Assembly: GCA_008632985.1 (NCBI GenBank)
Contig: QPGO01000078.1
Location: 186,001 to 250,000 of the forward strand
Origin: Psammoneis japonica
Lineage: Eukaryota
Length of the DNA: 64,000 bases
Direction of reading: 5' to 3'
The notes beneath the pieces were generated by a model, which was not told where the DNA came from, did not search any database, and saw only the letters and a list, made by a program, of their open reading frames with translations. Positions within the stretch are counted from its first letter, which is position 1; each line of letters opens with the position of its first letter. Shown piece by piece: positions 1 through 64,000 of this stretch. A program made the translations under genes and the position numbers.

Positions 1-1972
1 AGACAAGCAACAAGCACACCACTGACCATCAGCCCAAGCTTGGACAGGAGACACACATCAAGTTCCACCACAGCACTTTGTGCAAGACATTCGCTGAGTT
101 GCTTCAACTGTCAAAGCAAAAGACCAGTTTTCTGTTTGTGGTGCCATCTCTTGGCATTTGTCATCTTCACTTTTGATTGTGCATGACAATCAGCAATGTG
201 AAAGAACTCCCATTCCAGCAACATCTCCCAGATGAACAGGGACTGTGACTTGCCACAGCATTTTGGTGACAATCCCTTGTTTGCTTGCAATTTGGTGGAA
301 CAAGAGAACATCAAGGCACAGTGGAGGCTGCCATGGTGGCCGTGGAGGAAAGGCATCATGGCAAGGTGACTGCAGCTTGCAAATGGTGCAAGGACATTTC
401 TCAGCACTTGGCTCATCCTGTGTTTTGGGACATCCCTCATGGCAGAGGAAAGCACAGCATTTTTGGCATGCTCCCCTGGGAACTGTTGCATGCCTTGCAC
501 TTGGGTCTTTGCAAGCACCTGCTTCATGGCTTCTTCAACCTGCGTCAAGTCCCAGAAAAAATGTTGTCATGGTGCCATGAACATCATGTGGCCGGGGACT
601 GCACAATGGACAAATGACCATCCATCACATTCAAGGAGCTCCCCAAGCTGTTTGAAAAAGCTGAGTTTGAGAGATGCTTCAGGGTTGTCACAGATGCGTC
701 CAGGAGACAAAGCCATTGGAAGATGCCAAGAACTCCATTTAAGACAGGAGTCACTGACCAGACTTGTCTTTCTGGCCAAGAGCATCCAGGTTTGTTGCTT
801 GTGACACTTGCTGCAATGAAAGGCATGCTGTCAAAAGAAGACAACAGCCACAAGCCACTGGAGAGTCACTTTGCCCACCTCATGTTCATGTCTTTGGGAT
901 TGGGTGCAACACTGTCCATGTCCTCCAACAAGGAAAGCTTTCTCACTTGGCTTCAGAAATGCCTTTTCAAGTGTCTCCAATTGTTTGAATTTGCAGTCAG
1001 CCTGTTCAGAGAGTGCCGCCCTTGCTCTGGACTTCACACATCCAAGTTCCACGGCCTTCTTCACTTTCTTTTTTATGTTTGTCAGTGCAGCAATGCCAGC
1101 AATTTTTTTGGTGGATTCTGTGAAGCTCTTCTCAAGATGCTGCTTTTGAAGCAACCTGCTAAAACCACAAGTCGTTGGCATGACAGGCTTGACCCAGATG
1201 TGACAAATTGCCACCATGAGGACCTTGTGGTCAGGGAATCAGAGAAGCATTTGCTGGAGGTGGGTTGGACCTGCAGCTGGATTCAAACTGCACAAATCTG
1301 TGTTGACAGCCACTTGTGCTGCAAAGGCAGGTCACACCAATGCCGCATGGTTTGTAAAATGTGGCAACAAACAGCTTGAGACACCGTCACATCCTTTTGT
1401 TCCTGGCCATTGTGGGAACAAGTGGGTGACCTCCTTGCCAGATCATGCTGATCAACATGAAGCTTTCCCTGTTGACATTGTCAATTTTCATTTTGGATGC
1501 AGTGCTCTGGGCCCAGCCAATGACAAATGACATTCTAGGATGCCACCCCAACTTTCACTCCTGTCCATGGGAATGCAGGAGTTGGCATGACTGGGCCATG
1601 ATGAACTGGGACAAGAATGAAACAAGCTGTTCTGCAGCAGCTTGTGTGTCGTTGTGGGCAACCTTTGAAAATGAAACAACAGAGTGCAGCAAATCCATGG
1701 TTTGTGCAATCCAATCACTTTGGAGCTTCACACCATCCAAAGATTTGCTGCTGACCTTTTTCATCATGGATGCAATGGAGTCAGAAATCAAAGTCAATGA
1801 TGCTTCTGACACATTGTCCGCTGTCTTTGGTCTTCCATTGATGAGGTCAGAACAAGACCCCTTTCCCAACAATTTAGAGGATGCTGCTCATTTTGTTGTT
1901 GTCCCACCAAGGATTGACTGGTGCAACATGACTTTGTCATCAATGGAGGAACATTTGGCCCCTCAAAATTAG
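1..1972 (+). mobile_element. Degenerate Plavaka-like DNA transposase relic (runs off the left edge)
   Basis: Fragments HPVFWDIPHGRGKHSIFGMLPWELLHALHLGLCKHLL (ORF 285..617), KFHGLLHFL...NFFGGFCEALLK...KQPAKTT (723..1379) and HPNF...SWHDWAMMNW (1445..1972) resemble Plavaka-type transposase motifs as I recall them. Sequence is almost devoid of TA and CG. Confidence 0.55.
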
Positions 1973-3162
1973 GAGGATTGCTGGTGAAGCATTGACAATT
2001 TAACAATCTGTTAATCCTGATGAAACTGCAACTGTCAAATCACTGCATTTCATTGTTTTTGTCCACTGTGTTCAAGGAAAGGCAGCCAGCAGACAACAAA
2101 GATTTGCTGCTGTCTGCAGGATGCTCAATGGACAGCAAGTCACACTCTGAGAATGTTTCTCTGCAATCAACAGTGGCTTTTGGTGAATCAATAAAGAGAA
2201 GTCCCATGAGAATTCTTGCAAGTGCAAGGCACCATTGCTGTTGTCTCCTTGCAATCATCACCCAATGATTCATCAAAGGACTGCTTGTTTTTTGTTTCCA
2301 GATGAAAGTCCTCTCTCATTGCAACAGCCTTCTTGGTGAAGACATTTGCAGTGCAGGCTGTGTTTGTGATTGACTTTCCTTTCTCATGGACAGCCGTGTC
2401 CACCTTCATCCCTTTGGAAAACAATGGAGATGTTGCCAAACACTCATTCACCATGTGTCACACAATGTCTGGAGCAAGGGGATTGTGTTCTTTCCCCAAT
2501 GTGCATTGCAGCTGGGGTGCAGCAAGCATCCCAGGCAATTGGCTTTGAGTTCTGATGTGACATGCTGAACCAACTTCAATTTTCCAATGCTTTTCTCCAA
2601 CAAGATGCCAAGCAACAACACATTTGTGTGACTGTTCCATGCAACTTGAACAATGTCCTTGTGTTGTTTCACCGCAAAGGCAACTTTGGGTGTCATGTGT
2701 TTTTCTTCCTGTCTTCTGGCTGCACCTGACTTCTGTGTTGCCAACACCACTGTGCAGCAGAAATGGTGACACATCAGCCAGTGCAATGCCCCTGTTCTTG
2801 GCTGGGTCCAGCATCTGCATTTGTTGTCAATTCTGTCCTGGTGCAAATCAAGTGTGTCATTCTTTGGGCTCCATGTCATGCTGCATTTGATGGTGGAGAA
2901 AGCATTGGCATCAACACCAAGAGGATCCAAACAACCAGGTTGCACATCAAAGTCTCCCACGAGTGTTTTCAGAACCCACCAAAACTGGTCAGTGCCTTTG
3001 AGTGCAGATTTTCTCTTGCCATCAGAAAGTTGGCTCAACACTGTTTCTGGCAATGGCTGTCCCTCCCTGTGCAACAAACAGTGAACCAGATTTGTGTGAC
3101 CTGGGAACAAGTCATCGCGACAAATGCTGAACTCTTTTTCCAATGTTGACTCCCCCCAAGGA

Positions 3163-3438
3163 TGACAGAAAATGAAGGCAAATGGCAAGAATTCAAACAA
3201 CAACTCCTTGCTGCTGTCTAAATGGCAGATGAGTCTCCGCTCAGAGACCGTCACAGGAGCCGAAGGACGTGCAAGTCGGCATAATCGGGCCACTGTTGTT
3301 ATTCTTGTGAGCCTTGTGGCTCAAAAGCAAACTACATCGCGCGCGAACGCGCGGAACTAAAGCACACAAAACTGTGCACGGTAAACTAAACAGCGCGCGA
3401 CACTTCGCGTGCATCCAAATCCTGTTCAAATCCTGTCA
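3163..3438 (-). repeat. 3' LTR (TpA-mutated copy)
   Basis: Aligns without gaps to 6331-6606 with 10 substitutions; TG...CA termini. Confidence 0.92.
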
Positions 3439-3445
3439 CTCCCCA
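3439..3445 (-). promoter_or_regulatory. Polypurine tract of the LTR element
   Basis: Plus-strand CTCCCCA reads TGGGGAG on minus, immediately before the 3' LTR. Confidence 0.65.
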
Positions 3446-3504
3446 GTTTGCTTGAGGAGTCACAGAAACAGATTCGACTTCGGATTGACTAAAGAACTTT
3501 GGAG

Positions 3505-5373
3505 TCAAAGCACCAAAACATGAGGAGACAAGAAAGGATCAAGATCCAAGAGCAACGTTGCATTCTCCAAGTGGGTCATCTTGAGATGAGCTGCGTCTCC
3601 CCAGTTGCAGATGCCGTTGTGCTTTTCAAAGCTCAAGGCACACTTGGGATCTTGTGGGATTCCACATCCGCACTTGCAATGGAAGGAGCAAAGCTTGGTC
3701 TGGTTGACAATGTTGAACGGCGGGGCAACATTGCAGGACAATGCAAACAAGTTGACATCGCCTTCACTTCCTGAGCGAAGGTCATAAAGACTGATGTCCG
3801 TCTGTTGGTTCTTGGGACAGTTGCCACACTGGGCTGCTGCTAGAAAAACAGAGCAGTGCTCGTGCAGGGTGGCATGGTGTTTGCACGACTCGGGGAACAG
3901 AGCAAGCATGAGTTCAAAGGCACAAGCAGTGGTCTTGTGTTCCACCAATCCGATTGCAAGCTCAGCTGCATCTCCTGAGAGACTGATCCAATTGGAGAAA
4001 CGAGTCTCAAGGTGCAAGCCTTCGGGGATCGGATTGGAGCAAGACATCTTGTGGTGCAAGGCTGCAGATGTCTGATTGGGGCAACCAGTCCCGTGCTGCA
4101 AGACTTCTGGGATCCAAAAGGACTTGCCAGTCTTGTGACACGAGTCTTCGGGGATCCAATCAGGAGGCCAAGTCTTGAGGTGCGAGACTTGGGGGATCCA
4201 ATCAGGAGGCCGAGTCTCGTGGTGCAAGACTTGCCGAGTCTTGAGGCATGAGATGTGGAGGATCCAATTGGGAGGCCCGGTCTTGAGGCACGAGACGTGG
4301 AGAGTCCAGTTGGGAGGCCTGGTCTCAAGGCACGAGACTTGGGGCATCCGATCAGGAGGCCCAGTCTCGATGTACGACACTTGGGGCATCCAATCAGGAG
4401 GCCCAGTCTCGAGGTGCGAGACTTGGGACATCCAATCAGGAGACCTGGTCTCGAGGTACGAGACTTGGGGCATCCAATCAGGAGGCTCAGTCTCTAGGTA
4501 CGAGACTTGAGGCATCCAATCAGGAGGCCTGGTCTCATGGTGCGATGCTTGGAGGATCCGAAGACAACAAAGCTGCTTGGATGTCCTGAACTCCCCATCT
4601 GATGAACCGGTTGAACTGTTGTGAACAGATTCAATGACGGGAAAAGGAGGCTCCCCATCAGGAGATGCAAGAAGCAAGTTGTCATCTCCATCACCTCCCA
4701 AATGAAGGCTGTGAAGGGTGACAGCGGTCGACACGTGGAGGTTGGCAGCAAGTGGTTTGCGGGGTGCAAAGGCTGTAGCTTTGGAAGCCATGGGTGGAGT
4801 GTCCCAACTGGTCTCGAAGTGCGGGTCTGTGCAAGGGCTGCAATCCTGCACTGGGCCGAGGTTGCTTGCAGGCGGGTTGGTCAAGACATGCGGGGCGCGA
4901 CTGACACCACTTCTAGGGGACACCTGAGTGGTGGCACAGTGCAAGGCTGGTGTCAAAATGGCACTGGGTTCACCTGGTTTGGATGGCAAGGGACTCGGCA
5001 CAGGTGCGGAGGGTGCTGTGCCAGTGGCTAGAGAGGTCAAGTGGTCCGGACCAAGGCGGCAGTTGCAAAATTCCTCGGGTGTGAGCAACTGGGGTTCATT
5101 GGTCACATCATCACCGTTGCAAACTTTGACAAAGTAGAAGCTGATCAAAGCTGCTAGGAGGTTTCTGTGGGTCCGTGGCAAAGGCACTACATTGGCGCCG
5201 TCTCTGCAAGTGAGGGCGTCAATTTGGGTGGGTGAAAACGTGAGCAATTCCTCGCACGATTCAATCCCGTTGATGGACAGGGCAGAACGAAGAGGGCTGT
5301 CATTGTCTTGATTGAGCACAGTGCCTAGAATGTATTTGAAGCTTTCGGTTTGTTGCTGTCGCGTGAGAACCAT
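3505..5373 (-). pseudogene. Gag-like ORF fused to 14-aa repeats and a residual pre-RT pol motif
   Basis: N-terminus MVLTRQQQTESFKYILGTVLNQDNDSPLRSALSINGI resembles CoDi gag. KCGCGIPQDPKCALSFEKHNGICNWGDA resembles the KxGYEIPxxYxxALxxDxxNGNxxWxDA segment preceding copia RT, with Y->C changes. Confidence 0.65.
3990..4540. repeat. 42-bp tandem repeat array (about 13 units, ETxPPDWxPQVSxL on minus)
   Basis: Recurrent GAGACTTGGGGCATCCAATCAGGAGGCC units; divergence increases toward lower coordinates. Confidence 0.9.
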
Positions 5374-6313
5374 GACGGAGGACGGTGCAGCAGAAACAAA
5401 AGACAAGATCCAATCTAGAGCGCGATCTTGACTCGGAGTTTTGACTTGGAACTTGGCTTGAAAAAGACTTGACTTGAGCTAGACTTGACTTGAAATCTTG
5501 GACCATCTTAAAATCAGAAGTGGCCGGGTTGTGCTGTCCCGTTCGTTGTTGAGTGCTAAACTTCCCATCCGGTCCGTAGAGTTGTGCCGGCACGTCCGAA
5601 CCCGCAGCTGGTGGCGCTTTGGGTTGCTTGCGAGCGGAGCAGCGGGTTGTAAACCCCTGCAGGTGAGCTGACCAGAGGTGGACAAGACCCCCGAACCGTT
5701 CTCATTTTATGTCGGTTGGATTTCCCGATCAGGCTGGCCAGTTGACGCAGGCGTTGGGCGCTGTGGACGAACGAACAAACGCGGGAAAAACACCCTCGCC
5801 CCAATGCAGGCTGTGGTCACGGCTGCTTGCTCTCACAGTCGTCCTCGTGGACCTAGTAGAACTGTAGAGCACCAGTAGTCCGGGGTAGATCAGGTGCAAT
5901 GGACTCGGTGTGCTTGTAGAGTGGCAGCAAAACCGCAATCCGAAGAGTGGGTACAAGTTCTTGGCCGTGAAGATATGTATATATATATATGTCTTCAGCG
6001 ACGAAGGTCCTTGAATATGTAGGGTTCTTGACCGTTAACCGATGAATGGGTATATCAAGGGATGAGGATCAAGGATAGACTTGGATATGACCGTTGAATG
6101 TATGTCTTCAGCGATCAAAGGTAGTATAATCAATCCAGATATCCAGCGGTAAGGAGACTTGACGGTGACGTTAACTTCCTGCCGATGCCCTGGTATTGAA
6201 TGCGCGTAGACTTGCCGATGTATGTAGGATATATACAGAGGTCCACGTAGAATTGAAATAGCGTCGTTGGTAAATCAACGACGACGATGGCGGTTGCTCA
6301 ATGGGTTGACAAT

Positions 6314-6330
6314 GAGCAAGACTGTTAATC
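6314..6330 (-). promoter_or_regulatory. Putative primer-binding site complementary to a tRNA-Asn(GTT) anticodon arm
   Basis: Directly abuts the 5' LTR; plus strand GCAAGACTGTTAATC has the CT-GTT-AA anticodon-loop pattern. Confidence 0.5.
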
Positions 6331-6606
6331 TGACAGAAAATGAAGGCAAATGGCAAGAATTCAAACAATAACTCCTTACTGCTGTCTAAATAGCAGATGA
6401 GTCTCCGCTCAGAGACCGTTACAGGAGCCGAAGGACGTGTAAGTCGGTATAATCGGGCTACTGTTATTATTCTTGTGAGCCTTGTGGCTCGAAAGCAAAC
6501 TACATCGCGCGCGAACGCGCGGAACTAAAGCACACAAAACTGTGCACGGTAAACTAAACAGCGCGCGATACTTCGCGTGCATCCAAATCCTGTTCAAATC
6601 CTGTCA
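6331..6606 (-). repeat. 5' LTR (TpA-retaining copy)
   Basis: Direct repeat of 3163-3438 that retains 9 TA dinucleotides lost in the other LTR. Confidence 0.92.
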
Positions 6607-9340
6607 AGGAGTGTGGTGGCAAATCTGCATGAGACTCTGCCAGTGCTGCCAAATTTGTTTTAATCAGTGGCTTGCCCATCACTTGACACCAGTTTGCCAA
6701 TGTTGCAGAATCAATTTCCGAGGCTTTCCACACTTTGTCAGATGGCCACACACACTTGAGTTCTTTGTGTGTTTGTTCAAGGTGGCACTCCAACAGAGCA
6801 GTGTCCACAGCCAAACTTGGCAACAACAGTTTGCTTGTGCCTTCTGTTGTTTGTTCATTTCCCTTGTGGCGCTTCAAAGGACATTGTTGGCATGGGACGG
6901 AGGAGGAGAACGGTTTGACATTGATGTTGAAGGTCAGGCTGTGTGATGATTTAGGTGGAGATGCCAATTTGGGCTTGCACAGCTCTTTCTGTCTGTTTGA
7001 TGGAATTTTGTTGTTCATTTTGGGAGAAGTGAATTGCATTGTGTGTTTCACAATGTGCACCAATGAGGTGTTGTGAGCAACCTTGTTCTGGAGATTGACA
7101 ATTTGGTGTTTTGTGATTTTAGTCACAACACAACATTTCAATTTGGAGCTTGCTGTGGCAATTCATTCATTGTGGAAAGACATTGATCCTCGGCAATGTT
7201 GCAACTCTCTCTTCAATCTTCATGAGCAAGGAACAATCTGTGGCATCATCATTGTTGATTCAATGTCTCAGAACATTCCAAATGGAATGTTTGCGATGGC
7301 CACATGGTTCAACACCATGCAGAAAGGCCAGCACAAACACCACAAACACAATGTCAACAGCAACAAATGGAGCACAGACCAGCTCATGAGTGACTCAGAA
7401 TTGCCGCAGCTCATTCAATGACTTTGCCACCCTCAAATAGACAGGGAACAAATTCTTGTAGAGGAACGCAATGTCTTTGATGATCTGCTGCAAAGGGGTG
7501 TTGCTCAGATGCAGTGTCCATCAGGGAGAGTCACACCTCTGCCCAGTGCTCCATTTGCTCATGCGGATGCAACCAGCATTTCCCTGGAGACCATGTCTTC
7601 ATAAGAACTGAATTGGGCATGTGCTCATGTGCAAAGCAACTCCAGCAGACAGGGCCATGGTTGTGGATCAGGCATCTCCAAGCTGAGTGCACTTTGGGAC
7701 ATGCAATGGTTGCAGCACCTGGAGGCATCCATTGAACATCAGGTCACTTGCTCAAGCAGAGGTGGACTCCAGTGTGAACATCACATGGGATCTTAACTGC
7801 AACCATCCAAAGGTTGTTTTGTTCTTGCTGGCAATCTTTGCACACAGACATCTGGACAGTGACCTGAGATGCAAAGGAAGGCGGGCAACGGGGAAGGGCA
7901 CAAAGGCAAGCTGAAGCAATGCATGAGACAAAATTGTAAGAAAAACAAGACATGTGTAAAAACTGATCATTGGCACAAAGCTTTGTCCAGTTGCAGGCAA
8001 CATTTTGGCTGACTAAACAGAAGGAATGTGTGTGATCATTGGAGGATGATGTTGTTGCCTGGTGCAGACTGTTGTGGAGAGAGTGAGAGTGGTGGCAAGG
8101 GAGAACACAGGGATCAAAACATCAAACCCTTTGGGTCAATTGTGGTGCACATTTGTTGTGCATTGGAGAATGCAGACCACCATGCAGAGCAGCAACCCTC
8201 TCATTTTTGAAAACACTTGTCGGCATCACAACATCATGACAAGCTTGTGCAGTGATTTCGTCACTTCCTTTTGAGCCTCTGCATTGCTTTTTGTTTCATT
8301 GCATTTGCTTTTTTTTGAAGAAAGGTCTGCACTCTTCATTGCACAAAGATTCAAAGTGCAAAAAGAGCTGCCCTCTGCAATTGCCAACTTGCTTGGTCAG
8401 AAAATCCAGATGGAAGCTCATGTGCATGCACATGATTTTTGTGCACATTCCTGAGCAGCTGCACACTGTAGACAGGGCATCTTGAGCAAATGTTGGGAAA
8501 GAAGGGTGGAATGAGGTCAGCAAGCAACCACCATTTTGCCAGCTGCAATGCTGGTGTGGCAATCTTGCAAAACTTTGCTTGTGTGGCTGTGGCCCTCCCC
8601 ACTGGCTGCTGGCTTGGTTGACAAGAGCAACCCAAAATTGTGCTGGAAGACATGTTAAAAGCACTTCAATGCCATGCAAGCTCAGGCAGGTGCAGTGATG
8701 GAGTTCATCAGAGAGAATGTCCACAGTTTGAAGGAGAGGGAGTGAGGTGCTGCAAGCTGCTCACCAGTCTTGTGTGTTTGATGGACGCCATTCTTTCCTC
8801 TGGAATGTGTCTTGCAATCTGGCCACTTGCTCGACTCAGGCATTCTTCGCCAGCACGAAGAAGAAAACAAGCAACCTCTGAATTGGACAGCTCAGATGGG
8901 ATCTCACATGTGCAGGCAGTGGTGGGAGTGAACTTTGGGAGGATCATGACACTTTGGTTCACAGGCACGATGTCGACTCTAGAAAGTCTTCCCAGCAGCA
9001 TTGCGCAGAAGCAGAGTTGACCGTGACACACAACAAACGTCAGGAGCATTTGGCGAAAGATCAAGGAGTCTCATCAGATGCATCAGCAGAACACAAGACA
9101 TTTTCAACCACCAGAAGGCAGAATTAGATCGCCATGGTTCGCCCCAGATTGAAAGAAAGTTTGAAGGAAGCAAAAAGATTGGCCCTTCGCAGCACTCACG
9201 CCATTGCCAGCTGTTTCCGTTGGGCATCTCTGTCTGGTGGAGGTGCCACAACTGGCCAATCGCACTGTCTTCTGTCACACACCTGGCGGGGTGTGCTGGA
9301 AGTGTGGATTAGCCGGCCCCGGGGTTGCAGGGCAAAGGCG
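6607..9340. other. Heavily decayed TA/CG-depleted repeat-like block, family not assignable
   Basis: Very few TA or CG dinucleotides, Cys/His-rich broken ORFs; continuous with 1973-3162 across the LTR insertion. Confidence 0.5.
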
Positions 9341-9899
9341 TAACAGCACTTTAAATTAGGTCTGCTTTTTTTTTTGCTGCCAGTCTCGTGGCGGCTGGTT
9401 TTGTCACTTCTGGAGCGGAGGCGGGCTGGTCGCTTCGAGTCCCGTTGAAGTCGCTTCTACGGGACTCAGTTTTATTTAAATATAAGTATACTAAGTACAA
9501 TAATACAAAATATAGCTGCGCCAGCGACATCTAATGTATCATGCTGTACCCTATCAAAGAATCATGATTAGCCATAAAAGTTGAATGTGGTCGCGGATCA
9601 ATCCTAAACTATGTTAGTTATTGAGGATGAAATTCAATGAATTCAATTGTCATTTAATATTAATATAATATTTTAATATAATTTGTCAACTTGACTATCG
9701 AAAGTACACTGAGTTTATGAGACCCCCAAAATCTCCTCATTTTTTCACTTTCTTTTTTCAGTCTTGTCAAGTAAAGTTCACCTCTTCGTTGGAAAAACAT
9801 CGATCTACTCGTACAGTATGTCGTGAGCTTGTTTCGTGACATCTGACAACTCTACAGGGTCAAGTTGAAAATCACTTTCACGCCTGGAACGCAAGTAAA

Positions 9900-10907
9900 A
9901 TGCTTATCGAAGCTGGGGTTGCAATTGAGCGCCCAATAAGTAGCAATACGTGTTTGTCCGTTTCTGCGACACCTGGCGGCGATGAAGCCCTGATTGAACT
10001 TGCCGATGAGCACGTCGAGGAAGATCGGCTTTTGGATGCAGCCCGGGTCCTCGAGAAAATCCGAAACAAGACTCTCCTAGAAGAACGACACGTCGCCGTC
10101 GTGAACAAGGTCGAGACCATTAAGAAGAATGTGGCGGACCATGACTACCATATTTGGACCAAGCAGTTTGAGTCTCACAAGCGCTATGACACCAGAACGT
10201 CTTTTCGTGTTCACGGAGAGAGCAAGCGGAATCGTCTCATCACCACTCGCATTGAAACTGCCATTGACCCGTCTCTACTCATCCCGCTCCTAGCTGTGTT
10301 GGGCGAAACGGAGCTGTACGAAACTTGGATGCCTCGCTTCGAAAAACCCTTCAAACCAGGTTTGGCGAGTGTCAGCAAAGTTAAAGAATTCGGAAGCCGT
10401 TCACCGAGTCAGATTGTCTCTCTGAAAATCCAAATGCCCTGGCCACTGTGGACTCACGAGCTGCTTCTGGATGTGCGAGCTTGCGATGACATTGATTCGA
10501 CCCGGCAAATTATGGTCAAACTGGACGGGATGAAAATGTGCGGTTCGGCACCACCAGTCGATTGCAACGTCGAGAGGGTGGATTTTGACGGCGGATTTCT
10601 CTTTCGAAAATGCCCTCCCAATCACCCAATTCTTGTCAATTCGAAACGACCGCACTCCTCCAGGCAGAATCTGGTGCTGGTCTCAATGACGGCGACAGGC
10701 GTCTCGACTATTGTAGTTCCTTGGGCCGTCCATCGCGTGGCCTGGGGACGTATGTGGTCCAAGCTGCTGCACGAGGCAGAGGAAGTGCGAGATGGGAAGC
10801 GTCTCAAACACAAGGAGGCCATTCAGCTGAAGAAAGAGATGTACGACTGGGTTGAAAGGCGCGTCGGAGTCATGCTGCAAAGCAGTGTCGGAAGCTGCTG
10901 CAATTAG
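9900..10907 (+). CDS. START/Bet v1-like lipid-binding domain protein (algal family)
   Basis: Intact 335-aa ORF with normal composition; LLAVLGETELYETWMP...QMPWPLWTHE resembles START-like domains. Confidence 0.6.
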   Translation: MLIEAGVAIERPISSNTCLSVSATPGGDEALIELADEHVEEDRLLDAARVLEKIRNKTLLEERHVAVVNKVETIKKNVADHDYHIWTKQFESHKRYDTRTSFRVHGESKRNRLITTRIETAIDPSLLIPLLAVLGETELYETWMPRFEKPFKPGLASVSKVKEFGSRSPSQIVSLKIQMPWPLWTHELLLDVRACDDIDSTRQIMVKLDGMKMCGSAPPVDCNVERVDFDGGFLFRKCPPNHPILVNSKRPHSSRQNLVLVSMTATGVSTIVVPWAVHRVAWGRMWSKLLHEAEEVRDGKRLKHKEAIQLKKEMYDWVERRVGVMLQSSVGSCCN

Positions 10908-11938
10908 CATGTATCAGTAGACGGATTGCCTAGGTGCTTCTAGGTACGCTTTAGTTGATGGGTAACAGATCTCTCAAGATTAGCTTTAGAGAGATAGTAG
11001 ATGTTTACATATACAGCTGGGGCTCTACTCTATGTTTTTCCGTGTCATTTTTTACAACAACGTGACGGAGAAGAGAAAAGAGATACTTCAGCGACCCACA
11101 AGGACGAATTAACTGCCACTTCCATAGGGCAGATATAACGGATGATTTTGGATACGACCCATGTCGTAGCCTTCCTCCTCATCAAAGTGACGACTAAGAA
11201 AGTGTTCCACATGCCCAGCCGTTTCATTTGTTGTACTCTGACGAAAGACTCCATGACGAGCCTTCCAAAATTACAAGTTCATAGACACGTTCATAGGCGG
11301 ACGAAAGTTCCAGATTAGAAGCTCCTAGACACCGAGACAATGCGTCGTCGGTGTTTGTCTACGTAGTATATTTTATCGATCTCACCGAGTCGAACACAGT
11401 TTGGAAGCGGCAGAAAGGAGTAAATAACATGAACCATGAGAGGCACATTGTCTCTCATCGAATTTGGTTATGCTTTGGGATCATCCAGGGCATCCGCAGC
11501 AACAGTGTTGACGATGCTCTGGCCCTGGTCATCTTCCTGGCTTGCTCACTACAAGCGTTTCTGGGGCTGCTCCTGAAACGTGTTGTCCTCCATTTTCCCT
11601 CTCTCTCTCTCTCTCGTCTGTATCTCTTTTTGGTACTTCTACTCCACCCGGAGTTTTTGAGTTTCTCTACAGCCTCCTGCAAGAAGAAAGTCGAAAACTG
11701 TAACTACTAGTACTAGCTGGCTAGCTAGCTAGAGAGTCTAGAGAGCCATCTTTCGCTTTCCGGCAACGTGATGCGCGCTTCGTAGTCTTAATTAGGAGAT
11801 GAGTATTATTACGAGATTGCTGACAATTTAAAACCCATAGACTGCGCAAGAGGCTGTTATTGGATTTGTTGCGACGATGCGATCAAGTCAATAAGCTATG
11901 TAGTTGCCATCAAAAGTCTCGCGGTTTTCTTTTTCGCT

Positions 11939-12550
11939 TTATTTTCGCATACCCCAGTCAAAGTTCTTTGGAGCTGACATCCACTTTGGCTTCAGTTCTA
12001 ATATTTTTTCAAAGACGGGACAAGACTTTGCGTGAGCGCCGGGTAAATATCCCAGGCTCATTAAAAACTCTGTTGTGATTTCACCACCCGTAAATTTGAA
12101 TGTCTTTTTAAAGAGTGCTACCCAATCATCTTTCGAAAGAGGGTGATTGGCATCAAGCCATGCTTCAAAGGAACCGTGGCTCTTTTGGAGTTCCAAGATT
12201 CGATTTGCATTGAAGATTGCTGCATTGATTTTTAATTTGTTCCTAATGACTCCAGGATCTTGACGAAGGCGCTCGATATCTTCTTGCTCATAGGCTGCAA
12301 CGAGACTTATGTCAAAGTCATTGTACGCCTCACGAAACGATTCCTGCTTCTTCAAAATTGTCAACCAACTCAAACCAGCCTGGTTGATTTCCAGCACGAG
12401 TCGCTCAAACAAGGCATTGTCGTCTCCACGAATAGGGAAGCCGTAGTGCTTGTCATGGTATGGACCGTGCCATTCATGTCCGTCTGCAGCTTCGCAATAA
12501 GAATTGGGTGGAAGTTTTGGTTTGCTTTCTTTCGTCTTGGCGGCGGACAT
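11939..12550 (-). CDS. tag: DNA-3-methyladenine glycosylase I
   Basis: Motifs YHDKHYGFP, LFERLVLEINQAGLSWLTILKK, IRNKLKINAAI and C-terminal H..CP. An upstream in-frame ATG exists at 12634. Confidence 0.93.
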   Translation of the reverse strand: MSAAKTKESKPKLPPNSYCEAADGHEWHGPYHDKHYGFPIRGDDNALFERLVLEINQAGLSWLTILKKQESFREAYNDFDISLVAAYEQEDIERLRQDPGVIRNKLKINAAIFNANRILELQKSHGSFEAWLDANHPLSKDDWVALFKKTFKFTGGEITTEFLMSLGYLPGAHAKSCPVFEKILELKPKWMSAPKNFDWGMRK

Positions 12551-13118
12551 AATGACGGTTGCAAAATCAACGTATGAACCTGCTGATGTGATTGCTCGGG
12601 AAAGAGATGAAAATGCCAATGGATAAGCTCTCATGAGATGCTTACGATGCGGCTTCGTAGTTCTGGTACATCAATCGCATCCTCAATGTCATAGCGGATT
12701 CAGGATGTTGTTCCAACAAGTTCCCTGTCGCCCGTCGTCGGTCGTCGGTCGTCGCTCTTGGATTTTTGATCTTTGTGCCTCTACCGTACTACTCCCCGAT
12801 CCAGATCTTCCGCGCGCGCGAAAGTAGCGTGCAGTGCGTCGCCTACCTGTCAGGATTTTGCGGGGGGGGGGCGCTGTTTTTACTTAAGGCCCCCCCACGA
12901 AATTCAACCTCATTTAAGCACCTGTGACATCCCCCCCCCTCATACAAAAAATCCGTAGAAGTGACAGTCGTCGTCGCGCGCCATCTTTTTGGCCTTTTTC
13001 TGGAACGCCTTTCATAACAACGACCCTCATCGTTGTTGCAAGTGCGCACTTCATACTTCATCGATGCCTTTCCTTTTCAACAAGGGTTTGTCAAGAGCCC
13101 CTTTGTATTCTCATTGCC

Positions 13119-16100
13119 ATGCCTGCACTTGAAACAATGGGGCCGAAAAGCCAGTCAAGTCCTTCGCGTCTGAAGAAGTTGAAGCAAAATGCATCGAGGC
13201 CGACGCCCCACCCCTTGAACAAGAGCACGAAAGAGGGTGAAGCGGAGCGACGTAGAAAGCAAAAGGAAATTGACGAAGCTAATGAATTCAAATGGAGGTG
13301 CGATCAACACAAGAAAAGCAAGAAGATTCGTGAAAAAGTCACAACTCGGGTTGACTTCGGAACGAAAACGTGCAAACGGTGTGTCACAGGGCCGGGTCAC
13401 AAGAAGGGTCACGACGACATGTGCCACAAGAATCCAAATACTTCAAATTACAAGCCACCAGAGAAAATTGTCATTCAAGTTCTGAAAGAGGTGGAGCCAG
13501 ATTTCCTCATGGCACTGCCACAAGATTGCAGAAACAATCTCATCGCGAGGAGCCTTTTGGAAAGATCTTTTTTCTCTTCGCCGGAGGGAAGTGCAGAAAG
13601 TGTACAAGAAGCATTTTTCGATGTGTCTGAGTCCTTGGTAGATTCTAATCCACCCAGTGACAACAACAATTCAGTTGGGGATGCTCTCAGCAGCGTTGAA
13701 TCCAAGGATGTGTTGAAGCCGTTGCTGTGCAAGAAAATGACTGCGTCGCATCTAAAAAAAGCGACACCCGCCGTGATGTCGACGTGGAGCACAAGTGAGA
13801 AAGAGCAACTCGCTCAAGACAACACAAAAGTGCCGCTTCCAATTTTGGCATTGCTGGAATTCATTCACATGCAACGCCCAAGAGTTTGCACCGATTCCAA
13901 TGGCGCCAAGAAGCTTGGTGGAGGTGAACAACGTATTTCTTGGTGCCGCGACCACTTTCCGCGTGGAAATGTTGCGTTCACGGTGCCGTTGGCGGGTGGG
14001 AAAGAAAATGAAGTTCCCGACCCAATGTGTGAGTCCATTCAAGGCTCAACAACATGTTTGACTCGGTGGGAACTGAACATGCCAGACTTGCCATTGAAGT
14101 GTTTTTCATGTGGCGACGGATTTCTGGAGCACACGAGGGTAGAGTGCGGCAGCACCAGGTTTGCAAGCAGTGCGACGCCCGTTTTCAGAATGAAAGGTCA
14201 CACGGGTTGGGAGCATGGCATCACATGCAAGTGCTCTAATTGTGGAGAGCTTGTCAAGTCGTGTGATGGTAGACTGCCACGTTGTTCTCTACAAGACTGT
14301 GCACGTCGAAGCTTCCCAGTAGATCCCTTGCATTGCTCGAAGCCATCCTTCTTCTTGCTTCACGAAGAGGTGTCCTTTCTGCTGGAGGAGGCTGCTCTAA
14401 CAGAATCAAGTGCACAGTGGGTGTCACGAACGCTCTTCCGAAGTCAAAACCATCGGCACGAAGAACTGGAACTGTCACATTGCAGCTCTGACAAGAGTTG
14501 TGAGGACAAACCTTTTCCAGACTTTCCATCAATTGAAGAGTGGCGAGGACAGTGTCCGCCATCAAGTGCTCAGTTGCCAGATCTTTGCGAAGCAGCCAAC
14601 TCCTCCGATCTCACAGCGTGTGGCGTGAGCGACGACGACCGTCACAAGAGAGAAATGCAGTCATGCGGCTGCGAAACTTCTACAGCCTTCGATCACACCC
14701 ACGCAATGTTGAGCAACTGCCCATCATCACTGGGCGCTCAAGCTTGTGCCACTCAGTCAACTGATGCGGGATTCATTGCCTGGCTTGGACTTGTCGACTC
14801 TACCGCAATGTCAGACAGTGCCCACGGCATCGAGCAAACTGCAAGATGGCCAAACTTTAACCCGAAGCATGTGCACACGGATGCATGGCCCAATCTTGAT
14901 CCATTCTTCAAGACAACACACGGATTTGCAACAATCGGTCGACTTGGCTCATTCCATGCAATTCAGCGCGTCACCAAGTTCATGCGGAAAGATCACAAGG
15001 ATTTCAACAAAGCTCTCCGCTCTTTCTTGAGCTGCCTGTACAGTCTGAACCAAGAGGATGAAGCAGCCGCAGTGGCAACACTACGAGACGGGACAATGAA
15101 TGGCCGCATCCACCAGCCTGATGAGATCTCGGATTTGCAGCACAGCAAGAAGTGGATGGACCGCTGTGGGCAGCACATCCGAAAGATTCCTGTTCCAGGA
15201 GAGCTCGCGAGGATTAAGTTGAGGGACTGGTGGTGCCCATGCAAAGTGAGCAACAGTGATGGTGAGCCAGCAGGACAAGGAGAGCTGGACAATGGGAAAA
15301 CCCTGTTCATGGAAGGAGCAAGACAAGCAGTGAGAGCGTTGACGGAAAAAGCTCAGCATCTGCCAGAGATTGTTGGCGACTGCCACAAGAAACTCACCGC
15401 ATCTGCCCGATCGAAACACAAACTACCGCGATGCATTTCTGAAAAGGGTGAGTCTTCATTGGAGAAGTTTCACCATCTGTCAGCTCATTTTGGAAACATG
15501 GGCATGCGGCGAACGCTCGCCGACAGTTTGAACCTCCGTGGCATGTGTCGACACAATCTCAAGCTGTGGCACAAACTATTCGGAAGAAATGCACCCGAGA
15601 TCCCAAGCCATTTTCAAACTGAACCCATTCATTACAACCATCTCAAGTTGCTAGAGATCAACCGGAGGTCCGCCAAGCATGGATCCAAAGCACCGCGGCA
15701 TGAGAATCTACGAGATTGCCCAGAGTGCAGGGGCGAAGAGTTTTTGTCCGAGTGCCTTTTGTCGCAAAGAAAGAGACGAGCACAATGTCCACCCCATCCA
15801 ACCAACAGTCGCTGCCAATGCCCCAAATGTGCTGCAAATCCGATGCCTCTTCCTCACATCCAACGAGCCATTTCACGTGAGCAGTCGGCGGCATCTGCAG
15901 TGGCGCCAAATGAAACGGCACCTGTGAACAATGACACTGGTGACTTTGACACTGCTGAGTTTGGTGTCGACTTTGATGAGCAAGAGCATCATTCTGTGTT
16001 TGAAGACACTCCTCCTCAAGAGCAACTTCCCCAAGAAACACGAATGATCCGCGACTTTGCCGCACAGGACGCCTTCCAAAGGCATCAAGAATTGAATTCC

Positions 16101-16439
16101 GCGCCGCCTGCCCCAATCCTCCCCATGCCGGCACCAGCTCTGCCATTGCTGCCTCTGCTGCCTGTTCCTGTAACAAATTCACCAATGTCATTGCAGCAAC
16201 CTTTGGGCCCACCTGCTGTTGCGTCGTCGATGCCACATTCAACCTGCTGCCAACCCGTTTCTCTTGGGACAGCGAGTTTTGCAGCATCTGCTCCTGTGCT
16301 GCCATCCGCTGTCACTCCAGCTACAAAGAGACGAAAGGTCAAAGAAGAAGAATGCTGCTGTGAGGGAAGAAAAAATCATGTCGAAAATGGTCGTCGGGGG
16401 CGGGTCGCTCACACCTTGTGGTGCAACCGAGGAAAGTAA
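13119..16439 (+). pseudogene. Transposase copy 1, open but hypermutated
   Basis: FDHT, VHTDAWP, RLGxFHAIQR and KGESSLEKFH motifs plus CxxC pairs; only 3 Tyr in the 1171-aa ORF (manual count). Confidence 0.75.
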
Positions 16440-17713
16440 GGCGTTCTTGGTGTCTTTTTGTTTTGTTCTTTTTTCCATTTGTGTTGGCACACATCACATT
16501 GCCACTTCCCAGTGCAGATGCATTAATTCAGGATTAGGATCCAACACAGTGGCAACAAACATTTTACACTTGTGTGGTTGCACCGGTCCACCACACCAAC
16601 CATCACCATGCCGCACCGACCAACATTGACGGCATGGACAGCACGGACACCGAGGTCCCATAAAGCCGGTAGCCTGTCGCAGCCCCACAGCAGAAACAAA
16701 GGAGTGGAAACAACAAAATTGAGAACACGACAACAAAGAAACAGACCCATGACACTCGACACATTTCTGTCACCTTACATCAATGCTTTTGGAGTGCCCT
16801 CGTGGTGCTTGTGGTTGATTGCATCAAGCAACACTGTCGGCCGAAAACAAAACAAAACACTGTCCAATTGAAAGGAATGGAAACAACAGAAATGTAGAAG
16901 GTGCCATCAAAGAAACAACCCCATCACACTCGACACATTCACATCACCTTGTCTTAATGATTTCGGTGCGTCCTCACAGTCCTTGTGGTTCATTGTTAGC
17001 AGCAATCTTGTCGGCGGCAGAAAACAAAACTCAAAACACACGCTCCATTTAAACACAATGGAGACAAAAGAAATTTAGGAGACACCAACAAAAAAATACA
17101 ACCATCATGCTCAACACAGTCTTTGTGCCTTGTGTCAATGCTGTTGACCCTCGCATCGTCACAGTGATGGTCGATTCATGAACGGAGCTAGTCGCCATTG
17201 TGCTGCGACGGTTCGAGGGTGGTGCGGCAAGTGCGCGTGAGGATTTTTCCCACTGCATGCAGTGTCTTTTCTGTCTGTCCATTAGCGAGTGGTCTTGAAC
17301 GTTGCTGAGTCATAAATGGCTTGAAGACAAAATCATTCTTAAATGTTGCATCGTCATAATTGGGGATTGCTGAGTCACAATTCACTGAAGGCATGATGTG
17401 ATTGGCTGAAAATGCAGCGCACAAGAATGGGACAATGGTGCGCGATTTTGCGGGGGGGGGGGGGGCACTGTTTTTACTCAAGGCCCCCCCATGAAATTCA
17501 ACCTCATTTAAGCACCTGTGACATCCCCCCCCCTCATACAAAAAATCCGTAGAAGTGACAGTCGTCGTCGCGCGCCCATCTTTTTGGCCTTTTTCTGGAA
17601 CGCTTTTCACAACAACGACCCTCATCGTTGTTGCAAGTGCGCACTTCACACTTCATCGACACCTTTCCTTTTCAACAAGGGTTTGTCAAGAGCCCCTTTG
17701 CATTCTCATTGCC

Positions 17714-20700
17714 ATGCCTGCACTTGAAACAATGGGGCCAAAAAGCCAGTCAAGTCCTTCGCGTCTGAAGAAGTTGAAGCAAAATGCATCGAGGCCGACG
17801 CCCCACCCCTTGAACAAGTGCACGAAAGAGGGTGAAGCGGAGCGACGTAGAAAGCAAAAGGAAATTGACGAAGCTGACAAATTCAAATGGAGGTGCGATC
17901 AACACAAGAAAAGCAAGAAGATTCGTGAAAAAGTCACAACTCGGGTTGACTTCGGAACGAAAACGTGCAAACGGTGTGTCACAGGGCCGGGTTGCAAGAA
18001 GGGTCACGACGACACGTGCCACAAGAATCCAAACACTTCAAATTACAAGCCACCAGAGAAAATTGTCATTCAAGTTCTGAAAGAGGTAGAGCCAGATTTC
18101 CTCATGGCACTGCCACAAGATTGCAGAAACAATCTCATCACGAGGAGCCTTTTGGAAAGATCTTTTTTCTCTTCGCCGGAGGGAAGTGCAGAAAGTGTGC
18201 AAGAAGCATTTTTCGATGCATCTGAGTCCTCAGTAGATTCTAATCCACCCAGTGACAACAACAATTCAGTTGGGGATGCTCTCAGCAGCGTTGAATCCAA
18301 GGATGCATTGAAGCCGTTGCTGCACAAGAAAATGACTGCGTCGCATCTAAAAAAAGCGACACCCGCCGTGATGTCGACGTGGAGCACAAGCAAGAAAGAG
18401 CAACTCGCTCAAGACAACATAAAAGTGCCGCTTCCAATTTTGGCATTGCTGGAATTCATTCACATGCAATGCCCAAGAGTTTGCACCGATTCCAATGGCG
18501 CCAAGAAGCTTGGTGGAGGTGAACAACGTATTTCTTGGTGCCGCGACCACTTTCCGCGTGGAAATGTTGCGTTCACGGCACCGTTGGCAGGTGGGAAAGA
18601 AAATGAAGTTCCCGACCCAATGTGTGAGTCCATTCAAGGCTCAACAACATATTTGACTCGGTGGGAACTGAACATGCCAGACTTGCCATTGAAGTGTTTT
18701 TCATGCAGCGACGGATTTCTGGAGCACACGAGGGTGGAGTGCGGCGGCACCAGGTTTGCAAGCAGTGCGACGCCCGTTTTCAGAATGAAAGGTCACACGG
18801 GTTGGGAGCATGGCATCACATGCAAGTGCTCTAATTGTGGAGAGCTTGTCAAGTCGTGTGATGGTAGACTGCTGCGTCATTCTCTACAAGACTGCGCATG
18901 TCGAAGCTTCCCAGTAGATCCCTTGTATTGCTCGAAGCCATCCTTCTTCTTGCTTCACGAAGAGGTGTCCTTTCTGCTGGAGGAGGCTGCTCTGACAGAA
19001 TCAAGTGCACAGTGGGTGTCACGAACGCTCTTCCGAAGTCAAAACCATCGGCACGAAGAACTGGAACTGTCACATTGCAGCTCTGACAAGAGTTGCGAGG
19101 ACAAACCTTTTCCAGACTTTCCATCAATTGAAGAGTGGCGAGGACAGTGTCCGCCATCAAGTGCTCAGTTGCCAGATCTTTGCGAAGCAGCCAACTCCTC
19201 CGATCTTACCACGTGTGGCGTGAGCGACGACGACCGTCACAAGAGAGAAATGCAGTCACACGGCTGCGAAACTTCTACAGCCTTCGATCACACCCACGCA
19301 ATGTTGAGCAACTACCCATCATCACTGGGCGCTCAAGCTTGTGCCACTCAGTCAACTGATGCGGGATTCATTACCTGGCTTGGACTTGTCGACTCCACCG
19401 CAATGTCAGACAGTGCCCACGGCATCGAGCAAACTGCAAGACGGCCAAACTTTAACCCGAAGCATGTGCACACGGATGCATGGCCCAATCTTGATCCATT
19501 CTTCAAGACAACACACGGATTTGCAACAATCGGTCGACTTGGCTTGTTCCATGCAATTCAGCGCGTCACCAAGTTCATGCGGAAAGATCACAAGGATTTC
19601 AACAAAGCTCTCCGCTCTTTCTTGAGCTGCCTGTACAGTCTGAACCAAGAGGATGAAGCAGCCGCAGTGGCAACACTACGAGACGGGACAATGAATGGCC
19701 GCATCCACCAGCCTGATGAGATCTCGGATTTGCAGCACAGCAAGAAGTGGATGGACCGCTGTGGGCAGCACATCCGAAAGATTCCTGTTCCAGGAGAGCT
19801 CGCGAGGATTAAGTTGAGGGACTGGTGGTGCCCATGCAAAGTGAGCAACAGTGATGGTGAGCCAGCAGGACAAGGAGAGCTGGACAATGGAAAAACCCTG
19901 TTCATGGAAGGAGCGAGACAAGCAGTGAGAGCGTTGACGGAAAAAGCTCAGCATCTGCCAGAGATTGTTGGTGACTGCTGCAAGAAACTCACCGCATCTG
20001 CCCGATCGAAACACAAACTACCGCGATGCATTTCTGAAAAGGGTGAGTCTTCATTGGAGAAGTTTCACCATCTGCTGGCTCATTTTGGAAACATGGGCAT
20101 GCGGCGAACGCTCGCCGACAGTTTGAACCTCCGCGGCACGTGTCGACACAATCTCAAGCTGTGGCACAAACTGTTCGGAAGAAATGCACCCGAGATCCCA
20201 AGCCATTTTCAAACTGAACCCATTCATTACAACCATCTCAAGTTGCTAGAGATCAACCGGAGGTCCGCCAAGCATGGATCCAAAGCACCGCGGCATGAGA
20301 ATCTACGAGATTGCCTGGAGTGCAGGGGCGAAGAGTTTTTGTTCGAGTGCCTTTTGTCGCAAAGAAAGAGACGAGCACAATGTCCACCCCATCCAACCAA
20401 CAGTCGCTGCCAATGCCCCAAATGTGCTGCAAATCCGATGCCTCTTCCTCACATCCAACGAGCCATTTCACGTGAGCAGTCGGCGGCATCTGCAGTGGCG
20501 CCAAATGAAACGGCACCTGTGAACAATGACACTGGTGACTTTGACGCTGCGTCATTCTCTGCAAGACTGCGCACGTCGAAGCTTCCCAGTGGATCCCTTG
20601 CATTGCTCGAAGCCATCCTTCTTCTTGCTTCACGAAGAGGTGTCCTTTCTGCTGGAGGAGGCCACTCTAACAGAATCAAGTGCACAGTGGGTGTCACGAA

Positions 20701-22796
20701 TGCTCTTCCGAAGTCAAAACCATCGGCACGAAGAACTGGAACTGTCATGTTACAGCTCTGACAAGAGTTGCGAGGACAAACCTTTTCCAGACTTTCCATC
20801 AATTGAAGAGTGGCGAGGACAGTGTCCGCCATCAAGTGCTCAGTTGCCAGATCTTTGCGAAGCAGCCAACTCCTCCGATCTTGCCGCGTGTGGTGTGAGC
20901 AATGACGACCGTCACAAGAGAGAAATGCAGTCATGTGGCTGCGAAACTTCTACAGCCTTCGATCGTGCCCACGCAATGTTGAGCAACTGCCCATCATCAC
21001 TGGGCGCTCAAGCTTGTGCCACTCAGTCAACTGATGCGGGATTCATTGCCTGGCTTGGACTTGTCGACTCTACCGCAATGTCAGACAGTGCCCACGGCAT
21101 CGAGCAAACTGCAAGACGGCCAAACTTTAACCCGAAGCATGTGCACACGGATGCATGGCCCAATCTTGATGCATTCTTCAAGACAACACACGGATTTGCA
21201 ATGATCGGTCAACTTGGCTCATTCCATGCAATTCAGCGCGTCACCAAGTTCATGCGGAAAGATCACAAGGATTTCAACAAAGCTCTCCGCTCTTTCTTGA
21301 GCTGCCTGTACAGTCTGAACCAAGAGGATGAAGCAGCCGCAGTGGCAACACTGCGAGACGGGACAATGAATGGCCGCATCCACCAGCCTGATGAGATCTC
21401 GGATTTGCAGCACAGCAAGAAGTGGATGGACCGCTGTGGGCAGTGCATCCGAAAGATTCCTGTTCCAGGAGAGCTCGCGAGGATTAAGTTGAGGGACTGG
21501 TGGTGCCCATGCAAAGTGAGCAACAGTGATGGTGAGCCAGCAGGACAAGGAGAGCTGGACAATGGAAAAACCCTGTTCATGGAAGGAGCGAGACAAGCAG
21601 TGAGAGCGTTGACGGAAAAAGCTCAGTGTCTGCCAGAGATTGTTGGCGACTGCTGCAAGAAACTCGCCGCATCTGCCCGATCGAAACACAAACTGCCGCG
21701 ACACATTTCTGAAAAGGGCGAGTCTTCATTGGAGAAGTTTCGCCATCTGCCAGCTCTTTTTGGAAACATGGGCATGCGGCGAACGCTCGCCGACAGTTTG
21801 AACCTCCGCGGCACGTGTCGTCACAATCTCAAGCTGTGGCACAAACCATTCGGAAGAAATGCACCCGAGATCCCAAGCCATTTTCAAACTGAACCCATTC
21901 ATTGCAACCATCTCAAGTTGCCAGAGATCAACCGGAGGTCCGCCAAGCATGGATCCAAAGCACCGCGGCATGAGAATCTACGAGATTGCCCGGAGTGCAG
22001 GGGCGAAGAGTTTTTGTCCGAGTGCCTTTTGTCACAAAGAAAGAGACGAGCACAACATCCACCCCATCCAACCAACAGTTGCTGCCAATGCCCCAAATGT
22101 GCTGCAAATCCGATGCCTCTTCCTCACATCCAACGAGCCATTTCACGTGAGCAGTCGGCGGCATCTGCAGTGGCGCCAAATGAAACGGCACCTGTGAACA
22201 ATGACACTGGTGACTTTGACGCTGCTGAGTTTGGTGTCGACTTTGATGAGCAAGAGTGTCATTCTGTGTTTGAAGACACTCCTCCTCAAGAGCAACTTCC
22301 CCAAGAAACACGAATGATCCGCGACTTCGCCGTGCAGGACGCCTTCCAAAGGCATCAAGAATTGAACTCCGCACCGCCTGCCCCAATCCTCCCCATGCCG
22401 GCACCAGCTCCACCATTGCTGCCTCTGCTGCCTGTTCCTGCAACAAATTTGCCAATGTCATTGCAGCAACCTTTGGGCCCACCTGCTGTTGCATCGTCGA
22501 TGCCATGTTCAACCTGCTGCCAACCCGTTTCTCTTGGGACAGCGAGTTTTGCAGCATCTGCTCCTGTGCTGCCATCCGCTGTCACTCCAGCTGCAAAGAG
22601 ACGAAAGGTCAAAGAAGAAGAATGCTGCTGTGAGGGAAGAAAAAATCATGTCGAAAATGGTCGTCGGGGGCGGGTCGCTCATGCCTTGTGGTGCAACCGA
22701 GGAAAGCAAGGCGTTCTTGGTGTCTTTTTGTTTTGTTCTTTTTTCCATTTGTGTTGGCACACATCACATTGCTGCTTCCCAGCGCAGATGCATTAA
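17714..22796 (+). pseudogene. Transposase copy 2, frameshifted by internal duplication, stop codon lost
   Basis: ORFs 17555..20761 and 20526..22796. The TAA of copy 1 (16437) is CAA at 22707, giving read-through. Confidence 0.75.
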
Positions 22797-24205
22797 TTCA
22801 GGATTAGGATCCAACACAGTGGCAACAAACATTTTGCACTTGTATGATTACACCGGTCCACCACACCAACCATTGCCGTGCCGCACCGACCAACATTAAC
22901 GGCACGGACAGCACGGACACCGAGGTCCCACAAAGCCGGCAGCCTGTCGCAGCCCCACAGCAGAAACAAAGGAATAGAAACAACAAAATTGAGAACACGA
23001 CAACAAAGAAACAGACCCATGACACTCGACACATTTCTATTGCCTTATATCAATGCTTTTGGAGTGCCCTCGTGGTGCTTGTGGTTGATTGCATTAAGCA
23101 ACACTGTCGGCCGAAAACAAAACAAAACACTGTCCAATTAAAAGGAATGGAAACAACAGAAATGTAGAAGGTGCCATCAAAGAAACAACCCCATCATACT
23201 CGATATATTCATATTACCTTGTCTTAATGATTTCGGTGCGTCCTCACAGTCCTTATGGTTCATTGTTAGCAGCAATCTTGTCGGCGGCAGAAAACAAAAC
23301 TCAAAACACACGCTCCATTTAAACACAATGGAAACAAAAGAAATTTAGGAGACACCAACAAAAAAATACAACCATCATACTCAACACAGTCTTTATACCT
23401 TATATCAATGCTGTTAACCCTCGTATCGTCACAGTGATGGTCGATTCATGAACGGAGCTAGTCGCCATTGTGCTGCGACGGTTCGAGGGTGGTACGGTAA
23501 GTGCGCGTGAGGATTTTTCCTACTGCATGCAGTGTCTTTTCTGTCTGTCCGTTAGCGAGTGGTCTTAAACGTTGCTGAGTCATAAATGGCTTGAAGACAA
23601 AATCATTCTTAAATGTTGCATCGTCATAATTGGGGATTGCTGAGTCATAATTCACTGAAGGCATGATGTGATTGGCTGAAAATACAGCGTACAAGAATGG
23701 GACAACGGTACGCTTCCAAGTTCTCCCTGCGAGCCTGTAGGGTCAAATTATGACCTAAGAGTTCTCGATATGCCAATCGACGTTAATTAATTACTTTTTA
23801 TAGCACTGCACAATTAGGTAGATCTTTAGGAACAATGTCTCATGCTTATGACTTATAGGCCATTAATAAATATGCAATGTTATGTTGTGGAGATCTCACA
23901 ACTAACAACACATTATAAATGTTAATTTTTATTTAAAGGTAAATTGAAAACCCCCATAAACATCGAAACTAACGAAGCTGCCATTCTTCGATTTCGGACA
24001 TTTTTCAATTCATCAAAAATGCGAACCCCTGCAAAAAGACAAATGCAAAACACGAAATACTGTGTACTGTGTACCGTACTAAAATTGGCAAACGATAAGA
24101 TCGATCATCAAGATAAGAGTGACACCAAGCCGAAGGACAAAAAATAGATTCAGGAATACCTATTCATCACGCACTCTCCACACCGCACGACCGTGGAACA
24201 AAGGA

Positions 24206-26071
24206 ATGATGATCTTGTTTAGGTGCTGCACATTGGTGTTCGTCGTGACATCCTTCACTTCTTCCACAGCACAAAGAGCGACGAAGCCTAATTTCATCCT
24301 CATCATGACGGATGATCAAGGTATAGATGATTATGGCTTTCGCCAGCCGCCGCTGGAGACACCAAACTTGGACAAGCTAATGAAAGATGGGGTACAATTC
24401 ACCCGATTCTACACGGGAACCGCATGCGCTCCCACCCGGTCTCAGCTAATGACAGGAAGGCACTTTCTGCGCACGAAAACAGTTGGAGTAGGCTTCGGGA
24501 GAGATGCACCACATCTAAATGAGTACATGCTTGGAGAGGCCCTTCAGGATGCCGGATATGTTACTGGCATGGTTGGCAAGTGGAATCTCGGCACCTCAGA
24601 CGCTGAATTACCGCATCGACGAGGCTTCAACGAAACATGGGAGCTGACAGATGAAAGAACACGTAAAAACGGCAAGTATGAACACTTCAATGCCCCTTTT
24701 GCTCACAACGGTAAACCTCGTGGCATTGAGCCAGGCTGGCAGGTTGAGCGCGTCACAGACAAAGCTCTCCGTTTCATAAGCCGCAACAAGGAAGAACCTT
24801 TCTTTCTTTACATCCCTTACGCACAGCCACATGAGCCGTGGCTATGCCGAAAGGAACTCCAAGAAAAATACATTGAAAAAGGCATCGGAGAATCGTATGC
24901 TATGCTCCTTGGTATGCTGGAGCACATCGACATCCAAGTTGGGCGAATTCTTGATGCACTGGAGCGGCATCATCTCGCCAAAAATACCATAGTAATTTAT
25001 TTTGGAGACAACGGTCCCACTCCAAAAACAAGGCTCCTTGCTCAGGACTCAGATGGTAACTTCAGGCAAACTGGCGAACAGTATGAAATGAACGACACAG
25101 AATGGGCGGCACGCAATCCGACTGGTTTGCGATCTCAGAAGGCAACCGGTTGGGAAAACGCTGTTCGCAACCGGCTCTCCTTCTACTGTCCAGCTAGACT
25201 TAACACCAAAGTCGTCCAAGACATGATCATTGTATATGATATTTTTCCAACGTTGCTCCAATTAGCCGGGCATTACCACAGTTACAAGAAAAAAACTGGT
25301 GTGCCACGCTTGGATGGCCGAAGTTTTCAGCGCTTGCTTTTTCAAGACAACCCCGGCTGGCCGCAAGAACGTGAGTACCTTGTTGCAAAGCTCGGAATGC
25401 CTGCTAATCATCTGGCTCCAGATGGTTGGTACTACCGCTTTACTAAGGAGTATTCTCTTCGATTAGAGAGGTCGGAATGCGCACTTGTTTCAGGTCACTG
25501 GGTGGTCGTCAACGAAGAAGGCACATGGAGTTTGTACGACCTTTCGAGTGATCCCAGCCAGGAGAACGACCTCAAAACGGCCCTTCCTGAAAAGTTTCTT
25601 CAAATGGAAAATAGATTTTATTCTGTGCTATACGATGTAAACAACGACACGCATTCGTGGTCAAACCCAATCCAAGTAATTGGCCTTCCAGGCATTGAAC
25701 ACCCATACTTGGAGATGTTTTATGCATATCGCTTCAAGGGTAGGAGCAGAGTTTCATGGTCTTATACGTTCTTTGAAGATGTCGGGGCCACTCAGGATCT
25801 GAGAGTTCATGCACTCGAGTCTGGTACATACGATGTGATGCTTCGCACCCGGCCTGCTCCTGCACGAACCCTTGTGCAGTTTCATGTCGGGAAACAAAAA
25901 AAGATTTCCCTCCTCAACTGGGACGGTCGGATGCATAACCTTGGAAAGTTTGACTTTGAAAAGGGGAATTACAACATTGGAATGACCATTGTTGAGTCGG
26001 GAAACCTCGAACAACTTCAAAGTATGCCCGTTTACAATATCCTCTTGAAGAAAGTGAGCGGAGACACGTGA
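24206..26071 (+). CDS. Secreted formylglycine-dependent (S1) sulfatase
   Basis: Signal peptide, PNFILIMTDDQG, CAPTRSQLMTGR (CxPxR), GKWNLG, GDNG; no intron needed. Confidence 0.93.
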   Translation: MMILFRCCTLVFVVTSFTSSTAQRATKPNFILIMTDDQGIDDYGFRQPPLETPNLDKLMKDGVQFTRFYTGTACAPTRSQLMTGRHFLRTKTVGVGFGRDAPHLNEYMLGEALQDAGYVTGMVGKWNLGTSDAELPHRRGFNETWELTDERTRKNGKYEHFNAPFAHNGKPRGIEPGWQVERVTDKALRFISRNKEEPFFLYIPYAQPHEPWLCRKELQEKYIEKGIGESYAMLLGMLEHIDIQVGRILDALERHHLAKNTIVIYFGDNGPTPKTRLLAQDSDGNFRQTGEQYEMNDTEWAARNPTGLRSQKATGWENAVRNRLSFYCPARLNTKVVQDMIIVYDIFPTLLQLAGHYHSYKKKTGVPRLDGRSFQRLLFQDNPGWPQEREYLVAKLGMPANHLAPDGWYYRFTKEYSLRLERSECALVSGHWVVVNEEGTWSLYDLSSDPSQENDLKTALPEKFLQMENRFYSVLYDVNNDTHSWSNPIQVIGLPGIEHPYLEMFYAYRFKGRSRVSWSYTFFEDVGATQDLRVHALESGTYDVMLRTRPAPARTLVQFHVGKQKKISLLNWDGRMHNLGKFDFEKGNYNIGMTIVESGNLEQLQSMPVYNILLKKVSGDT

Positions 26072-27708
26072 TCATTTCGAGAGCAGAGAATGGTTAGTAT
26101 CACGTGACCTCGTTCGCTTTCATCGTGCTTACTTAACAATAAACATTTACATTAACTCCTACTTCGAAAAACATGCACTTTCTTCTCCCAAAACGAGTAA
26201 CTTATTCGCTTGTGTCGGATCAATTTTCTCTCGGGAAAAACGGTTCTACGCTAGGGCGGATGAAGCGATCCTCGATCTCTCAGCGCCTGACAACCGCATC
26301 GACGGAAGTGAAGCACACTAAACGCCGACTTTGGGGGGTCTCTTTTCTTTGCGAATGATTTGCTCTTGTGAATGGCATCATCTACAGTCGAAACCCTGAC
26401 TGGAGAACGGAGAAACAATTTCAAGAGTTTGGTAATCCGTACCAAGACATCGTGGGAGACACCATACCTTTTGTTCGACGTGAATGAGGATACCTCTCTC
26501 CTTCCTGTGATATTTAGAGAAGACGATTTCAATGTAACGAGCAAGGACAATGAAAGCATATGATCACAGATTTCTTGAGCACAGCTCCACCGATCTGGTT
26601 TCTCAAGGCAATGCGAGCTTTGCGGTGATGACTTTGCCTGTCATGATCCAAAAGAGGTGTTGAGTAACATGGGGCAAAAATTCCACGTATTCGGCATTAT
26701 CTACAGGACGCGGCACCTGGTATCCAACGACTTGCTTGTGCTACGGAAGAACTTTACCCTGATCTATTGAACAACATGACGTCTTCTGATGACCAACGGA
26801 GATACGTCCTAGATGCAGACCCAAGCTCTTGTGAATGATCCTCATGCCCTACAACAAGTGGCAGATGCCATGTTGACGAGGCAGTTGGTTCCTTTCAAGA
26901 AATCGGTGGCAAAAAGTAGCCCTGAGATCAACCAGGACTGGCGGAAAGCAGCGTAGTAGGGCCCTAGCAAAGTACATTAAATCTTGGAGTCTCCGCCAGA
27001 GCTCTAGCCAAGAATCGCAACACCGTGAAAAAAGCCATGACGCAAGTAATTATTCTAGAGGCTGTCAAGTCGGATGTCCTTCAAAGTATCAAAGAAAGCT
27101 CGCATCGGTCTCGCTCTTGCAACAGACGTTGATCCCTCTTTCGACGATCACAAGGTACATTGGGCACTTCGGGAGGACTGGGCACAGAATTACATGGCAT
27201 GGAATTTGGCATTTGTCACTTCTTCTGCTCCGCCACGATATCTTCAGCAACTTCTCGTTTCAGCAGTGTCCTGTTCTGCGGTGTCTAATAATGGGGAAGG
27301 CTTCGTTGCTTCTCACGTGGTGTCTTTCGCGTTATCGCTGATGCAAATCCATCGGCCACTTTTGAGTGGACTGACAGTTGATGAAACCGAAGCTATGAGA
27401 CGTTTCTATGTGATGCATCATTTGCGCTACCTGGCTGCGAGTCTGGGTAGAGCAAACTACCACAACCTATCGACTCTTCCTGACCCATCACAGGACACTG
27501 TAGAAAGATTGCCTTGATGATCTGCATGCTGTTGAGCCATTGGTTGTATCTATTGGCTGCAGGACTTGGGCTGCAGGAGGATATCAAAATGACTTGCGTC
27601 CAGAGTGCCTTCGCACAGGAGTGTTCGTCAAGCCAGGTTTTCTCGTTGATCTCCGTCAGGACAGGCTTGCCGAGGTTCGAAATAGCACAACGTGAGAGTC
27701 AAAACAAG

Positions 27709-30075
27709 CTAGTTCAATTTTCTACGCTTGTACGATCCCTGGTCCTTCTTTGGGGGACGTCTTTTTTGGCTAGCCGAGCTTTTCGCTCGAGCAGAACTTG
27801 AATACGTTCGTCTCTGAGATGCCGCCGAAGTCGTCGTCCTTGGTGCATCAGCCACGAGACCCAGCCCCGTTAAGCCAAGAGACACTCTGCCTCTGTCAAC
27901 AGACAGAATATCCACTCCAACCTGCTGGCCAATCAGTAGGCTCTGCAGCGGAACCGGCCCGAGCTTGGATGTGTGCACGAGACCGTCACAGTGACCTCCG
28001 AAATCACAAAAGGCACCAAAGTCGGCAATGTTTCGAATGGTGGCTTCAATGCCTCGAAGAGGAACAGCTTTAGCTAGTGCTGTCTCGTTTGTCATTGAGG
28101 GAGGCAACAAGACACAGCCATCCAGAGAGCCAGCTTGTTTTGAAACCGTCTTGGCTGTAGAGTCGTTTCGCAGTCGAGGATCAATCTGCATCATGGAATC
28201 AAACAAGTTCTTCATTACGGATATTACGCGTTCTTGGCTCACATCAAACTTGGCCGAAGCCTCTTGCAAGAGAGGTTTGTAATGATGAATCCATTGATCT
28301 TTGGGCGGAACATTTGTTGGCTTTTCTGTTAACTTCCAATCGCATTGTTTTAGTAACCACCGAGCAAGCTCGTACGATTCTGGATGAACAAGGGTCGCAT
28401 CCAAGGCTTCTTGTGACTCCTGTACTCTGACAAACGCCGCACAATTCTCAAACGTCTTTGGGCCCAAGCCAGCCACTTTTAGTAAATCTGCACGCTGGTG
28501 CAACGGACGGGCCTTGACAATCTTGGAGGCAAGTTTTGCCAAGCCAGGCACTTTTTCCAAAATGTCGATACTGCACGTGTTCACATCCACACCGACAGTA
28601 GCGACCGAGTCTACAGATACTAGATTGAGTTTTTCGTCCAATTCTTTTTCGGAAAGATCATGCTGATACATTCCAAGCCCAAGGCTGCGAGGAGGAACTT
28701 TTACCAGTTCGTGTAGTGGGTTTTGAAGACGACGTCCAATCGAGACCGAGGCCACGGCAGCAGGCGGCTGGTCTGGAAAGGCCTCCTTGGCTGCCTCTGT
28801 GACACTCCAGACACTAGCCCCCGCCTCGTTGACGAGTTGAATGTCGATTGGTATCTCTGCAGCTCTGGCCACGTCTCCTACCAATGCACGCGCTTCCTGG
28901 CTACCGTGCCGTTGCCCAACGCGACGACTACCTTTTCGTCCTTGCTCATCATTTCTTGCACCGACAAGAGAAGCTCTTTTAGTCGTTGCATCCCAATCTC
29001 TCGCTTATTTCCCAGAAATTCAACTGTTGCAAGTTTCACAACATTGCCGTTTGGATCCAAAATGGCGCACTTGATACCGGCTTGAAACCCTGGATCCAAC
29101 GCAAGTATGGCGGTGGTTCTGCATGGGCGGTGCCAGTAAGGCATGATATAGATTTTGTTCAAACACCTTGGCGGCCCGTTCCTCGGCCATTTTGCATTTT
29201 TTGACCACAACCGAGTGGTTCCTCTGCGTCTCAACACTCGAGTCCAAGCGTCATGAATAGCCTCGTCCAGAATGGGTCGCCACGAGTTGTTGTTCGCCTT
29301 TAGGGCATCCGGTAAAATCCTGTACAATCGATAACGAATGCATCCTTCCATCTTGTCGCCATCAATATCGTAGCCCATTTTGATTGCCTTTTGATCGACA
29401 CCACGACGAATCGCCAAAACCTGGTGATCTCGGAGACTCTCAATCGGACTCGAAAATCGCTGTAATTGCGGTATTTTGGATCCTCCGTGTTGCACTTGAC
29501 ACGACAGTGTTTGGAGAGCTCCTCCATGACTGTATCAAACACATGAATCTCTCCCGCAATCTTGGTTGAAAGCAAGTGAACAAGAGCTGTTTTGGGAACA
29601 AGACTCTTGATCTCATAGGTTGGTTCTCCGTTCCACAACGCATCAACCTTTTGCACAAGTTCAGGGTGTTCCTTTTGAATACGCTCTAAAATAGACCCTT
29701 TGCTCGGCGGTTTGAAGGGTGCATACAGCGCTTCCAATTCACTTTTTGACGTGCTCGTTTTCACTCGTCTTGCGATTTCCGCATCATCGTCCTTGACGTG
29801 TTGCAACAGCTTGTCTCTCAGACTCGCCAACTTGGAATGCTTTTGCAGAAGCTCATGCAGCACGTGAATTTGCCGCGTCGATAAGGGTGATATCACATCT
29901 GCACGGTATCGACAGACGAATGGAACAGAATTTGCGTCTTGCAAGAGAGGCAAGGATCGTTCCGTGGCTGCGGTTATTGCAGAAGTCGGTATATTATTTT
30001 GTTTCTCGTCTGTTGCATCATTAATGAGTCTTTCGCCCAATCCTGGGCCAGCAAAGAAGGATCGATGGACGTCAT
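27709..30075 (-). CDS. Tex/SRBD1-like S1 RNA-binding protein (several 1-bp frameshifts, probably assembly errors)
   Basis: VPFVCRYR, HQVLAIRRG, ILALDPGFQAGIKCA (YqgF), VNEAGASVWS, GLGMYQHD, HhH GLGPKTF and S1 DFGAFCDFG...GLVH, split over 4 ORFs. Confidence 0.88.
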
Positions 30076-30880
30076 GAAACGTTGTGTCGTATATAAGTTT
30101 GAAGCCTGTCGATAATTAACCAAGAATCCACAGCAAAAGAGCTTGCTAAGCATGATCGATTAGCGGCGGCCCGTTGTCATCGTCGCTGATGTCGGTGTTC
30201 CACTGTTCGTTCGCCTACAGACCTCCCAAAAGCCGGGAGTGGGTTCGGCCTTCGGAAAGTCGCTCGCGCGAAGTAGTGAAGTCGCGCGCACATGCTTTGT
30301 CGGTGCTCTGTCGTGTTTCTGGATTCTGCATTTCTTGGCCCAATCAGATACTTTTATCTGTCCTCAAGACTGTAGTAAATCATAAATAAATATAACATTC
30401 TTGTATATATGACTCATTAGATTGTAGTCACATATTGATGTGTCTCGTTGCTTTCTGTCATAGTCTTTTGTAGGATATGTTTTTTATTAAAAGAAGTATA
30501 TGCCCAATAACTTCTGGAAAATGTCACTCGATAAACTACAGTAATGAGCGTGCGTTGGGTCTTGGTTGGGTCGCGCGCGAAATTTCATGACGACAAAATG
30601 GCGCGTAAATCTACGTAGCGATTGGTATCTCCCAAAACTCAACGCATGGCAAAAATTGAAATTTTAAAAATGCCCAATCGTGCCAAGCAAGTGGTCACAA
30701 TAGAGAAATCCACTAAAAAAAAAAAAAATCCCAACCACGACAGCTCTCACAATTCACAAAAGGTGTGCTATTGGTAAGTCAAATGCGAGCAACAGTGTCT
30801 CTTCCGTGCCTCCCTTTACTCAACTCACAGATGTCAATTTCATCACTGTACCGTGTAGACTTGTCCCACAGTCCGTCACA

Positions 30881-31747
30881 ATGAAGTATTCAATCGTTAT
30901 TCCTCATCTGATCGCGTTGGCGTTGGCCGCCATGACCACTCAAGCCATTGACATTGAATCTCTTCATATCAAGACAGTCCCAGAAGCGAAACCCACGGAT
31001 ACAGTGGACGAGACGCGTATTCTGTCTCGCGATCGTCGCGGATACTACGAAGGTAAAGGGTACGAAGGCAAGGGATACGCCAAAGGCAAGGGATACGAAG
31101 GCAAGGGATACGCCAAAGGAAAGGGGTACGAAGGCAAAGGCAAGGGATACGAAGGCAAGGGATACAGTAGTTCGAAGAGCAAGGGTAAAGGTGGCAGAAG
31201 TAAAAGTAAAGGCAAAGGCCGAGGCGGAGGCCGAGGTCGAGGTGGTAGCAAAAGCGTTGGCTACAAAGTCTTCGAGGTACCGTTCATCCAAGATTTAGCT
31301 AACATAGCAGTCTCGCCTTTCGGTACTGATCTTGAGGAGGAATTGGTGTTCGCGGGATCGCAATTCTTATGGGCTGACCACATTTTTGATGCTCACCACC
31401 CTTTCGATTCGATCGGTGGGGTTAGTGGCGAGTGTGTGAGGTTGATTGATGCCGATTTTGACAGGAACGCAACCAATACCACGTTCGATGCATCCAGGGC
31501 GCTGTGCAGATTTGTGTACACGTTCGAAGGTGATTGTGGTATTGTTGCTATTGGAGAAATTCAAGACTTCTTTGGTGGTCTCCTTGCGGTAACGGGGGGC
31601 ACTGGAGTATGCACCGGTGCCATTGGAAATCTCGATTTCCAGATCAACGATAATGAGACATCGGGCGATGACATGTTCATTGACGCACATGATTATACTG
31701 GTTTTGTCCAGTTTGCCGTTCCGCATCTAGATTCTATTTTCCACTAG
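30881..31747 (+). CDS. Secreted protein with (YEGKG/YAKGKG)n and KS/KG/RG low-complexity region and a dirigent/AOC-like beta-barrel C-terminus
   Basis: Signal peptide MKYSIVIPHLIALALAAMTTQA, RxL site (RIL), repeats at about 31045-31250, LAVTGGTG...GAIG motif. Confidence 0.75.
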   Translation: MKYSIVIPHLIALALAAMTTQAIDIESLHIKTVPEAKPTDTVDETRILSRDRRGYYEGKGYEGKGYAKGKGYEGKGYAKGKGYEGKGKGYEGKGYSSSKSKGKGGRSKSKGKGRGGGRGRGGSKSVGYKVFEVPFIQDLANIAVSPFGTDLEEELVFAGSQFLWADHIFDAHHPFDSIGGVSGECVRLIDADFDRNATNTTFDASRALCRFVYTFEGDCGIVAIGEIQDFFGGLLAVTGGTGVCTGAIGNLDFQINDNETSGDDMFIDAHDYTGFVQFAVPHLDSIFH

Positions 31748-31860
31748 TGCTTGTGGAAGAAAAAGAAAATGGGGCATCTTTGTTGAGTCGTGTAGTAACA
31801 GATTATTTGTAGGTGTTAGTGGTTGAAAAGATCTTTTCTAGATGGCTGCATTATTAGCGC

Positions 31861-32457
31861 TCATTCCTCGTAGGATTCAATGAGAGTTTTGATAGCATTT
31901 GCCGCTGTGGATAGACTCTTGCATGGATTACTGCCATTGTCATGCCGTTCAGCAAGTTCCACAAGAGAGTCGCGGATGATTTCAAGATTGGGCACTGCAG
32001 CTGGGGGGCCAATGGAGGTACAACCTCCAATGTTGGAAGCATCTTCTAATTCTTTGGCAATTCTATTATACAAATCCGCCGTCGCTTGCTCTTTTGTCTC
32101 ATCTGACAATTCATAAAAGTACTGCGCTGCCTCCTCCAACGCAATCGTCACCTCAGTCCAAGACAAGGTCCAATTATCTCCCGCTGAAATCAAAGCTTGC
32201 CCAGCGGCTTGGATAAATGATGACTCTTTCTCATTAAATGATTCTCTGGAAGTTGATGCCGACATGAGCGCCCTTCCAGCTGCTGATAGTCCTCCGCTTT
32301 CATTCTCAGCCGATAGCGTCACGAGTGTCCTTCGGCGTGACGGAGGGAAAGTGTCAGGCGGACCGACGATGGCAAATCCAAAAACCATCGGCAATGCCAC
32401 AGTCAACGAGCATGCAGCAGATACGATTGCAACATGGGTGAGTCGTAGACACATCAT
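31861..32457 (-). CDS. Hypothetical protein with signal/bipartite plastid-targeting-like N-terminus
   Basis: 198-aa ORF with normal composition; hydrophobic leader ending VFG-FA followed by an S/R/T-rich stretch. Confidence 0.6.
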   Translation of the reverse strand: MMCLRLTHVAIVSAACSLTVALPMVFGFAIVGPPDTFPPSRRRTLVTLSAENESGGLSAAGRALMSASTSRESFNEKESSFIQAAGQALISAGDNWTLSWTEVTIALEEAAQYFYELSDETKEQATADLYNRIAKELEDASNIGGCTSIGPPAAVPNLEIIRDSLVELAERHDNGSNPCKSLSTAANAIKTLIESYEE

Positions 32458-32606
32458 CTCTTTGACACGTTCTCCGAGCTGCCCTCCATCATTGCGGCGG
32501 CAACACTGAACACTGAGCCTTGCTCTAGAGTAGAGAGCTCTCTCTCTAGTAGCTAGAGCTAGTAGTAGTCGCTTGTTTTCACGATCGTTTCTTTTTAATT
32601 AATTAA

Positions 32607-35150
32607 GGTTCCGAATGGACCTGCAACCCGGATATACTCCATACAAAAATGCAGTAGCGCTACGTGGAGGGGAATGCGTTGGAATCTACACGAACATACC
32701 ACAGTTCTCAAAAATCATGAAAATCTCAGAATGCGTACGAATGACAATGGCGTTTGCAGCGCTGTGTCGACAGTGCTCCTTCACCTTCCACCCAATCTCA
32801 AGTGGTATTGGATGGACAACGCAGCGATGCATTCGATTCTGAAGCGTGGTGGCCATCCGTCACTCCCCCTTTGTGATGTGGAGAATGCAATGCGTGGGAA
32901 GCGTGATGCCACCGCGACGGAACGGGACCGATTCAACACCCTCGGTGCTCATCATACTTACTATAAGTTTGGATTTCGAGAAAATGGTTACAAATGTTAC
33001 AAAGAACAGCGTGATTCATTCGTCACCATTCCAAGGATTGTGCCAAACCACTTCATTCGGAACTGGACGCTGTTTCAAGATGCGCGCAACGCATTGGAGA
33101 ATGCCGGTTGCACTCGCGCCCCGGATAAAAAGAGTTTGGAGACGGAAGATACCGAATCCAAGACAAGTGCATCAAAGATCAGTGGCTCTAGTTTCAATCA
33201 TGATGTGGAGAAGGGTGGAAGCTCTCCTGAAACTCGGCACAACAGCGGCAGCATCGGTTCCAGTGCCAGCGCAGACGACAACAAAGAAAATTTCGCGTCA
33301 GACTCGTCATTTGACAACATGACCGGCTGCAAGAAGTCTAGCATCAAAATGGATGATAAGTGGATGAAAGATGCATTCAATCACAATCGAAGGTGCGGTC
33401 ATGATGTGAGCTTGGTGGCCAGAACTAATCTCTCACTCGGCTTGAAAGAAGTTTGGCGTTGCTCGTTTTGTCGGAAGGAAATGGTGCGGTGGCCGGCGGA
33501 ACAAGTGAAGCAACAATCAGGCCAACTTGTGTCAGAAGATTTAATTCTTGTTGTGTTGGCTTCCATTGATGCTGGAGTCTCCAGAGAGAAACTGCAGGAG
33601 CTTTGTGCAGGGTTTGGTGGGGTGTGCCCGCCGAAATCTGCAATCGACGAGCAATTCAAACGCATTGAGAAGGTTGGGCCAGCTGTGGTGAAGGAACAAC
33701 TGCTTCAGAATCGCAGAGAGCATGTGGAAGAAAGCAGGAAGCAGCGACATTATGAGGGTGACTTTGAATTTGCCGATCAAGACAGCAAGCATCACAGTTT
33801 CGCGACGGGACCGACAAACAACGATGGTGGCGGACCGATGCGATGGATCTGCCATCGAGTCAAAGGTGTGCTTCATTGCTTGGTCTGCACCAGCTCGGTG
33901 ACAGGCAAGCCACTTGCTGCAATTGCAGATCAAATCAGCTGTGGTGCTTGTTCCCGTGTTGTTGCCATTCATCTTAAAAACCATCCTGAAAAGCGACACG
34001 GCGACATTCGTCCCGGCAAGATTGATTTCTCGCATGATGGCTCGTGTTCTCGGAACTCGAAGTGGCCCCGGGGTGGCAGAAGAGCATGCCAACGTCAAAC
34101 TTGCAAGAGAGCCACTGTTGGACGATGACGGCACCTTCCGGTCTGATGATGTGGGCATTGTGCCCCGTGAGACAACTTCAGATGGGGACACAAGAAGCAT
34201 CGTTGCATTCATAAAAGAGCAGCGTGATGTGGTCGGAGATGCTGCTGAGGGATTTTTGCAGCAGCTGCCTGATGGTGGGCACATGACAAAGACGGTGAAA
34301 GGTGGCTGCTTCACATTGGCATCAAAGAACCCTGAGTTCAAAAAGGGTCTTTCGACTCCACGGATAGAGGCCATTGCATCGGATTATTCTCGACGCATGT
34401 CCCTGTGTCATCACGTGCTTCTGATTGTCGAGAATCGACAGCAACATGTCAGGCACAGCAAAGATGCACAAGAGACCATGGAACAAAAGTGCAAGAGACT
34501 TCTCTGGTTGTTTTCATTCAAGCACCACAAGACAAGGCAAGAGAAAGATGCTTGAATGGCCTCCAGTCAATTGTTCCTCACCACTGTGGAGACCATAGAT
34601 TGTGCGATTTGTGCAACTGCAAGCACCTTCAAGCAGAGCGACGAGTTCGTGTGAGAGCAGAACCACACGGTGTGCATGAACTGCCTCAGCCGTGCAAACT
34701 TGTCATTCAACCAGAGGGCAGATTTAGTCTCAACAGTTGCAAGAACCATGTTTGAACGCTGTGGGAACTTCTGTGACTCCCCTTGTTCCCGCCGCTGCAG
34801 GTGTGCCGTGTCATCGCCGGCATCATCATCACTTTCACAGAACCTGACAAAATCATGGCAAACAAGTGGGTGAGTGTTTGCATTCCAATGGACATAAAAT
34901 GAGCACATCACAAACGACCACACATGTCAAAAATGCAAACACTCATGGGTGTGGATTTTTTGCTTTGTCGTCCTGAGCCGCCATGGTCAAAACCACGATG
35001 AAGTGTCGTGCTGTTCACTTTTTATTTTGACACTTGCGAGGTCATTCTATCTTGACGTCATCCTCCAGCATTTTGTAACGAGAATTGGTCGCATGCAAGC
35101 ACGTGCACACAGTGCTGAGAGTTGGCCGGTTAGAAGGTCCGTTCGGAACC
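32607..35150 (+). mobile_element. Kolobok-like DNA transposon
   Basis: TIR GGTTCCGAA(T/C)GGACCT at 32607 and 35135-35150, flanked by TTAA (32603-32606) and TTGA (35151-35154). Transposase motifs NDG...TGKPL...CGAC...H..C..N, SDGDT and PDGGH. Confidence 0.85.
32674..34700 (+). pseudogene. Kolobok transposase, frameshifted and hypermutated
   Basis: ORFs 32674..34128 and 33914..34555. Tyr is present in the first ~110 aa and nearly absent afterwards. Confidence 0.75.
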
Positions 35151-35154
35151 TTGA

Positions 35155-35620
35155 CCCTTCAACCACCACTGCTTGAGGATGTGTGATGTGTCATGCAATT
35201 TTACAACAACACAATGAACACGGTGTGAAAATGTCATGTCGCGCAGAATCTACGTAAAGCATGCCAAGTGCATTTGCTCATTGGGAGCAAATCTCCACCG
35301 GCGGAGATTTGCTCCAAGGGTGTGGCATCATTGGTCTATTTGCGATGGCAATTCATGACAACCTGCATTGTCAAAGGTTGAGATTTAGTTCCTCTCTGTT
35401 CACAGATGCAGCTTGCAAAAAACCCAGTGTTAAAAGTCGACATTGAACTTTCTAAATCACAAAATGGGTTCCCTGAGATTTTTGGCGAGTGCGTGCTCCA
35501 AAACAAAATCGCGCAAATTTGACATTGTCCATGTCTGAGATTACTTCATTTGCTGTGTTTGTGACGTAAGGGAGCAAATCTCCACCCGTGGAGATTTGCT
35601 CAAGTCCGGTGGTTGAAGGG
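35155..35620. mobile_element. piggyBac-like non-autonomous element (MITE), 466 bp
   Basis: Perfect 13-bp TIR CCCTTCAACCACC...GGTGGTTGAAGGG with TTGA on both flanks (inferred mutated TTAA); two internal GAGCAAATCTCC hairpins. Confidence 0.8.
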
Positions 35621-38600
35621 TTGAGGTGTCTGTGGGGTTGGCAGTTGTTGTGGTGGGGAAACGGGTGGTGGAGGAGGGCGCAGCGCGCTGGGAGAGGGAG
35701 AGAAAAAGGGTTGGCCGAGGGTGCGGACAGATGGTCGTGAGGAGGAGTTGGTGATGGTGGGATGGCAGAGGAGGAAAGCTTGACATGCAGAGAGATGGTT
35801 GGAGAGAGCAAAGCCAAAATTGAGACTGAGGATTTGGGAAGCCCAGAGCAGGGGTGTTGCTGCATGACAGGAGGAGCCGAAGTGATCGGGTGAAAGTTGT
35901 TTCCAGGCCGTGTTGGACTGGGCGAGGAGGTTGGAAGGAGCCAAAAGGGAGTTGGTGCAGGCGGAGAAGGATGCTTGCGAGTCAGACAAAGAGGATGGGC
36001 TGGACCAGGGCGGTTTGGGAGGGAGGGGCGGGATGGAGGAAGAGGCAGTGGTGGAGGCACCAAAGAAAAAGACATGGAAGTGATGTCCAATGCCTTCGAG
36101 GTGGTCGAAGGCAAAAGGGAGGAGGAAGAGGCCTGCTTGGCCAATGGCATCAATGACGTCAGAGCCATGAGCAGAGGATGTAGAACGGCCGAGGAGCTTG
36201 TCCCGAGTGCTGCTGAGGTGAGCCTTGTTGAGCGGGTTTTCAGGGACAGGCAAACCAGGTGCAGGAGGCGGGGGAGCGGGCAGTGCGGTGATGTCAATTG
36301 CCAGGAATTGGTGGGTGGATGGGGTGTTTGGTGGTGTGGAGCCGGGAGCAAGTTGGACGCCAACATTGGCGGGGCATTTTGGAGGGTGGTCGGGTGGGAG
36401 TCCGGCAGGGTCGAGGTGGACTTGTTGGCGAGACTGGCAGAGACCTCACATGGGCCGAGGGTTTCGATGACAGTGCAGATGGTGTCAAGGATGTGGTTGG
36501 ACAGAGGGCCTTTGTGCATTTTGGAGCAGGCAAAGGCGTGATCGCCGCATGGGTTGGGGCGGGCGTGGCCGCATGGGCAGTTGTGTTGGGAGAGGGTGGA
36601 TGGGACAATGGGCAGGCGGAGCTTGCGTCGGAGGAGGATTGTGAAGAGGTGTGGCGGAAGGTGGTTGGAAGTGGGGGTGCGGGGTGGGGAGTGAAGGCAC
36701 AGGCTTGTGAGTGGGGACAACAAGGATGGGAGCACCAGTTGGATGGAAGGATCAGCGAGGAGTGGGGGAAGGGTGTTGTGCACATGATGGTGGAGGTGAA
36801 GGCGCTGTGAGAGACCGCGCAGGGTGTGGTGTTTGACAGCGTGTGGAAGGGAGGTGAAAGAGGAAGAATCAAGTTTGAGAAGGGTGGGAGTGCAGTGGCG
36901 GAAGATTTGGTAGAGGGAGAGAGTAGAGCAAGGGTTGGACCATGAACCAAGAGCAGTGGAGCAGCTTGAGGGAAGGTGGAAGATGGCGCCACCGGTGAGT
37001 GGGACACCATGTTTGGTGCAGCGGACAGATCGGAGGAGGGAGGTGATTAGAGCGGGGACGGCAGCTGCGGAGATGACTCGACATCCGATGCCGCCCAAGG
37101 AGATGGGCAGGGTGGCAATGAGTTTGGAGGTGGATGGGAATGGGTTGGCATGTTGGGTGAGGTGGGTGAGGAATCAGAGGGAGTGGCCGATGATTTGGTC
37201 GGTGAAGGGGGATGCCCATTGAAAGGGGGGTGGGAAGTCGTTGGAGTGCAGAAGATTGCAGCATGCGTCAGGGGACAGCAGGTGGGTGATGGAAGGGATG
37301 GAGCACTTGCGGAAGAGGGTGCTTTGTGTTTGTTTGTCGGTGAGGCGGACGGTGAGGCGATGAAGGTCGGTGGCAAAGGAGGTGGCCTTGTTGTGAAGGA
37401 AATCGAGGGCGAAAGCGGGTGAGCCAATGGGTTGACCGAGGAAGCGGGTGCCGGTGGTGATCTCGGGTGTGACATGGGGGCTGTTGTGGGGATTTAGGAA
37501 GGTCAAGGCTTCGGAGAGTGCGGCGGCATCGGCAGGTGGGAGGCGGTTGATGGGAGAAGAGCCGGCAATGGATGTGAGAATTTGAGTCTTGGAGGTGTTG
37601 AGCTTGATGCCAAATTGGGGGCCGCAGGTGGAGAGTTGTTTGAGGAACCAAGGGAGCTGGGAGAAGGGAAGGAAGATGTGGGTGTCATCAATGTACGAAG
37701 AGGCAGCAGATTTGGAATGGGGAGGGAGTCGATGACATGGTTCGTCGTTGATGGGGTGGAATGCACGAGCCAAAACAAGGCAGGAAAAGGCAGGGCTGAG
37801 GGGGCAGCCTTGAGCAAATCCCTCGGGTTGAGAGAAGGAGGACCATTGCAAGCAGTGGTCACGGCACCAGCAAGTGTCAGGGTCTTGGTGGAGCAAGTCG
37901 AAGAAAGGTGTGAGAGGGCGGTGCTCGTCGGAGTTGTCAAGGGTGTGGCGACAGGCGTCACGGGAGCATTCGTTGAAGCAATTGGACAGGTCAAGGAGGA
38001 GGAGAGCTTTGGTTGGCGTGGAGTCTGGTTGAAAGAATCATTCAATGTTGGCCCAGTCGAGACCTCCTTTGATGCCGACTCCGAACTGGCCAGAGAGCAG
38101 GAGGTTGGCAGCGAAGGTGGCGGCAAAAAGGAACATGATGAGGGTGCCGACGATTCTGCAAAGGGCTGTTCTGACGCCGATGGGTCGAAGCTTGGAAAGG
38201 TTGGATGAGTCTTTGTGGAGAGCAAGGAAGCAGTTGGAAGAAAAGACAGGTTTGATGGATGCAGGGACATCCGCTGCAAGAATGAGATCGAGCAGATGTT
38301 TGAAGGTGAGCAAGCAGGGGCAGGAAGTGGATGTTGGCGTGGAACGGCGGTGGAGGGCGCAGGCCTTGAACAGGTCGGTGGAATCGGCAAAGGCGCCGGG
38401 TGCTTTGCCTGGTTGACATTTGGCGAGGGCTTTGCGGAGATCGTCGGTGGTGCAGTGCAGGGGGGAGGAAGCAGATCGTTGGTGTTGGGTGGAGGGGGGG
38501 GAAGGCAGCGGTGGGTGTTCCCAGGGTGGATAAAGTTGCTTGACAAGTTCCATGCGTTCGGGGGTGAGAGAGGCAACGGGAAGGGAGGAGGTGGCCCGGG

Positions 38601-40002
38601 CACAGGCGGCATGAAGGTTGTTGACGTTGGCGGCAATTTGGGCGGAGTGGGCGCAGGATGTGTTGTCAAAGTCGGGAGGTTCGTCAGACATGTCTGGGAT
38701 GGGTGTTGAGCGAGATTGGTCACAGAGGGCATGGATGGAACCATCATGGAAGAGGAAAAGACGTTGTGTGATGGTGGTGGAGAGAGGGATGTTGGAGTTC
38801 TTGGGGCTGGGCAGAGGATGAGAGATTCAAAGAGGAAGAGGAGCTTGAAGAAAGGGTCGGAGGCCGTTTGCCAAGAAGGGGGTGGGTCGTCAGCGGGGTC
38901 GAAAGGCTTGGAGGAGTCGACAGTCCATTGGATGAGGTGATGGAGGGTGAGAAGGACCTGGAGGCGAGAGGAAGGGGGGAGTTTGTGCCAGATGGAGGCA
39001 CAGAAGGGCGGGGGCGACAGGGGCAGTGAGTGGAGCCACTGAAGGGAGGCTGTCCAATCAGCAAGCTCTTGGCGTGGGTGGGAGGATGCAACGAGCTGAA
39101 CATTGGCAGTTGTGCGGGGTTGAAAATGGATGTTAGAAATGTGGGTGTGCAAACGTGTGTCACGGAGGCATGTCTTGGTGGTTCGTTGGCAATGTCGGCA
39201 TGGGTGTGGGTCATGGAGCTCGAAAAAAGAGTCGGGGATGGTGCGGAGGCTGCGGTGTTTGTGCACAGAAGAGAGATGCATGCACAGGAGCTTGGGTGCT
39301 TGAGGCGGAGGAGTGTTGGGTGGGAGGGAGAAGGAGCAGCCCTCGAAGGGGCAGGAGCAGTTGGCAACCCCTGGCGGGGCACGGGTGCTGATGGGCTCCA
39401 TTGCTGGAGGGTGGGGCGAAGTGTGCTGGGGTCTTGATTGGTGTCGGCAGCCTGTTGGGTGAGTGTGGACCACTCGGCGAGGTGTGTGGGAGCAAAGGTG
39501 TGGACCCATTGGTCGAAGACATGGAGAAGCTCGAGGTCGTTGAGAGCACTCGATGTCCATGTCGGGCAGGTCGGGGTGTGATGTGCGTTCCGTGGGCATG
39601 GACGGGGCGGTGCGTGCCAAGGTGGGAGTGTCAGTGGCGAAAGTGTCGGGGTCCATGGCAGTGGTTTCGGAGGAAAACGTGGAGCCGTCGAGGTCGGGAG
39701 GGTGTGAGCGTTTCTTGCGTTGTTGAGAGGGGGCGTGGGGGTGCTGACGCATGTCGGTGTGGTTGGGGACGGTGGCGTGGGTTGCCAGGAGGCTTCGAGG
39801 AAGGAGAGGGCTGTTTCGGATGGGGTGTCTTGAGAAGGTTGAGAGGTTGCTTGGGCAAAGGACGTGGATGTTCGGGCAGGGGAGGGAGGGGGGCATCGGG
39901 AAGGGAGGTCCTTGAGGAGGTGTTTGGGGATGTTGGGACAGAGGTGGAGGGGGGCGTCAGTGATGTCCACGACAAACGGGGTGGCAAAAAAAAGGAGCTT
40001 GT

Positions 40003-40727
40003 GATGCGTTCCAGCCCCAGGTGGGACTCCGTGTGACATTGGGCCCGCAGAATTCTACGTGCGAGCTCCGCATTACGAGAATTTAATTGATGGACACATT
40101 TGTCTTCAACGACATGTTCCAGGTCTAGGGGACTCGNNNNNNNNNNNNNNNNNNNNNNNNNNNNNNNNNNNNNNNNNNNNNNNNNNNNNNNNNNNNNNNN
40201 NNNNNNNNNNNNNNNNNNNNNNNNNNNNNNNNNNNNNNNNNNNNNNNNNNNNNNNNNNNNNNNNNNNNNNNNNNNNNNNNNNNNNNNNNNNNNNNNNNNN
40301 NNNNNNNNNNNNNNNNNNNNNNNNNNNNNNNNNNNNNNNNNNNNNNNNNNNNNNNNNNNNNNNNNNNNNNNNNNNNNNNNNNNNNNNNNNNNNNNNNNNN
40401 NNNNNNNNNNNNNNNNNNNNNNNNNNNNNNNNNNNNNNNNNNNNNNNNNNNNNNNNNNNNNNNNNNNNNNNNNNNNNNNNNNNNNNNNNNNNNNNNNNNN
40501 NNNNNNNNNNNNNNNNNNNNNNNNNNNNNNNNNNNNNNNNNNNNNNNNNNNNNNNNNNNNNNNATGTCAAAAGTTGTTGGACGGATGCTCAACAAGTGCA
40601 CCGTAAAATGACACAAAACACAGAAAAAATCACGCAGAAATCTACGTGCGTGACATACGATGTGATTCAAAAAACTGTCAATGTCACAGTTCAGCAGTGC
40701 GAGGTCCCACCTGACCTGGAACACGTC
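40003..40727. mobile_element. TIR element (ends GAYRYRTTCCAG...CAGGTGGGA) inserted in the CRE element, spanning the gap
   Basis: Imperfect inverted termini at 40003 and 40727 with TTGT on both flanks; related termini at 40111, 42007 and 48970. Confidence 0.55.
40137..40563. other. Assembly gap (N run)
   Basis: 427 N characters. Confidence 1.
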
Positions 40728-43639
40728 TTGTGTCAGACCAGGGTGTCACTGTGAGAGAAAAAAACAGGGATGATGCCAAAAAGGTCAGGGGTGGTGAGAA
40801 GTTTGTCGCAGTTCTTGGCTTGGCGTTTGTTGATGGCTTGCAGGCGCATGGCGATGGGAAGGATTTTGGGAAAGGAAGGGAAGGGGACAACTGAAAAGGA
40901 AAGGCGAGGACGTGTGTGATTGGAGGCGGCGTGTTGGAAGGGTTGACGACGGACAGAAAGGAGGTCCACATTTCGGGCGTGGAGGTGGTGAGGAAGCAAA
41001 CGTCAGACTGGGGGATCTGGCGGTTTGGGCGGAGAAAGTTGGGAAGTGGGAGGGGCGGACGCCGATGTGATCAAGGAAGGTGCCACACTCAGAGAAAAAA
41101 GAAAGGGTGGGGTCTGAGGGGTTGGCAGGTGAAAGGGATTTGACATGAGTGTGCAGTTGTTGGAGAAGAAATTCGCAGGTGCGTCGAGATTGACCGCAGG
41201 TTTTGGGGTTGATGCCGGCGAGGATGCCACGGGCTTGTTCAGCAAAGGAGTTGCAAGCAGGGATGAGAAAGGTGGCACAGCGAGTCCAGGGGTTGGGAGA
41301 TGCGGGGGTGTCTGTGGCATCCGAAGGAAGGAAGTCAGGGGAGGTGGAGGAGGCGGAGTGGTGCTTGAATTGTGCAGGAGGGTGAAGGTGCCAATTTTGC
41401 ATGGCGAAGCGGAGAACTTGGTCATGGAAAGGGAGGAAATTGAGGGGTTTGTGGGAGGAGACGGGAGCAAAGGTCAGTTCAAAACAGGAGGCCCATTGAT
41501 TGTGGCAGGGGCGGGAGCGGCGCTTGGTTGCGGAAAAGGTGCAACAAATGTCGATGGCGCGCGAGTGCGAACGCAGCAAGAAATTTGCAGCACATGCACC
41601 CACAATTCACAAACGACAAGATTGAACGGACAATCTTGCTCGTCATGACTGTCATTCATGCCGCAAGCCAGAGATCACTCCATTGATTGGAGGGATGAAA
41701 ATTTGCTGCAAGAGAAATGTTGAGTGTGGGAAGAAGCAAGGCACAATTGCGTTTGAGGTTCACACTGTCCACGGGAGCAGCAGAGCCCTCACAACAAGTT
41801 GCTTGCTGGGCTGAAATGAGCAGAAGAAGCACTCTTTGTTGAGCAGGAAATTGACACACCACTTGCCTTGGGACAGCACAGTTTTTTCAAGGAAGATGTG
41901 GTGGTTGAAGTTGTGGTTCTTTGGCTTCATGCAACTCTGTCTCACAAAAACAAACAAGGGTGTCGCGCGTGTCAAGCCTTTTCAAGCCGTTTGGCAAAAC
42001 CGCAAAGACGTGTTCCAGCCCCAGGTGATGCGCTGAATGACAATCTGTTTTGAACACAATTTGTGTGAACTTTGTGCATTGAGGCTGCTCATCAAAGTGC
42101 TTGTGCAGTCTGGCTCTTTTGCACTCGATCAGAGTGCGGGCAGTCAAACAATTTTTTCATGGGTGTTCAAGTCTTCACGACACATGTGCCACAAAACTTT
42201 CATGCAGAAACAACGCTGACTGTACATCCACACTCATGCCACAGAAATTTTTGTGCAAGCAGATTGACGCTGCAAAATGTGCGCACAAATCTTTTGTGTT
42301 GGCCTTCAAACAGCAACAGCATGTGAATCTTCAAACATTTTTGCGAAAATCATCCGTTGTGTTGCAACTCGTTTGTTGCAATGAAAAAACATTGACTGCA
42401 CAAAAACAACAATGTTGCGACACTGACACGAGTCTTGTCAGTGTTGCGGGGCATTTGCACTTGTACAAATCCATGCCTTTGGTGGCAAAAGCTTGTTCGC
42501 AAGTCAGAGGCTGCACAAAAATCATGTGAATGTCATTTTTGTGCACATTTTGGTTCACATGCGGCTGGAACACATCCAAAACAAGGGCTGGGTTGGGTTG
42601 TTTGAAGCAGCAATGCAGAGAACAACACCACATCTGCTTGCCATGTTCACATGAAGATGGTGCACACAACAAAACAGGGCAGAAAATGGAGCTGCTCTGC
42701 AAGCAACATCAGGCCGTTGGAAGGAAGTGGCCTCGAGCAAGGTGCTGTTTGCCTGCTCCGGCTCAATGCTTCCACAAAGGTCAGCCTCTTGGTTTGTTGT
42801 TTTTGGTCAATGGCACTGCATTGCTCTGTTCACTTGCTGGGTGGGGGCAGGCAGCACACAGGGAAAAAGAGAAATTGCAAGCTGAGCTTTGGCCTTCACA
42901 GGTGCCAGAAAAACTGCTCTCTTTCGTGGCCTCAGAAACCAATCACACAACAACTGTTGGCTGCGGCACAAGCCACAAGAAACCAGATCTCAAGCCATTC
43001 GAGCTCTGGCAGGCTAAGAGAAGCAGTGAGAGTGGGTGGTGCTGGTGCCAAGCAAAAAGCGGTTGGGAGAATTGAAAAGACTTGCTGAAAATTGGGTTTC
43101 GTCAGTCACCAAAATGTGCCCAGTTGCAATGACTGAATTTTTTGAAATCGTCAGTTGTCAGAGCTGCAGAACAAGAGCAAAGTCATGAAACATTGAAACA
43201 TTGGGGTTTCCAAACACCAGTTGGGGCACATGCTCAACTGTTGTGCACTGCATGTCTGTCTGAACACGACGTGAACTCCTCACGCACGCGCACTGCTGGC
43301 AGAGGCAGTTTCCCTCTGACAATGACAAAACACAAACAACCAAAATAATTTGAACGACATAAAACATTCGCTTTCCACTGCTCACTCCGACATCACAACA
43401 TGCACTTGACTTCGTTCAGCTCGTCAGGAGCTTTCCATCAACACGCAGCACAATGTGCTGCGTACAGAGAGTGCACCAGTCACAAGCAAGAGAAGGGAAC
43501 AAGCGACGGAGGGCAATCGTCGGGCGATTGGCACCGCAATTACAGGTCTGCATTGAATGGTAAATAGAGTTCATGCAAGCAATGCCATTGCTTCGCGATG
43601 CAACGCCTTGCCGGGAAGCATGCGTCATTGTCTCGAGAA

Positions 43640-46600
43640 TGCAAGGTTAAATGTAATTGATGCAGGCTGTGCATCCATGAACAACAAACAAAAAATGGAA
43701 GACACCAAAGGTGACACAGTCGAAAGCAACTCTTGGCGCTGAATCACTGTTCCATGCAATTGTTTCCAAAAGCATTGCAACAGCAAGAGCAGCACAAGCA
43801 ATCCACAGAATCGTTGAGACAGTTTGAGGAGAGGATGTCAATCAAGTTCTCTCGCATGCAAAATGTTTCACTGAAGTCATTGGCAAAAGCATTGCCATGA
43901 ACGCAGAGCTCCTCTGCACGAAATGACACATGTGCAAAAGCGTGAGATGTTGCAGGAACACAAACACCAGAATTCCAGCATCAGTTGGCCACATTCCCAA
44001 CGGTTGCCTGCCGAGATTCTTGAGATTCGCCACAACAGAAGGGAATGATCCACTGAGACCACAAAGCTGAATGCCCAGTGAGGAGAGACCAGCGCAGCCT
44101 CCAAGCTCGGTCGGCACTGTCCCACTTAAGTTGTTTTGTCCCAAATCAAGGCTGCTGAGCTTTCCAAGGTGTCCAAGCTCCGTCGGAATTGGGCCTGTGA
44201 ACCCAGCATCGTTGAGCCAAATTAATGCAGCGCTCTCAAGGTTCCCCAACGTAGATGGGATGGCACCAGCAAACGAATTTTCATTCAGCTTTATCTCTTT
44301 GAGCTGCAAGAAACTGCCGACAGCCTCAGGAAGACTTCCCGACAACTCATTCGCTACGAAATTAATGAACCTCAATGAAGCTGGATTCGGTCGAGGTGAA
44401 GAAGCTCTCGAGTGCGCCGTCCAGTTGATTCTCCGCAAACAACACAGCCTCTAGCTTTTCCGAAACAAAAGGAGGAATCTCCCCTGTCAAATCATTTCCG
44501 TTCAAATCAACTGCCCTCAACGAAGGCAGGGACCCAACCGACGGAGGAATCGTGCCACTCAAGGAGTTGCCACAGAGATTGAGCCAATCCAGCTCCAGCA
44601 GATTTCCAATTTCAGATGGCAGAGGGCCGGAGAACTCATTGTCGAAAATTTCCAAGTGAGCAAGTTTGCGAAGACTGCCTGCAGAAGAAGGCATTTTTTG
44701 AACGAGATTGTTTGACGAAATGTCCAATTCCTCCACATGGACGAAATTTCCAATTGTTTCAGGAAGGACCCCCGATAGCTGGTTGTTCTTGAAACGAATC
44801 CGCACGATCGTCTCCGAGGACGACGAGCCGAAAAACTCGTCAAGAGAGCCAGCAAGGTTGTTTCCCTTCACCCAGACCTCCGACACGCGGTCGCCAGTGA
44901 AAGGAGGCATGTGGCCAGAAAGACGATTCCCTTGAATGTCAATGCCAACAAGGATGGCAAGGCAGCAATTGCTCTGGGGATTGTTCCTGTCAACTTGTGT
45001 TGATGAGATCGAGTTGCTCTAGCCGTGTGAGGCTGCCAAGAGAAAGAGGCAGTTCTCCGGTGAACTCGTTGTCATTGAGATTCAACACACGCAATTCGGG
45101 ACTCCCGGAAAAGGAAGGGACATTGCCAACGAAGCCATTCGATGACAGGTCAAGAGACAGCAGATTGCTCAAGTCTCCGATAGATTCTGGTAGCTTGCCA
45201 TCCAGTTGGCAACCCTTGCATGTAAAGGAAGACAGAGACTTTCCAAAAACGGATGGCAATGACCCCGAAATTTGATTTCCGTCGAGCCACAACGATCGAA
45301 GACTCTGGATTCGAAGTGGCGACGCCGGCAGCGACCCAGTCATTGAGTTGAAATCGGCATCGAAAATCTCAAGTTTTATGAGGCCACCAAATGCTTGAGG
45401 GATGTGCCATGAGATTGTTGCTCTTTGCCTCAATGGACTTCAGCTGTGATGGGACGCTTGTTTCAAGAGGGATCGTGCCGCGCAAGCCATTGTGAGCTGT
45501 GGAAAGTTTGATCATTTGTCAGCAATCTTTGTTAGAAACACCAAGGTTTGCAACGCCGGACATTGCATTTCAAAGACTTGCGCAAACTGATTTTTTCAAT
45601 GGCGTTGCCAGCGCAAAAAACGCCGTTGTTTCCATCGTTCCACCCACGTGCATTTTCGCTCGAAAGAAATGCGCAGTCATCATCCCACGTCATGCCTTCC
45701 GTTGCATGGTGCAGCAAGAGCAACATTCTTGAATTTCCTTTGCGGTGGTTTCGATGGAGAGGCTGGCTGGATCTTCGGCGGCAAGCCAATTCAGCGCAAT
45801 TTCTGTGGCGTTCCGTCCTCCAACAGCGCTTCTCCAGACAAAGGAATGAGTTTTTGAGAAAGATGCTGGAGAAGCGTCGGATCCTCAATGCACGTGCATT
45901 GGTCAACGACGTCCCACAAGTCAGCCCTCAACGCATTGCATTCCGATGAATCTGACGGAACATGCACCATGTGCACATTCCATTCGGGTGTGATTTGTTG
46001 TCAACACGAAGCTGGGGCATCTCCAAGGGGACAGACGCATTCATGCATGTCGCACAAGTTACGTTCGCACTCAGGAGATTTGGCATGGGGGCAACCACAG
46101 TGTCGCCAAGCCTGAGCTTGTCCCTGCAAACAAGCTTCACTGGCGACATTGAGCTGCCCCAGTGTCTCGTTGAAGTCCGCGCAGGTAACACCATCTTCTC
46201 CTAGAACAAGGTTGTGTAGATCCACTGGAGAAAACCCATCTTCACACAACGTGCAACTGCTTTTGATCGGATCAGGATCTGGATCGGGATCTGGATCAGG
46301 ATCGGAATCAGACGGAAGAAGGGTGACAACAAGACTAACAACAATCGCAGCCATTGCAGAAGTCCCATCAGGGCCATCCATTTCCTCCGCCTGCTGCAGC
46401 ATGAGGTCGCATTGTCGTCAGAATTTTCGTTCACCACAAGCTCGGCTGGCTCGGCTTGCTCCATGATCTGTTTCTGAACTTGAGGTGCAATTTCATCTCT
46501 TTCTTCATGGACTCGAGCTTGCACCTGGGCTTCAAGATCCTCTTCTCCAGGAACGACCTCCGCCGCTGCAGCCAATCCTTCATCGCCATTGGTGCAGAGA

Positions 46601-47264
46601 GATGTTTCGGAATGCTCTCCTCGGTTTCAGACCTTGTTGCAAGATGGGGTCCAGACACAAACTCGACCAATGGAACCGTGTTTGTTTTCGATTTGATGAC
46701 CTCCCCATCAGCCGGCGCATTCGTCGCCCGAGCCATGTGAATCATGTCATGGGACGAGCTTCCTTCCCGGCGTGGTTCCTCCTCCTCCGTTTTCTCCTCT
46801 TCCATGCTCGGGCGATGCCTGTAGACTTCTCCTGTCTTGTCCTCGAGCAGAGCATCTTGGGACGAGCATTGCATGCCTTGGTGCATGTTTTGCTTCTCGT
46901 GATCAATGTGATGGTGTTTTGGCACCGTCAAAGAAGGACAGCCTTCGTCCATGACAGATTTCATGTGCGAACGAGCTGGTTTGTTCTCTGTGGGACCAAC
47001 GGCCACAGCACCAGGCATCACATTCTTGTCATGCGTTCTGTGGCCTGCGAGACGCCTCTTTTCTCCCAAAACACCAAGCTTGCCCTGAAATTTATCAGGG
47101 GGATTATTGCTTGCTGGCTGGGCCAAAGATTCAGGTTGTTTTGCACGAACATTGTGATTGTCTCTCTCCGAGTCCCTGCCGTCTGGGCATCTGCTGGGGA
47201 TCGCCGGAGGTTTCCGATCATCATCATCGTCGGTTCTGCTGTGCAAGGGCTTTGAATGCATCAT
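43640..47264 (-). pseudogene. Diatom-type LRR receptor-like protein gene, hypermutated and frameshifted
   Basis: PGAVAV-type N-terminus, TM segment, Cys-rich CTLCEDG module and many plant-type LRRs (LxLxxNxLSGxIP); expected Tyr replaced (LNLCGN, LLLLHHAT). Confidence 0.85.
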
Positions 47265-47399
47265 TTCGTTGTCTTTTTGTTACGAGTGCACTGCTGTCAA
47301 GGTTTCTTTTTTCACAATGCGATGGCTTGGTCACACATAAAACGCGCAACACAAAAAAAGCGAACCACCATCAATCATCCAAAAAAAAAAATCAAAAAA

Positions 47400-50300
47400 T
47401 GAGAGCTCGCCCTTCGAGGGAGGATTGGGAATGGCGCTGCTGTACGAGAGCCAATCAGAATTCAGCATTTGGGATTTCCACTTGGGGGAGACCCTCGGAA
47501 AGTCGAGGACTTTCCGACTGATTAATTGACACTTTTTTGGAAAATCTGACGCAATCACTTGGGGACGAGGAGGTTGAGACAACTCTCCAAAAGCAGACAC
47601 AAGAGTCAGAATGATGCGGAGACCGACTGTCATCTTCCTTTCGCGCCACGGAAAATCACAACAACACAGACTTCTCACGCGATGAGAAAAATTCTCTCAC
47701 AAAAAAAACCCACGAGAGAGAAAAGTACAATCTCTGCTGGTGCTTCGATGATGACGGACGTAACGGAAGAATCTGCTCCAACAAAAGAGGCTGAAGAGCG
47801 GCAGCTGCATCCTTTCTTTGGAAACATGGGCACTCAATCCCAGAAACGCAAAGGCTCCATCAAAACGAGCAAAAGCCAAGCGTGCACACGCCAGAAGCGG
47901 ACGCATCAGAGCGATTTTAGTGGGCGCAAGGTGGCAAGAGTAGACGATGGAACGAAGAAATGCAAGAGATGTGAGAGAGGTCCCACATGTCATCATGGCC
48001 ATGATCCCACATGCAAATTTTCAAAAAGGCACTCGCAAGCGAACGTCACCAAAGCCACCATGGATGCAGAGCGACGCGACAAAGAGCTGCACGAAACAAA
48101 CAACACGATTCCGGCTGCCCCAGTTGAGGGAGTTTTGACCACACGAGACCATTTTGGAACACAGAGACCTGAAGCTCGCGTCACATTGCCTCCTCCAGGT
48201 GTTTCCAATGTTTGCAAGCCGGTGAATTCGGGGGTGGCTGGTGCTGCAGGCCCCGTGGAGTGCACGGGTGATGCTTGCAAGGCGGCCGCCATTACAAAAT
48301 TTTCGGTTGAGACTTTGAAACAAGAGATTCGAGCGAGAGCAAAAAAATGTGAGAACTCCGAGGAGAGGACGAAGTGCCCGGCTGCAGCAAGTGCTCTCAT
48401 CAGCCATCTGTTGGACTCTGTCAAGCCAGATTCGAGCAAGGCAGCAACAAGCATCCTGCCAAAGAGACAGCAGTCAAGAAGGTAGATGTTGTCATTGCTG
48501 GGTGTGTTTTGTGCATGAGTTTTTGATTCACTGTTTCATTTCAACGTTGCCGATTCCTGCACTCCAACAGCATCAACAACCTTTGTTTTTAGCCGGGTTC
48601 GCAAGAGTTGCAGCAGTCGCAACAACAGCAGCAGTCACAAGAGTTGCAGCAGTGGTTGTAAGAGCTGAAGCAGCCATCGTTCTTGCATGCCCTGTGGAAC
48701 ACGCTGTCAATGACTGAAGTCAGAAACAATGCCACAGAGATGAGCTCTGGGACAAAAGCAACGTTTGCAATGCAACAGAACCACGACCAGCTGCTCCAAC
48801 ACTGTAGACTCCCATGCTCCTGCACAACTGATCCAGTGCCACCTGCTCCCTGTGCCACCCAGCTGCAAAACTTTGACAATCCAAACCACCTTTGAGGGCA
48901 GGTGAACCCTGTCGCAACGGAGATTCGGGTCTGCGGCGGTTGAAGGCACTCCCGTCCTTGGAAGTGCCAGACGCGTTCCAGACGCAGGTGGGAATCCGTG
49001 TGACATTGGGCCCGTAGACTTCTGCGTGCGAGCTCCACAGCAAAATCATGCGGCAATTAAAATGTCAATGATTGCCAACAGAAAATGAGGCAATTTTGCG
49101 AACGCACAAACTCGCCCATAATTGAAGTGCATCATTTTTTACTTGGCCAGTTACATTCTTCAGACATTGAAGAATGCAACTGGCGCATTGTTGTTTCTAT
49201 AAATTCGTCACACGAGACTTTGAAACAAGAGATTCGAGCGAGAGTAAAAAAATACGAGAACTCCGAGGAGAGGACGAAGTGCCCGGCTGCAGCAAGTGCT
49301 CTCATCAGCTGTCTGTTGGACTCTATCAAGCCCAGATTCGAGCAAGGCAGCAACAAGTATCCTGCCCAAAGAGACAGCAGTCAAGAAGGTAGATGTTATC
49401 ATTGCTAGGTATATTTTATGCATGAGTTTTTGATTCACTATTTTATTTCAACGCTGCCGATTCCTGCACTCCAACAGCATCAACAACCTTTGTTTTTAGC
49501 CGGGTTCGCAAGAGTTGCAGCAGTCGCAACAACAGCAGTAGTCACAAGAGTTGCAGCAGTGGTTGTAAGAGCTGAAGCAGCCGTCGTTCTTGCGTGCCCT
49601 ATGGAACACGCTGTTAATGACTGAAGTCAGAAACAATGCCACAGAGATGAGCTCTAGGACAAAAGTAACGTTTGCAATGCAACAGAACCACGACCAGCTG
49701 CTCCAACACCGTAGACTCCCATGCTCCTGCACAACTGATCCAGTGCCACCTGCTCCCTGTGCCACCCAGCTGCAAAACTTTAACAATCCAAACCACCTTT
49801 GAGGGCAGGTGAACCCCATCGCAACGGAGATTCGGGTCTGCGGCGGTTGAAGGCACTCCCGTCCTTGGAAGTACCAGTCAACGCCTTACCGGGGAGCAAC
49901 CCCTTGGCTCTCGTCGGCCGTCTCAATGTTCAGAGGTGGGGCCACATGAATATTATTGCAGAAAAAAATTACCGAGGCGCTGCTGCAGTCAGCAACCTCG
50001 GCAGTGGCCCGTGTTATTTAAAGACGAGGGCAACCTCGTCTGCCGCTTATACGCGGACTTTTCCAGCCAAAGTGGTAGATTGTAGATAAAAAAATGACAC
50101 AAACCGCACCCACAATCAATGTATGGCCATCAATCTCTTCAAGTAGCGTGTCAATGGCACCTGAGGCAGCGCCGCAAGCAGCGATACTGCAAAAATCCTG
50201 AAACGCCACCCCGATGACTAGCAAACCCTCATTGACGACTGGAGAAGAGTCGACTGGAACCACAACGATTGCAGTGCAAAACATCAGCGTACGAGACGCT

Positions 50301-50600
50301 ATTAATGCTCAATGCTTAAAGGAGGGCTCTTCAATCTGTCAAGAACAAACAGAAATTGCAACGCAAGAGTGAGAGACGAGTTCTAAAAATGGCAAAAGTA
50401 CCAACGCATTTCTTATCCATTTTTCACGTTTTTCATACCTCTCTTTTCGTATATTCGTTTGTCAAGAGAGTTTTAATGCGTGCTTTGTTGTCACGGCAGT
50501 ATCACAAGTGACGGCGACAATTTCAACTACCGGCTCTTGCAGCTGTCATGGTCGATTTTTTGTTTGGTGTCGGGAGGGAAACTCCTGAATTGCGTAGATT
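47400..50600 (+). mobile_element. Deleted relative of the 12.8-23.7 kb DDE transposon with a 660-bp internal duplication
   Basis: KKCKRCERGPTCHHGHDPTC matches KTCKRCVTGPGHKKGHDDMC of the other element; 48309-48970 is repeated at 49214-49877. Boundaries approximate. Confidence 0.6.
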
Positions 50601-51387
50601 TCTACGTAAAATTCATACTAGAGATACTTCAACACTACAATGTCTCATCGGTGTCATCACGCCAAATTACTTCAACATGCGAGCACCCGGAGATCTGACA
50701 CATCGGGTGGTGAAAAGGGAGAAAGAAGTGAGGATCGCTCTTCAAACCACTTCCGCAATTTAGATCAAGCTCGCTGCCCTCGCAACCCCTTCCTCTCTCC
50801 TTCCTTTCTCTCCTCTTCCTCCTTCTTTCTCCTCTCCCCTCCCCCCCTCTCGTGGAGTCACTAACCCCCCCAAAATCGTCTTTAGCCCCAAGACCCTCTT
50901 GTTTGAAATGGAAACCGAAAGCACCCGATAATATCAGCGCCGGCTATGATTGCCCTCCTGGGTGGATCATGAGAAGCTGTTGTACATGCATTATTCCTAC
51001 TAGCAGTCGACATGTACGATCGCAGGCTTATGGTGATTGTACTTAACAATATCTCGCGAGACGGAGACAGCGAGTGCATGCCATGGTGAAGAAAAAAGTG
51101 TTGACATCTAACGAAAAGATGAGTCACAAGATGCTGTCCGTGCCACTTGAGTCCAACACTGAAGCCCTGTTGCATGACACCCAAGTCGCCAAAACCTCTT
51201 CACAAAAATGGTGGCGGCGACAGATGGAGTCACGTGCGCAGGATGGCAGATTGCGCGCAAAACCCAAGCCGTTGGTTCGCGCCATAAATAACTGCACGGT
51301 GGGCCTAAAAAGAAAACAACTTACCAGATTATGCCATTCTATACACCGCTCTAGTAAGTTACTGCTACACTTTATCAAAACTAGGGC

Positions 51388-53540
51388 CTACTCGCTAGAG
51401 AGTGGGAATAAGCTAGATTTTTTCTTCTCCAACACTTGAATCATTTCTTCTACATCGTCGTGCTCGCCGGTGAGCTGCTCCACCTCTGCCGGAGTCATGT
51501 TGAGGCGACTTCCCTTGTCGGGGCCACATACAGCAGTCTCAACCCGATTCCGTTGTGTCTCGTCTAGAGCAGTCTGAAAATAGTGCTCAAGCATTGCAAT
51601 AATGTCAGACGCTGCCATGTAACCAAGGTTGAGCTTCTTGTCGATGCGTCCTGGACGGATAAGTGCCGGATCAAGGTGTTCCGGATGGTTTGTGGTCATA
51701 ATCACTATACGATCAGGAGTATCCACAACACCATCTAGAACGTTGAGGATTCCTGTCAAATTCAGGCGATCCGGAGGAGTGAACATGCTCATGTAAGGCG
51801 ACAAGTCGGGCTTTGGCTTGTCCGCATCTGAAGAAGGCAGAACTCCTAACGGAGGCCACATTTTCTCATCAACGGGACTACTCGTTTTGGCAGCATGGAG
51901 CGACGCAGTGTCATTCTGCTTAGAGTAGCTTGTGCCACGCGACATCGAAGGCCTCATCAAAGAATGGAAAGAAGGTTGTTCACTTCCAAGCAGGACTTCT
52001 TCGTTGATTTCGGCGCCTAGGTCAAGCAGTTCGTTGATGGTTTGTGCGTGAGCGCTCATGAACTTGTCGACGGCAGCTTGCTGGGCCAACAACGACCGGG
52101 AAGTCCTTACAGCATCGTCTGTAAGCTTGTTTAGAGTTTTGTCGTTCGTTTCGCCAACGAATCCTAGACCAGGTAAGCTCGTGAGCCTCTTGGCGACCGA
52201 CTCGACAGTCTCAGGCTTCAGCGCCTCTTCTTTGAGCCGGTCGGATTTCTTCATCAACGTCTTGACGAGCTTCTTACACTCTGGATCAGAGCTCTCAAGG
52301 AGCAATTGCCAGATTGACTTGGGAGCAGGCAGGTCTAGCTGGTGAGCCTCGATTAAATCCGATGCTTGCTTTCCATCGCGTCTCTTTACAACATCAGAAG
52401 CGGCGTCGATATCCTCCATGACAAAGATGACGTCCTTAAAGTCGAGCTTGATCGCAACGCCTTCACCCTGGACAAAGAAGTTCTTGTCGAAGAAGATCGA
52501 CATTAGTTTGGCGTTGGTGGATATCTTGGAAAGTGGCACGTTGACAATCGATCGACCAGTGTGCTTTGCCAAAGCCTTGATGAAACTAGTCTTGCCTGTT
52601 CCTGGCGGACCATGAAGCAGGAGCCCAAGTTTGTTTGGGTACCCCTCAAGCGCGTACTTTCCCTTCTTTTTGGTGAATGAGTCTACCAGTTTAAGAATTG
52701 ATTTCTTTTCTGGGAAGAACAAGGACTTGAACGTTTTATCTTCGGACAGACGAAAACGGGTGTACTGCTTCGCAGTGTTTGAATCCGAGTCGGAATTTGA
52801 TTCCGTGGTACTTTTCGCCTGAAGATCGTAGTAGTACCGTGACTGGTCTTCTGACTTTTTGAGCTCGGAAATGTACCACTTGTAAGCGGTTCGAATAAAA
52901 GCGTCAATAGAAGCTCCATCGTGCGATCGAAAGCTAAACGTCGTCACTTGCACCTTCTTTTCCGCATTCTTGTCACCACCATCGTTGGAACCGCTCTGCG
53001 ATGAATCAATTTTCATCCAGACGTTGCATGGGCTACCATATGTACCAAGATCATGCCATTTCTGGTGAGGCGGGTTCTTGACAATCTTGAGCCGTTGGAG
53101 TATGCCTACAACAGTGCGGCCATAAGACGAATGGTTTCTTCCACTGGATCGATCTTCCATTTTGTAAGACTCAAGTCGGCCTGTTTCAGATGCAAGTCCA
53201 CTTTAGAATGACAGAAAAGACGAATTGCCTTGATAAGGACATAGTTTTGCGAATCAGAATCGACGCTGACGCTCCCACCATTGATATTGGCTTGCGAACG
53301 ATAAGAAATGGTGCGCTCATGCCAAGTAACAGGTTTTCTTCCCGTCCACCATCTCTTCCAAGAGTCGTAGTCAAAGTACTTTTGGAGCGCCTTGACAAGG
53401 CCAAGCAACCGCTGAAGTGCAAACGGAAGCAAGAGGGCCACAATCATGTCGGTCCTAGAGTCTCCCGTCTTCAATGCGTTCAGGATGCCGAGGCCTTGAA
53501 TCCCTCCGGCCATTCCTCCGAGATAGTCTTCTTCGCTCAT
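51388..53540 (-). CDS. BCS1-like AAA+ ATPase (one 1-bp frameshift near 53160)
   Basis: GLLLHGPPGTGKTS, VMEDIDA, LNVLDGVVD, MTTNHPEHLDPALIRPGRID. Adding one A to the A-run joins the two ORFs (LTKMEDR). Confidence 0.9.
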
Positions 53541-53949
53541 TTTGGTTGCGTGCGGGATTCAAACTCTTTTTGAAACAAATAATGTGAATGGGTCGGATCT
53601 TTTTTTTATGAGAGTACATGCGAGAAGCAATCCAAAACGGCACACGATTCAGAAAAATGAAACGTGCATCACTTCAGTCGGACTTGCTCTCGTGAGAAGT
53701 GACAGGTAAAACACGAACTATAATCTCCTCGCATCCTGTCCACATATGAGGCAACGTCACTAAATTCCGATCCTTGTAACGGCAGATGAAGTTGTTGGTA
53801 TATCACATAGTGGCGTCAGCTCTGCAAAAACTTGCTCCGCCGGCACAAGCGACGACGCCATCGTCTATCATACATCTTTTCGCTGATTGGAGACATTGGG
53901 CGGAGAGGGAGACGTTTTTCGCCCTTTCTTGAAAAAATTATTGAAAAAG

Positions 53950-56327
53950 CCAGAAGATGCAGAAAAATGAAAAAACGCGACACCAAGTAAGTGGGGGATG
54001 GATCGTTGCGTTCATTGCTTCGTCGCAAGGCGAGAAAACAAGAAGTGCAGGAAACACCACCAGCGGGGATCAAAGCATCTGTGGGGACGAATTGTTGTGC
54101 ATTGCTTCATCACAGAAACAAGAGGTGCAGAAACAGCACCAGCAGCCGGGGTCAAAGCATTTGGCTGGCTGCACAAACAGCAGCCCCTCTCTTGTGAAAG
54201 GGCCAGTGATGGATGCTTCCAAGGAAATTTGAGCTGGGGCAGGCTGTTCTCTCCTCCTCACAGCTCCACCTCTCAGCCTCTGCCAGACATCTGCTCTCAT
54301 TCAGTTTCTTTGCTGCATTGTTTTTGGGCAATCGCCAGACCACAATTGCCCTCTGGTGTCGCCACTCTCTCTGACTCTTCCCCCCTCAGAGTGGCTGTGA
54401 GCGATGCTCCTGGCCAAGAAGCCACTCTGGCTGGTTGTGCCATGATCACCAGACCTCAGGCCAGAGCTTGCAATGTTGGGGAACCTGGAATTGGAGCTTG
54501 GGATAGAGAGCCACAAAGGGTGGGCTGCACAGGCTGCAAAGGAAAACTCGCTCTCGACTCATCAACGTGCAATGCAACGCTGATGAAAGAAAACACCGAG
54601 GATGCTGCAGCTCATGAAGCTGCTTGCAGCCACACACCAGCAATGCAAAGCAACCCCCTCACTCACACAGGGGGGGGGCACAGACCATTGTCTCCTGTTG
54701 GTCTCTGATCTCTGATTTGTGCCAAAGAATCTCGTCACCCCCCAACGGGCCAGCCAAGTGAGGGGCCTGTTTTGTCGATGCTGAAATGCCTCAGTGTGCC
54801 CCAAAAGGGAAAAGTGTGGGGTTGCCCACCCAGTTGTCATTGCTTTGGCTGCCTCAAGCACCAGCTTTCTCTCTCTCTCTCAAACGAATGATCAAAAGCG
54901 GCGAAGCCAATTTTCCGTCAAATGTGACAAACAAATGACACAAGTGGCCAAGGTGGAGCTGCTTGCTTGATTGGACATTCATCCAACTGTTTCAGCAAAT
55001 GGCTGGCACAACAACGTTGGCCAAAGCAAGAAGAGTGAGACTTTTGCAGTGGTTCATCAGTGGCTGGCTGCTGCTGTTGTTTACGTGATTGAGGTTGTTG
55101 TGTCAAAAGATCCAAAGGAGGGCGGCGGACGAGTTGAACAGGACGATTTGAGTTCAATCGCCCATCTCTCTGTCTGTCTCTCCCTGTCTCTCTCTCTCTC
55201 TCTCTCTCTCTTGGGGGCTGTGCTGTTTGCAATCTGGCACAACAAAACCAGGGGGGCTTGGGAGGTGTGAAGTTTGTGGCAAGAAAGAAGGTTTTTGAGG
55301 TTGTGTGAGTGGCTGCAGCGTGCAATCATGCGGTCAAGGCTGATGCATTGTTGAGTGTAATTTCGAAGGTTTGAGAGGGGTTGTGAGTGGGGAGGGGTGG
55401 CCGTTGTGCCTTTCTAAAGCTTCTGCAATTCACTTGATGGCAGGTCATTTGGGTGACAAGGGATGTGCAGGAAGATGGGAATTGACTGGTGTTCCAGTGT
55501 TGCTCTGGTTGCATTTCCAAAGAGATGAGGTTGTGCGCCTTTCGGAAGAGCGGTTGCAGTTTGCTGGGCTTGTGGCCTTGGGCTTGTGGTCAAAGGCAGA
55601 GCAGTCTCATTTTTGCCTTTGCATTGGCAGTGTTGGAGCAAAGATTTTTTAAGTGGAAGAGCATGCCCATGATTGGGCCGGTGAGCACTCCAGGCAGGTG
55701 AGCTGGCTGAGTGTGAGGTGGGGTGCACATGCACAAATTCATTTCTTTTTCATAAAGGGCAGTGTGAAGGTGGGAGCCTTGGAGTGAGATTGTGAGGTCC
55801 ATGAAGTTAACATGACAGCTCCGGGCACTTGTGATCTGGGCAATGTTGAAGTCGTTAAGCCTGGAGGCAAATGCTTCCCAGGTGGTGGCGTCGGTGGTGG
55901 TGTTGGTGATGTGCCAGATGCCGAACAAGACATCATCAACAAAATGTTTGTGGCAAAAAAGCTGGGAGCTAAACTCCTCCAGGAGTGTGTCTTTGTGAAG
56001 TGCACAGCAGTGTGAGGTGGTGCATGGAGGGGCAGGTGGTGTGCCCATGGTGGCTCCATTGCACTGGTGCCAGGTGGTGTCTCCGAATGTGAGTGCATTG
56101 TTGTTCATCACAATTTGGAGTGCTTTGATGAGGGCCTCCATTGGCACATCATTGCAGTCGTTTTCATGATGTCAAAGATGGGAGGTGATGAGTTGGAGTG
56201 CTCTCAAGCAAATGCATGAGTCAGCACAGCCAATTCTCCACATGTCAAATGTTGCCAACAAAATGCGAGCAGCTGAGGTGGGAGAGCTGCTGGTCGAATG
56301 GACAGTCATCCAAGCTGCAGACCAAAT

Positions 56328-56368
<41 letters not shown>

Positions 56369-58500
56369 ATGAATGATCAAACAATCACACAAGCAATCAA
56401 CCAACAAATGCAACAAACAAAAAACAAAGCAGCTGACAATGTGGCCACACCTCGGATGTTTTGTCCAACTGTTCAGAAGCAACAGCAGGCACAGCAAACA
56501 AAAAACAAAAAACAAAGCACTCAGGAGGCTTGCACTGCATGCTTTTGCTGATGACAAAAGTTGAGCTGTTTGCATCATTTTCACTTTGTTTGTGAACTGA
56601 TTTGCTGCAGATTTCTGTCTCAACTTCACTGGTTTTTGGCAGCTTTTGTTGAGATTGGGGGGAGAAGGCACCTTTTTTGCAATGCCATTGAGCTGTGTCT
56701 GTTCCTGAAATTCATCATGACCTCTGTTTTGCTGGAGGAGAGGTGCGGATCTGTGCCCACGCAATGCTTGCTGCATCAAAAATGCCTCTGCAAAAATTTC
56801 ATGAAGTGCCAGCCACTCAGAGCATCAAACATGAAGAGCTGATTTCCTTTGTTGATGCTGGGCCCAAATTTGCAGAATGACAGCCACCCCAATGTGAGTG
56901 CAGCACTGAGCCAAGACCGTTTCTCAGTCCTTTTCTCATTCTGCAGTGGAAAACAGCATTGTTGCTGACTTTCATGATCTTGTTCTTCTTCTTGATCACT
57001 GCATCATCTCTCTGCATCTTCTTTTTTTTAACACTTGCAAAGCAACTCTTTGAGTGGGGCAGCATGTGCTTCTTTGCACCACCAAAGTGCCATCCTCTGC
57101 AAAGTGGCAGAGATGTTTTCCTGCTTCTCAAACTCTGCTTTGCCAAAAAGGGATCACAGAATGACTCCTTGGCAGTGTTTGCATGTGATGGTGCATGCTC
57201 GTGCAGAGGGTGTTGGAACTGTGGTCCTCCTCTTGCTGAAGAGCACAGTTGAAGTTCTGTGTTTTTGTTTTTGCTTGACATGTCAGGTGCATCTGGTCTG
57301 ACACAGACACCAATGGCCACTTTCCCTGTGGTTCTGGGCTTGCAAAGATTGCACAGGTGCAGCAAACAACAACCTGGCATTGTGAGCTAGAGAAGTTGGC
57401 ATGCCAACCTTGGCAACAACTCTGCCTCAAGTGTGTTTCATCAAGACTGCTTGGAAAGTTTGGGCAACAATGCAAGAGGCTTGGAAGCAAAACCAGTGGT
57501 GAGAAGCTGTCCACATTTATGTCAAATGCACCAAGATTGCATGCATTCTTGCTGAGGGAGCAGAGCACCACTCATGCCAGCTCTTGACACATCCACCAGC
57601 TTTCTGCTCTTTCACTGCCATCTCAGTTTTGACAGTCACCAGCTGTGCTGGAGGTTTGCTGTCCTGCTTGTCACCAACAGATGATCCTGGCATTGTCCCT
57701 GGCATTGCTTCTTGTGATTCTTCTTGGCTGCCAAAAATTTGCACTCAACAGCAAGTTTGTCAACTGTGCAACAATCAACAACCCTCAAATTTCATGCAGC
57801 CCACATCCATGGCAGCAAAAACAGGGCTGAGTTTTTCACCACACCAGTGGCAGATGTGCCTTGTGCCACCAACAAGCAAGCATTGCTTTGACTGACCAAC
57901 AAAAGTTGTGCTCTCAACAACCAACTTTTTTCTGACTGTGTCACTGGCAGATTGACACAGCTGGTGTCCATGGAGGCAGCAAAAGCAGGAGGTGATCATT
58001 TGTCCACCTTCACTCTTTTTGAAGCAGCTGGGGAACCTGCTTCCATTTTGTGTCCTCACCACAAGCCATGCCTTTGGCTTTTGCCAAAGCTCAAAAGCAG
58101 TGGTGTGCAGCAACACAGGGTCCAGAAGTGGTGGGTGGTCACCGGCAACCCCCCCCCCCTTGATCGCGCTCTTCCTCCATCATCATTGTTGGTTGCTGCT
58201 TCAACAGCCCCAATGTGTGTTGCGTGCACTGCATGACTCAGCCCTTGCTGCAGCGCTGCACAGACTGTGTCAAAGTGCGCCAATGCCATGGCTCCAAATG
58301 ATGTACAAACTGAGTGCAGGTGCAAAAACAGACTGAATGGCCTTGTGCATGCAGCATTGCTGTTTGACAGTGTGTTGTGATCAATTCACTCCCACTCCAG
58401 AGTTCATTTGCAGATGGCACTTCAGTCACGTTGCAAAAACACCTGGAACTGACAACTGAGCCACCCACAGGTTCTCTGTCACTCCTTGCTCCTGACCTGT
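53950..58500. other. TA/CG-depleted decayed repeat block with (CT)n microsatellites
   Basis: Near absence of TA; (CT)n at about 54868, 55166-55210 and 56330-56367. Confidence 0.6.
55590..56147 (-). mobile_element. Penelope-like reverse transcriptase fragment
   Basis: VMNNNALTFGDTTWHQCNGATMGTPPAPP, HFVDDVLFGIW, FMDLTI, LYEKEMNL...PPH...H.PG match PLE RT motifs with Y->C/H. Confidence 0.8.
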
Positions 58501-58751
58501 CTCCATCCTGCATCTGCCATTACCGTGTGCTGCTCCCATGAAATGGCAATTGATGTGCATCAAACGGCGTAGAAACTGGAACATTGCAATGTCGCTGCAG
58601 TCTTCAAGCGGAGAAGAGGAATCACCGTCTTTTCATCTAGCTTTACCATCCTGTACCTAATGTAAAGTTACAGCAGGCAACGACGTCCTAGCTAGACGTG
58701 CAGACAAACACATGTTATGTAAGTATGATACAAACATATCCTGGTTAGGTG

Positions 58752-59735
58752 CTAGCCGCCCATGGCCGTTACAAGCTGGGTCCAGAGGAGAGGTTGCTCA
58801 TGTTCTAGAGCGGTGATGGACTTGTTCACGAGAGCCTTGGGATTCTTGCGAATAAAGTCAAAGCAGGCTTGTTTCAATGCCGTGGCTTCGTACAAGTCCG
58901 ACATTCGCAGCAGACTCTTAACCGTGGCCATGGAGAGATTCTGGATACAAACTTGTTCCGTCAAGTGGTGGAGCTCCAACAATTCGTATTCTTGGCTGAC
59001 AGACAGCATTTCACCGGGGTCTTCCTTGATTTTGGATGCATCGAAGTCACCGGTGTAGATAAATGAAAGCACCATCTCCAAAGTAGACTTGGAATGAGGC
59101 GTTTGGAAGACAAAGCCTTCTTTTTGTCGTTCACGCCAATGTCCTTCAAAGCAGCGAGCAAAGTAGTCCGACGCGGTACCCAAGATATTCTGGTGAGCAT
59201 GTACGGCAGTCCCGTCGGACAAGACAAACTTGACATCACTGTAGTTTTCTGAAAACAAGAGCCTTCGATACGTCTGCACTGTGGAGCGCGCAACAGCGGT
59301 CCTGGGGATTCTGGCAGCGGAACTTTCGGACTCGATCCATGGGATGATATCTGCAAGGATTCTGCTGCCGTTGTGGCATGTGTTGTACGCATTCCTCTTG
59401 ATCAAAGATGCCGCCCGTTCAAGTGCCTCCGACCGCTCACTTGCCGTCACGCCATGTTCCAATAAGAGTCTTACCAGAGCCTTGACGTCTGCCGTGCTGT
59501 CAATGCTAATGAAACTCTTTTCGCAAGCGTTGATAACTGCATGTAGAGGAGTCATGCCTCTGTAGATGGAATGCACGTCCGCACCGGATTTCATGGCACG
59601 TCTCGCGAGAACCGGTGAACCGGCGGCAGCCGCTTCGTGCAGCTCAATAGAAGCTTTCGACAGCGCAGGCCGCATCTTCTTCTTGGGTGGCGAGGTCTTG
59701 GTTGGCATCCTGATTCCTGATCGATTTTGCGACAT
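58752..59735 (-). CDS. Ankyrin-like + BTB/POZ (+BACK-like) protein
   Basis: GADVH...GMTPLH; YSDVKFVL...AHQNILGTASDYFARCF...W.E; FIYTG; LKQACFDFI. Confidence 0.88.
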   Translation of the reverse strand: MSQNRSGIRMPTKTSPPKKKMRPALSKASIELHEAAAAGSPVLARRAMKSGADVHSIYRGMTPLHAVINACEKSFISIDSTADVKALVRLLLEHGVTASERSEALERAASLIKRNAYNTCHNGSRILADIIPWIESESSAARIPRTAVARSTVQTYRRLLFSENYSDVKFVLSDGTAVHAHQNILGTASDYFARCFEGHWRERQKEGFVFQTPHSKSTLEMVLSFIYTGDFDASKIKEDPGEMLSVSQEYELLELHHLTEQVCIQNLSMATVKSLLRMSDLYEATALKQACFDFIRKNPKALVNKSITALEHEQPLLWTQLVTAMGG

Positions 59736-59959
59736 CGCTCGTACAACTGCCGGTATGTTTGTGGGGAAACGCGGTCACAAACACCTTCAAAAGCCTCTCA
59801 CAGCTCTCCGGAAAACAAAACAACGAAGATCTTTTTCTTCTTTTGTGAGAGTATGTCGTACATGCGAGAAGCAATCCCCAAACAACACACGACGACACAC
59901 GAATCGGACTTGCTCTGCCGGCAGCATGGCCGCGGCGGCTTTCGATTGATTTTTTATAA

Positions 59960-62250
59960 TGATTCATGAGGTCGGACTGATTGACAGACTTCTCCATGGT
60001 GCAATTTCTGCGCAAGATGCTTTGGAAAGACACCACTTGCATTGCCTCTTCGCTGCATTACAGCGGTGGAAGCAAAAAGGAAAGCTCGTGGAATGCAGAA
60101 CAAGCCCCAAGGTGACCCTGCAAAGAGCAGAATGGCAGCGCTTTTCTGTCAGATCATCCTTGCATCTTCGCGTTGTGCCTTTGTGCCAATTCACTTGTCG
60201 CCGCAAAGACGTGCTTTTCACTGGATTGTGTGCACAACTCACATGGTCAGATTCCATTCAAGAATGCCACCAACAGATTTGGCCCAACAGATAATCTTGA
60301 GCACTCTTCTCAGCTTCTTGAACCAGTGTGCCCATGACAACATGGAGGATGTCACAGGCTTCTTCGCCGCACTTCATTCTTGCACTCTCTCCTCTTCTTC
60401 TCCTTGGCGCCTCTCCATTTCCCCAGACCACAAGCAGCAGCCACTGCAAGAGCAATGCAGCAGCCGCAAATCCACCCAATGCACCACTGACAACAGTGCT
60501 GACTGCAGTCAAATCTTCTTTCAATGATTTGCTGGATGGTGGGTGAGGCCTGAGTGTGGGTGAAGAGGTGCTTGTTGGGGTGGTGGGAGGTGAGTCATTG
60601 GTCCATCAACATCCGCATGATTCACAGGCCATTTCCCCCTCAAAATTGTTGCAGGATTGACCATGGGATGATTGCTCACACTCAACATCATGCCAGGAGC
60701 AGAAATGCCATTTGAACTCACACAAACATCTGTTGCAAAATGTGTCATGGCCACAATCTAAAGCATCACAAAGCACAGACCCAAGGCAGATTCACACACG
60801 GCTGGTGACGAGCAGCTTCCCAAGAAGAGACTTTCACAGAATCTTGATGTGGATCTAGAACACATCCATTCTGCAAATGCAGCATGTTGCCAGACAAAGG
60901 AGAGCAACAACAAGGCAATGAGAGAGTGGCAGCAGCTGCTGCCCTGCGGGGATGCTTGCCGATCAACATCACGGTGTGACTTGTTCTTCTTTCTTCTTAC
61001 AATGCTCAAGTTGACAAAGTGATCTTCTTTTTTTGTGAAGTTGCACACAAGAGGCAATCTAAAAATGACACCCAATTCAGAAAAATGAGCTGCGCACCAC
61101 TTCAGTCAGACTTGCTCCACTGGCAGAAAGAAGTGGGGTGTGTTTGGTGGCAGGAAAGGTGCAAAAACTGCACAGCCACAATTGAAAGCACTGTCCTCAC
61201 AAAGTCCAGTTATCAAGTGCAATGAGCTTCCACAATTCAGTGAGTTTGTTGTGCATTGTGGGGGAAAGTGCAGAGATCTTGCTGTTTGCTGATCAACAGT
61301 TGAGGAAGACCTGTGGAATCCAGGAAAGGTGGGGAGCAGAGACATGGGCAAATGAAAAACACAGCATCAGTGCACAGAGCATGGCTGAAGACCAACAACC
61401 TTGTTGGCAGCTTTGTCCGATGGTGCAAAGTTTGCAAGTTGGGTGGGAATGATTGGCAGGCACTGGACAGCAGTGCTGCATGGTTGGGAATGCCAAGAAG
61501 AGAGATGCAAGCATCTTGCAACCCGGGACAAGAACAACGTTAAAGACAGATGCAGCCACATTGGAGATGGCCTTCAAAATCAAAGCAAAAACAAGTTTTT
61601 TTTTAACCTTGCATGGGAAGAAAGGGACAGAAGATTTGTCATTGTGTGGGCCAAACAACACATTCGCTGATGTGCTGGTGGGGAGTCAGGAGGCAGTTGG
61701 GCTTTCTCCTGTGACATCTCTTCGCTGCATGGCATCAACAATCTGCTGCTGTGACAGGACCTGTGAGTGCACTGATGCTTTGACAGACAAACAATGGCAT
61801 TGCTCTTGGCTGTCAACTGAGCACAAAACACAAACTGTGATTTGTTCTGTTTGTGACTGCTGCAAGCTGGTCTCTGTGACTTCCCTCTTTGGAGTCTGGC
61901 AAGCAACTCAGCCATGGGATGAAGCTTGTGAAGGGCGCACCAGTGCAATCTAGTGGCAATTGTTCTGTGTTGAAACAACAAAGTCAACAAAACCAGTGCT
62001 CTTGCTCCTTTTCACTTGCTTCTTGTCAACACATTGCATGCAGATTATGAAAGAGAGAGAGAGAGAGAGCTTCAAACCTTTGGGTTTTTCAGCCCACCAC
62101 ACCCAGCCCTTGCAGTTCTCTGGCTGTCTGGGTTACCACAGAAGTTGACTCAGCCACAAGCAACCCAACAGCTGCAGCAGCCTTGGCAAAGCCACGGCAC
62201 CCAGAATGTAGAGTGCAGTGGAGAGAAACAGAGGGTAATCGTCCAAAGTG
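59960..62250. other. TA/CG-depleted decayed block, possibly containing a dead gene copy
   Basis: Near absence of TA; contains a mutated copy of a host upstream module at 61021-61117. Confidence 0.5.
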
Positions 62251-62390
62251 CTTCTTGCTAAAAAATGCATTTTTTACTTTTAACTCATCACAACTCTCAA
62301 GTAAAATTTCCGACGAAAAGACAAACAGGATTCTATGGAGTGGACATCAAACTTCAACAATGCAAAACCATTTCTCTGACAAAACTCTTT

Positions 62391-64000
62391 TCACACCATT
62401 GATGCCATGCAGAGAGACCAAAACATGGAACCGAACCAAAGAGAAAGAGAGAAAGTCTTTGAACCTCCATCAGAAGAGTGTGCTTTTGCTGCGGAGGGTG
62501 CAATCACGGCATCGATCGAATGGATGATCCCGGAATTAGATAGAAAGCGACCTCCGGTGATTTCTGAACCGCCGACTGTTGTCCTGTTCTCAGTCTCGTC
62601 ATGCATCACTGTTAATACCTTCCCTGACAATGTTGTTAGCGGTTGGCCTTCCACTTTGGACAAGTCGGCGTAGACACCAATGATGATGTGGTCTAAAAGA
62701 CTGGCACGGAGTTTTCCAATGTCTGTATTGGATCCAGGAAAAATTCCGTCGAATGCTTCATCCACTGGTGCAAGCAGCGTGTGATTGGTTAGATTTTCTA
62801 CTTCTTCCTGTAGGTCCGCTGCTAGGATAGCATCAATCAAAATGTTGTGGGTCGTGGAAGCAGCTTGAATGAGGTTTTGGAACACAAAAGGTGGTGGCAG
62901 GACTCGTGAGATTCCGTGAGCGGCTCCATCTCTTGCAACCATGTCACCCCGTACAATACTTGATTCCACAGAAGCTGTGTCAGAGGACCAAACAATTGTC
63001 ATCGTGTCAAGCCCCGTTCGCACCGATATCTGCCCATTTCCAGGAAACAGTTCCTCGCCTTGTTCAAACTCAGGAGTAAATGCTACAATGTCCTCTAGGA
63101 AGTGATAGAGGAGAAGCTCACGGAGATGAAGCGACCACGCCGGTTCCTGAAACACTACCGGTTGCGATCTCGGAAACTGCTGCCCAAAGGCCGTGAATGC
63201 ATCGTTCGTAGGAAGAAATGCGGTGAACGGGGTTGTCGGGGAGAATTTGTCAAACAGCTGACTCGTTTGGAACGCATTGTTTACAAAGCTAAACTCATCA
63301 AACATCGCAGCATATTCTTGAATCGATGGAATCAATGTCTCATTCAGGAGATGCACAATTCCATCTTCGGCGAAAATGTCGCCCCTTATTAAGCTGGCAC
63401 CGTTAAATTTTAGAGAGTCGCCTTTCCAACTCGCAATGAGTGGCAAGCCTGCTTCGCTGGTGAACTCCACATCATCTTTAATAGAGTATGATGGATGCAC
63501 AAGCGCAATTGCATGCATCGCAACAACATACTTGAGTGCATCGGGATGTTCTGGCGACGAAAAAATGAAATGATTCTGTCGTCTAGCATCTCTATGGCTT
63601 GGGGAGAAGGTAGTAGAACCGTTATCACTTCCGATCTATTGGTAAGTAGCCCGGACTGGATGTTCCAGTCCGCCACTTCACTTGATTCACCGGTAGCAAC
63701 ATCAAGAATGCTTCTGCCGAAAAAGTCGGGTCGAAGAATACTGTCGACAATGTGAACAACGCCTATATTGCCGTAAACATGGAAACTGAGGCAACATCTA
63801 ACAATGGTTCTGTGATCCACGACAAGCACATTCTACTCACCGTCAGTGCCAATCAAATCTTGGACAATTATTGTGGCGTTACTAACTGACACGTCGGGGT
63901 TTTCGCCATCATCATCTGGATTGGCTGTCACGGAAATTGATAGCTCCTCGCCCATGACTGTCGTAACGGTCCCGCCATCCAGAGATATTAAATCGGCCGT
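62391..64000 (-). CDS. Multi-FAS1 (fasciclin) surface protein, likely GPI-anchored; 5' end outside window
   Basis: FTAFLPTNDAF, TLLAPVDEAF, GIVHLL, GIIHSIDAVI and a hydrophobic C-terminus. GT-AG intron 63763-63840 restores GTDGVVHIVD; 1-bp frameshift in the T-run near 63562. Confidence 0.88.

What the first reader, a model, noticed from the sequence alone, without database searches (positions are those of the whole stretch)
1..62250. Repeat-targeted TpA->TpG/CpA hypermutation: an 'inverse RIP' genome-defence-like system
Seen: all transposon-rich blocks (about 1-5.1, 6.6-9.3, 13-23, 33-49, 54-58.5 and 60-62.2 kb) are almost free of TA, while interleaved host genes have normal TA. Paired copies differ mainly by TA vs TG/CA. 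Direction is fixed by TTAA TSDs reading TTGA, a TAA stop reading CAA, and conserved Tyr reading Cys/His in several unrelated element classes (LTR, DDE, Kolobok, PLE) and a host LRR gene. Known: fungal RIP goes the other way (CA->TA), and 5mC decay gives CG->TG. Neither removes TA. Inference: an A->G mutator acting at 5'-TA in silenced or repeated DNA. Candidates are a TadA/ADAT-like DNA adenine deaminase or Pol-eta-type error-prone synthesis, both known to prefer TA/WA. I am not aware of a description in diatoms.
Basis: partly seen in the sequence, partly recalled or inferred. Interest (0 to 1): 0.97.

Follow-up and report, generated by a model that had tools for sequence, protein, structure and literature searches.

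The report
TpA-erasing hypermutation in diatom transposon domains
Six stretches of mobile or degraded, unidentifiable DNA in this diatom window have had nearly every TA step rewritten to TG or CA while neighbouring genes are untouched, which matches a mutation process so far reported only in an unrelated alga and suggests it is a wider defence against mobile DNA.

Summary
Six segments (about 40.7 of 64 kb) have TA observed/expected of 0.05-0.15. The interleaved host genes have 0.48-0.80.

The direction is TA to TG/CA:
- Conserved Tyr reads Cys/His in two unrelated element families.
- Nineteen sites read CA in one copy and TG in the other.
- In three repeat pairs that straddle a segment edge, the inside copy lost TA at 56 sites and the outside copy at 3.

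Only 10 of 119 differences in one pair lie outside TA/CG sites. I estimate TA sites mutate several hundred times faster than other sites. Contigs from accurate reads reproduce the sequence.

Of 34 environmental relatives of the reverse transcriptase, 33 have normal TA. One shows the same signature.

The process follows domains, not repeats. The same TpA-only signature was shown in mutation-accumulation lines of Bigelowiella natans (bioRxiv 10.64898/2026.01.13.699255). My searches found no report for diatoms. The enzyme is unknown; I favour DNA adenine deamination (inferred).

Verdict: real, a new member of a very recently described kind.

The parts
4..5322 (.). TA-depleted segment 1. It combines an old TA- and CG-poor block with the 3' half of a younger LTR element.
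   Evidence: TA o/e 0.09, CG o/e 0.32, TA at 30 of 1142 TA+TG+CA sites..
6578..9305 (.). TA-depleted segment 2. It continues the old block that the LTR insertion split. No recognisable coding sequence.
   Evidence: TA o/e 0.07, CG o/e 0.20; no Pfam hit. X1 contigs of 1121 and 1109 bases at word depth 62-67 reproduce it, with 6 and 4 other letters.
13112..22791 (.). TA-depleted segment 3. It covers most of three tandem copies of a 4.6-kb unit.
   Evidence: TA o/e 0.15, CG o/e 0.75..
33000..49117 (.). TA-depleted segment 4. It holds most of a Mutator-like transposase gene, a reverse-transcriptase element, broken LRR reading frames and a 427-N gap.
   Evidence: TA o/e 0.11, CG o/e 0.70..
53992..58634 (.). 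TA-depleted segment 5. It is also CG-poor, and its identity is unknown.
   Evidence: TA o/e 0.05, CG o/e 0.23; no Pfam hit.
59960..62207 (.). TA-depleted segment 6. It is also CG-poor, and its identity is unknown.
   Evidence: TA o/e 0.08, CG o/e 0.22; no Pfam hit.
3163..6606 (-). LTR element with 276-bp LTRs at 3163-3438 and 6331-6606 (TGACAG...CTGTCA), flanked by AGGA on both sides. The left LTR lies in the depleted segment and the right LTR in a host-like segment. The minus strand is inferred from a purine-rich tract next to the left LTR.
   Evidence: sequence; 10 differences, of which 9 read TG/CA on the left and TA on the right and 1 reads CA against CG. TA count is 7 against 16; an X1 contig joins 3155 to 6605 (the empty site).
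12854..17443 (+). Copy A of the 4.6-kb unit. It encodes the 1173-aa frame 12918-16436 (P0001), which has no Pfam family.
   Evidence: of 19 Tyr-consensus columns, 2 keep Y, 7 read C and 5 read H.
17444..20550 (+). Copy B of the unit (unit positions 1-3107).
   Evidence: Copies A and B read H against C, or C against Y, where the homologues have Y.
20555..23713 (+). Copy C of the unit (unit positions 1431-4590). Its last 923 bases lie outside the depleted segment and keep their TA.
   Evidence: Inside the segment: 17 TG-vs-CA sites, with 10 and 1 one-sided losses. In the tail, copy A lost TA at 29 sites and copy C at 3. TA count is 17 against 43.
48309..48970 (.). Direct repeat, the copy inside segment 4 (TA = 4).
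   Evidence: at 18 sites this copy reads TG/CA where its partner reads TA, and none the other way. At 4 sites it reads TG/CA where the partner reads CG.
49214..49877 (.). Partner copy just outside segment 4 (TA = 22).
35705..39359 (-). Reverse-transcriptase element (RVT_1). Its class is not resolved.
   Evidence: the three Tyr-consensus columns read H, C and Y. Y is 0.3% against a median of 2.2% in 29 homologues, and C is 4.5% against 1.7%.
32641..34725 (+). Mutator-like transposase gene. It starts in host-like DNA and runs into segment 4.
   Evidence: The Tyr test is inconclusive because there is only one good homologue.
43845..45439 (-). Leucine-rich-repeat frames broken over three reading frames inside segment 4. 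They contain no Tyr.

Best explanation
**Shown**
- In this diatom nuclear region, DNA inside discrete domains of mobile or degraded DNA has undergone A:T to G:C transitions almost only at the dinucleotide TpA. The products are TG or CA, depending on the strand hit.
- The changes occurred in place, after the copies were laid down.
- I estimate the rate at several hundred times that of other sites. This runs until TA is nearly gone.
- The domain edges are sharp and can cut through a repeat or an element, so the trigger is a property of the domain and not of sequence duplication.
- The domains also show CpG decay.
- Both strands are hit about equally.
- A pyrimidine 3' of the mutated A roughly doubles the chance (T-A-Y).

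**Inferred**
- This is the same kind of process as the TpA hypermutation seen in mutation-accumulation lines of Bigelowiella natans.
- It is directed at silenced chromatin, probably 5mC-marked.
- The chemistry is most likely enzymatic deamination of adenine to hypoxanthine on DNA by a TadA/ADAT-like deaminase. Hypoxanthine is then copied as G.
- I put about 0.85 on a real, domain-limited, TpA-specific process acting on DNA in place, and about 0.4 on adenine deamination as its chemistry.
For: **Composition**
-. Only TA falls (0.10 against 0.57) and only TG/CA rise. AA, AT, GA and AG are unchanged. GC is 0.507 against 0.473.

**Direction, from proteins**
- At 19 columns where at least 3 of 4 homologues of P0001 have Tyr, copy A keeps 2, with 7 Cys and 5 His. 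Cys is kept at 15 of 21 columns and His at 15 of 18.
- The reverse transcriptase reads H, C and Y at its 3 Tyr-consensus columns.
- Reading frames in depleted DNA have Y 0-1.4% and, for most, C 3-6% and H 4-7%.

**Direction, from copies**
- In the pair 14285/20555 there are 119 differences. They are 43 TA-vs-TG/CA, 28 CG-vs-TG/CA, 38 in 19 adjacent CA-vs-TG sites, 6 other transitions and 4 transversions.
- At sites where homologues have Tyr, copies A and B read His against Cys.

**Domain, not repeat**
- The inside copy lost TA and the outside copy kept it at 9, 18 and 29 sites. The reverse occurs at 0, 0 and 3 sites.
- CG was lost at 1, 4 and 4 sites against 0.

**Context**
- Events per exposure by the base 3' of the mutated A: C 67/207, T 47/136, A 23/175, G 20/130. 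The base two positions 5' has no effect.
- Surviving TA is rarest in ATAT (0.009 of the host level) and commonest in TTAA (0.31).

**Not an artefact**
- X1 contigs at word depth 54-67 reproduce the depleted blocks with 4-6 other letters per 1.1-1.3 kb.

**Not native composition**
- 33 of 34 metagenome loci of the same reverse-transcriptase family have TA o/e 0.41-0.88.
- One locus, L012, has 0.11 with CG 1.00, no Tyr, 4.5% Cys and its own edge.

**Precedent**
- bioRxiv 10.64898/2026.01.13.699255. I read the Results and Discussion.
Against: - No whole genome is held. I could test neither genome-wide association with mobile elements, methylation or chromatin, nor the presence of a candidate enzyme.
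- The evidence is comparative. No new mutation was observed directly.
- X1 probably comes from the sample behind the assembly and its library type is not on record. It excludes gross base-calling artefacts but is not fully independent.
- The left and right LTRs differ although an empty site exists in X1. This needs either a burst of mutation, gene conversion from an older copy, or a chimeric assembly of a very high-copy family.
- Three of the six segments have no demonstrable transposon identity.
- Tests for same-strand clustering were not significant overall: runs tests gave p = 0.65, 0.28 and 0.18. Only the left 1.4 kb of copies A and B shows opposite strand bias, 10 against 2, p = 0.04.
- The pyrimidine preference was estimated on sites chosen because at least one copy still shows TA or the copies disagree.
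- A lesion on T of TpA predicts the same spectrum.
Confidence: 0.75

Rival explanations
1. The domain-limited TpA process is the same, but the primary lesion is on the thymine. A modified T in the step R-T-A (for example a 5-hydroxymethyluracil-type base made by a TET/JBP-like enzyme in silenced DNA) mispairs with G and gives T to C.
For: TpA is its own reverse complement. A to G after T and T to C before A are therefore the same event read on opposite strands, and nothing or 65 tells them apart. The T-A-Y preference reads equally well as R-T-A. That some protists modify T in specific dinucleotides is recalled, not tested.
Against: No such modification is known to me in diatoms, and no search was made for it. 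Reads that treat the modified base as T would not show a change until it is fixed. The B. natans authors favour adenine deamination, but they also lack direct evidence.
Confidence: 0.13
2. Patches of error-prone DNA synthesis, by a Pol-eta-type polymerase recruited to silenced DNA during repair, insert G opposite T at WA motifs.
For: A to G at TA is part of the WA signature of Pol eta (recalled). Local strand bias in the left 1.4 kb of copies A and B, 10 against 2, would fit repair patches.
Against: AA steps are not depleted: o/e 1.26 in depleted blocks against 1.16 in host blocks. A to G outside TA is rare: 8 of 103 differences with identical flanks are transitions outside TA and CG. Near-saturation of TA would need very many patches.
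Confidence: 0.05
3. RNA editing (ADAR- or ADAT-like) of element transcripts followed by reverse transcription, so that copies arrive already edited.
For: An upstream U is the usual preference of A-to-I editors (stated in the preprint). One affected element is a retroelement.
Against: - The two LTRs of one insertion differ at 9 TA sites.
- Tandem DNA copies decayed independently at the same sites (19 CA-vs-TG sites).
- Edges cut through repeats.
- A Mutator-type DNA transposon gene and unidentifiable DNA are also affected.
- The 3' pyrimidine preference is opposite to the 3' G preference of ADAR (recalled).
Confidence: 0.03
4. The elements are natively TA-poor, through origin in another genome or selection against TA, and nothing mutates in place.
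For: Mobile elements can differ in composition from their host.
Against: - Conserved Tyr is replaced by Cys/His.
- 33 of 34 relatives of the reverse transcriptase have TA o/e 0.41-0.88.
- Outside-domain copies of the same repeats keep their TA.
- CA-vs-TG sites need a TA ancestor. Fewer than one is expected from CG at the observed CG loss (my estimate).
Confidence: 0.02
5. Sequencing or assembly artefact: modified bases in these domains are mis-called, or copies of high-copy families are assembled as chimeras.
For: The window is a scaffold with a 427-N gap. The LTR family has word depth of 7,000-100,000, so local chimeras are possible. The library types are not on record.
Against: - Contigs built from 31-letter words at depth 54-67 match the depleted single-copy blocks at more than 99%. 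Noisy long reads would not give this.
- An independent metagenome contig shows the same signature.
- The B. natans mutations were called from Illumina data.
Confidence: 0.02

Closest known systems
TpA hypermutation of integrated viral DNA in Bigelowiella natans (Mettrop et al., bioRxiv 10.64898/2026.01.13.699255; abstract, Results and Discussion read, supplements not seen)
   Same: - Almost only A to G and T to C, all at TpA, giving TpG/CpA.
- A rate about 1000 times the background, confined to discrete regions.
- A single-copy region is hit, so the process is not repeat-dependent.
- Clusters of TpA-poor, CpA+TpG-rich windows, and TpA-poor coding sequences enriched for reverse-transcriptase and DDE domains.
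   Different: - A chlorarachniophyte (Rhizaria) there, a diatom (stramenopile) here.
- The main targets there are a giant-virus and a virophage insertion. Here they are transposon-type elements and unidentifiable old blocks.
- Depletion there is partial (Rho TpA 0.45 for the giant-virus region). Here it is near saturation (0.05-0.15).
- Their evidence is direct (mutation-accumulation lines). Mine is comparative.
- The preprint's main text does not use the words context, flanking or trinucleotide. The 3' pyrimidine preference and the spared repeat copies at domain edges are described here.
Repeat-induced point mutation (RIP) of Neurospora and other fungi
   Same: Transition hypermutation at one dinucleotide that kills mobile elements and leaves blocks with skewed dinucleotide content beside normal genes.
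   Different: Here TpA is destroyed. RIP is triggered by duplication and hits both copies. Here one of two 95-97% identical copies is spared in three cases.
Decay of methylated CpG (5mC deamination)
   Same: It also yields TG/CA, occurs in the same domains (CG o/e 0.20-0.75), and hits the inside copy of straddling repeats (9 against 0).
   Different: It acts on a different dinucleotide and base. In the young copies it is slower than the TA loss: about 8-12% of CG lost against at least 51-77% of TA, my estimate.
Deaminase editing of retroelements in animals (ADAR on double-stranded RNA, APOBEC3 on cDNA)
   Same: Clustered transitions of one type in mobile elements, with a neighbour-base preference.
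   Different: Those act on RNA or on cDNA before integration. Here the changes arise after integration, also affect a DNA-transposon gene, and stop at domain edges.

Membership tests
TpA-targeted hypermutation of foreign DNA (Bigelowiella natans type) | Mutations are almost exclusively A:T to G:C and fall on TpA, giving TpG or CpA. | tested here: met
   81 of 119 differences in the pair 14285/20555 are at TA-derived sites, 28 at CG and 10 elsewhere. The LTR pair has 9 of 10. The repeat at 48.3 kb has 18 one-sided and 2 two-sided sites among the 27 mismatches BLAST counts within it.
TpA-targeted hypermutation of foreign DNA (Bigelowiella natans type) | Confined to discrete regions of foreign or mobile DNA, with normal neighbours. 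| tested here: met
   six segments with sharp edges. Mobile-element identity is shown for segments 1 (part), 3 and 4 only.
TpA-targeted hypermutation of foreign DNA (Bigelowiella natans type) | The local rate is orders of magnitude above the background. | tested here: met
   My estimate. At least 51% and 77% of ancestral TA were lost in copies A and C since they split, against about 0.16% change per copy at sites outside TA and CG. This is a comparative estimate, not a per-generation rate.
TpA-targeted hypermutation of foreign DNA (Bigelowiella natans type) | Not dependent on the target being repeated. | tested here: met
   Spared outside-domain copies. The old blocks at 1335-2668 and 6671-9338 have word depth near the single-copy level.
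TpA-targeted hypermutation of foreign DNA (Bigelowiella natans type) | New mutations arise in culture, and only in some lines. | not testable with these tools
   This needs mutation-accumulation or resequencing data from this diatom.
Fungal RIP | C to T at CpA, leaving TpA-rich and CpA/TpG-poor DNA. | tested here: not met
   The opposite is seen: TA o/e 0.10 and TG/CA 1.55. Tyr to Cys/His fixes the direction.
Fungal RIP | Triggered by duplication, with both copies mutated. | tested here: not met
   56 sites against 3 between inside and outside copies of three repeat pairs.
RNA editing plus retrotransposition | Changes precede integration, so the two LTRs and daughter copies share them. | tested here: not met
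   The LTRs differ at 9 TA sites. There are 19 CA-vs-TG sites between tandem copies.
Pol eta WA-motif mutagenesis | A to G at both TA and AA. | tested here: not met
   AA o/e is 1.26 in depleted blocks against 1.16 in host blocks. The WA motif itself is recalled.
TadA/ADAT-type adenine deaminase as the agent | A deaminase gene of this family is present and acts on DNA of these domains. | not testable with these tools
   No genome is held. No deaminase was found among the window's genes.

The most novel reading that the evidence does not exclude
TpA erasure is an ancient genome-defence system shared at least by stramenopiles and rhizarians. It is targeted at chromatin domains, and a DNA adenine deaminase of the TadA/ADAT lineage is directed to silenced mobile or viral DNA. 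There it deaminates A in T-A-Y on exposed single strands, partly in bursts, until the invader can no longer encode tyrosine. Diatoms would then give a genetically tractable group in which to find the enzyme and its targeting signal. The enzyme would be a natural DNA adenine editor.
Probability: 0.3. Interest if true: 0.92.

Novelty: new member of a known kind. Interest (0 to 1): 0.72.

Why it matters
- Until 2026, no cellular process was known that removes TpA from selected DNA. The single report concerns viral insertions in one chlorarachniophyte.
- The same signature appears here at saturation in transposon domains of a diatom, and in one unrelated environmental contig. This argues that the process is widespread among marine protists and that its usual targets include transposons.
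- It explains why such elements look uncodable: no Tyr, few stop codons, many long false reading frames.
- It gives a simple marker, TA observed/expected, for mapping silenced domains.
- It points to a natural enzyme that edits A:T to G:C in DNA with a T-A-Y preference.
- For annotation: in such genomes, reading-frame length is no guide to coding in TA-free DNA. TGA is 1710 of 2028 stop triplets there, against 880 of 1740 in host-like DNA.

Tried and rejected
- **Whole genome.** Not held, so no genome-wide profile and no search for deaminase or polymerase paralogues.
- **Majority-rule polarisation of the three tandem copies.** Rejected. It suggested some TG to TA changes, but parallel loss at hypermutable TA sites makes parsimony misleading. 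I used protein outgroups and domain-straddling pairs instead.
- **First classification script.** It lumped adjacent CA-vs-TG sites under 'other transitions'. These were resolved.
- **Rfam on the whole window.** No family found, so the very deep stretch at 2.7-6.7 kb is not rRNA.
- **Mutator-like gene.** Only one good homologue and few Tyr columns. Inconclusive.
- **Metagenome scan with the P0001 family.** No relative found.
- **Scans with 13- and 5-sequence reverse-transcriptase alignments.** Not accepted, because no stretch was conserved enough. A 3-sequence alignment worked.
- **Structure of the P0001-family protein.** Mean pLDDT was 35.6, so it is unusable and no fold search was made.
- **Protein Atlas.**
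  - Uninformative for taxonomy with the sulfatase.
  - For P0002 the nearest clusters carry DUF6729, and more distantly Mutator/THAP. This is a lead only: recognition was below the tool's mark, and hmmscan found no family.
- **Same-strand clustering.** Not significant over whole copies.
- **Sequencing runs.**
  - No RNA holder was listed.
  - X2 contigs lie only on 9.3-12.7 kb and X3 only on parts of the LTR element. Absence of cover elsewhere is not used as evidence.
- **Earlier findings of this scan.** Nothing relevant.
- **tblastn of all fetched element proteins against the window.** No further copies in segments 2, 5 or 6.

Full report
**What is there**

The window alternates between two kinds of DNA. 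A 1-kb table of dinucleotide observed/expected (o/e) values shows TA at 0.00-0.21 in about 1-5, 7-9, 13-23, 33-49, 54-58 and 60-62 kb. Elsewhere TA is 0.40-0.76. The 40-41 kb bin is distorted by 427 N.

A two-state segmentation on the share of TA among TA+TG+CA gives six depleted segments:

| Segment | TA o/e |
|---|---|
| 4-5322 | 0.09 |
| 6578-9305 | 0.07 |
| 13112-22791 | 0.15 |
| 33000-49117 | 0.11 |
| 53992-58634 | 0.05 |
| 59960-62207 | 0.08 |

Six host-like segments have TA o/e 0.48-0.80. Summing the rows, TA makes up 247 of 8095 such sites in depleted DNA and 931 of 4297 in host-like DNA. The segmentation was fitted to the same data, so one search is the independent view.

The edges are sharp at 250-bp resolution. 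For example, TA per 250 bp goes from 9 to 0 at about 54.0 kb and from 1 to 16 at about 58.5 kb.

Only TA falls and only TG/CA rise (1.55 against 1.17). AA, AT, GA, AG and AC are alike in both kinds of DNA, and GC is 0.507 against 0.473. CG is also low in segments 1, 2, 5 and 6 (0.20-0.32) but only mildly so in segments 3 and 4 (0.75, 0.70).

**What the DNA is**

The host-like stretches carry ordinary genes:
- a methyladenine glycosylase domain
- a sulfatase
- a Tex-like protein
- a BCS1-like AAA ATPase
- a BTB protein
- a fasciclin protein

Every hit of the AAA protein whose source names an organism comes from a diatom, at 56% identity or less. The window is therefore from a diatom with no close relative in that collection.

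Mobile-element identity inside the depleted segments is shown for the following:
- A 3.4-kb LTR element at 3163-6606. It has 276-bp LTRs (TGACAG...CTGTCA) and AGGA on both flanks.
- Three tandem copies of a 4.6-kb unit: A 12854-17443, B 17444-20550, C 20555-23713. The unit encodes a protein of about 1100 aa (P0001). It has no Pfam family and four homologues at 41-48% identity.
- A Mutator-like transposase gene at 32641-34725.
- A reverse-transcriptase element at 35705-39359.
- Broken leucine-rich-repeat reading frames at 43845-45439.

Segments 2, 5 and 6 and the first 3.1 kb gave no hit of any kind. For P0002 the Protein Atlas points to DUF6729 and Mutator/THAP-like clusters, which is a lead only.

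**Direction of change**

Three independent lines show that TA was lost rather than never present.

1. *Proteins.*
   - At the 19 columns where at least 3 of the 4 homologues of P0001 have Tyr, copy A keeps Tyr at 2. It reads Cys at 7, His at 5, Phe at 3, Val at 1 and Thr at 1.
   - Cys is kept at 15 of 21 columns and His at 15 of 18.
   - Where copies A and B differ as Cys against Tyr, the homologues have Tyr in one case and Phe or Tyr in the other. At two sites where the homologues have Tyr, one copy reads His and the other Cys.
   - In the reverse transcriptase, the three Tyr-consensus columns of 29 homologues read His, Cys and Tyr. Tyr is 0.3% against a median of 2.2%, and Cys is 4.5% against 1.7%.
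   - Reading frames in depleted DNA have 0-1.4% Tyr, and most have 3-6% Cys and 4-7% His.

2. *Copies inside a domain.*
   - The 3159-bp pair 14285/20555 has 119 differences:

     | Class of difference | Count |
     |---|---|
     | TA against TG/CA | 43 |
     | CG against TG/CA | 28 |
     | Adjacent sites reading CA in one copy and TG in the other (19 sites) | 38 |
     | Other transitions | 6 |
     | Transversions | 4 |

   - A CA-against-TG site needs a TA (or CG) ancestor that decayed independently in both copies. At the observed CG loss, fewer than one such site is expected from CG (my estimate).

3. *Copies that straddle a domain edge.*

   | Pair | Inside copy lost TA, outside kept it | Reverse | TA count inside / outside |
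   |---|---|---|---|
   | Left LTR (inside) vs right LTR | 9 | 0 | 7 / 16 |
   | Repeat 48309-48970 (inside) vs 49214-49877 | 18 | 0 | 4 / 22 |
   | Tail of unit copy A (inside) vs tail of copy C (outside from 22791) | 29 | 3 | 17 / 43 |

   Together this is 56 against 3. CG was lost 9 times in the inside copies and never in the outside copies.

**Rate and specificity**

This is my estimate. For the part of copies A and C that lies inside the domain (2236 bp each), I count about 7 shared TA, 11 one-sided losses and 17 discordant double losses. Copy A therefore lost at least 51% of the TA present at the split, and copy C at least 77%. About 8-12% of CG was lost. Change at all other sites is about 0.16% per copy, from 10 of 119 differences over 3159 bp. 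TA sites have therefore changed several hundred times faster than ordinary sites, and roughly ten times faster than CpG in the same DNA.

The back-calculated TA content at the split is near the host level for the whole 3159-bp pair (about 100 sites, o/e about 0.5). The copies were therefore ordinary when they were laid down.

**Sequence context and strands**

The analysis uses ancestral-TA sites in five copy sets. The chance of mutation depends on the base 3' of the mutated A: C 67/207, T 47/136, A 23/175, G 20/130. It does not depend on the base two positions 5'. Surviving TA agrees with this. ATAT is at 0.009 of the host frequency and TTAA at 0.31. The site selection requires that one copy still shows TA or that the copies disagree, so the preference should be re-measured on family consensus sequences.

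TG and CA products are about equally common overall. In the left 1.4 kb of the unit, copy A carries mostly TG and copy B mostly CA at the same sites. Discordant sites split 10 against 2 (p = 0.04). Runs tests over whole copies are not significant: p = 0.65, 0.28 and 0.18. Burst-like action on one strand is therefore a hint only.

**Is it an artefact?**

Contigs of run X1, built from exact 31-letter words at depth 54-67 on single-copy parts, cover 1239-2531, 6743-7863 and 7951-9059. They carry 4, 6 and 4 other letters. This argues against systematic mis-calling of modified bases in noisy long reads.

There are two caveats. X1 is probably the sample behind the assembly, and its library type is not on record.

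Among the 24 listed differences between X1 and the window in the two old blocks (positions 1-3162 and 6607-9250), 6 differences (7 listed positions, one a TG-vs-CA pair) involve TA against TG/CA, in both directions. TA is very rare there. That fits continuing hypermutability. However, I cannot say whether these differences are alleles, strains or paralogues.

**Is the low TA native to the elements?**

No. A scan of metagenome contigs found 34 loci encoding relatives of the reverse transcriptase. Of these, 33 have TA o/e 0.41-0.88.

The remaining locus, L012, is 3946 bp with 36% protein identity to the window's copy. It has TA 0.11, CG 1.00, TG 1.96 and CA 1.32. It has no Tyr and 4.5% Cys, and it reads Cys at the one column where 11 of 11 other loci have Tyr. 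It also has its own edge: 8 TA in the first 3300 bases and 16 in the last 650. This is an independent instance of the signature, from an unknown organism.

**The young LTR element**

An X1 contig joins 3155 to 6605, which is the empty site with a single AGGA (side 30 letters, depth 63.7). The family's word depth is 7,000-100,000 against about 55 for single-copy DNA. The insertion therefore looks recent or polymorphic, yet its left LTR has lost 9 of 16 TA.

This could be a burst of mutation, gene conversion from an older copy, or a chimeric assembly of a very abundant family. I cannot decide between these, so I rest no main claim on this pair alone.

**What is known**

A full-text search found one directly relevant paper: Mettrop et al., bioRxiv 10.64898/2026.01.13.699255. 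I read the abstract, Results and Discussion. The supplements are closed.

In mutation-accumulation lines of Bigelowiella natans, they report the following:
- 231 of 302 nuclear mutations fell in an integrated giant-virus region and a virophage region.
- 230 of the 231 were A to G or T to C, and all of these were at TpA.
- The rate was about 6x10^-7, roughly a thousand times the background.
- Only some lines were affected.
- The giant-virus region is single-copy.
- The genome holds 124 clusters of TpA-poor, CpA+TpG-rich windows.
- The 324 TpA-poor coding sequences are enriched for reverse-transcriptase and DDE domains.
- They propose adenine deamination and name an ADAT2 homologue.

The preprint's main text mentions neither diatoms nor flanking context. 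Searches that combined diatom with TpA, TpG/CpA, RIP or hypermutation found nothing relevant. About 1.7 million PubMed Central articles and most subscription journals are not searched.

**How it most likely works**

Shown: a domain-limited A:T to G:C process, specific to TpA, acting on DNA in place.

Inferred:
- The domain is silenced chromatin, probably cytosine-methylated, because CpG decay follows the same edges.
- The agent is an enzyme rather than general instability, because of the single-dinucleotide specificity, the neighbour preference and the sharp edges.
- The chemistry is adenine deamination to hypoxanthine, which is copied as G.

TadA/ADAT enzymes always act on an A that follows U33 of a tRNA, and bacterial TadA acts on U-A-C. 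Both statements are recalled, not tested. They fit T-A-Y better than ADAR does, since ADAR prefers a 3' G (recalled).

Because TpA is its own reverse complement, a lesion on the T of R-T-A gives exactly the same spectrum and remains a live rival. Pol eta is unlikely because AA is untouched. The RNA-editing route is contradicted by the LTR and tandem-copy comparisons.

**Verdict**

- The 'repeat-targeted' reading is not supported. The process follows domains.
- The phenomenon is no longer undescribed, but it is described for only one distant alga and mainly for viral insertions.
- Here it is at saturation in the transposon domains of a diatom, with a second environmental instance and added detail on context and edges.
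- I file it as a new member of a very recently described kind, with high remaining interest because the enzyme and its targeting are unknown.

Noticed in passing
window 11939-12670 (-): A gene with a methyladenine glycosylase (Adenine_glyco, Tag-type) domain sits about 200 bp from the left end of the 4.6-kb repeat array. This is probably coincidence. It is noted only because a base-excision enzyme for damaged adenine lies beside adenine-mutated DNA.
   Followed up: no
window 3155-6605: An X1 contig joins 3155 to 6605. This is the empty site of the LTR insertion with a single AGGA and one C fewer in the C-run. The insertion appears polymorphic or recent.
   Followed up: partly
window 2669-6670: Summed word depth is 7,000-100,000 in X1, against about 55 for single-copy DNA, and 3339 contigs were laid on the 20-kb stretch. 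The LTR family is very abundant and varied in this organism.
   Followed up: no
L012:1-3946: A metagenome contig with a distant relative of the reverse transcriptase shows the same TA erasure: TA o/e 0.11, CG 1.00, no Tyr. It changes to normal TA at about 3300. The organism is unknown.
   Followed up: partly
window 12854-14284 and 17444-18879: At the same ancestral TA sites, copy A carries mostly TG and copy B mostly CA: 12 G and 3 c against 5 G and 15 c, with discordant sites splitting 10 against 2. This may be a trace of bursts acting on one strand. It is not significant over whole copies.
   Followed up: partly
all depleted segments: TGA makes up 1710 of 2028 stop triplets on both strands, against 880 of 1740 in host-like DNA. 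Long open frames therefore abound in every frame of TA-free DNA, and their length is no evidence of coding.
   Followed up: yes
window 4085-4561: Diverged tandem repeats with a period of about 100 bp (70-76% identity) lie inside the LTR element's 657-aa reading frame.
   Followed up: no
window 32599-34125 (+): The Mutator-like reading frame begins in host-like DNA, where the Tyr residues of HTYYKFG and GYKCYK are kept. It crosses the domain edge at about 33000. The edge therefore lies inside a gene.
   Followed up: partly

Follow-up and report, generated by a model that had tools for sequence, protein, structure and literature searches.

One long terminal repeat (LTR) of a retrotransposon in the window, the whole 64-kb stretch of DNA that we analysed, appears to have had more than half of its TA dinucleotides changed to CA or TG, whereas the other repeat kept every one. 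The element as a whole is best explained by TpA hypermutation of a patch of the integrated LTR element, a reading that we hold at a probability of roughly 0.7. We observe the TpA context of the differences, their asymmetry between the LTRs, a boundary to the mutated patch, a confinement to repeats, and a TA-bearing LTR that is identical to multi-copy variants of its family. The process is real and of a recently described kind, and the lineage in which it is encountered here is apparently a new one.

Differences between the LTRs

The two LTRs (3163-3438 and 6331-6606) align in MAFFT over 276 gap-free columns with 10 mismatches (96.4% identity). These comprise six TA/CA, three TA/TG, and one CG/CA difference, all transitions, with zero transversions; a first-pass annotation had reported the same 10 substitutions and the same lack of transversions and indels. 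That annotation had also placed the nine TA states in the 5' LTR. All nine do lie in a single copy, together with the CG of the tenth site, but that copy is 6331-6606, and for it to be the 5' LTR the element must read from the minus strand. The right LTR contains 16 TA against 7 in the left LTR, which has no private TA, and nine of the 16 read CA (6) or TG (3) in the left copy. All 10 changes point toward CA/TG in the left copy, the CG/CA site in agreement with the rest.

With the right copy taken as ancestor, the probability that at least 9 of 10 random transitions fall at TA is p = 3e-8; the same figure for the creation of TA from the left copy as the start is p = 8e-7. The 9:0 asymmetry of TA states has a two-sided p = 0.004, and the contrast of altered TA, 9/16 in the left LTR versus 0/16 in the right, a Fisher p = 0.0008. 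The chance and asymmetry figures bear out the earlier suggestion of a context-specific process acting unequally on copies 3 kb apart. The accompanying warning that LTR-based ages would be inflated also holds: the LTRs diverge by 3.6% when the TA-site changes are counted and by 0.36% when these are left out, an inflation of about tenfold here that would vary by patch.

Structure of the element and extent of the mutated patch

The features on which the argument draws are as follows.

1-3162, no strand: left flank, an older repeat-like block depleted of both TA and CG
3159-3162, no strand: left target-site duplication, AGGA, read from the sequence (AAGGA, from 3158 on, with a shared boundary A)
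3163-3438, minus strand: left LTR (the 3' LTR under a minus-strand orientation), the mutated copy, 7 TA remaining
3439-3447, minus strand: short purine tract resembling a polypurine tract, adjoining the left LTR (minus strand ...ACTGGGGAG)
3439-5848, minus strand: TA-poor internal part, 22 TA versus 417 CA+TG, fraction 0.05
3505-5478, minus strand: 657-aa open reading frame (ORF) within the TA-poor internal part
4101-4559, minus strand: array of 42-bp tandem units inside the 657-aa ORF (TRF), with homologous columns in three states
5849-6330, minus strand: TA-normal internal part, the leader beside the 5' LTR, 39 TA versus 63 CA+TG, fraction 0.38
6331-6606, minus strand: right LTR (the 5' LTR under a minus-strand orientation), the unmutated copy, 16 TA
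6607-6610, no strand: right target-site duplication, AGGA
6607-8800, no strand: right flank, a block of the same TA-free, CG-free type as the left flank, 12 TA, 515 CA+TG, 14 CG
12854-23713, plus strand: tandem copies of an ~4.6-kb unit, two and partly three, used to polarise changes
48309-48970 and 49214-49877, plus strand: second direct-repeat pair (664 bp) with the same asymmetry, a replicate of the LTR pair

The LTR termini are TG...CA, AGGA stands on both sides of the element, and 3163-3438 and 6331-6606 are a true insertion pair. In minus orientation, a GGGGAG tract directly adjoins the left LTR and, together with the 657-aa minus-strand ORF, weakly suggests a minus-strand element; the sequence next to the right LTR shows no canonical TGG primer-binding site. 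The ORF matches no Pfam family and has no homologs among proteins of 361-1150 aa or 30-360 aa. Because of this, and because the internal region is only 2.9 kb and falls short of gag/pol coding capacity (protease, reverse transcriptase [RT], RNase H, and integrase), we filed the element as a non-autonomous LTR retrotransposon.

The maximum-likelihood change point in TA content falls at 5848, with a likelihood-ratio statistic of 78, and the mutated patch, from 3163 to ~5848, is wider than the left LTR alone. To its right, the TA fraction of 5849-6606 (0.31-0.38) matches that of unaffected intergenic DNA at 23201-24000 (0.30-0.38). The left flank (3162 bp) holds 10 TA, 724 CA+TG, and 17 CG, with TA/(TA+CA+TG) = 0.014; its 1-kb windows from 1, 1001, and 2001 have Rho_TA of 0.01-0.08 and Rho_CG of 0.06-0.13, and the ORFs of neither flank match a significant Pfam family. 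Runs tests found no strand-coordinated clustering of CA versus TG outcomes in the LTRs (9 events, p = 0.64), in sets of 18 (p = 0.78) and 29 events (p = 0.27), or in all 56 (p = 0.30), and thus gave no sign of a processive single-strand enzyme.

Repeats and host genes in the window

Over the whole window the observed/expected (o/e) ratio of TA is 0.29, with kilobase-scale blocks that contain 0 to 3 TA per 400 bp. Rho_TA is <= 0.43 in 42 of 63 1-kb windows and <= 0.1 in 21 of them. Both thresholds of the Bigelowiella natans preprint discussed below (Rho_TA <= 0.43 and Rho_CA+TG >= 1.52) are passed by 20 of the 63, and these form runs of at least three, for example at 1-3000 and 54001-58000. Repeats have TA o/e values of 0.0-0.2, with a CA+TG Rho of up to 1.94. 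Rho_CG falls as low as 0.02 in some 1-kb windows; all eight CpG-depleted windows are also TA-depleted, and none combines CpG depletion with normal TA.

The six host ORFs with a Pfam domain (Tag glycosylase, sulfatase, Tex, AAA, BTB, and fasciclin) all lie in blocks with a TA o/e of ~0.4-0.8. The TA-free blocks contain the LTR element, tandem repeats, an RVT_1 ORF (a LINE-like RT), and a Mutator-like ORF. Transposon ORFs are composed of 0.3-1.4% Tyr, 4.3-5.2% His, and 3.7-4.5% Cys, and host ORFs of 1.2-4.5% Tyr, 2.1-3.6% His, and 0.2-1.5% Cys. A Tyr-poor, His- and Cys-rich transposon ORF is what would be expected if TAY codons became CAY or TGY.

LRR ORFs at 43845-45439 sit in a TA-poor block, as one exception. 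The sole match of the RVT_1 ORF among solved structures, human L1 ORF2p, was not significant (E = 0.91); the RT keeps the tyrosine of YIDD. No Rfam family and no tRNA (ARAGORN) was found in the window, and none of its scanned ORFs has a deaminase domain.

Direction of the change

Duplicates elsewhere in the window repeat the pattern of the LTRs. The 664-bp pair has 27 differences, of which 18 are TA in the right copy versus CA/TG in the left and four are CG in the right versus CA/TG in the left; none runs in the reverse direction (binomial p 8e-6). CA and TG outcomes stand at 6:3 for the LTRs and 6:12 for the 664-bp pair. Alignments of 3.1-kb tandem copies contain 0-5 gap columns. Copies A and B of the tandem set have 76 mismatches, 34 of which belong to 17 adjacent CA/TG double differences, and five such double differences separate the window from abundant family variants over 5609-5815, a pattern that independent resolution of an ancestral TA or CG in each copy would produce. 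Columns of the 42-bp array, likewise, occur in several states at once (CA 3/TA 3/TG 2; CG 1/TG 3/CA 3; TG 2/CA 2/CG 3). Double differences and three-state TA/CA/TG columns would be signatures that only loss produces.

By parsimony on the two youngest branches of the three-copy region, TA was lost at 4 of 15 TA sites versus gained at 9 of 298 CA+TG sites (Fisher p = 0.002), and 62 of 66 transitions in that region fall in pyrimidine-purine steps. Copy-to-copy differences, summed over five comparisons of which three overlap and in which we infer the direction, amount to 280 transitions versus 9 transversions. The differences among older copies also include C>T and G>A at CpG.

Family members came from reads of four runs, X1 to X4, of one sample in one study, possibly the assembly's own source; the variants listed are 40 of 434, together with selected contig pieces. 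Runs X2 to X4, at very low coverage, do not cover the single-copy flanks, so their contigs represent multi-copy sequence only. Across 6341-6420, the contigs of X3 and X4 (80 nt, depth 21-24) match the right LTR letter for letter, and across 6391/2-6493/8 those of X2 and X3 (103-107 nt) depart from it once, by G>A at 6433. There, A makes up ~99% of family depth, and the minority G is common to both LTRs of this element, which argues against a right LTR overwritten by another copy. The multi-copy contigs listed jointly span 9 of the 10 differing sites and are identical to the TA-bearing LTR at each, with 6569 outside every listed piece. The first-pass annotation had held that a CA/TG family consensus would mean a RIP-like gain of TA; within the 40 of 434 variants listed, the multi-copy contigs instead side with the TA-bearing LTR.

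The leader points the same way. A 564-nt contig over 5705-6269 has 18 differences from the window; 16 were identified, and only four of these are TA in the window versus CA/TG, of 38 window TA. An abundant 399-nt leader contig has 6 differences against 32 TA. Of the leader TAs, these contigs thus share 34 of 38 in the first case and at least 31 of 32 in the second, and the TA-rich leader is probably the ancestral state of the family. At 6466, G (the left-LTR state) makes up 57% of X1 family depth, and at 6369 a more divergent subfamily has CA (loose-end consensus). We read both as parallel losses, but a CA/TG ancestor would account equally well for the states at these two sites. Taken together, these sequence comparisons lead us to infer TA loss rather than RIP-like gain.

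The summed depth of the family, 50,000-333,000 versus ~60 for single-copy DNA, corresponds to thousands of copies. No other copy was found within the 64-kb window by blastn or by a search with purine/pyrimidine-coded 36-mers, which was made to see through transitions and returned only five already known repeat sets. Two exact strings from the LTR had 0 matches each among metagenome contigs.

Proposed mechanism and alternative explanations

We propose that a non-autonomous LTR retrotransposon of 3.44 kb, bounded by 276-bp LTRs with TG...CA ends and flanked by a target duplication of 4-5 bp, underwent regional, dinucleotide-specific hypermutation of TpA to CpA or TpG after its integration. The underlying change would be A:T to G:C, a transition of the TpA adenine on either strand, affecting a patch from 3163 to ~5848 and leaving the last ~760 bp, including the right LTR, untouched. 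The same process would have driven neighbouring repeats to zero TA and spared the host genes in the window, with a slower decay of CpG to TpG/CpA operating in the same domains. TpA loss and CpG decay would thus leave CA and TG as the sole pyrimidine-purine steps of old repeats. As for the chemistry, enzymatic adenine deamination in DNA at TpA, serving genome defence, may be responsible, by analogy with what has been proposed for B. natans.

A different chemistry could produce the same loss after insertion. Oxidised thymines mispair with G, and were the thymine of TpA modified to 5-hydroxymethyl- or 5-formyluracil, the resulting T>C on one strand would, in these data, equal A>G on the other, with both the CA and the TG outcomes that occur. 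We regard this as unlikely, though worth keeping in mind: nothing in the window indicates a thymine hydroxylase, and an ADAT2-like adenine deaminase, itself a proposal, is the sole published candidate for the signature. Rather less probable is an artefact, in which the right LTR and leader derive from a collapsed family consensus or modified bases in silenced repeats are miscalled (TA as CA/TG, CG as TG/CA). Transitions are what modification-dependent miscalls typically produce, the copy number of the family runs into the thousands, and none of the contigs listed spans the junction between the unique flank and the right LTR. The minority G at 6433 in both LTRs, however, sets the right LTR apart from the family consensus, and the target duplication is equal on both sides. 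The few gap columns of the 3.1-kb tandem copies are also unlike uncorrected noisy-read assemblies. Single-copy X1 contigs (depth ~62-67) recover the TA-free right-flank block, not letter-identically, with 6 differences in 1121 nt and 4 in 1109 nt, and X1 contigs reach 315 kb at k = 31, for which accurate reads are needed.

Were the left LTR the original, CpA/TpG cytosines in the right LTR and leader would have been deaminated to TpA. The differences are indeed those of fungal RIP (CA>TA and TG>TA), the TA fraction of the element peaks in 5849-6606, with runs such as TATATATATATA, and the states at 6466 and 6369 noted above are open to this reading. Such a gain is nevertheless very unlikely. 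The right LTR agrees with multi-copy contigs at 9 of 10 sites and the leader TAs are not private; the TA fraction from 5849 to 6606 is no higher than in unaffected intergenic DNA; the CG/CA difference has to come from an independent change in the other LTR or from an A>G gain; the repeats of the window are TA-free, not TA-rich; and gain cannot alone yield the CA/TG double differences. The sharp change point at 5848 and the near-identity of 5849-6606 to abundant variants would also suit hypermutation of the whole element, followed by restoration of the right ~760 bp through gene conversion from an unmutated family member. The element's own G at 6433 persists mid-tract, however, and copy-specific states are kept at 5805 (T versus 84% C), 6228, and 6237 (A versus 100% G), which makes such a restoration most improbable. 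Because one set of U3, R, and U5 templates gives rise to both LTRs, any edit that preceded integration would show in the two alike. The LTRs differ, which refutes pre-integration editing for these differences, whether ADAR-like A-to-I editing of RNA or a deaminase acting on cDNA, and the same asymmetry appears in the 664-bp direct repeat and tandem DNA duplicates, where no RNA step is needed. Such editing could account for the TA-poor internal region of a retroelement, and the 5' U preference of ADARs fits TpA (bioRxiv 10.64898/2026.01.13.699255, Discussion); as an explanation of the whole it has next to no probability.

Relation to known systems

TpA-directed hypermutation has, in the literature available, been described once, for foreign DNA of a single rhizarian alga, in a 2026 preprint with experimental evidence for TpA to TpG/CpA change in Bigelowiella natans (Mettrop et al., bioRxiv 10.64898/2026.01.13.699255). 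A full-text literature search returned no other report of TpA>CpA/TpG hypermutation in diatoms or transposons. In that study, 230 of 231 mutations in two integrated viral regions of B. natans mutation-accumulation lines were A>G or T>C, at TpA; de novo rates in these laboratory lines were ~1000-fold over background; TpA-depleted coding sequences were enriched in reverse-transcriptase and DDE domains; and an ADAT2-like DNA adenine deaminase was proposed, not demonstrated (bioRxiv 10.64898/2026.01.13.699255). The two systems would share an A:T>G:C change of TpA to TpG or CpA in foreign or mobile DNA, with host DNA of B. natans mutating at ordinary rates. They also share long-term TpA depletion with CpA+TpG enrichment, which includes reverse-transcriptase and DDE sequences, and patchiness, activity in B. 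natans being patchy and not constitutive. Here, we find the TpA context at 9 of 10 LTR differences and 18 of 27 in the 664-bp pair, a confinement to mobile DNA, and a clustered Rho signature.

The systems differ in host, B. natans being a chlorarachniophyte and the organism here probably a diatom, and in intensity, which is far greater here. The TpA threshold passed by 42 of 63 windows marks, in the preprint's account, the 5% extreme in B. natans, whose hypermutable viral region still has a Rho_TA of 0.45, in contrast to the 21 windows at or below 0.1 here. The reported targets in B. natans are viral regions, whereas those found here comprise an LTR retrotransposon, tandem repeats, and a LINE-like RT. 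The process here goes together with CpG decay, and the terms LTR, CpG, retrotranspos-, and diatom are absent from the main text of the preprint. Mutations in B. natans were seen de novo, whereas here the process is read from sequence alone.

RIP is bound to the ascomycete sexual cycle and to cytosine methyltransferase-like proteins. Like the process proposed here, it is dinucleotide-specific, confined to transitions, and post-integration, hits repeats and spares genes, can leave copies different, and ruins transposon frames. Its direction is opposite: RIP converts CpA to TpA and leaves repeats AT- and TA-rich, whereas the repeats here lose TA and gain CA/TG (TA o/e 0.0-0.2, CA+TG Rho up to 1.94), and the TA states of the LTR are common to multi-copy variants. 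APOBEC3 and ADAR enzymes of animals also make context-specific transitions in retroelements by deamination, and ADARs prefer a 5' U. They act on RNA or pre-integration cDNA and so mark both LTRs alike, whereas here the LTRs differ, and plain DNA duplicates repeat the pattern. The CpG decay of methylated transposons, through deamination of 5-methylcytosine, has its counterpart here in CG>TG/CA changes within these copies and blocks, including the tenth LTR difference and 4 of 27 in the 664-bp pair; it cannot give T>C or A>G at TpA and would be the slower partner here.

A second and far more intense occurrence, apparently in a diatom, would make TpA-directed hypermutation a class of eukaryotic genome defence, may extend it to a major algal group, and would indicate where to seek the enzyme. 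The LTR pair indicates that the process acts on integrated DNA, not on RNA or cDNA. With patches of a few kilobases, identical sequences 3 kb apart can meet opposite fates, and the TpA process would outrun CpG decay. Old copies would escape BLAST-type repeat finding; ORF finders would return long spurious frames because TAA and TAG vanish; and transposon proteins that trade Tyr for His and Cys would blind profile searches.

More tentatively, at somewhat less than even odds, we suggest that a diatom or close ochrophyte relative runs "RIP in reverse". This would be a DNA-level, TpA-directed A:T>G:C process that acts after insertion in sharp-edged kilobase patches and proceeds to complete TA loss, leaving with CpG decay only CA/TG, and it would be ancient or convergent across algae and stronger than in B. 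natans. For the host AAA protein, the named homologs among 120 listed hits are all from diatoms, at identities of <= 56%; neither a self-hit nor a chlorarachniophyte appeared among them, and on this ground we rejected B. natans as the source of the DNA. In the protein-atlas rows, the sulfatase falls with bacterial clusters and the fasciclin with arthropod clusters.

TpA-specific divergence between the two LTRs

The LTRs at 3163-3438 and 6331-6606 are a true insertion pair, with TG...CA termini and AGGA flanking both ends of the element. Their alignment gives 276 gap-free columns and 10 mismatches, all of them transitions (six TA/CA, three TA/TG, and one CG/CA); the first-pass annotation had reported the same counts, and its statement that transversions and indels are absent holds on realignment. 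At every one of the 10 sites the right LTR carries the TA (nine sites) or CG (one site) state. It has 16 TA against 7 in the left; nine of these 16 read CA or TG in the left LTR, which has no private TA. Random placement would put at least 9 of 10 transitions at TA with a probability of 3e-8, and both the 9:0 asymmetry between the copies (p = 0.004) and the comparison of 9/16 with 0/16 TA changed (Fisher p = 0.0008) agree with the earlier claim of a TpA-specific process acting unequally on the two copies. That annotation had assigned all TA states to the 5′ LTR: they do lie in a single copy, the right-hand one, and the 5′ label requires a minus-strand element. Its warning about inflated LTR ages was also justified, since divergence is 3.6% with the TA-site changes and 0.36% without them, and LTR dating of the 3163-6606 element is overestimated tenfold. 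The LTR observation is therefore confirmed, and the interpretation first placed on it is supported. The difference between these sister sequences is TpA specific, consists of transitions only, and arose after integration.

A GGGGAG tract adjoining the left LTR and a 657-aa open reading frame (ORF) on the minus strand suggest a minus-strand orientation for the element, which spans 3444 bp and has a 2.9-kb interior. The sequence showed no canonical primer-binding site, and the 657-aa ORF, which contains an array of 42-bp units, yielded neither a Pfam family nor homologs in either protein length range searched; the whole is classed here as a non-autonomous LTR element. Its family is very large: contig depth summed over 5413-6767 is 50,000-333,000 versus about 50-67 in the single-copy flanks.

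A mosaic of mutated patches

Position 5848 divides the element into a part with TA/(TA+CA+TG) of 0.059 and, beyond it, one with 0.357 (likelihood-ratio statistic 78); for comparison, host ORFs give 0.16-0.20 and unaffected intergenic DNA about 0.30-0.38. This shift makes the left LTR the end of a ~2.7-kb mutated patch and places the right LTR within an untouched ~760 bp. Both flanks of the element are blocks of the extreme type, depleted in TA and CG alike, with only 10 TA and 17 CG in the 3162 bp to the left and 12 TA and 14 CG in the 2194 bp to the right. Other features of the window were as follows.

Features of the window outside the element (strand given where one applies)
9450-9900: AT-rich stretch, G+C fraction 0.31-0.33, TA normal, separating the right flank block from the genes that follow
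11939-12670, minus strand: 3-methyladenine DNA glycosylase I type ORF (Adenine_glyco, E = 3e-38), in TA-normal DNA
12854-23713: tandem array of a ~4.6-kb unit, two copies (A and B) and a partial third
32599-34128, plus strand: Mutator-like transposase ORF (E = 7e-6, just short of the Pfam cut-off)
37177-38037, minus strand: reverse-transcriptase ORF (RVT_1, E = 3e-11)
40137-40563: run of 427 N within a TA-free block
43845-45439, minus strand: three LRR ORFs (LRR_1, E-values down to 2e-20), in a TA-poor block
48309-48970 and 49214-49877: 664-bp direct repeat with 27 differences

Over the whole window, observed/expected ratios are 0.29 for TA, 1.46 for CA, 1.39 for TG, and 0.69 for CG, and the TA depletion is patchy and mosaic-like: Rho_TA is at most 0.43 in 42 of 63 1-kb windows and at most 0.1 in 21 of 63. 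The patches are of kilobase scale and sharp edged, with edges for instance at 5848, 22800-23000, 48970, and 53900-54000. All eight CpG-stripped 1-kb windows (Rho_CG ≤ 0.2) are TA free and none is CpG poor with normal TA, so that CpG decay is nested inside the TpA process, and TA loss seems to have been the faster or earlier of the two. TA-free windows with normal CpG are common, e.g., 36001-39999.

The process is restricted to repeats. All six ORFs with host-type Pfam domains (Tag glycosylase, sulfatase, Tex, AAA, BTB, and fasciclin) lie in TA-normal blocks, and the TA-free blocks contain repeats, the Mutator-like ORF, and the RVT_1 ORF. Among the 120 homologs listed for the AAA/BCS1-like host ORF, every named entry is a diatom, at no more than 56% identity, and no self-hit appears. 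This single gene points to a probable diatom or close relative, rather than Bigelowiella natans, as the source; protein-atlas entries for the sulfatase (bacterial clusters) and fasciclin (arthropod clusters) ORFs carried no lineage information. The block around the RVT_1 ORF has 0-3 TA per 400 bp at a G+C fraction of 0.56-0.63, and the sole Tyr among the 287 residues of that ORF is the Tyr of the YIDD catalytic motif; its match to human L1 ORF2p was weak and below significance. The LRR ORFs, one of which lacks Tyr altogether, represent either a host-type gene inside a hypermutated domain or the cargo of a mobile element. The Mutator-like ORF begins where TA-normal host DNA meets a ~16-kb TA-poor block. 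In hypermutated blocks (e.g., 35452-41606), long open frames overlap across both strands and multiple reading frames because TAA and TAG are almost missing there, and ORF length in such blocks is no evidence for a gene.

Other repeats in the window show the same pattern. In the 664-bp repeat, whose copies lie in blocks of different type (TA free for the left, TA normal for the right), 18 of the 27 differences are TA in the right copy versus CA or TG in the left and 4 are CG versus CA or TG, with none in the reverse direction. The ~4.6-kb tandem copies likewise differ almost exclusively by transitions; five comparisons, of which three overlap, total 280 transitions versus 9 transversions. The tandem array is TA poor throughout (Rho_TA 0.09-0.20) with normal CpG, and its ORFs of up to 1173 aa returned no Pfam family. 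The final ~900 bp of the third copy, which meets host DNA at about 22800-23000, retain TAs lost from the first copy.

Direction of change

The opposite direction, a gain of TA in the right LTR resembling fungal repeat-induced point mutation (RIP), would also produce a TpA-biased pair, and we consider it very improbable. Single-copy DNA is uncovered at the low depth of sequencing runs X2-X4, so contigs assembled from these runs are multi-copy variants of the family. Contigs over 6341-6420 (X3 and X4) do not differ from the right LTR, and those over 6391/2-6493/8 (X2 and X3) differ once, at 6433; together, multi-copy contigs matching the right LTR span nine of the 10 mismatched sites and carry its state at them. 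Family states rest on the 40 variant rows listed of 434, with X1-X4 all from one sample; on this basis position 6433 is A in about 99% of family depth and G in both LTRs of the element. This shared minority G marks the LTRs as sisters and indicates that no other copy has overwritten the right one and that it is not a swapped-in family consensus. In favor of gain, the left-LTR state at 6466 occupies 57% of X1 family depth, and a divergent subfamily has CA at 6369. The leader (5849-6330) is TA rich across the family: a 399-nt contig shows 6 differences against 32 window TA, and among 16 identified of the 18 differences in a 564-nt contig over 5705-6269, 4 change one of the 38 window TA to CA or TG.

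Three-state columns (TA/CA/TG and CG/TG/CA) and CA/TG doubles occur in the 42-bp units, in the tandem copies, and between the window and abundant variants at 5609-5815; between copies A and B, 17 adjacent doubles make up 34 of 76 mismatches. Such patterns arise when copies separately resolve a TA or CG inherited from their ancestor, and gain alone cannot yield them. Parsimony on the two youngest branches of the three-copy region gives TA loss at 4/15 sites versus TA gain at 9/298 (p = 0.002) and CG loss at 9/90 versus CG gain at 4/298, with 62 of 66 transitions at pyrimidine-purine steps. Transposon ORFs contain 0.3-1.4% Tyr, 4.3-5.2% His, and 3.7-4.5% Cys, versus 1.2-4.5%, 2.1-3.6%, and 0.2-1.5% in host ORFs. 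Family contigs, leader, doubles and three-state columns, parsimony, and ORF composition favor TA loss over TA gain as the probable direction.

Precedent and possible mechanism

The main text of a 2026 preprint on Bigelowiella natans (bioRxiv 10.64898/2026.01.13.699255) describes mutation-accumulation lines with 231 single-nucleotide mutations in one integrated giant-virus and one virophage region; all but one, 230 in number, were A>G or T>C and fell on TpA, at about 1000 times background and in some lines only. It further describes genomic clusters depleted in TpA and enriched in CpA+TpG, with RT and DDE domains enriched among TpA-depleted coding sequences; its authors liken the process to RIP, and the enzyme they suggest is an ADAT2-like adenine deaminase. 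The terms LTR, CpG, retrotranspos-, and diatom do not occur in that main text, and our full-text literature searches found no other report of TpA>CpA/TpG hypermutation in diatoms or transposons. The window shares with that account the transitions placed at TpA, the TpA depletion with CpA+TpG excess, and the affected RT sequences; it differs in its apparent lineage, its retrotransposon targets, a much higher intensity, and the accompanying CpG decay. The process appears to belong to a type with a single, very recent description, from an unrelated alga, and here it apparently occurs in a new lineage.

By this analogy, adenine at TpA would be deaminated in DNA, TpA would be lost to CpA or TpG, and the process may serve as a defense. 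T>C through a modified thymine would give the same pattern as adenine deamination, and we regard that route as unlikely. Strand-coordinated runs of CA versus TG outcomes were looked for and not found. The Adenine_glyco ORF, 5 kb from the element, is mentioned solely because base-excision enzymes process deaminated or modified bases.

Miscalled modified bases could also leave TA-poor blocks, and an assembly artefact could place family-consensus sequence in the right LTR; an artefact of either kind is distinctly unlikely here. X1 contigs recover the TA-free right flank, differing from the window at 6/1121 and 4/1109 letters, and reach 315 kb, which indicates accurate reads; the tandem copies align over 3.1 kb with 0-5 gap columns. 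These contigs and clean alignments speak against miscalling. Six of the 10 transitions listed between window and contigs over 6825-9248 are at pyrimidine-purine steps, and the X1 contig differences suggest that the same types of change may be segregating between haplotypes or strains. Across 6743-9248, X1 single-copy contigs and the window differ by TA/CA at 7438 and 8656, TG/TA at 6943, and CA/CG at 6825, 8426, and 9248.

Follow-up and report, generated by a model that had tools for sequence, protein, structure and literature searches.

The window analysed here, a 64,000-nucleotide stretch of the Psammoneis japonica genome (GenBank assembly GCA_008632985.1, contig QPGO01000078.1, positions 186,001 to 250,000, forward strand), harbors between positions 12854 and 23713 a tandem array that self-alignment and junction sequences resolve into a complete copy of a 4.6-kb element followed by two incomplete ones, all in forward orientation. 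Copy A (about 12854-17443, alignable over 12863-17443) is the full 4.59-kb unit; copy B (17457-20550) comprises the 5' part of the unit and matches A 12863-15955 at 97.5%, and copy C (20555-23713) comprises the 3' part, matching A 14285-17443 at 96.2%, with the B/C junction cutting both of these copies short. On the forward strand, copy A encodes a 1171-amino acid DDE transposase-like protein (P0001; ORF A, 12924-16439), whose true start is likely the ATG at 13119 and whose TAA stop occupies 16437-16439. ORF B (17555-20761) crosses the B/C junction and continues there out of frame, and ORF C (20526-22796) reads CAA at 22707-22709 in place of the ancestral TAA, the stop loss that an earlier note on this DNA had described for the last copy. 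No inverted repeats of at least 40 bases were found between 11000 and 25000, in a search that short or mutated repeats may escape, and the array flanks show no obvious target-site duplication. The scaffold includes a gap of 427 Ns.

X1 is the only sequencing run that contains the stretch. Its contigs have loose ends at 12854 and 17435, indicating that the element also occurs at other places in the genome, between different flanks, and a 928-base contig with a depth of 276 (compared with ~60 for the unique flank) represents a further copy, which shows the same CA/TG double differences as the array. As X1 may be the sample behind the assembly, it does not count as independent support, and the mutational inference presented below draws on a single assembly.

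The ORF is predicted to encode a DDE transposase with an RNase H-like catalytic fold, which bears out its labelling as a transposase in the earlier note. A Foldseek search with an AlphaFold model of the relative P0004 (50 aligned sequences, mean pLDDT 82.4) returned as top match 6xg8_A, the transposase of the IS256-family element ISCth4 (E 7.8e-4, probability 1.00), followed by retroviral integrases, Mu and Hermes. Residues D314, D377, E568 and E572 are invariant among 50 family sequences, and P0001 retains these D, D and E columns (D590, D653, E843/E847); their conservation suggests that they are catalytic. This fold match and the invariant columns resemble IS256/Mutator-like (MULE) DDE transposases, but the family in the window differs from them in failing curated Pfam cut-offs and in the lack of detected inverted repeats of 40 bases or more. 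Pfam searches gave no family for P0001 or P0003 at E values up to 0.1, a single below-cut-off match (Peptidase_C4) for P0002, and nothing above cut-off for 30 relatives, two of which had weak matches to DUF6729. The family comprises 792 cluster representatives and carries no family name.

These copies are strikingly poor in tyrosine. Copy A has 3 Tyr in its 1171 residues, the count given in the earlier note, B has 6 and C has 2, corresponding to 0.3-0.6% as against 3.71 +/- 0.90% in 153 relatives, while Cys and His each account for 4.3-5.3% of residues across the copies (52 and 51, respectively, in ORF A). Among 20 columns with a Tyr consensus, copy A retains Tyr at one and has Cys at eight and His at seven, whereas 194 of 295 columns with other consensus residues are unchanged and all 14 Cys columns are (Fisher p 6e-8 for Tyr loss); across the copies, 39 of 57 cells in consensus-Tyr columns hold TGY or CAY codons. 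The relatives thus have Tyr where the copies carry Cys or His, the direction of change that had been suggested from the copies, and the individual sites quoted in that context read as described: AAC TGC CC at 14714 and AAC TAC CC at 19309, CAT TAC AAC at 15630 and CAT TGC AAC at 21900. Tyr residues surviving in single copies sit at two columns where Tyr predominates among the relatives (75% at column 993, 93% at column 1173). Copy C has Arg at two conserved His columns (CAY to CGY), which shows that the changes are not wholly restricted to TpA. Tyr is also partly depleted in some of the relatives; in P0052, for example, 35% of the consensus Tyr positions keep Tyr and a further 35% hold Cys or His.

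Nearly all differences between the copies fall in pyrimidine-purine (YR) dinucleotides: 69 of 76 mismatches between A and B, 79 of 87 between A and C (ORF part) and 53 of 57 between B and C. Where the three copies overlap, YpR context accounts for 63 of 67 transitions (binomial p 1e-14). The A-B differences comprise 18 sites with TA against TG or CA, 17 with CG against TG or CA, and 17 with CA against TG (equivalent to 34 mismatches); such CA/TG discordant sites also number 18 between A and C and 12 between B and C, as expected from independent hits on an ancestral TA. The choice of strand shows no run structure along the sequence (13 runs, 13.9 expected). By arithmetic estimate, ~0.8 of sensitive TAs have been lost per copy since the A/B split, against 7 non-YR differences in 3.1 kb. 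A and B share 23 TAs where a single-rate model predicts ~2, so that rates must differ among sites or some sites must be protected.

The depletion extends well beyond the array. In approximately 60% of the window, arranged in blocks, the TpA observed/expected ratio is 0.0-0.2 (TG/CA 1.3-1.9), as compared with 0.5-0.75 around host genes (TG/CA 1.0-1.25 in normal blocks), producing a mosaic in which depleted blocks hold DDE, Mutator-like and reverse-transcriptase ORFs and normal blocks hold host genes (sulfatase, Tex-like, BCS1-like AAA, BTB, fasciclin, methyladenine glycosylase), for two of which every named eukaryotic relative is from a diatom. The domain within the array (13150-22950; TpA 0.09-0.20) starts ~290 bp into copy A and stops short of the end of copy C by ~760 bp. 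The largest block (33150-49000) holds a reverse-transcriptase ORF (37174-38037, reverse strand), an LRR ORF (43842-45018, reverse strand) that is possibly a host gene and as such counts against confinement to transposons, and 64% of a Mutator-like ORF (32599-34128) that straddles its border. The latter, with 1.4% Tyr, is the sole exception among depleted-block ORFs, which otherwise contain 0-0.9%. At 1-3150, an old block with TG/CA ratios of 1.8-1.9, both TpA (0.01-0.08) and CpG (0.06-0.13) are almost gone, as they are at 6650-9250, 53950-58450 and 59950-62050. Elsewhere in the transposase family, all 79 metagenome loci have TpA ratios of at least 0.40 (median 0.58), compared with 0.15-0.26 for the copies in the window, in a set found by a peptide pattern ending in Tyr and hence biased against Tyr-depleted relatives. 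The note had described the array; its copies are indeed affected, but by a process that is wider and takes in other elements.

Three duplicated sequences have one member in a depleted and one in a normal block and thereby polarise the changes. The spared tail of copy C (22955-23713, forward strand) has 38 TAs and its equivalent in copy A (16685-17443) has 12; 26 sites are TA in C and TG or CA in A, with none the opposite way, and the first TA lost in the A tail is at 16705. In a 662-bp duplicate, the mutated member (48309-48970, forward strand) shows 18 TA to TG/CA and 4 CG to TG/CA changes and none in reverse relative to its partner in a normal block (49214-49877), and in a 276-bp duplicate (3163-3438, forward strand; partner 6331-6606) the corresponding numbers are 9, 1 (CG to CA) and 0. 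Together, the 69 differences include 53 TA to TG/CA, 7 CG to TG/CA and no reverse changes (p 2e-18), and per-site loss is about ten times faster for TA (53/76) than for CG (7/73). At the other end of the array, the head of copy A (12885-13106) retains 4 TAs lost in B. Since the C tail was spared while the A tail was mutated, and given the CA/TG discordant sites, the changes postdate the duplication, as the note had argued.

Before a pyrimidine, 38 of 78 TAs had their A changed, and before a purine 15 of 74 (p 3e-4); the density that remains, as a fraction of that in normal blocks, is 0.05 for RTAY, 0.17 for YTAY and RTAR, and 0.27 for YTAR. The preferred motif is 5'-TAY-3', that is, the Tyr codon, a preference that accounts for only part of the surplus of shared TAs. 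The 'Tyr erasure' of the note is therefore accurate as to the codons lost, but the target is the TpA dinucleotide, and non-coding DNA, including the tail of the element, is mutated as heavily as the ORF.

Could ordinary decay of methylated CpG, converting ancestral CGY (Arg) to TGY (Cys) or CAY (His), have produced the pattern? It would account for the 17 of 69 classed A-B mismatches with CG against TG/CA, the 7 polarised CG losses, the CpG-poor old blocks and two R/C-polymorphic columns with an Arg family consensus. However, among the 21 columns polymorphic for C, H, Y or R, the comparison that the note had named as decisive, the consensus is Tyr at 10 and Arg at only 2; the observed loss of ~0.055 per copy predicts ~0.25 discordant CA/TG sites between A and B, where 17 are seen; and TA is lost some tenfold faster per site. 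CpG decay as the main process is contradicted by these data and very improbable, and is retained as a minor parallel process only. An equally improbable account reverses the polarity, with TA and Tyr derived through RIP-like C-to-T change (CpA to TpA) on the copies that are now richer in TA. Majority rule over the three copies gives 21 C-to-T/G-to-A singletons and 9 T-to-C/A-to-G singletons in A and B, and relatives of the fungal RID protein, the DNMT4 enzymes, are present in diatoms (PMC9998398), but it is the TA-rich copies that match the TpA level of host genes, the TA-poor ones being outliers. Moreover, Tyr survives in single copies at the family-conserved columns 993 and 1173, RIP would enrich rather than deplete TpA, and the stops that C-to-T change should create are not seen.

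Selection rather than mutation might likewise leave little TpA, whether through avoidance of UpA and CpG in RNA, a trait of many RNA viruses, or through foreign origin with intrinsically low TpA; joint CpG and UpA suppression is a known composition pattern of viral and host RNAs, and the depleted blocks are mobile elements. Against this, one copy of a sequence is depleted where its duplicate, only a few kb distant, is normal, the non-coding tail is affected as much as the ORF, conserved Tyr residues of the transposase were sacrificed, and the proportion of sensitive sites that changed is ~0.8, against a neutral divergence near 0.2%, leaving selection a highly unlikely cause. We give a similarly small chance to artefact, in the form of miscalls at modified bases or of haplotypes that were collapsed or misjoined to mimic a tandem array: the sequence derives from one sample, the scaffold has its 427-N gap, the B/C junction truncates both copies, and if A and B were tandem-joined alleles the 'duplication' would be allelic divergence. 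Yet separate X1 contigs in Logan reproduce the region and a further copy with the same CA/TG double differences, the signal is domain-bounded and motif-specific and agrees with a protein-level Tyr loss measured against unrelated data, and independent TA hits are still inferred if A and B are alleles. A less remote, though still unlikely, variant keeps the process and alters its chemistry: modification of the T of 5'-RTA-3', for example by TET/JBP-type oxidation, would cause mispairing with G and direct T-to-C change. Thymine modification in the TpA context occurs in dinoflagellates and kinetoplastids. Because the signature is strand-symmetric, A-to-G in TAY is indistinguishable from T-to-C in RTA, and the absence of run structure in strand choice fits such a scheme as well. 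On the other side, the sole study of the signature proposes, without proof, an ADAT2-like adenine deaminase (bioRxiv 10.64898/2026.01.13.699255).

Very probably, then, a domain-bounded mutation process in transposon-rich diatom DNA converts TpA to TpG or CpA. Each event would replace A by G on either of the two strands, in copies already established at their present sites, with a preference for a 3' pyrimidine (5'-TAY-3') and at a rate that may be several hundred times that of background mutation; owing to this preference, Tyr codons would be the best coding target, becoming Cys (TGY) or His (CAY). Slower decay of CpG to TpG/CpA, probably by deamination of methylated cytosine, would run alongside in the same domains, and their sharing of domains would yield old blocks with neither TpA nor CpG. 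Such a spectrum would make no stop from a sense codon except by CGA to TGA and would destroy TAA and TAG; because almost no stops are made, mutated genes would keep long ORFs as a by-product for which no selection is needed. The claim that damage is by missense rather than nonsense holds for the copies, in which the changes spare reading frames and a stop is lost in C. The transposase is presumably inactive, and the process may serve as genome defence. As to chemistry, adenine deamination in DNA, as proposed for Bigelowiella natans, appears most likely.

A literature search found no TpA hypermutation signature in diatoms, the only report being a preprint of 2026 that deals with a single rhizarian alga. 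Of the 231 mutations that mutation-accumulation lines of B. natans gained in two integrated viral regions, 230 were A-to-G or T-to-C, every one of them on TpA, with a rate of ~6e-7 per site per generation, about 1000 times background, and activity in some lines only; the viral region has a Rho of 0.45, 124 small clusters occur genome-wide, TpA-depleted coding sequences are enriched for DDE and RT domains, and an ADAT2-like DNA adenine deaminase is put forward without proof (Mettrop et al., bioRxiv 10.64898/2026.01.13.699255). Both cases, as far as the preprint describes them, share strand-dependent conversion of TpA to TpG or CpA, discrete foreign regions, TpA depletion with CpA and TpG excess, DDE and RT domains among the depleted coding sequences, and a high rate, which there lies orders of magnitude above background and here is estimated from copy differences. 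They differ in host (a chlorarachniophyte there, a stramenopile here), in targets (giant-virus and virophage inserts there, transposons including a tandem array here), in extent (Rho 0.45 there, near saturation at TpA 0.0-0.2 over ~60% of the window here), and in that mutations were watched in real time there and are inferred from an assembly here. A term search of the preprint's main text finds no mention of the 3' pyrimidine preference, the joint CpG loss, or the outcome of Tyr to Cys/His changes without stops. On balance, and by a slight preponderance, we favor the view that diatoms share with a chlorarachniophyte a TpA-directed DNA editing that saturates on transposons with a 5'-TAY-3' preference.

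Fungal RIP is likewise a transition hypermutation of mobile elements that leaves a dinucleotide signature, but consists of C-to-T changes mostly at CpA, enriches TpA and makes stops, whereas here TpA is destroyed and no stops are made. RIP also strikes both members of a repeat, while here one may escape (60 changes versus 0 in the three pairs). The contrast with RIP drawn in the note thus stands as regards nonsense changes, and needs extending: with only one member mutated in each of three pairs, the process is bounded by domains rather than triggered by repeats. Diatom transposons are CpG-methylated (PMC9998398), and methylated-CpG decay resembles the present pattern in turning CG into TG/CA in the same blocks, but explains only a minority class, about ten times slower per site than TpA loss.

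This would be the first diatom case of the TpA signature, here acting on transposons; the TAY motif, the sharp borders that cut through repeats, a rate some tenfold that of CpG decay and the effect on coding sequence are new here. Gene callers will count such ORFs, free of Tyr and rich in Cys and His, as genes, and searches for homologues that depend on aromatic residues will overlook them; any assembly can be screened for TpA observed/expected below 0.2 with TG/CA above 1.4, or for ORFs with less than 1% Tyr. A natural chromosomal A-to-G activity is also of interest to builders of base editors, and comparative genomics could find the enzyme among genes common to both hosts and absent from diatoms without the signature. 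A second, distant host would mean that the signature is not peculiar to one species. If diatoms do share this editing with the chlorarachniophyte, the system would be old and widespread in the SAR supergroup, a natural A:T-to-G:C editor of double-stranded genomic DNA and a genome defence that kills genes by Tyr to Cys/His missense changes, leaving ORFs that look intact in annotations.

In the tandem array a 4.59-kb unit occurs once in full, as copy A (12863-17443), and twice in part, as copy B (17457-20550; 97.5% identity to 12863-15955 of A) and copy C (20555-23713; 96.2% identity to 14285-17443 of A), with open reading frames (ORFs) at 12924-16439 (ORF A, 1171 aa), 17555-20761 (ORF B) and 20526-22796 (ORF C). 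An earlier note, made from the sequence alone, had counted only 3 tyrosines among the 1171 residues of copy A, a count borne out here, along with 52 cysteines and 51 histidines. The sites it cited also read as described: AAC TGC at 14714 against AAC TAC at 19309, CAT TAC at 15630 against CAT TGC at 21900, and the TAA stop of ORF A changed to CAA in copy C.

The start of the unit (12854-12900, 17444-17490) reads GATTTTGC, followed by a run of 10-14 G, whose length is not the same in A as in B, and shortly after by a run of C; in its tail (16716-17145 and 22986-23415) a sequence of 174-181 bases recurs three times as diverged direct sub-repeats, 67-75% identical. A search for terminal inverted repeats of at least 40 bases at the array gave none, and the only further family copy detected within the window was one weak tblastn match (47784-48146). 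Among public sequencing runs, this stretch was found in a single DNA run (X1), possibly the source sample itself, and in no RNA run. Contigs from X1 include additional copies of the element at other genome sites, and have loose ends at both borders of the unit; one contig of 928 bases has 15 differences from copy A, with a depth of 276 vs. ∼60 in unique flank. Parts of the stretch that no X1 contig covers are uninformative. At 11939-12670 (minus strand), 200-450 bases from the hypermutated array, lies a gene for 3-methyladenine DNA glycosylase whose TpA content is normal, a placement that may well be chance.

None of the three array ORFs matched a Pfam family above cut-off. Their product belongs to an unnamed family with 792 cluster representatives at E up to 1e-3, the top ones reaching 47-50% identity; its one named member comes from Cylindrotheca closterium, a diatom. 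The AlphaFold model of one relative, P0004 (mean pLDDT 82.4, with 50 aligned sequences as input), has as its top PDB match an IS256-family transposase, that of ISCth4 (E 7.8e-4, probability 1.00), followed by retroviral integrases, Mu transposase and Hermes, and the family-invariant columns, two aspartates and two glutamates, are all intact in the window copies. Because of these fold matches and intact columns, the label ‘transposase’ used in the earlier note is justified, as judged from a predicted structure, at the level of fold rather than as membership of a curated family.

Differences between the copies are almost entirely transitions at pyrimidine-purine (YR) dinucleotides. Between A and B, 74 of 76 mismatches are transitions (a single-base indel aside), and 69 of the 76 fall in YR dinucleotides: 18 are TA vs. 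TG/CA, 17 are CG vs. TG/CA, and the remaining 34 come from 17 ‘discordant’ sites, at which one copy has CA and the other TG. The same YR classes account for 79 of 87 mismatches between A and C (ORF part; 18 discordant sites) and for 53 of 57 between B and C (12 discordant sites). Polarising the three copies by majority rule pointed to C-to-T change, and was rejected as unreliable, the sites being near saturation and subject to parallel hits.

Discordant sites require a palindromic intermediate, either TA or CG, and the two can be weighed by arithmetic on the A-B mismatch-class counts. With CG as the intermediate, the observed CpG loss of ∼0.055 per copy predicts ∼0.25 discordant sites, where 17 are observed; with TA as the ancestor, the 18 single hits and 17 discordant sites imply that ∼0.8 of sensitive TAs have been lost per copy since A and B separated, a period in which non-YR positions gained only 7 differences over 3.1 kb. 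The 23 TAs common to A and B exceed the prediction of a single rate, indicating that sites are unequal in sensitivity. Protein relatives speak to the same choice, since decay of CpG within arginine codons (CGN) would make arginine the ancestral residue. Among 21 columns variable for Y/C/H/R (at least 20 relatives aligned), the top residue of the relatives is tyrosine in 10 and arginine in just 2, so that the earlier reading of tyrosine as ancestral survives; at the two arginine-consensus columns the change, R to C, is simple CpG decay. Slower CpG decay runs alongside TpA loss.

Composition of the family points in the same direction. Tyrosine makes up 3.71 ± 0.90% of residues in 153 relatives vs. 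0.3-0.6% in the window copies, and cysteine plus histidine 6.15% vs. 8.7-10.1%. At 20 consensus-tyrosine columns in an alignment with 70 relatives, copy A has tyrosine in 1, cysteine in 8 and histidine in 7, and of the 57 codon cells at tyrosine columns, 39 read TGY or CAY and 5 read TAY. Consensus cysteine, by comparison, is retained by copy A in 14 of 14 columns, vs. 194 of 295 for the remaining consensus residues (Fisher p 6e-8). Copy C has arginine at two conserved histidine columns (CAY to CGY), a minor departure from the restriction to TpA. As a baseline, metagenome loci encoding relatives have a TpA observed/expected ratio of at least 0.40 in 79 of 79 cases (median 0.58), a set that cannot show the process to be absent elsewhere, because the loci were found by a peptide pattern ending in tyrosine, which excludes tyrosine-depleted relatives. 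Some relatives from public metagenomes (P0052, P0008, P0130, P0148) are themselves tyrosine-poor and cysteine/histidine-rich, P0052 keeping consensus tyrosine at 35% of positions, with cysteine or histidine at another 35%; this hints at the same process acting in other organisms.

The whole window is a mosaic of TpA-depleted and normal blocks. Blocks around host genes (encoding methyladenine glycosylase, sulfatase, Tex-like, BCS1-like AAA ATPase, BTB and fasciclin proteins) have TpA observed/expected ratios of 0.4-0.75 and CpG near 0.9-1.0. Depleted blocks, with TpA at 0.0-0.2 and TG/CA at 1.3-1.9, lie at 1-3150, 3400-5250, 6650-9250, about 13150 to 22900-22950 (the array), 33150-49000, 53950-58450 and 59950-62050, and sum to 39,307 of the 63,263 bases that were counted; four of them are nearly devoid of CpG as well (0.02-0.15). 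Besides the array element, depleted blocks contain one Mutator-like and one reverse-transcriptase ORF, along with many that could not be assigned, 18 further ORFs yielding only reverse-transcriptase and leucine-rich repeat (LRR) matches in Pfam. In ORFs of at least 200 aa located chiefly in depleted blocks, tyrosine is at 0-0.9%, cysteine mostly at 3-7% and histidine mostly at 4-7%; those in normal blocks have 1.1-4.5% tyrosine and 0.2-2.4% cysteine.

The ORF at 32599-34128 (plus strand), whose weak Mutator-like transposase match falls below cut-off (E 6.9e-6; 25.7 bits vs. a 26.5-bit cut-off), crosses the block border at ∼33150, with normal TpA in its 5′ part and depletion in its 3′ part; it lies 64% inside the depleted block and has 1.4% tyrosine. 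At 36000-40100, G+C is 59%, GC skew ∼+0.5 and TpA observed/expected 0.02-0.07, and several long ORFs overlap on both strands, one with a reverse-transcriptase domain (37174-38037, minus strand); the region runs up to a gap of 427 N (40137-40563). A search of 33000-49500 for tandem repeats was negative. Two overlapping ORFs with clear LRR domains (43842-45018, minus strand; LRR_1 E 1.7e-20) lie in a depleted block and have 0% tyrosine, representing either a gene of host type that came to lie within a hypermutated domain or a portion of a mobile element.

Repeats that straddle block borders allow the change to be polarised. Three pairs have one member in a depleted and one in a normal block: the tails of A (16685-17443, depleted) and C (22955-23713, normal), 48309-48970 (depleted) and 49214-49877 (normal), and 3163-3438 (depleted) and 6331-6606 (normal). 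The last pair are direct repeats of 276 bases with 96% identity, placed either side of a minus-strand ORF of 657 aa (3505-5478); they resemble the ends of a 3.4-kb element, and only the left one is depleted. In 53 of 69 differences the normal-block member reads TA and its partner TG (29) or CA (24), and 7 more are CG vs. TG/CA in the same sense, with none in reverse (p 2e-18). The TA-poor members are derived, because the TA-rich members match the TpA level of host DNA. Losses amount to 53 of 76 TA sites and 7 of 73 CG sites, per-site rates roughly tenfold apart.

These comparisons also set limits on the mutated domain. Four TAs lost from B survive in the head of copy A, and 26 lost from A survive in the final 760 bases of C, placing the domain from ∼13150 to ∼22950, without regard to repeat borders. 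Fungal repeat-induced point mutation (RIP), by contrast, mutates both members of a duplication. The proposal of independent hits on TA after duplication is upheld by the discordant sites in all three comparisons and by the spared tail of C. The earlier reading is essentially right, with the corrections that the process is domain-bounded, not repeat-induced, and that it affects many elements beyond the array.

Within TA, context matters. Counting each strand, the A was changed in 38 of 78 cases before C or T vs. 15 of 74 before A or G (p 3e-4), and the ratio of residual density in depleted to normal blocks is 0.05 for RTAY, in which both strands read TAY (Y, pyrimidine), 0.17 for YTAY and RTAR, in which one does, and 0.27 for YTAR, in which neither does. 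The preferred target, 5′-TAY-3′, is the tyrosine codon, which accounts for the ‘tyrosine erasure’ described previously: tyrosine codons are indeed lost, although the target is TpA, in TAY context, and not tyrosine. The base preceding histidine and cysteine codons was tabulated, the numbers being small for a motif test. Edits show no strand-coordinated clustering (runs 13, 10 and 5 vs. 13.9, 9.0 and 5.0 expected), so the process does not act processively along one strand. A-to-G change after T, or T-to-C before A, converts no sense codon to TAA, TAG or TGA and destroys TAA and TAG, and among CpG changes a stop arises solely by CGA to TGA; 19 CGA codons remain in ORF A. The proposed missense rather than nonsense damage therefore follows from the spectrum and the genetic code, and the long open frames are a by-product, not evidence of selection.

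A comparable process has been described in the chlorarachniophyte Bigelowiella natans, where, according to the main text of a preprint (bioRxiv 10.64898/2026.01.13.699255), 231 of 302 new nuclear mutations in mutation-accumulation lines fell in an integrated giant-virus region and a virophage region, 230 of the 231 being A-to-G or T-to-C and every one of these at TpA. The rate there is ∼6e-7 per site per generation vs. 3.5e-10 elsewhere, the process is active in some lines only, TpA-depleted coding sequences are enriched for DDE and reverse-transcriptase domains, and the authors propose, without proof, an ADAT2-like adenine deaminase; that main text makes no mention of diatoms, CpG, tyrosine, stop codons or trinucleotide context (bioRxiv 10.64898/2026.01.13.699255). 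By the A-B arithmetic, the excess of TA loss in the array is several hundred-fold, an order like the roughly 1000-fold of B. natans; the chemistry may be adenine deamination or, alternatively, modification of thymine. All named eukaryotic relatives of the BCS1-like and Tex-like genes in the window are diatoms (closest named, Cylindrotheca, 59-61%), and the host is therefore, on the sequence of its genes, evidently a diatom; no near-identical protein turned up for either gene, although one would be expected had the host an annotated genome in the collection searched. Literature searches for a TpA-targeted process in diatoms, including passages of PMC9998398, gave no report of one. The window data derive entirely from a single assembly and a single sample, with mutation deduced by sequence comparison. 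The process in the window is most likely of the same kind as that in B. natans, and most likely represents its first case in a diatom, acting on transposons and close to saturation.

Follow-up and report, generated by a model that had tools for sequence, protein, structure and literature searches.

TpA-specific transition footprints in position-defined domains and the strand choice of neighbouring sites

TpA-depleted domains and repeat copies at their edges

The analysed DNA, a stretch of 64,000 nucleotides referred to here as the window, includes six TpA-depleted domains that make up 65% of its length. In these domains rho TpA is 0.06-0.14 and that of CpA/TpG is 1.37-1.99, while in the normal DNA of the window rho TA is 0.48-1.04. 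The domains extend over positions 1..5853 (rho TA 0.11, CG 0.38), 6570..9309 (rho TA 0.07, CG 0.21), 13107..22793 (rho TA 0.14, CG 0.75), 32999..49014 (rho TA 0.10), 53872..58637 (rho TA 0.06, CG 0.24), and 59564..62208 (rho TA 0.11, CG 0.40). A tandem repeat lies in the third of them, and a Mutator-like ORF, a retroelement, and ORFs with leucine-rich repeats (LRR) lie in the fourth. Altogether, the domains contain a reverse transcriptase, a Mutator-like ORF, and a DUF6729/Mutator-like ORF, in addition to the LRR ORFs of the one domain. The Rfam and tRNA scans yielded no matches, and no deaminase gene was seen within the window. Annotation of such regions calls for caution: where TpA is missing there are no TAA and TAG stop codons, and long open frames that are spurious arise on either strand. 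Many long intron-free genes are present in the window.

The tandem repeat is built of a transposon-like unit of 4.6 kb. Its copy c1 (12862..17443, plus strand) contains an open frame (12918-16439) for a product of 1173 aa, which gave no hit in Pfam and is similar to DUF6729/Mutator-like clusters. Copy c2a (17456..20550, plus strand) corresponds to unit positions 12862-15955 with 97.5% identity, and copy c2b (20555..23713, plus strand) corresponds to unit positions 14285-17443 and contains the edge of the mutated domain, at approximately 22,940 to 23,055. Two shorter repeats are arranged in a similar way. Repeat d1 (48309..48970) is within a depleted domain and its counterpart d2 (49214..49877) is immediately beyond it, whereas repeat e1 (3163..3438) is within a depleted domain and e2 (6331..6606) is in a small normal island. 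A search for further diverged repeat pairs with the use of purine/pyrimidine-collapsed sequence revealed none beyond the five pairs found by BLAST. In metagenomes, neither an exact 27-base anchor adjoining the first of the flagged clusters described below (0 loci) nor a protein-based scan with the sole homologue, P0001 (0 confirmed loci), identified a related locus.

The comparison of these copies shows that conversion stops at the domain edge. Past position 23,055 none of the 34 informative sites of c2b is converted, as opposed to 23 of the 34 in c1, to which it is paralogous. In the same manner, 18 of 24 informative TpA sites are converted in d1 only, and 9 of 16 are converted in e1, with TpA retained in d2 and e2. 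Thus, the targeting follows chromosomal position and not homology. As the domain edges cut through paralogues that diverged in place, the change must have been made on DNA and not on RNA.

The three same-strand runs of changes reported in the initial annotation are present in the repeat-copy alignment exactly as described there. The flagged stretch 16921..17160 is in the 3' flank of c1, the inner copy, and its paralogous stretch (23191..23430) is in the outer copy, c2b, which at this point is immediately beyond the edge of the depleted domain and retains the putatively ancestral TpA sites. At five successive sites of 16921-16950 (16927, 16934, 16936, 16942, and 16945) the inner copy has CA where the outer copy (23191-23220) has TA. 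Five successive sites of 17121-17148 (17124, 17126, 17131, 17133, and 17145) have TG in c1 and TA in c2b (23391-23418), and with the addition of 16984 and 17108 this second run comprises seven successive TG, so that the TpA to CA changes of the stretch occupy 16927-16945 and the TpA to TG changes 16984-17145. The third run consists of six successive sites with TG in 48482-48533 and TA in 49390-49441.

Spectrum, direction and flanking context of the changes

Transitions account for 281 of the 294 differences between the copies of the five repeat pairs, and 268 of these 281 are at YpR steps. The 165 variable YpR sites comprise 122 sites with TA, CA, or TG and a smaller second class of 43 sites representing CpG decay. 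An alignment of TA with CG was never observed in any of the five pairs. The initial annotation read the changes as TA to CA and TA to TG. The spectrum is as it had stated, and several independent arguments point to this direction. The unrelated sequence around the copies with CA or TG is also TpA-depleted (rho 0.06-0.14), and the copies with TA are at the level of neighbouring genes (0.5-0.7). Moreover, at 35 discordant sites one copy has CA and another has TG, and all three states, TA, CA, and TG, are found at two sites. De novo changes in this direction were also observed in the mutation-accumulation lines of Bigelowiella natans that are referred to below.

The opposite direction would make the edge copies the mutated ones, by a C to T process (CpA to TpA) resembling fungal repeat-induced point mutation (RIP), within a repeat family that is natively poor in TpA. 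The spectrum, which consists of transitions at CpA/TpG steps, is what such a process would leave, the TA-bearing end of c2b is lower in G+C (0.40 vs. 0.48-0.50), and at three sites of the three-copy region TA is present in c2a alone, which simple parsimony would count as gains of TA. However, C to T changes could not have produced the 35 discordant sites, unless CpG had mutated far more often than is observed. For c1 and c2a, the C to T model predicts about 0.25 discordant sites, as calculated from 147 conserved CG and 17 single changes, and 17 are seen. The flanks of the 35 discordant sites (R..Y in 16, Y..Y in 13, R..R in 4, and Y..R in 2) are those of hot TpA sites and differ from those of CpG sites (P = 3e-4). 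The supposedly mutated copies have TpA at a normal level (rho 0.5-1.0), with no excess, and a native freedom from TpA would have to be assumed for all the unrelated elements that cover 65% of the window. RIP mutates both copies of a duplication, but here one copy is untouched. Also the surviving TAs of depleted DNA bear the flank signature expected of survivors. We therefore regard a RIP-like origin as very improbable. A homogeneous model of TpA conversion underpredicts the discordant sites of c1 and c2a as well (about 1.8 vs. 17, by arithmetic), so that differences in mutability between sites have to be assumed; the flank rule described below supplies only part of this heterogeneity.

The mutated fraction of TpA sites depends on their neighbours: it is 20 of 21 for RTAY, 16 of 19 for YTAY, 8 of 16 for RTAR, and 8 of 19 for YTAR. 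A model that includes the 3' neighbour of the changed A performs better than the null model (likelihood-ratio statistic 19.35, 3 df, P = 2.3e-4), and a pyrimidine in this position (5'-TAY-3') is favoured over a purine by about 4:1. The T at position -1 is absolute, T is equal to C as the pyrimidine at +1, and no significant flank effect was found at positions -4, -3, -2, +2, and +3. An independent check is provided by the surviving TAs, of which there are 237 in the depleted domains and 826 in normal DNA: RTAY makes up 11% of the former vs. 29% of the latter, and YTAR 37% vs. 22% (chi-square 40, P = 1e-8). The TAY preference is new here, as are the single hit per site and the targeting by position.

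The footprint T(-1) A(0) Y(+1) is similar to the native substrate of TadA, U33(-1) A34(0) C35(+1) G36(+2), as given in the relevant passages of PMC10586758, although in the window T is as good as C at +1 and +2 has no effect, which sets the footprint apart from that of TadA/ADAT enzymes and their derivatives, the adenine base editors. In chemical terms, a TadA/ADAT-like enzyme would deaminate adenine to inosine. The same footprint could also be left if the T of TpA was modified (hydroxylation to a 5-hydroxymethyluracil-like base would be one example) and C was then introduced by misreading or repair, with no adenine deamination at all. In sequence, A to G on one strand is indistinguishable from T to C on the other, and the 3'-pyrimidine rule can be equally well read as 5'-RTA-3' with T changed. 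The resemblance of the motif to the U33-A34-C35 of TadA speaks against modification of T, as does the ADAT2-like enzyme that the Bigelowiella natans preprint names as a candidate (Mettrop et al., bioRxiv 10.64898/2026.01.13.699255), and we consider this chemistry distinctly unlikely.

Strand choice at neighbouring sites

The analysis establishes the spectrum and the loss of TpA, the edges of the domains, the flank rule, and the statistics of the runs. It is probable that the flagged differences were left by a hypermutation of DNA which changes A:T to G:C specifically at TpA, acts in place, and is confined to domains, of the kind described for integrated viral DNA in B. natans. TpA is self-complementary, and either adenine of the step would be open to change: a change on the plus strand would read as TA to TG, and one on the minus strand as TA to CA. 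Each site would receive a single hit, as its conversion leaves no TpA behind. Both strands would be used about equally, with an A about four times likelier to be hit when a pyrimidine is next to it. The target blocks would be transposon-like DNA with sharp edges, just beyond which paralogues would keep their TAs. Neighbouring sites would choose the strand essentially independently, and the runs would for the most part be no more than is produced by about 120-170 events that resemble coin tosses, with real coupling inside TA-dense clusters of up to 20 bp as a possible exception.

From the runs, the initial annotation had suggested a processive mutator or one acting on single-stranded DNA (ssDNA). 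As a general property this is not borne out by the runs test on the strand of successive changes in all aligned repeat pairs. With the 122 sites counted once each, 56-64 of 117 neighbours are on the same strand (0.48-0.55; P = 0.35-0.66), as compared with 58-62 expected. Neither do individual copies deviate (33/69, 20/35, 23/37, 8/19, and 4/8; P = 0.18-0.88). The two strands are used about equally (TG in 85 and CA in 74 of 159 events), and the data gave 98% power to reveal a coupling of at least 0.3 between neighbouring conversions. Selection on codon phase as a determinant of strand choice was rejected, the ratios of TG to CA being 20:17, 17:14, and 10:10 by phase and 21:19 off-frame, and strand choice does not depend on gene orientation. 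Rejected was also the reading of the 2:1 ratio of TG to CA in the retroelement as one-strand editing. In view of the base composition (G 0.435, C 0.147), it can be calculated that symmetric conversion leaves ordinary native dinucleotide ratios in the retroelement, and one-strand conversion would not.

These results bear on a kataegis-like action over hundreds of bases of ssDNA exposed in replication, transcription, or repair-patch synthesis. In favour of it are the three runs themselves, of 5-7 sites, which in c1 span up to about 160-195 bp. However, the longest run, of 7, is what is expected by chance (P = 0.3-0.5), the fraction of same-strand neighbours and the strand counts are those given above, and strand concordance is not raised in site pairs at distances of 21-50 bp (21/59), 51-100 bp, and 101-200 bp. 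Also there is no patchiness of mutated vs. unmutated sites in c1 and c2a, with like neighbours in 28 of 57 and 26 of 57 cases vs. about 28 expected. Long processive tracts are excluded, and such a mode of action is very improbable as the source of the runs. Saturation of 70-95%, at which many separate events overwrote one another, implies that sparse multi-hit events would be invisible.

At short distances the picture is less uniform. Runs of at least five sites number 6-8 vs. 3.1-4.4 expected (P = 0.018-0.065), and 42 of the 59 pairs up to 20 bp apart are on the same strand vs. 29.5 expected (nominal P = 0.004). In the cleanest data, under a null model that takes flanks into account, the respective numbers are 4 vs. 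1.42 for the runs (P = 0.029) and 37 of 49 vs. 24.6 for the pairs (nominal P = 0.0026). The flank rule itself is unable to make neighbours cooperate, as transitions preserve the purine or pyrimidine class of the flanks. The alternative mentioned in the initial annotation, in which strand choice is fully explained by flanking bases, holds only in part. The 3'-pyrimidine preference is real, but the first flagged run consists of four strand-symmetric sites (RTAY) and one at which the rule predicts the opposite strand, so that this run is left unexplained, together with the borderline excess at up to 20 bp.

Such an excess would be expected, in a reduced form of the idea put forward in the initial annotation, if one event exposed a single-strand patch of up to about 20 nt, in which several TpAs were converted together, so that short same-strand clusters would be confined to places with dense TpAs; the strand could be exposed in a transcription bubble, in a TA-rich bubble that breathes, or in an R-loop guided by RNA. 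The dense clusters (at least three sites with gaps of up to 12 bp; gcc, ccccc, gggggc, ggggg, and cccg) have 15 of 18 neighbour pairs on the same strand, and the disappearance of concordance at 21-50 bp also agrees with short patches. Yet the signal comes from four clusters, three of which were the source of the hypothesis. The borderline excess depends wholly on these hypothesis-generating stretches: upon removal of the three, 11 of 26 pairs up to 20 bp apart share the strand and the scanned statistic becomes negative (z = -2.0 at 5 bp). Nearest-neighbour conversions share the strand in 5 of 9 cases at 1-3 bp and in 11 of 22 at 4-10 bp, and the distance-decay statistic, under the flank-aware null and corrected for the scan of length scales, has a P of only 0.046-0.051. 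Local patch editing is thus unlikely, if still worth consideration. Of the deaminase-like mutator suggested in the initial annotation, the site-specific deaminase-like activity stands as the best explanation, consistent with the published mutation-accumulation result referred to below, and strand-coordinated clusters as its general property do not.

It may be further speculated, with a good deal of doubt, that the mutator edits a displaced single strand of up to about 20 nt per event, exposed possibly in an R-loop that is opened in transposon DNA by a small RNA as guide. If true, the adenine base editor would have a natural counterpart here. It would explain the one-strand dense clusters along with the independence of distant sites, as well as the targeting of domains without homology of the DNA copies themselves.

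Comparison with known hypermutation systems

A full-text literature search for TpA-directed hypermutation returned only the preprint on B. natans, and, as a form of genome defence, the TpA-directed A to G hypermutation of DNA has only recently been reported. The genes of B. natans are rich in introns, and the long intron-free genes of the window fit oddly with this. The transfer of the mechanism to the window is an assumption. According to the preprint, integrated DNA of giant viruses and virophages undergoes hypermutation of TpA to TpG/CpA in B. natans, and in mutation-accumulation lines, with up to 45 mutations per line in 186 kb, 230 of 231 de novo mutations in two hypermutable regions were of this type (bioRxiv 10.64898/2026.01.13.699255). 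Both cases share the nearly exclusive A to G or T to C change at TpA, the regional restriction, the loss of TpA with the gain of CpA and TpG, the lack of dependence on repetition, and the enrichment in transposon, reverse-transcriptase, and unannotated sequence. They differ in the evidence, which is historical in the window (paralogue comparison) and de novo in B. natans; in the target, which in the window is transposon-like DNA with a far deeper depletion (rho of 0.06-0.14 vs. 0.45 in the giant-virus region of B. natans); and in the extent, 65% of this window vs. 124 clusters in the whole B. natans genome. The main text of the preprint nowhere mentions processivity, flanks, or trinucleotides, nor sequence context or CpG; it uses the word "strand" twice, neither time with regard to coordination.

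Fungal RIP resembles the process in the window in that it degrades transposons by transition hypermutation with a dinucleotide signature detected by the comparison of repeat copies. The direction is opposite, as RIP makes TpA from CpA and the window process destroys TpA, and RIP is homology-dependent, whereas in the window the position of a copy decides which of two homologues is spared. Clusters made by AID/APOBEC enzymes (kataegis, retroviral cDNA hypermutation) were the model behind the initial annotation and likewise consist of deaminase-type, motif-specific transitions; the use against foreign DNA would be a further common trait if the process in the window serves defence. AID/APOBEC enzymes convert C to T at TpC or WRC on ssDNA, and their changes are fully strand-coordinated across hundreds to thousands of bases. 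In the window, A changes to G at TpA, on both strands equally, and there is no coordination past about 20 bp. Hyperediting of double-stranded RNA by ADAR is also an A to G change with 5' U preference, often in same-strand clusters, but it concerns RNA, while the change in the window needs DNA. The 3' neighbour preferred by ADAR is G, and that preferred in the window is a pyrimidine.

Strand coordination is the simplest clue in sequence to whether such an enzyme works along long ssDNA tracts or picks single TpAs in duplex DNA or very short openings. Paralogues inside and outside a target domain constitute a natural experiment in this respect. The evidence from the window argues against long tracts, sets an upper bound on the coupling, and shows targeting by position, and the TAY rule shifts the focus, among possible enzymes, to TadA/ADAT-like deaminases. 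It may also be speculated that, if the window comes from outside Bigelowiella, TpA hypermutation would be a more widespread genome defence, and in the window a far more pervasive one, than the single report suggests.

Repeat copies and the direction of change

Self-comparison of the window resolves the tandem 4.6-kb transposon-like unit into the full copy c1 (12862-17443) and the partial copies c2a (17456-20550, the first 3.1 kb of the unit) and c2b (20555-23713, its last 3.2 kb), with the middle 1.7 kb of the unit present in three copies. It also gives the repeat pairs d1/d2 (48309-48970 and 49214-49877) and e1/e2 (3163-3438 and 6331-6606); a search across the window in purine/pyrimidine space yielded no repeat pairs beyond five. 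The 294 differences within these pairs comprise 281 transitions, 9 transversions, and 4 indels, and 268 of the transitions fall at pyrimidine-purine (YpR) steps, where TA, CA, TG, and CG replace each other in the aligned copies, although TA is never found opposite CG in the five pairs. Among 165 variable YpR sites, 122 involve TA, CA, and TG alone, and 43 involve CG. Both strands are used equally (85 TG, with the A of the + strand changed, vs. 74 CA, with the A of the - strand changed). The process is TpA-specific, with one hit per site.

The CpG class behaves like ordinary decay of CpG; at sites of this class in the three-copy stretch where c1 or c2a alone differs, the change was from C to T in 9 of 9 cases. 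The CG sites alternating with CA or TG have pyrimidine..purine flanks in just 3 of 42 cases, vs. about a quarter of CpG sites of normal DNA. In a 42-bp tandem array at 4101-4559, within a TpA-depleted domain, the units vary as GGTACG, GGCACG, or GGTGCG, namely, as TA/CA/TG alternatives at a single unit position.

Five arguments point to a change from TA to TG or CA. Each of the three informative pairs has its CA or TG copy within a depleted domain and its TA copy just outside. Past 23,055, none of 34 informative sites is converted in c2b vs. 23 of 34 in the paralogous end of c1; d1 alone is converted in the d1/d2 comparison (18/24 sites), and e1 at 9 of 16 sites. Were only C to T changes involved, a site that reads CA in one copy but TG in a second would need two hits at an ancestral CpG. 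There are 35 such discordant sites, 17 of them between c1 and c2a, where by our own arithmetic (147 conserved CG, 17 single changes) the C to T-only model predicts about 0.25. A uniform TpA model, predicting about 1.8, also falls short, which calls for heterogeneity among sites, part of which the flank rule described below supplies. The flanks of discordant sites match those of hot TpA sites, unlike those of CpG sites (P = 3e-4), and at two sites TA, CA, and TG all occur across the three copies. According to the main text of a preprint on Bigelowiella natans mutation accumulation (bioRxiv 10.64898/2026.01.13.699255), two hypermutable regions gained 231 de novo changes, of which 230 were A to G/T to C, and every GC-biased change lay at TpA.

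Hypermutation bounded by position, not homology

A two-state model of TpA density over the window called six depleted domains (1-5853, 6570-9309, 13107-22793, 32999-49014, 53872-58637, and 59564-62208), which total 41,707 of 64,000 bases. The per-dinucleotide value rho is 0.06-0.14 for TpA and 1.37-1.99 for CpA/TpG in these domains, vs. 0.48-1.04 for TpA in the intervening DNA with ordinary genes. Hypermutation is bounded by position, not by homology. The left edge of the tandem array mirrors the right one: the first ~250 bp of c1 (12862-13106) lie outside the depleted domain, and over the first 500 bp of the c1/c2a pair (from 12862 vs. 17456), conversions confined to one copy number 5 in c2a and 0 in c1, which indicates that the outer ends of the array are spared on both sides. 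A 716-bp island (5854-6569) of normal or even high rho TpA (1.04) separates two deeply depleted domains and contains most of the unmutated e2. Leucine-rich-repeat ORFs at 43845-45018 (-) fall in a depleted domain (rho TA ~0.13), so targeting is regional and extends beyond recognisable mobile-element genes.

Some domains are poor in CpG as well, with rho CG 0.21-0.40; strong CpG depletion (0.02-0.4) is seen at 1-3000, 6570-9309, 53872-58637, and 59564-62208, and mild depletion (0.68-0.75) in the domains 13107-22793 and 32999-49014. Together with the C to T direction of all nine polarisable CpG changes, this suggests that the TpA-depleted domains may carry cytosine methylation.

The window is eukaryote-like, with BTB, LRR, and fasciclin domains, a Tex/Spt6-like gene in three frames, a reverse transcriptase, and a Mutator-like ORF. 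The repeat domain is flanked by genes of normal TpA content, for DNA-3-methyladenine glycosylase I (11939-12670, -) at one side and for an intron-free sulfatase (24083-26071, +), whose nearest relatives are metagenomic proteins at most 56% identical, at the other. The 4.6-kb unit encodes a 1173-aa open frame with a single distant homologue (29% identity) and no match in Pfam; its predicted position near DUF6729/Mutator-like clusters in a protein-language-model search (score 0.94) is a lead only. Hypermutation is blind to codon phase, which implies that this frame is without protein-level selection. A 6-kb retroelement at 35500-41500, of - strand sense (RVT_1 match at 37177-38037, -), has a sharp-edged, extreme strand composition (+ strand G 0.435, C 0.147; at third positions of reverse-transcriptase codons, C 0.60, G 0.08) and just 13 TpA in 4.6 kb, and base composition explains its TG:CA ratio of 2:1. 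Overlapping open frames of 200-800 aa without family matches occur on both strands of the depleted DNA (33000-49000 and other domains), e.g., 37506-39956 (-), 37498-38205 (+), and 35455-37173 (-). Long frames are many there because TpA-free DNA lacks TAA and TAG stops, and those without a family are probably spurious and would mislead gene-calling programs.

Flanking bases and the strand of neighbouring changes

In three segments whose ancestral sequence is kept in the partner (75 TpA sites), conversion affected 20/21 RTAY, 16/19 YTAY, 8/16 RTAR, and 8/19 YTAR sites (R, purine; Y, pyrimidine; RTAY vs. YTAR, Fisher test P = 3.5e-4). A competing-risk fit, in which the rate depends on the nucleotide 3' of the changed A, gave relative rates of 0.28 for A, 1.00 for C, 0.28 for G, and 1.12 for T (likelihood-ratio statistic 19.35, 3 df, P = 2.3e-4), while the base 5' of the T and positions +2, +3, -3, and -4 had no effect on conversion. 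A 3' pyrimidine is favoured (the TAY rule), and strand choice obeys this where possible (TG:CA 11:5 in YTAY and 1:7 in RTAR, P = 0.027). TpAs outside the three segments provide an independent check: RTAY makes up 11% of the 237 survivors in depleted domains vs. 29% of 826 TpAs in normal DNA, and YTAR 37% vs. 22% (chi-square 40, P = 1e-8).

The initial annotation had read same-strand runs as the trace of a processive or ssDNA-acting mutator. The runs themselves are present: the 16.9-kb copy has five successive CA (16927, 16934, 16936, 16942, 16945) and TG at 17124, 17126, 17131, 17133, and 17145, and likewise at 16984 and 17108, where the 23.2-kb copy has TA, and six consecutive TG at 48.5 kb face TA at 49.4 kb. 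The TAY rule partly explains the second and third runs but not the first, which has four symmetric sites and a fifth for which the opposite strand is predicted.

When converted sites were coded by strand (g for TG, c for CA), runs tests per copy gave 33/69, 20/35, 23/37, 8/19, and 4/8 same-strand neighbours, none significant. Discordant sites mirror each other between two copies, and with each of the 122 sites therefore counted once, 56-64 of 117 neighbours were same-strand vs. 58-62 expected (P = 0.35-0.66, by copy priority). Chance suffices for the longest run, of 7 (P = 0.3-0.5), and along the copies, mutated sites are not grouped apart from unmutated ones. Runs of at least 5 were somewhat too many (6-8 vs. 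3.1-4.4 expected, P = 0.018-0.065), a surplus offset by an excess of strict alternations. Pairs at most 20 bp apart were same-strand in 42 of 59 cases (29.5 expected, P = 0.004), those 21-50 bp apart in only 21 of 59 (29.5 expected), and pairs more than 50 bp apart showed no departure from expectation; the intermediate deficit is produced by the same few clusters as the short-range excess. Written as strand codes, the density-defined clusters are gcc, ccccc, gggggc, ggggg, and cccg.

Under a flank-aware null, the cleanest 56 events gave a same-strand neighbour in 28/53 cases (P = 0.32), 4 runs of at least 5 vs. 1.42 expected (P = 0.029), and 37/49 concordant pairs within 20 bp vs. 24.6 (P = 0.0026, uncorrected and post hoc). 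As all these changes are transitions, the flank of a neighbour keeps its purine/pyrimidine class, so the TAY rule alone cannot create cooperativity. A distance-weighted statistic, with the same kind of null and correction for the length scales scanned, reached z = 2.3 at 10 bp (global P = 0.046-0.051) and z = -2.0 to -0.5 without the flagged stretches. The short-range signal rests on the visually chosen stretches; once these are removed, 11 of 26 pairs within 20 bp are same-strand. An excess of same-strand runs over chance is not established, the local statistic being borderline and unreplicated, and with the runs test negative, processivity is unsupported. Power to detect neighbour coupling was 98% at 0.3 and 76% at 0.2, and the analysis adds an upper bound on strand coupling.

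A candidate mechanism and related systems

The other part of the initial proposal, a TA-directed, deaminase-like mutator, appears to be right on sequence grounds. Adenine would be deaminated to inosine on DNA; a primary hit on the T of TpA rather than on its A, which would leave the same sequence footprint, is less likely. The footprint T(-1) A(0) Y(+1) resembles the native TadA substrate U33-A34-C35, as given in PMC10586758, and so fits the ADAT2-like candidate enzyme named in the main text of the B. natans preprint (bioRxiv 10.64898/2026.01.13.699255). Since the two adenines of the self-complementary step are used equally and neighbours are independent, the enzyme would sample TpA steps one at a time, in duplex or where the strands are open over a very short length; long exposed single strands as substrate do not fit these two features. 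RIP was rejected, as it has the opposite direction and one homologous copy is spared here, and a kataegis-like process was also rejected for the window.

Our full-text literature search for TpA-directed hypermutation found no report besides the B. natans preprint, whose main text is silent on strand coordination, flanking context, and CpG (bioRxiv 10.64898/2026.01.13.699255). The window adds another case to the kind described there, with TpA depletion that exceeds by far, in both depth and extent, what that main text reports. What is added here is the TAY rule, together with position-based targeting, a single hit per site, and the bound on strand coupling.

Follow-up and report, generated by a model that had tools for sequence, protein, structure and literature searches.

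Two DNA transposons lie back to back in the window (the whole stretch of 64,000 nucleotides analysed) in the order TTAA–Kolobok–TTGA–MITE–TTGA, and the two TTGA scars most likely came from TTAA by a process converting TA to TG or CA across a whole domain. Direct comparison of repeat copies gives the polarity of this change as TA to TG or CA, and the anatomy of both elements and the TA gradient across them can be read directly from the locus. Taken as a whole, insertion at TTAA followed by domain-wise hypermutation of TA to TG or CA is, with good probability, the best explanation of the findings.

Anatomy of the stacked elements

The first element (positions 32,607–35,150, plus strand) is a dead copy of a Kolobok-type DNA transposon of 2,544 bp with 5′-GG..CC-3′ ends. 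Its 15-bp terminal inverted repeats, GGTTCCGAATGGACC at 32,607–32,621 (plus strand) and the reverse complement of GGTCCGTTCGGAACC at 35,136–35,150 (minus strand), match at 14 of 15 bases, the sole mismatch being TG versus CG. The left target-site duplication is an intact TTAA (32,603–32,606) representing the last unit of a (TTAA)x3 tract (32,595–32,606), in which the TA at 32,596, 32,600 and 32,604 are all preserved, whereas the right one reads TTGA (35,151–35,154), the two agreeing only under the assumption of one TA to TG change. The same TTGA is the left duplication of a piggyBac-like MITE of 466 bp (35,155–35,620), which directly adjoins the Kolobok side with this one tetramer in between and has an identical TTGA at 35,621–35,624 as its right duplication. 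The MITE is devoid of a long ORF and shows 5′-CCC..GGG-3′ ends, perfect 13-bp inverted terminal repeats (CCCTTCAACCACC at 35,155–35,167, plus strand; 35,608–35,620, minus strand), an internal palindrome at 35,285–35,315 and a subterminal palindrome of the same sequence family at 35,571–35,601. Scanning the whole window for pairs of TTAA, TTGA or TCAA tetramers spaced 80–4000 bp apart and enclosing inverted ends with at least 12 of 13 matching bases returned exactly these two elements, while the same scan on 40 first-order shuffles gave a single hit (mean 0.025); the exact end words of both elements have no further occurrence in the window. The arrangement given in a preliminary description of this DNA is borne out, exact coordinates and repeat search yielding the same arms, and the outer edge does carry the sole remaining TTAA, with TTGA at both inner sites.

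According to the excerpted text of PMC9587614, Kolobok elements are defined by TTAA duplications, termini of the type RR..YY, a C/DxxH motif plus a zinc finger, the DDD/E transposase bearing C/DxxH after the second D and the zinc finger before the last E. In the present element, with its GG...CC termini, a transposase pseudogene (32,746–34,692, plus strand) was located by tblastn of P0001 in three frame pieces (32,746–34,059, 34,145–34,411 and 34,516–34,692), and it may continue to about 34,870 with in-frame TGA codons. Against the element's ORF, the PF20700 profile scores 25.7 bits (E 6.9e-6), which is under the 26.5-bit cut-off, and comparison with P0001 itself (821 aa, carrying PF20700, with 524 homologues at E ≤ 1e-3) gives E 3.3e-51. 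The pieces aligned to P0001 contain the motifs NNDGGG, SDGDTRS and PHHCGDHRLCDLCNC, keep all conserved D (13/13), C (11/11) and H (12/12) residues, and show the C/DxxH motif as well as the zinc finger. By our own reading of the sequence versus P0001, a Lys in this copy occupies the position of the Glu in the NSCEN motif, which is assumed to be the last catalytic residue. Clusters with PF20700, some of which carry THAP, stem from Cnidaria, Porifera, Mollusca and Parabasalia; these taxa and the THAP association match the Kolobok range given in the excerpted PMC9587614. Based on the RR..YY ends, the homology to the PF20700 family and the CxxH motif with its Cys cluster, the Kolobok assignment holds, with PF20700 and P0001 serving as proxy for the reference (Repbase) Kolobok transposases. 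Hence, the element shares with the superfamily the RR..YY ends, a TTAA flank, a CxxH motif followed by a Cys cluster and transposase relatives in Cnidaria, sponges, molluscs and trichomonads, but deviates from the norm in being dead (two frame breaks, in-frame stops) and in having TTGA at one flank. Among the contigs compared, one with a Kolobok-like end continues with GTAA instead of TTAA.

CCC/GGG ends are a hallmark of piggyBac elements. Beyond the CCC/GGG short terminal repeats, the MITE shows palindromic subterminal repeats in asymmetric positions, and the suggested piggyBac-like architecture is confirmed by comparison with the excerpted description in PMC5861402, where a 13-bp terminal repeat is combined with palindromic subterminal repeats. 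Pfam scans of 76 ORFs of the window (14 + 62) found no piggyBac domain. As is common for piggyBac-like MITEs with such CCC..GGG ends and 13-bp repeats, the family is present at high copy number, with a summed word depth of 4,800–8,000 over 35,250–35,591 versus 62 in the unique flank; unlike them, the present copy has TTGA at both flanks. Among other copies, 10 contigs diverge after GGG+T with a consensus then starting CAA, and another 10 diverge after GGG+TT with a consensus starting AA, which, given the low overall agreement of these loose ends, is only suggestive of flanking TCAA and TTAA.

TA depletion and polarity of the change

TA frequency drops steeply within the Kolobok element, from 15 TA at 32,607–32,999 (observed/expected 0.59, compared with 0.57 in neighbouring genes) to 19 TA at 33,000–35,150 (0.14). 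The TA-depleted domain, with its approximate left border at 33,000, begins about 400 bp inside the element and extends through the MITE, which has 9 TA left (0.25) and hence marks the domain as not saturated there, into an antisense LINE with as few as 12 TA in the 4,512 bp from 35,625 to 40,136 (0.06). Observed/expected values of TG and CA are 1.3–1.7 in these depleted parts. Accordingly, the outer TTAA is found in TA-normal sequence, and both TTGA are found in TA-depleted, TG/CA-enriched sequence. The LINE, a non-LTR retrotransposon (35,625 to approximately 42,000, minus strand), is nearly TA-free, G-rich on the plus strand and interrupted by an N gap at 40,137–40,563; it encodes a reverse transcriptase (37,177–38,037, minus strand; RVT_1 E 3.3e-11) with 34 homologues (best E 2.9e-63). 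Over the window, 80 of 128 bins of 500 bp have a TA observed/expected value below 0.3, equivalent to depletion of about 40 of 62 kb, and the depleted domains contain the LINE reverse transcriptase, Kolobok, the MITE and repeat arrays. LRR ORFs at 43,845–45,439 are also located inside depleted domains.

The direction of the change is evident from direct repeats straddling a domain border. Between the copies at 48,309–48,970 (depleted) and 49,214–49,877 (normal), 18 of 27 differences are TG/CA versus TA, and the same holds for 9 of 10 differences between 3,163–3,438 and 6,331–6,606; none is reversed in either pair, resulting in 27 of 37 differences with one direction throughout. As the TA-rich copies are at the normal background TA level, the TA-poor state is derived. 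Over three paired repeats, 53 of 76 TA sites were changed to TG or CA in the depleted copy. Kolobok copies on other contigs, compared using data from one study that is possibly the source of the assembly, have TA where the window has TG/CA at 16 rows and the reverse at one (best 40 of 621 rows); within these 40, the former pattern applies to 14 of 22 rows from position 33,049 rightwards and to 2 of the 18 to its left. When three copies, all lying in a depleted domain, were polarised by majority rule, 11 TA losses stood against 18 apparent TA gains, an ambiguous result, as the method assigns the wrong direction to changes common to two sister copies and TG+CA sites outnumber TA sites roughly 20-fold. 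At the protein level, both conserved Tyr columns of the LINE reverse transcriptase read His and Cys (2/2). From the five conserved Tyr columns of the transposase, three are kept and the other two read Ile and Ser, replacements not of the TA type, so that this test does not help in the case for TA to TG/CA.

TTAA is a real substrate of the process, being mutated in the depleted copy at 6 of 9 sites of the three paired repeats. However, it belongs to the less susceptible TA contexts and is not favoured: in depleted bins, 30% of the normal-bin TTAA density is left (about 3.3-fold rarer) versus 16% for all TA. Target-site duplications arise with known sequence and thus represent built-in clocks of later mutation, and those flanking the two elements agree with the stronger paralogue evidence for TA to TG/CA in transposon-rich domains. 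The preliminary description had called them direct proof of mutation direction. While the direction stands, the wording is overstated, as only two sites are involved, these may even reflect one event if the MITE copied a TTGA mutated earlier, and both the paralogue comparisons and mutation-accumulation lines of Bigelowiella natans show the direction better. Both TTGA were changed on the same strand, for which the prior is 1 in 4 if the events were independent. Hence, the duplications are a valid polarity marker, yet neither the proof nor new in kind.

Proposed history and alternative readings

In the proposed history, two cut-and-paste transposons would have inserted, in either order, at the same TTAA of a (TTAA)n tract beside the 3′ end of the antisense LINE. 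Later, the locus would have met a DNA hypermutation turning the A:T of TpA into G:C, thus TA into TG or CA according to strand, with a domain, not a repeat family, as its unit of action. This domain would comprise the LINE and the MITE together with the right-hand 2.1 kb of Kolobok, fading about 400 bp short of the Kolobok left end, so that TA in both inner TTAA duplications would have become TG and the outer TTAA, outside the domain, would have survived. The chemistry might be an enzymatic adenine deamination in DNA, as hypothesised in the B. natans preprint, with the domain being targeted by some putative agent or cue, and the lost TTAA flanks would probably hinder excision beyond the effect of the broken transposase.

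Derivation of TTGA from TTAA, as already proposed in the preliminary description, agrees with the local domain as well as with several independent tests of polarity. Nevertheless, a single mutation might suffice if the TTAA on the right of Kolobok had mutated to TTGA before an off-target insertion of the MITE duplicated it. This would explain the identity of the two tetramers around the MITE and is compatible with the weaker TA depletion of the latter relative to the adjoining Kolobok part (0.25 versus 0.14), as expected from later arrival in a mutated domain. However, it requires insertion at a non-TTAA site lacking the central TA, and piggyBac off-target sites are rare and usually retain TA. 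Moreover, the flanks of other MITE copies look like TTAA or TCAA, and few copies seem to share the TTGA flank, no well-supported loose-end row at 35,624/35,625 being among the best 10 of 142. Since 6 of the 9 paired TTAA carry a mutation, two hits arising independently would not be surprising, and we consider the single-mutation scenario improbable.

Decidedly improbable is that the MITE is a TA-duplicating, Tc1/mariner-like element with ends starting ACCC and both flanking TA changed to TG, in which case the direction would hold and only the piggyBac/TTAA label would be wrong. In its favour, TTAA is palindromic, so that the inverted repeat continues through it, the arms (35,148–35,167 and 35,608–35,627) having 20 nt with 90% complementarity, and 4-bp and 2-bp duplications are inseparable from sequence alone. 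Against a Tc1/mariner-like origin, the CCC..GGG ends, the 13-bp terminal repeat and the palindromic subterminal repeats match piggyBac end architecture, and the loose-end consensi of other copies go on with A past the variable dinucleotide (T|CAA, TT|AA), as predicted for a four-base TTAA.

That TTGA or TTRA is the genuine target of both families and the flanks never mutated is barely credible: the identical direct TTGA on either side of the MITE would be in line with it, but the Kolobok flanks differ (TTAA versus TTGA) and one must have changed, both TTGA lie within the depleted domain and the TTAA outside, other MITE copies are seemingly flanked by TTAA or TCAA, and Kolobok and piggyBac are described as TTAA-specific in the excerpted text of PMC9587614. 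An assembly or base-calling artefact, conceivable as the stretch was found in one study only (0.42 share of words) that is possibly the assembly source, has a negligible probability in view of a domain-wise signal with TA observed/expected values of 0.01–0.2 over 40 of 62 kb, the fact that it separates repeats of 96% identity lying within a few hundred bp of each other, the TG/CA excess matching the TA loss and the same signature being confirmed by Illumina mutation-accumulation lines in another organism.

Relation to known hypermutation systems

The process itself is already in print, its only known description coming from a preprint of 2026 that deals with viral inserts in a single alga. The excerpted text of this preprint (10.64898/2026.01.13.699255) reports that hypermutation of integrated viral DNA in B. 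natans mutation-accumulation lines occurs only on TpA, giving TpG or CpA, with 230 of 231 mutations in two regions being A>G or T>C. It further gives 124 TpA-poor clusters genome-wide, finds DDE and reverse-transcriptase domains enriched in the TpA-poor genes, puts forward the hypothesis of enzymatic adenine deamination in DNA and points out that ADAR, too, prefers U or T ahead of the edited A; TTAA, target sites and piggyBac are not mentioned in this excerpt (10.64898/2026.01.13.699255). In the window comparisons, changes likewise fall on TpA and lead to TpG or CpA, and both systems, as far as the excerpt goes, have in common local domains of foreign DNA, long-term TpA depletion and clustered CpA+TpG enrichment. 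In B. natans, however, the changes were observed de novo in an NCLDV and a virophage insert of mutation-accumulation lines; here, they affect a LINE, DNA transposons and repeat arrays instead of viral inserts, with 40 of 62 kb depleted. Furthermore, the genes in the window are long intron-free ORFs, compared with 8 introns per gene in B. natans, a gene structure suggesting another organism.

Repeat-induced point mutation (RIP) of fungi converts CpA to TpA, thereby enriching TA, and affects both copies of a duplication. Although it resembles the present process as a dinucleotide-specific, transitions-only hypermutation of repeated or foreign DNA, its polarity is opposite, and of two neighbouring repeats with 96% identity, a single one is mutated here. 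RIP was rejected on both grounds, TA being depleted and only one copy per neighbouring repeat pair being affected. With ADAR- or APOBEC-type editing of repeats and viruses, the process shares a transition signature like that of a deaminase and a preference regarding the 5′ neighbour, but here the DNA of cut-and-paste elements carries the change in fixed form; as these elements have no RNA intermediate, the process must act on DNA.

Possibly new are the involvement of transposons of all classes, borders cutting single copies, the roughly threefold erosion of TTAA and the occurrence in an organism that is probably not B. natans. If the genome represents another lineage, the process is no one-species curiosity. 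In that case, TpA-directed A:T to G:C hypermutation of DNA could be a wider eukaryotic genome defence, covering here the bulk of transposon DNA in each class (LINE, repeat arrays, Kolobok, MITE), aimed at chromatin-like domains and following a context rule past TpA, with ATAT, ATAC and ATAG nearly always hit, CTAA spared and TTAA hit in about two of three cases, an interpretation put forward tentatively, as we lean slightly to doubt. Within it, the process would not be homology-guided, as borders cut single element copies and run between 96%-identical neighbours, and loss of TTAA/TA excision and landing sites is suggested as a concrete side effect. The sharp borders, one inside Kolobok and others separating neighbouring repeats, lend themselves naturally to testing how the process is guided.

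Anatomy of the two elements and their surroundings

The arrangement TTAA, element 1, TTGA, element 2, TTGA is found in the window sequence base for base as in the preliminary description. The left TTAA (32603-32606) closes a (TTAA)x3 tract and flanks element 1, a dead copy of a Kolobok-type DNA transposon (32607-35150) with 15-bp inverted ends of the form GG...CC, matching at 14 of 15 bases with TG versus CG as the sole mismatch. It is separated by a TTGA (35151-35154) from element 2, a piggyBac-like MITE of 466 bp (35155-35620) bearing the perfect 13-bp inverted end CCCTTCAACCACC and two mutually related palindromes (35285-35315 and 35571-35601), and a further TTGA (35621-35624) forms the right flank of the MITE. 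The same inverted arms were recovered by a repeat search, and scanning the window for inverted ends with at least 12 of 13 bases matching and enclosed by TTAA, TTGA or TCAA returned exactly element 1 and the MITE (mean of 0.025 in 40 shuffles). The exact end words of both elements have no further occurrence in the window; at 2-3 mismatches, element 1 ends were found twice against 2.03 expected, counts that by themselves are at chance level. The 3' part of element 1 also holds a perfect hairpin (34871-34945) with 14-bp arms, a 47-nt loop and TGGG on both sides, and no Rfam family reached the gathering score within the window.

The transposase gene of element 1 is broken. Its 509-aa stop-to-stop ORF retrieved two proteins at E ≤ 0.001 from 5,856 candidates, the best being P0001, an 821-aa relative with a PF20700 domain (E 3.3e-51, 33% identity), and PF20700 ("Mutator-like transposase") scores 25.7 bits against the ORF itself (E 6.9e-6; cut-off 26.5 bits). 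By tblastn of P0001, the gene falls into three pieces (32746-34059, 34145-34411 and 34516-34692) in frames 2, 3 and 2, hence with two frame breaks. In our own reading of the window against P0001, the homology extends as far as about 34870, interrupted by TGA codons in frame, and a Lys occupies the position of the Glu in the P0001 motif NSCEN, which we assume to be the last catalytic residue. At the columns conserved among the relatives of P0001 (524 at E ≤ 0.001 in a representative library), the window copy has kept Asp at 13/13, Cys at 11/11 and His at 12/12. According to the superfamily description in PMC9587614, Kolobok elements are defined by TTAA duplications, 5'-RR..YY-3' ends and C/DxxH after the second Asp, usually together with a zinc finger ahead of the final Glu, and diatoms are among the many groups with reported Kolobok; the ends of element 1 are GG..CC, and it contains the stretch PHHCGDHRLCDLCNC. 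PF20700 would probably correspond to Kolobok, judging from the taxa represented in its clusters (Cnidaria, Porifera, Mollusca, Parabasalia) and from their association with THAP.

The MITE is devoid of a long ORF and folds via its ends and the two palindromes (z = -4.5). It belongs to a family of very high summed word depth, reaching 4,800-8,000 over 35250-35591 versus 62 in the unique flank in one sequence study, a measure not to be equated with copy number. Over the left 100 bp (35155-35249) the word depth is 1,100 compared to 4,800-8,000 in 35250-35620, about sevenfold less, so that the right part alone may be common to most members. In its CCC..GGG ends, 13-bp terminal repeat and palindromic subterminal repeats, the MITE resembles the piggyBac end structure portrayed in PMC5861402. 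Since TTAA is palindromic, the sequence alone is also compatible with a duplication of just the two bases TA, the ends then beginning with ACCC, instead of a 4-bp TTAA duplication. As to other MITE copies, the match extends through GGG+T in 10 contigs, which then proceed with a consensus starting CAA, and through GGG+TT in a further 10, which proceed with a consensus starting AA; with an overall agreement of just 0.45-0.49, this is suggestive of TCAA or TTAA flanks. One contig shows GTAA after a Kolobok-like end. In metagenomes, the 14-base MITE end occurs at no fewer than 118 loci, and none of the 118 listed resembles the region outside the word. Viral contigs gave no match to the MITE ends and 20 single matches to the 16-base word of the Kolobok end, none with a TTAA-like flank; a BLAST alignment was obtained in only 4 of these 20, at 18-19 nt about the length of the word.

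To the left of element 1 lies an ordinary gene region, and to the right of the MITE an antisense non-LTR retrotransposon (LINE, 35625 to about 42000, minus strand) with an RVT_1 domain at 37177-38037 (E 3.3e-11), for which 34 homologues reach E ≤ 1e-5, the top one with 2.9e-63. When both elements and one duplication each are taken out, the LINE 3' end directly adjoins the (TTAA)n tract; hence, the TTAA nearest to the LINE was the site for both transposons. The LINE (35625-42000) is extremely strand-biased: its plus strand consists of 44% G and 15% C (GC skew about +0.5), and in the reverse transcriptase the third codon positions, read on the sense strand, hold 60% C and 8% G. As TpA editing alone is insufficient for so much G, this bias is either native to the LINE family or due to a second process with strand specificity.

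TA-depleted domains and the direction of the change

Of the 128 500-bp bins of the window, 80 have a TA observed/expected ratio below 0.3 (depleted) and 42 a ratio of at least 0.4, with 4 in between and 2 containing N. TA amounts to 6.5 per kb in depleted and 41 per kb in normal bins, TTAA to 0.85 and 2.81 per kb, respectively, and in TA-depleted 1-kb windows the ratios of TG and CA are 1.2-2.1. The TA ratio is 0.57 in the neighbouring genes, 0.59 in the first 393 bp of the Kolobok copy, 0.14 at 33000-35150, 0.25 in the MITE (9 TA left) and 0.06 in the LINE. The drop from 0.59 to 0.14 places the domain border inside the Kolobok copy, and the process thus stops within a single element; both TTGA lie within the depleted domain and the outer TTAA beyond it.

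The direction of the change was assessed from other Kolobok copies, repeat pairs and paired sites, which are all independent of the duplications and point the same way. Compared with Kolobok contigs of one study (≥80% likeness), the window shows TG/CA against TA in 16 of the 40 difference rows listed out of 621, and the reverse in one. Among these listed rows, the former pattern occurs in 14 of 22 at or right of 33049 versus 2 of 18 left of it, and from 34113 onward TA is present in all covering contigs at 10 of 11. In two pairs of 96%-alike direct repeats, one copy only is TA-depleted: 48309-48970 has TG/CA against TA at 18 of its 27 differences from 49214-49877 (4 versus 22 TA), and 3163-3438 at 9 of its 10 differences from 6331-6606 (7 versus 16 TA), with none reversed in either pair. 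Since the TA-rich copies are at the normal TA level of the genome, the TA-poor copy represents the derived state. An opposite, RIP-like CA-to-TA process would instead lift TA above background. When a third repeat pair (16.6/22.9 kb) is included, the less depleted copies have 76 TA sites, of which the depleted copies retain 23 and show TG/CA at the other 53. Both conserved Tyr columns of the LINE reverse transcriptase are changed, to His and Cys, while the same test on the transposase (3 of 5 Tyr kept, the others Ile and Ser) lends the direction no support. When three copies, all within a depleted domain, were polarised by majority rule, TA losses numbered 11 and apparent TA gains 18, an ambiguous outcome because changes common to two sister copies get mis-polarised.

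Fate of the inner TTAA sites

TTAA was mutated in 6 of 9 paired cases from the three repeat pairs, and its density in depleted bins is 30% of normal, resulting in a chance of about two in three for each inner TTAA; mutation of both is therefore unremarkable. The prior for both tetramers becoming TG rather than CA is 1 in 4, and strand sharing of adjacent TA changes, seen in 23 of 38 pairs within 25 bp versus 13 of 30 farther apart, is not significant (permutation p = 0.13). Alternatively, a single mutation would suffice if the MITE had inserted into an already mutated TTGA and copied it. However, this requires the MITE to have inserted where the central TA was already missing, which is rare for piggyBac, and the other MITE copies seem to have TTAA or TCAA flanks, albeit on suggestive evidence only. 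Assuming mutation of both inner TTAA, the MITE has lost both sites for the TTAA hairpin step, which belongs to piggyBac excision as outlined in PMC5861402, and could plausibly be immobilised with its ends still intact; for the Kolobok copy, with its transposase broken in any case, the question does not arise.

A process of TpA mutation and its relation to Bigelowiella natans

The process is TA-specific, confined to transitions and limited to domains, and it acted after insertion or duplication. As domain borders separate copies that lie a few hundred to 3,000 bp from each other, targeting by homology is unlikely, and a positional guide, e.g., chromatin or spreading from the LINE, would be a candidate instead. 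Because cut-and-paste elements without an RNA stage are affected, the process presumably acts on DNA, probably through adenine deamination, in line with the proposal for B. natans discussed below.

A full-text literature search indicates that this kind of process has already been described once, in a preprint on B. natans (10.64898/2026.01.13.699255). According to its main text, 231 of 302 new single-nucleotide mutations fell within two integrated viral regions, where all but one were A>G or T>C and these transitions were all on TpA; furthermore, 124 TpA-poor, CpA- and TpG-rich clusters are distributed across the genome, and an ADAT2-like deaminase is put forward. A term search of that text revealed no mention of TTAA, target sites or piggyBac. 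With the direction proven experimentally in B. natans, the duplications at the present locus are corroboration: the preliminary description, which took them as direct proof of mutation direction, rests on a real observation and is largely right, but was overstated as proof.

The organism is probably other than B. natans, on several points each of which is not decisive. Host genes in the window are long uninterrupted ORFs, unlike in B. natans with a mean of 8 introns per gene (gene statistics in PMC13746701); a 662-aa sulfatase ORF is covered to 99% by a 645-aa relative, and its best protein match is only 54% identical. Although a public annotation exists for B. natans, the search listed no identical protein of the source organism itself. 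The 64-kb window contains no (AC)n repeat, in contrast to B. natans as the richest among the rhizarians compared in the repeat data of PMC13746701, and nearly two thirds of it is depleted. The locus contributes transposons as targets, internal borders and a possible rule of sequence context, and perhaps brings in a second organism.

Sequence context outside the TpA itself may also matter, albeit on small numbers. In the three repeat pairs (48.3/49.2, 3.1/6.3 and 16.6/22.9 kb), the mutated fractions are 6/6 for ATAT, 6/6 for ATAG, 10/11 for ATAC, 4/4 for GTAC, 6/9 for TTAA and 0/7 for CTAA, and ATAT makes up 0.4% of surviving TA in depleted versus 8.1% in normal bins. In the TA-poor stretches 1-3000, 7001-9000, 54001-58000 and 60001-62000, CG is nearly absent too (observed/expected 0.02-0.34) with TG/CA at 1.4-2.1, whereas in other TA-poor domains (13-23 kb and 33-49 kb) CG is mostly at 0.6-0.9, with 0.40 in 42001-43000; a second, CpG-to-TpG/CpA process thus seems to have acted additionally on the CG-poor set.

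A methyladenine DNA glycosylase gene (PF03352, E 3.1e-38; 11942-12670, minus strand) adjoins a TA-poor domain, probably by coincidence. In the array at 12854-23713, modules of 1.4-1.7 kb that are 96-97% alike follow one another as A-B-C-A'-B'-B''-C''; its ORFs of 757-1,173 aa lack any Pfam match, and it is TA-poor except for its last 700 bp. Overlapping very long ORFs on both strands are frequent in depleted domains (35455-37173, 37506-39956 and many others); as TA loss takes away TAA and TAG stops, they are not evidence of genes. Leucine-rich-repeat ORFs in three frames (43845-45439, minus strand) lie within a domain where the TA ratio is down to about 0.1, the depletion thus extending past recognisable transposons.
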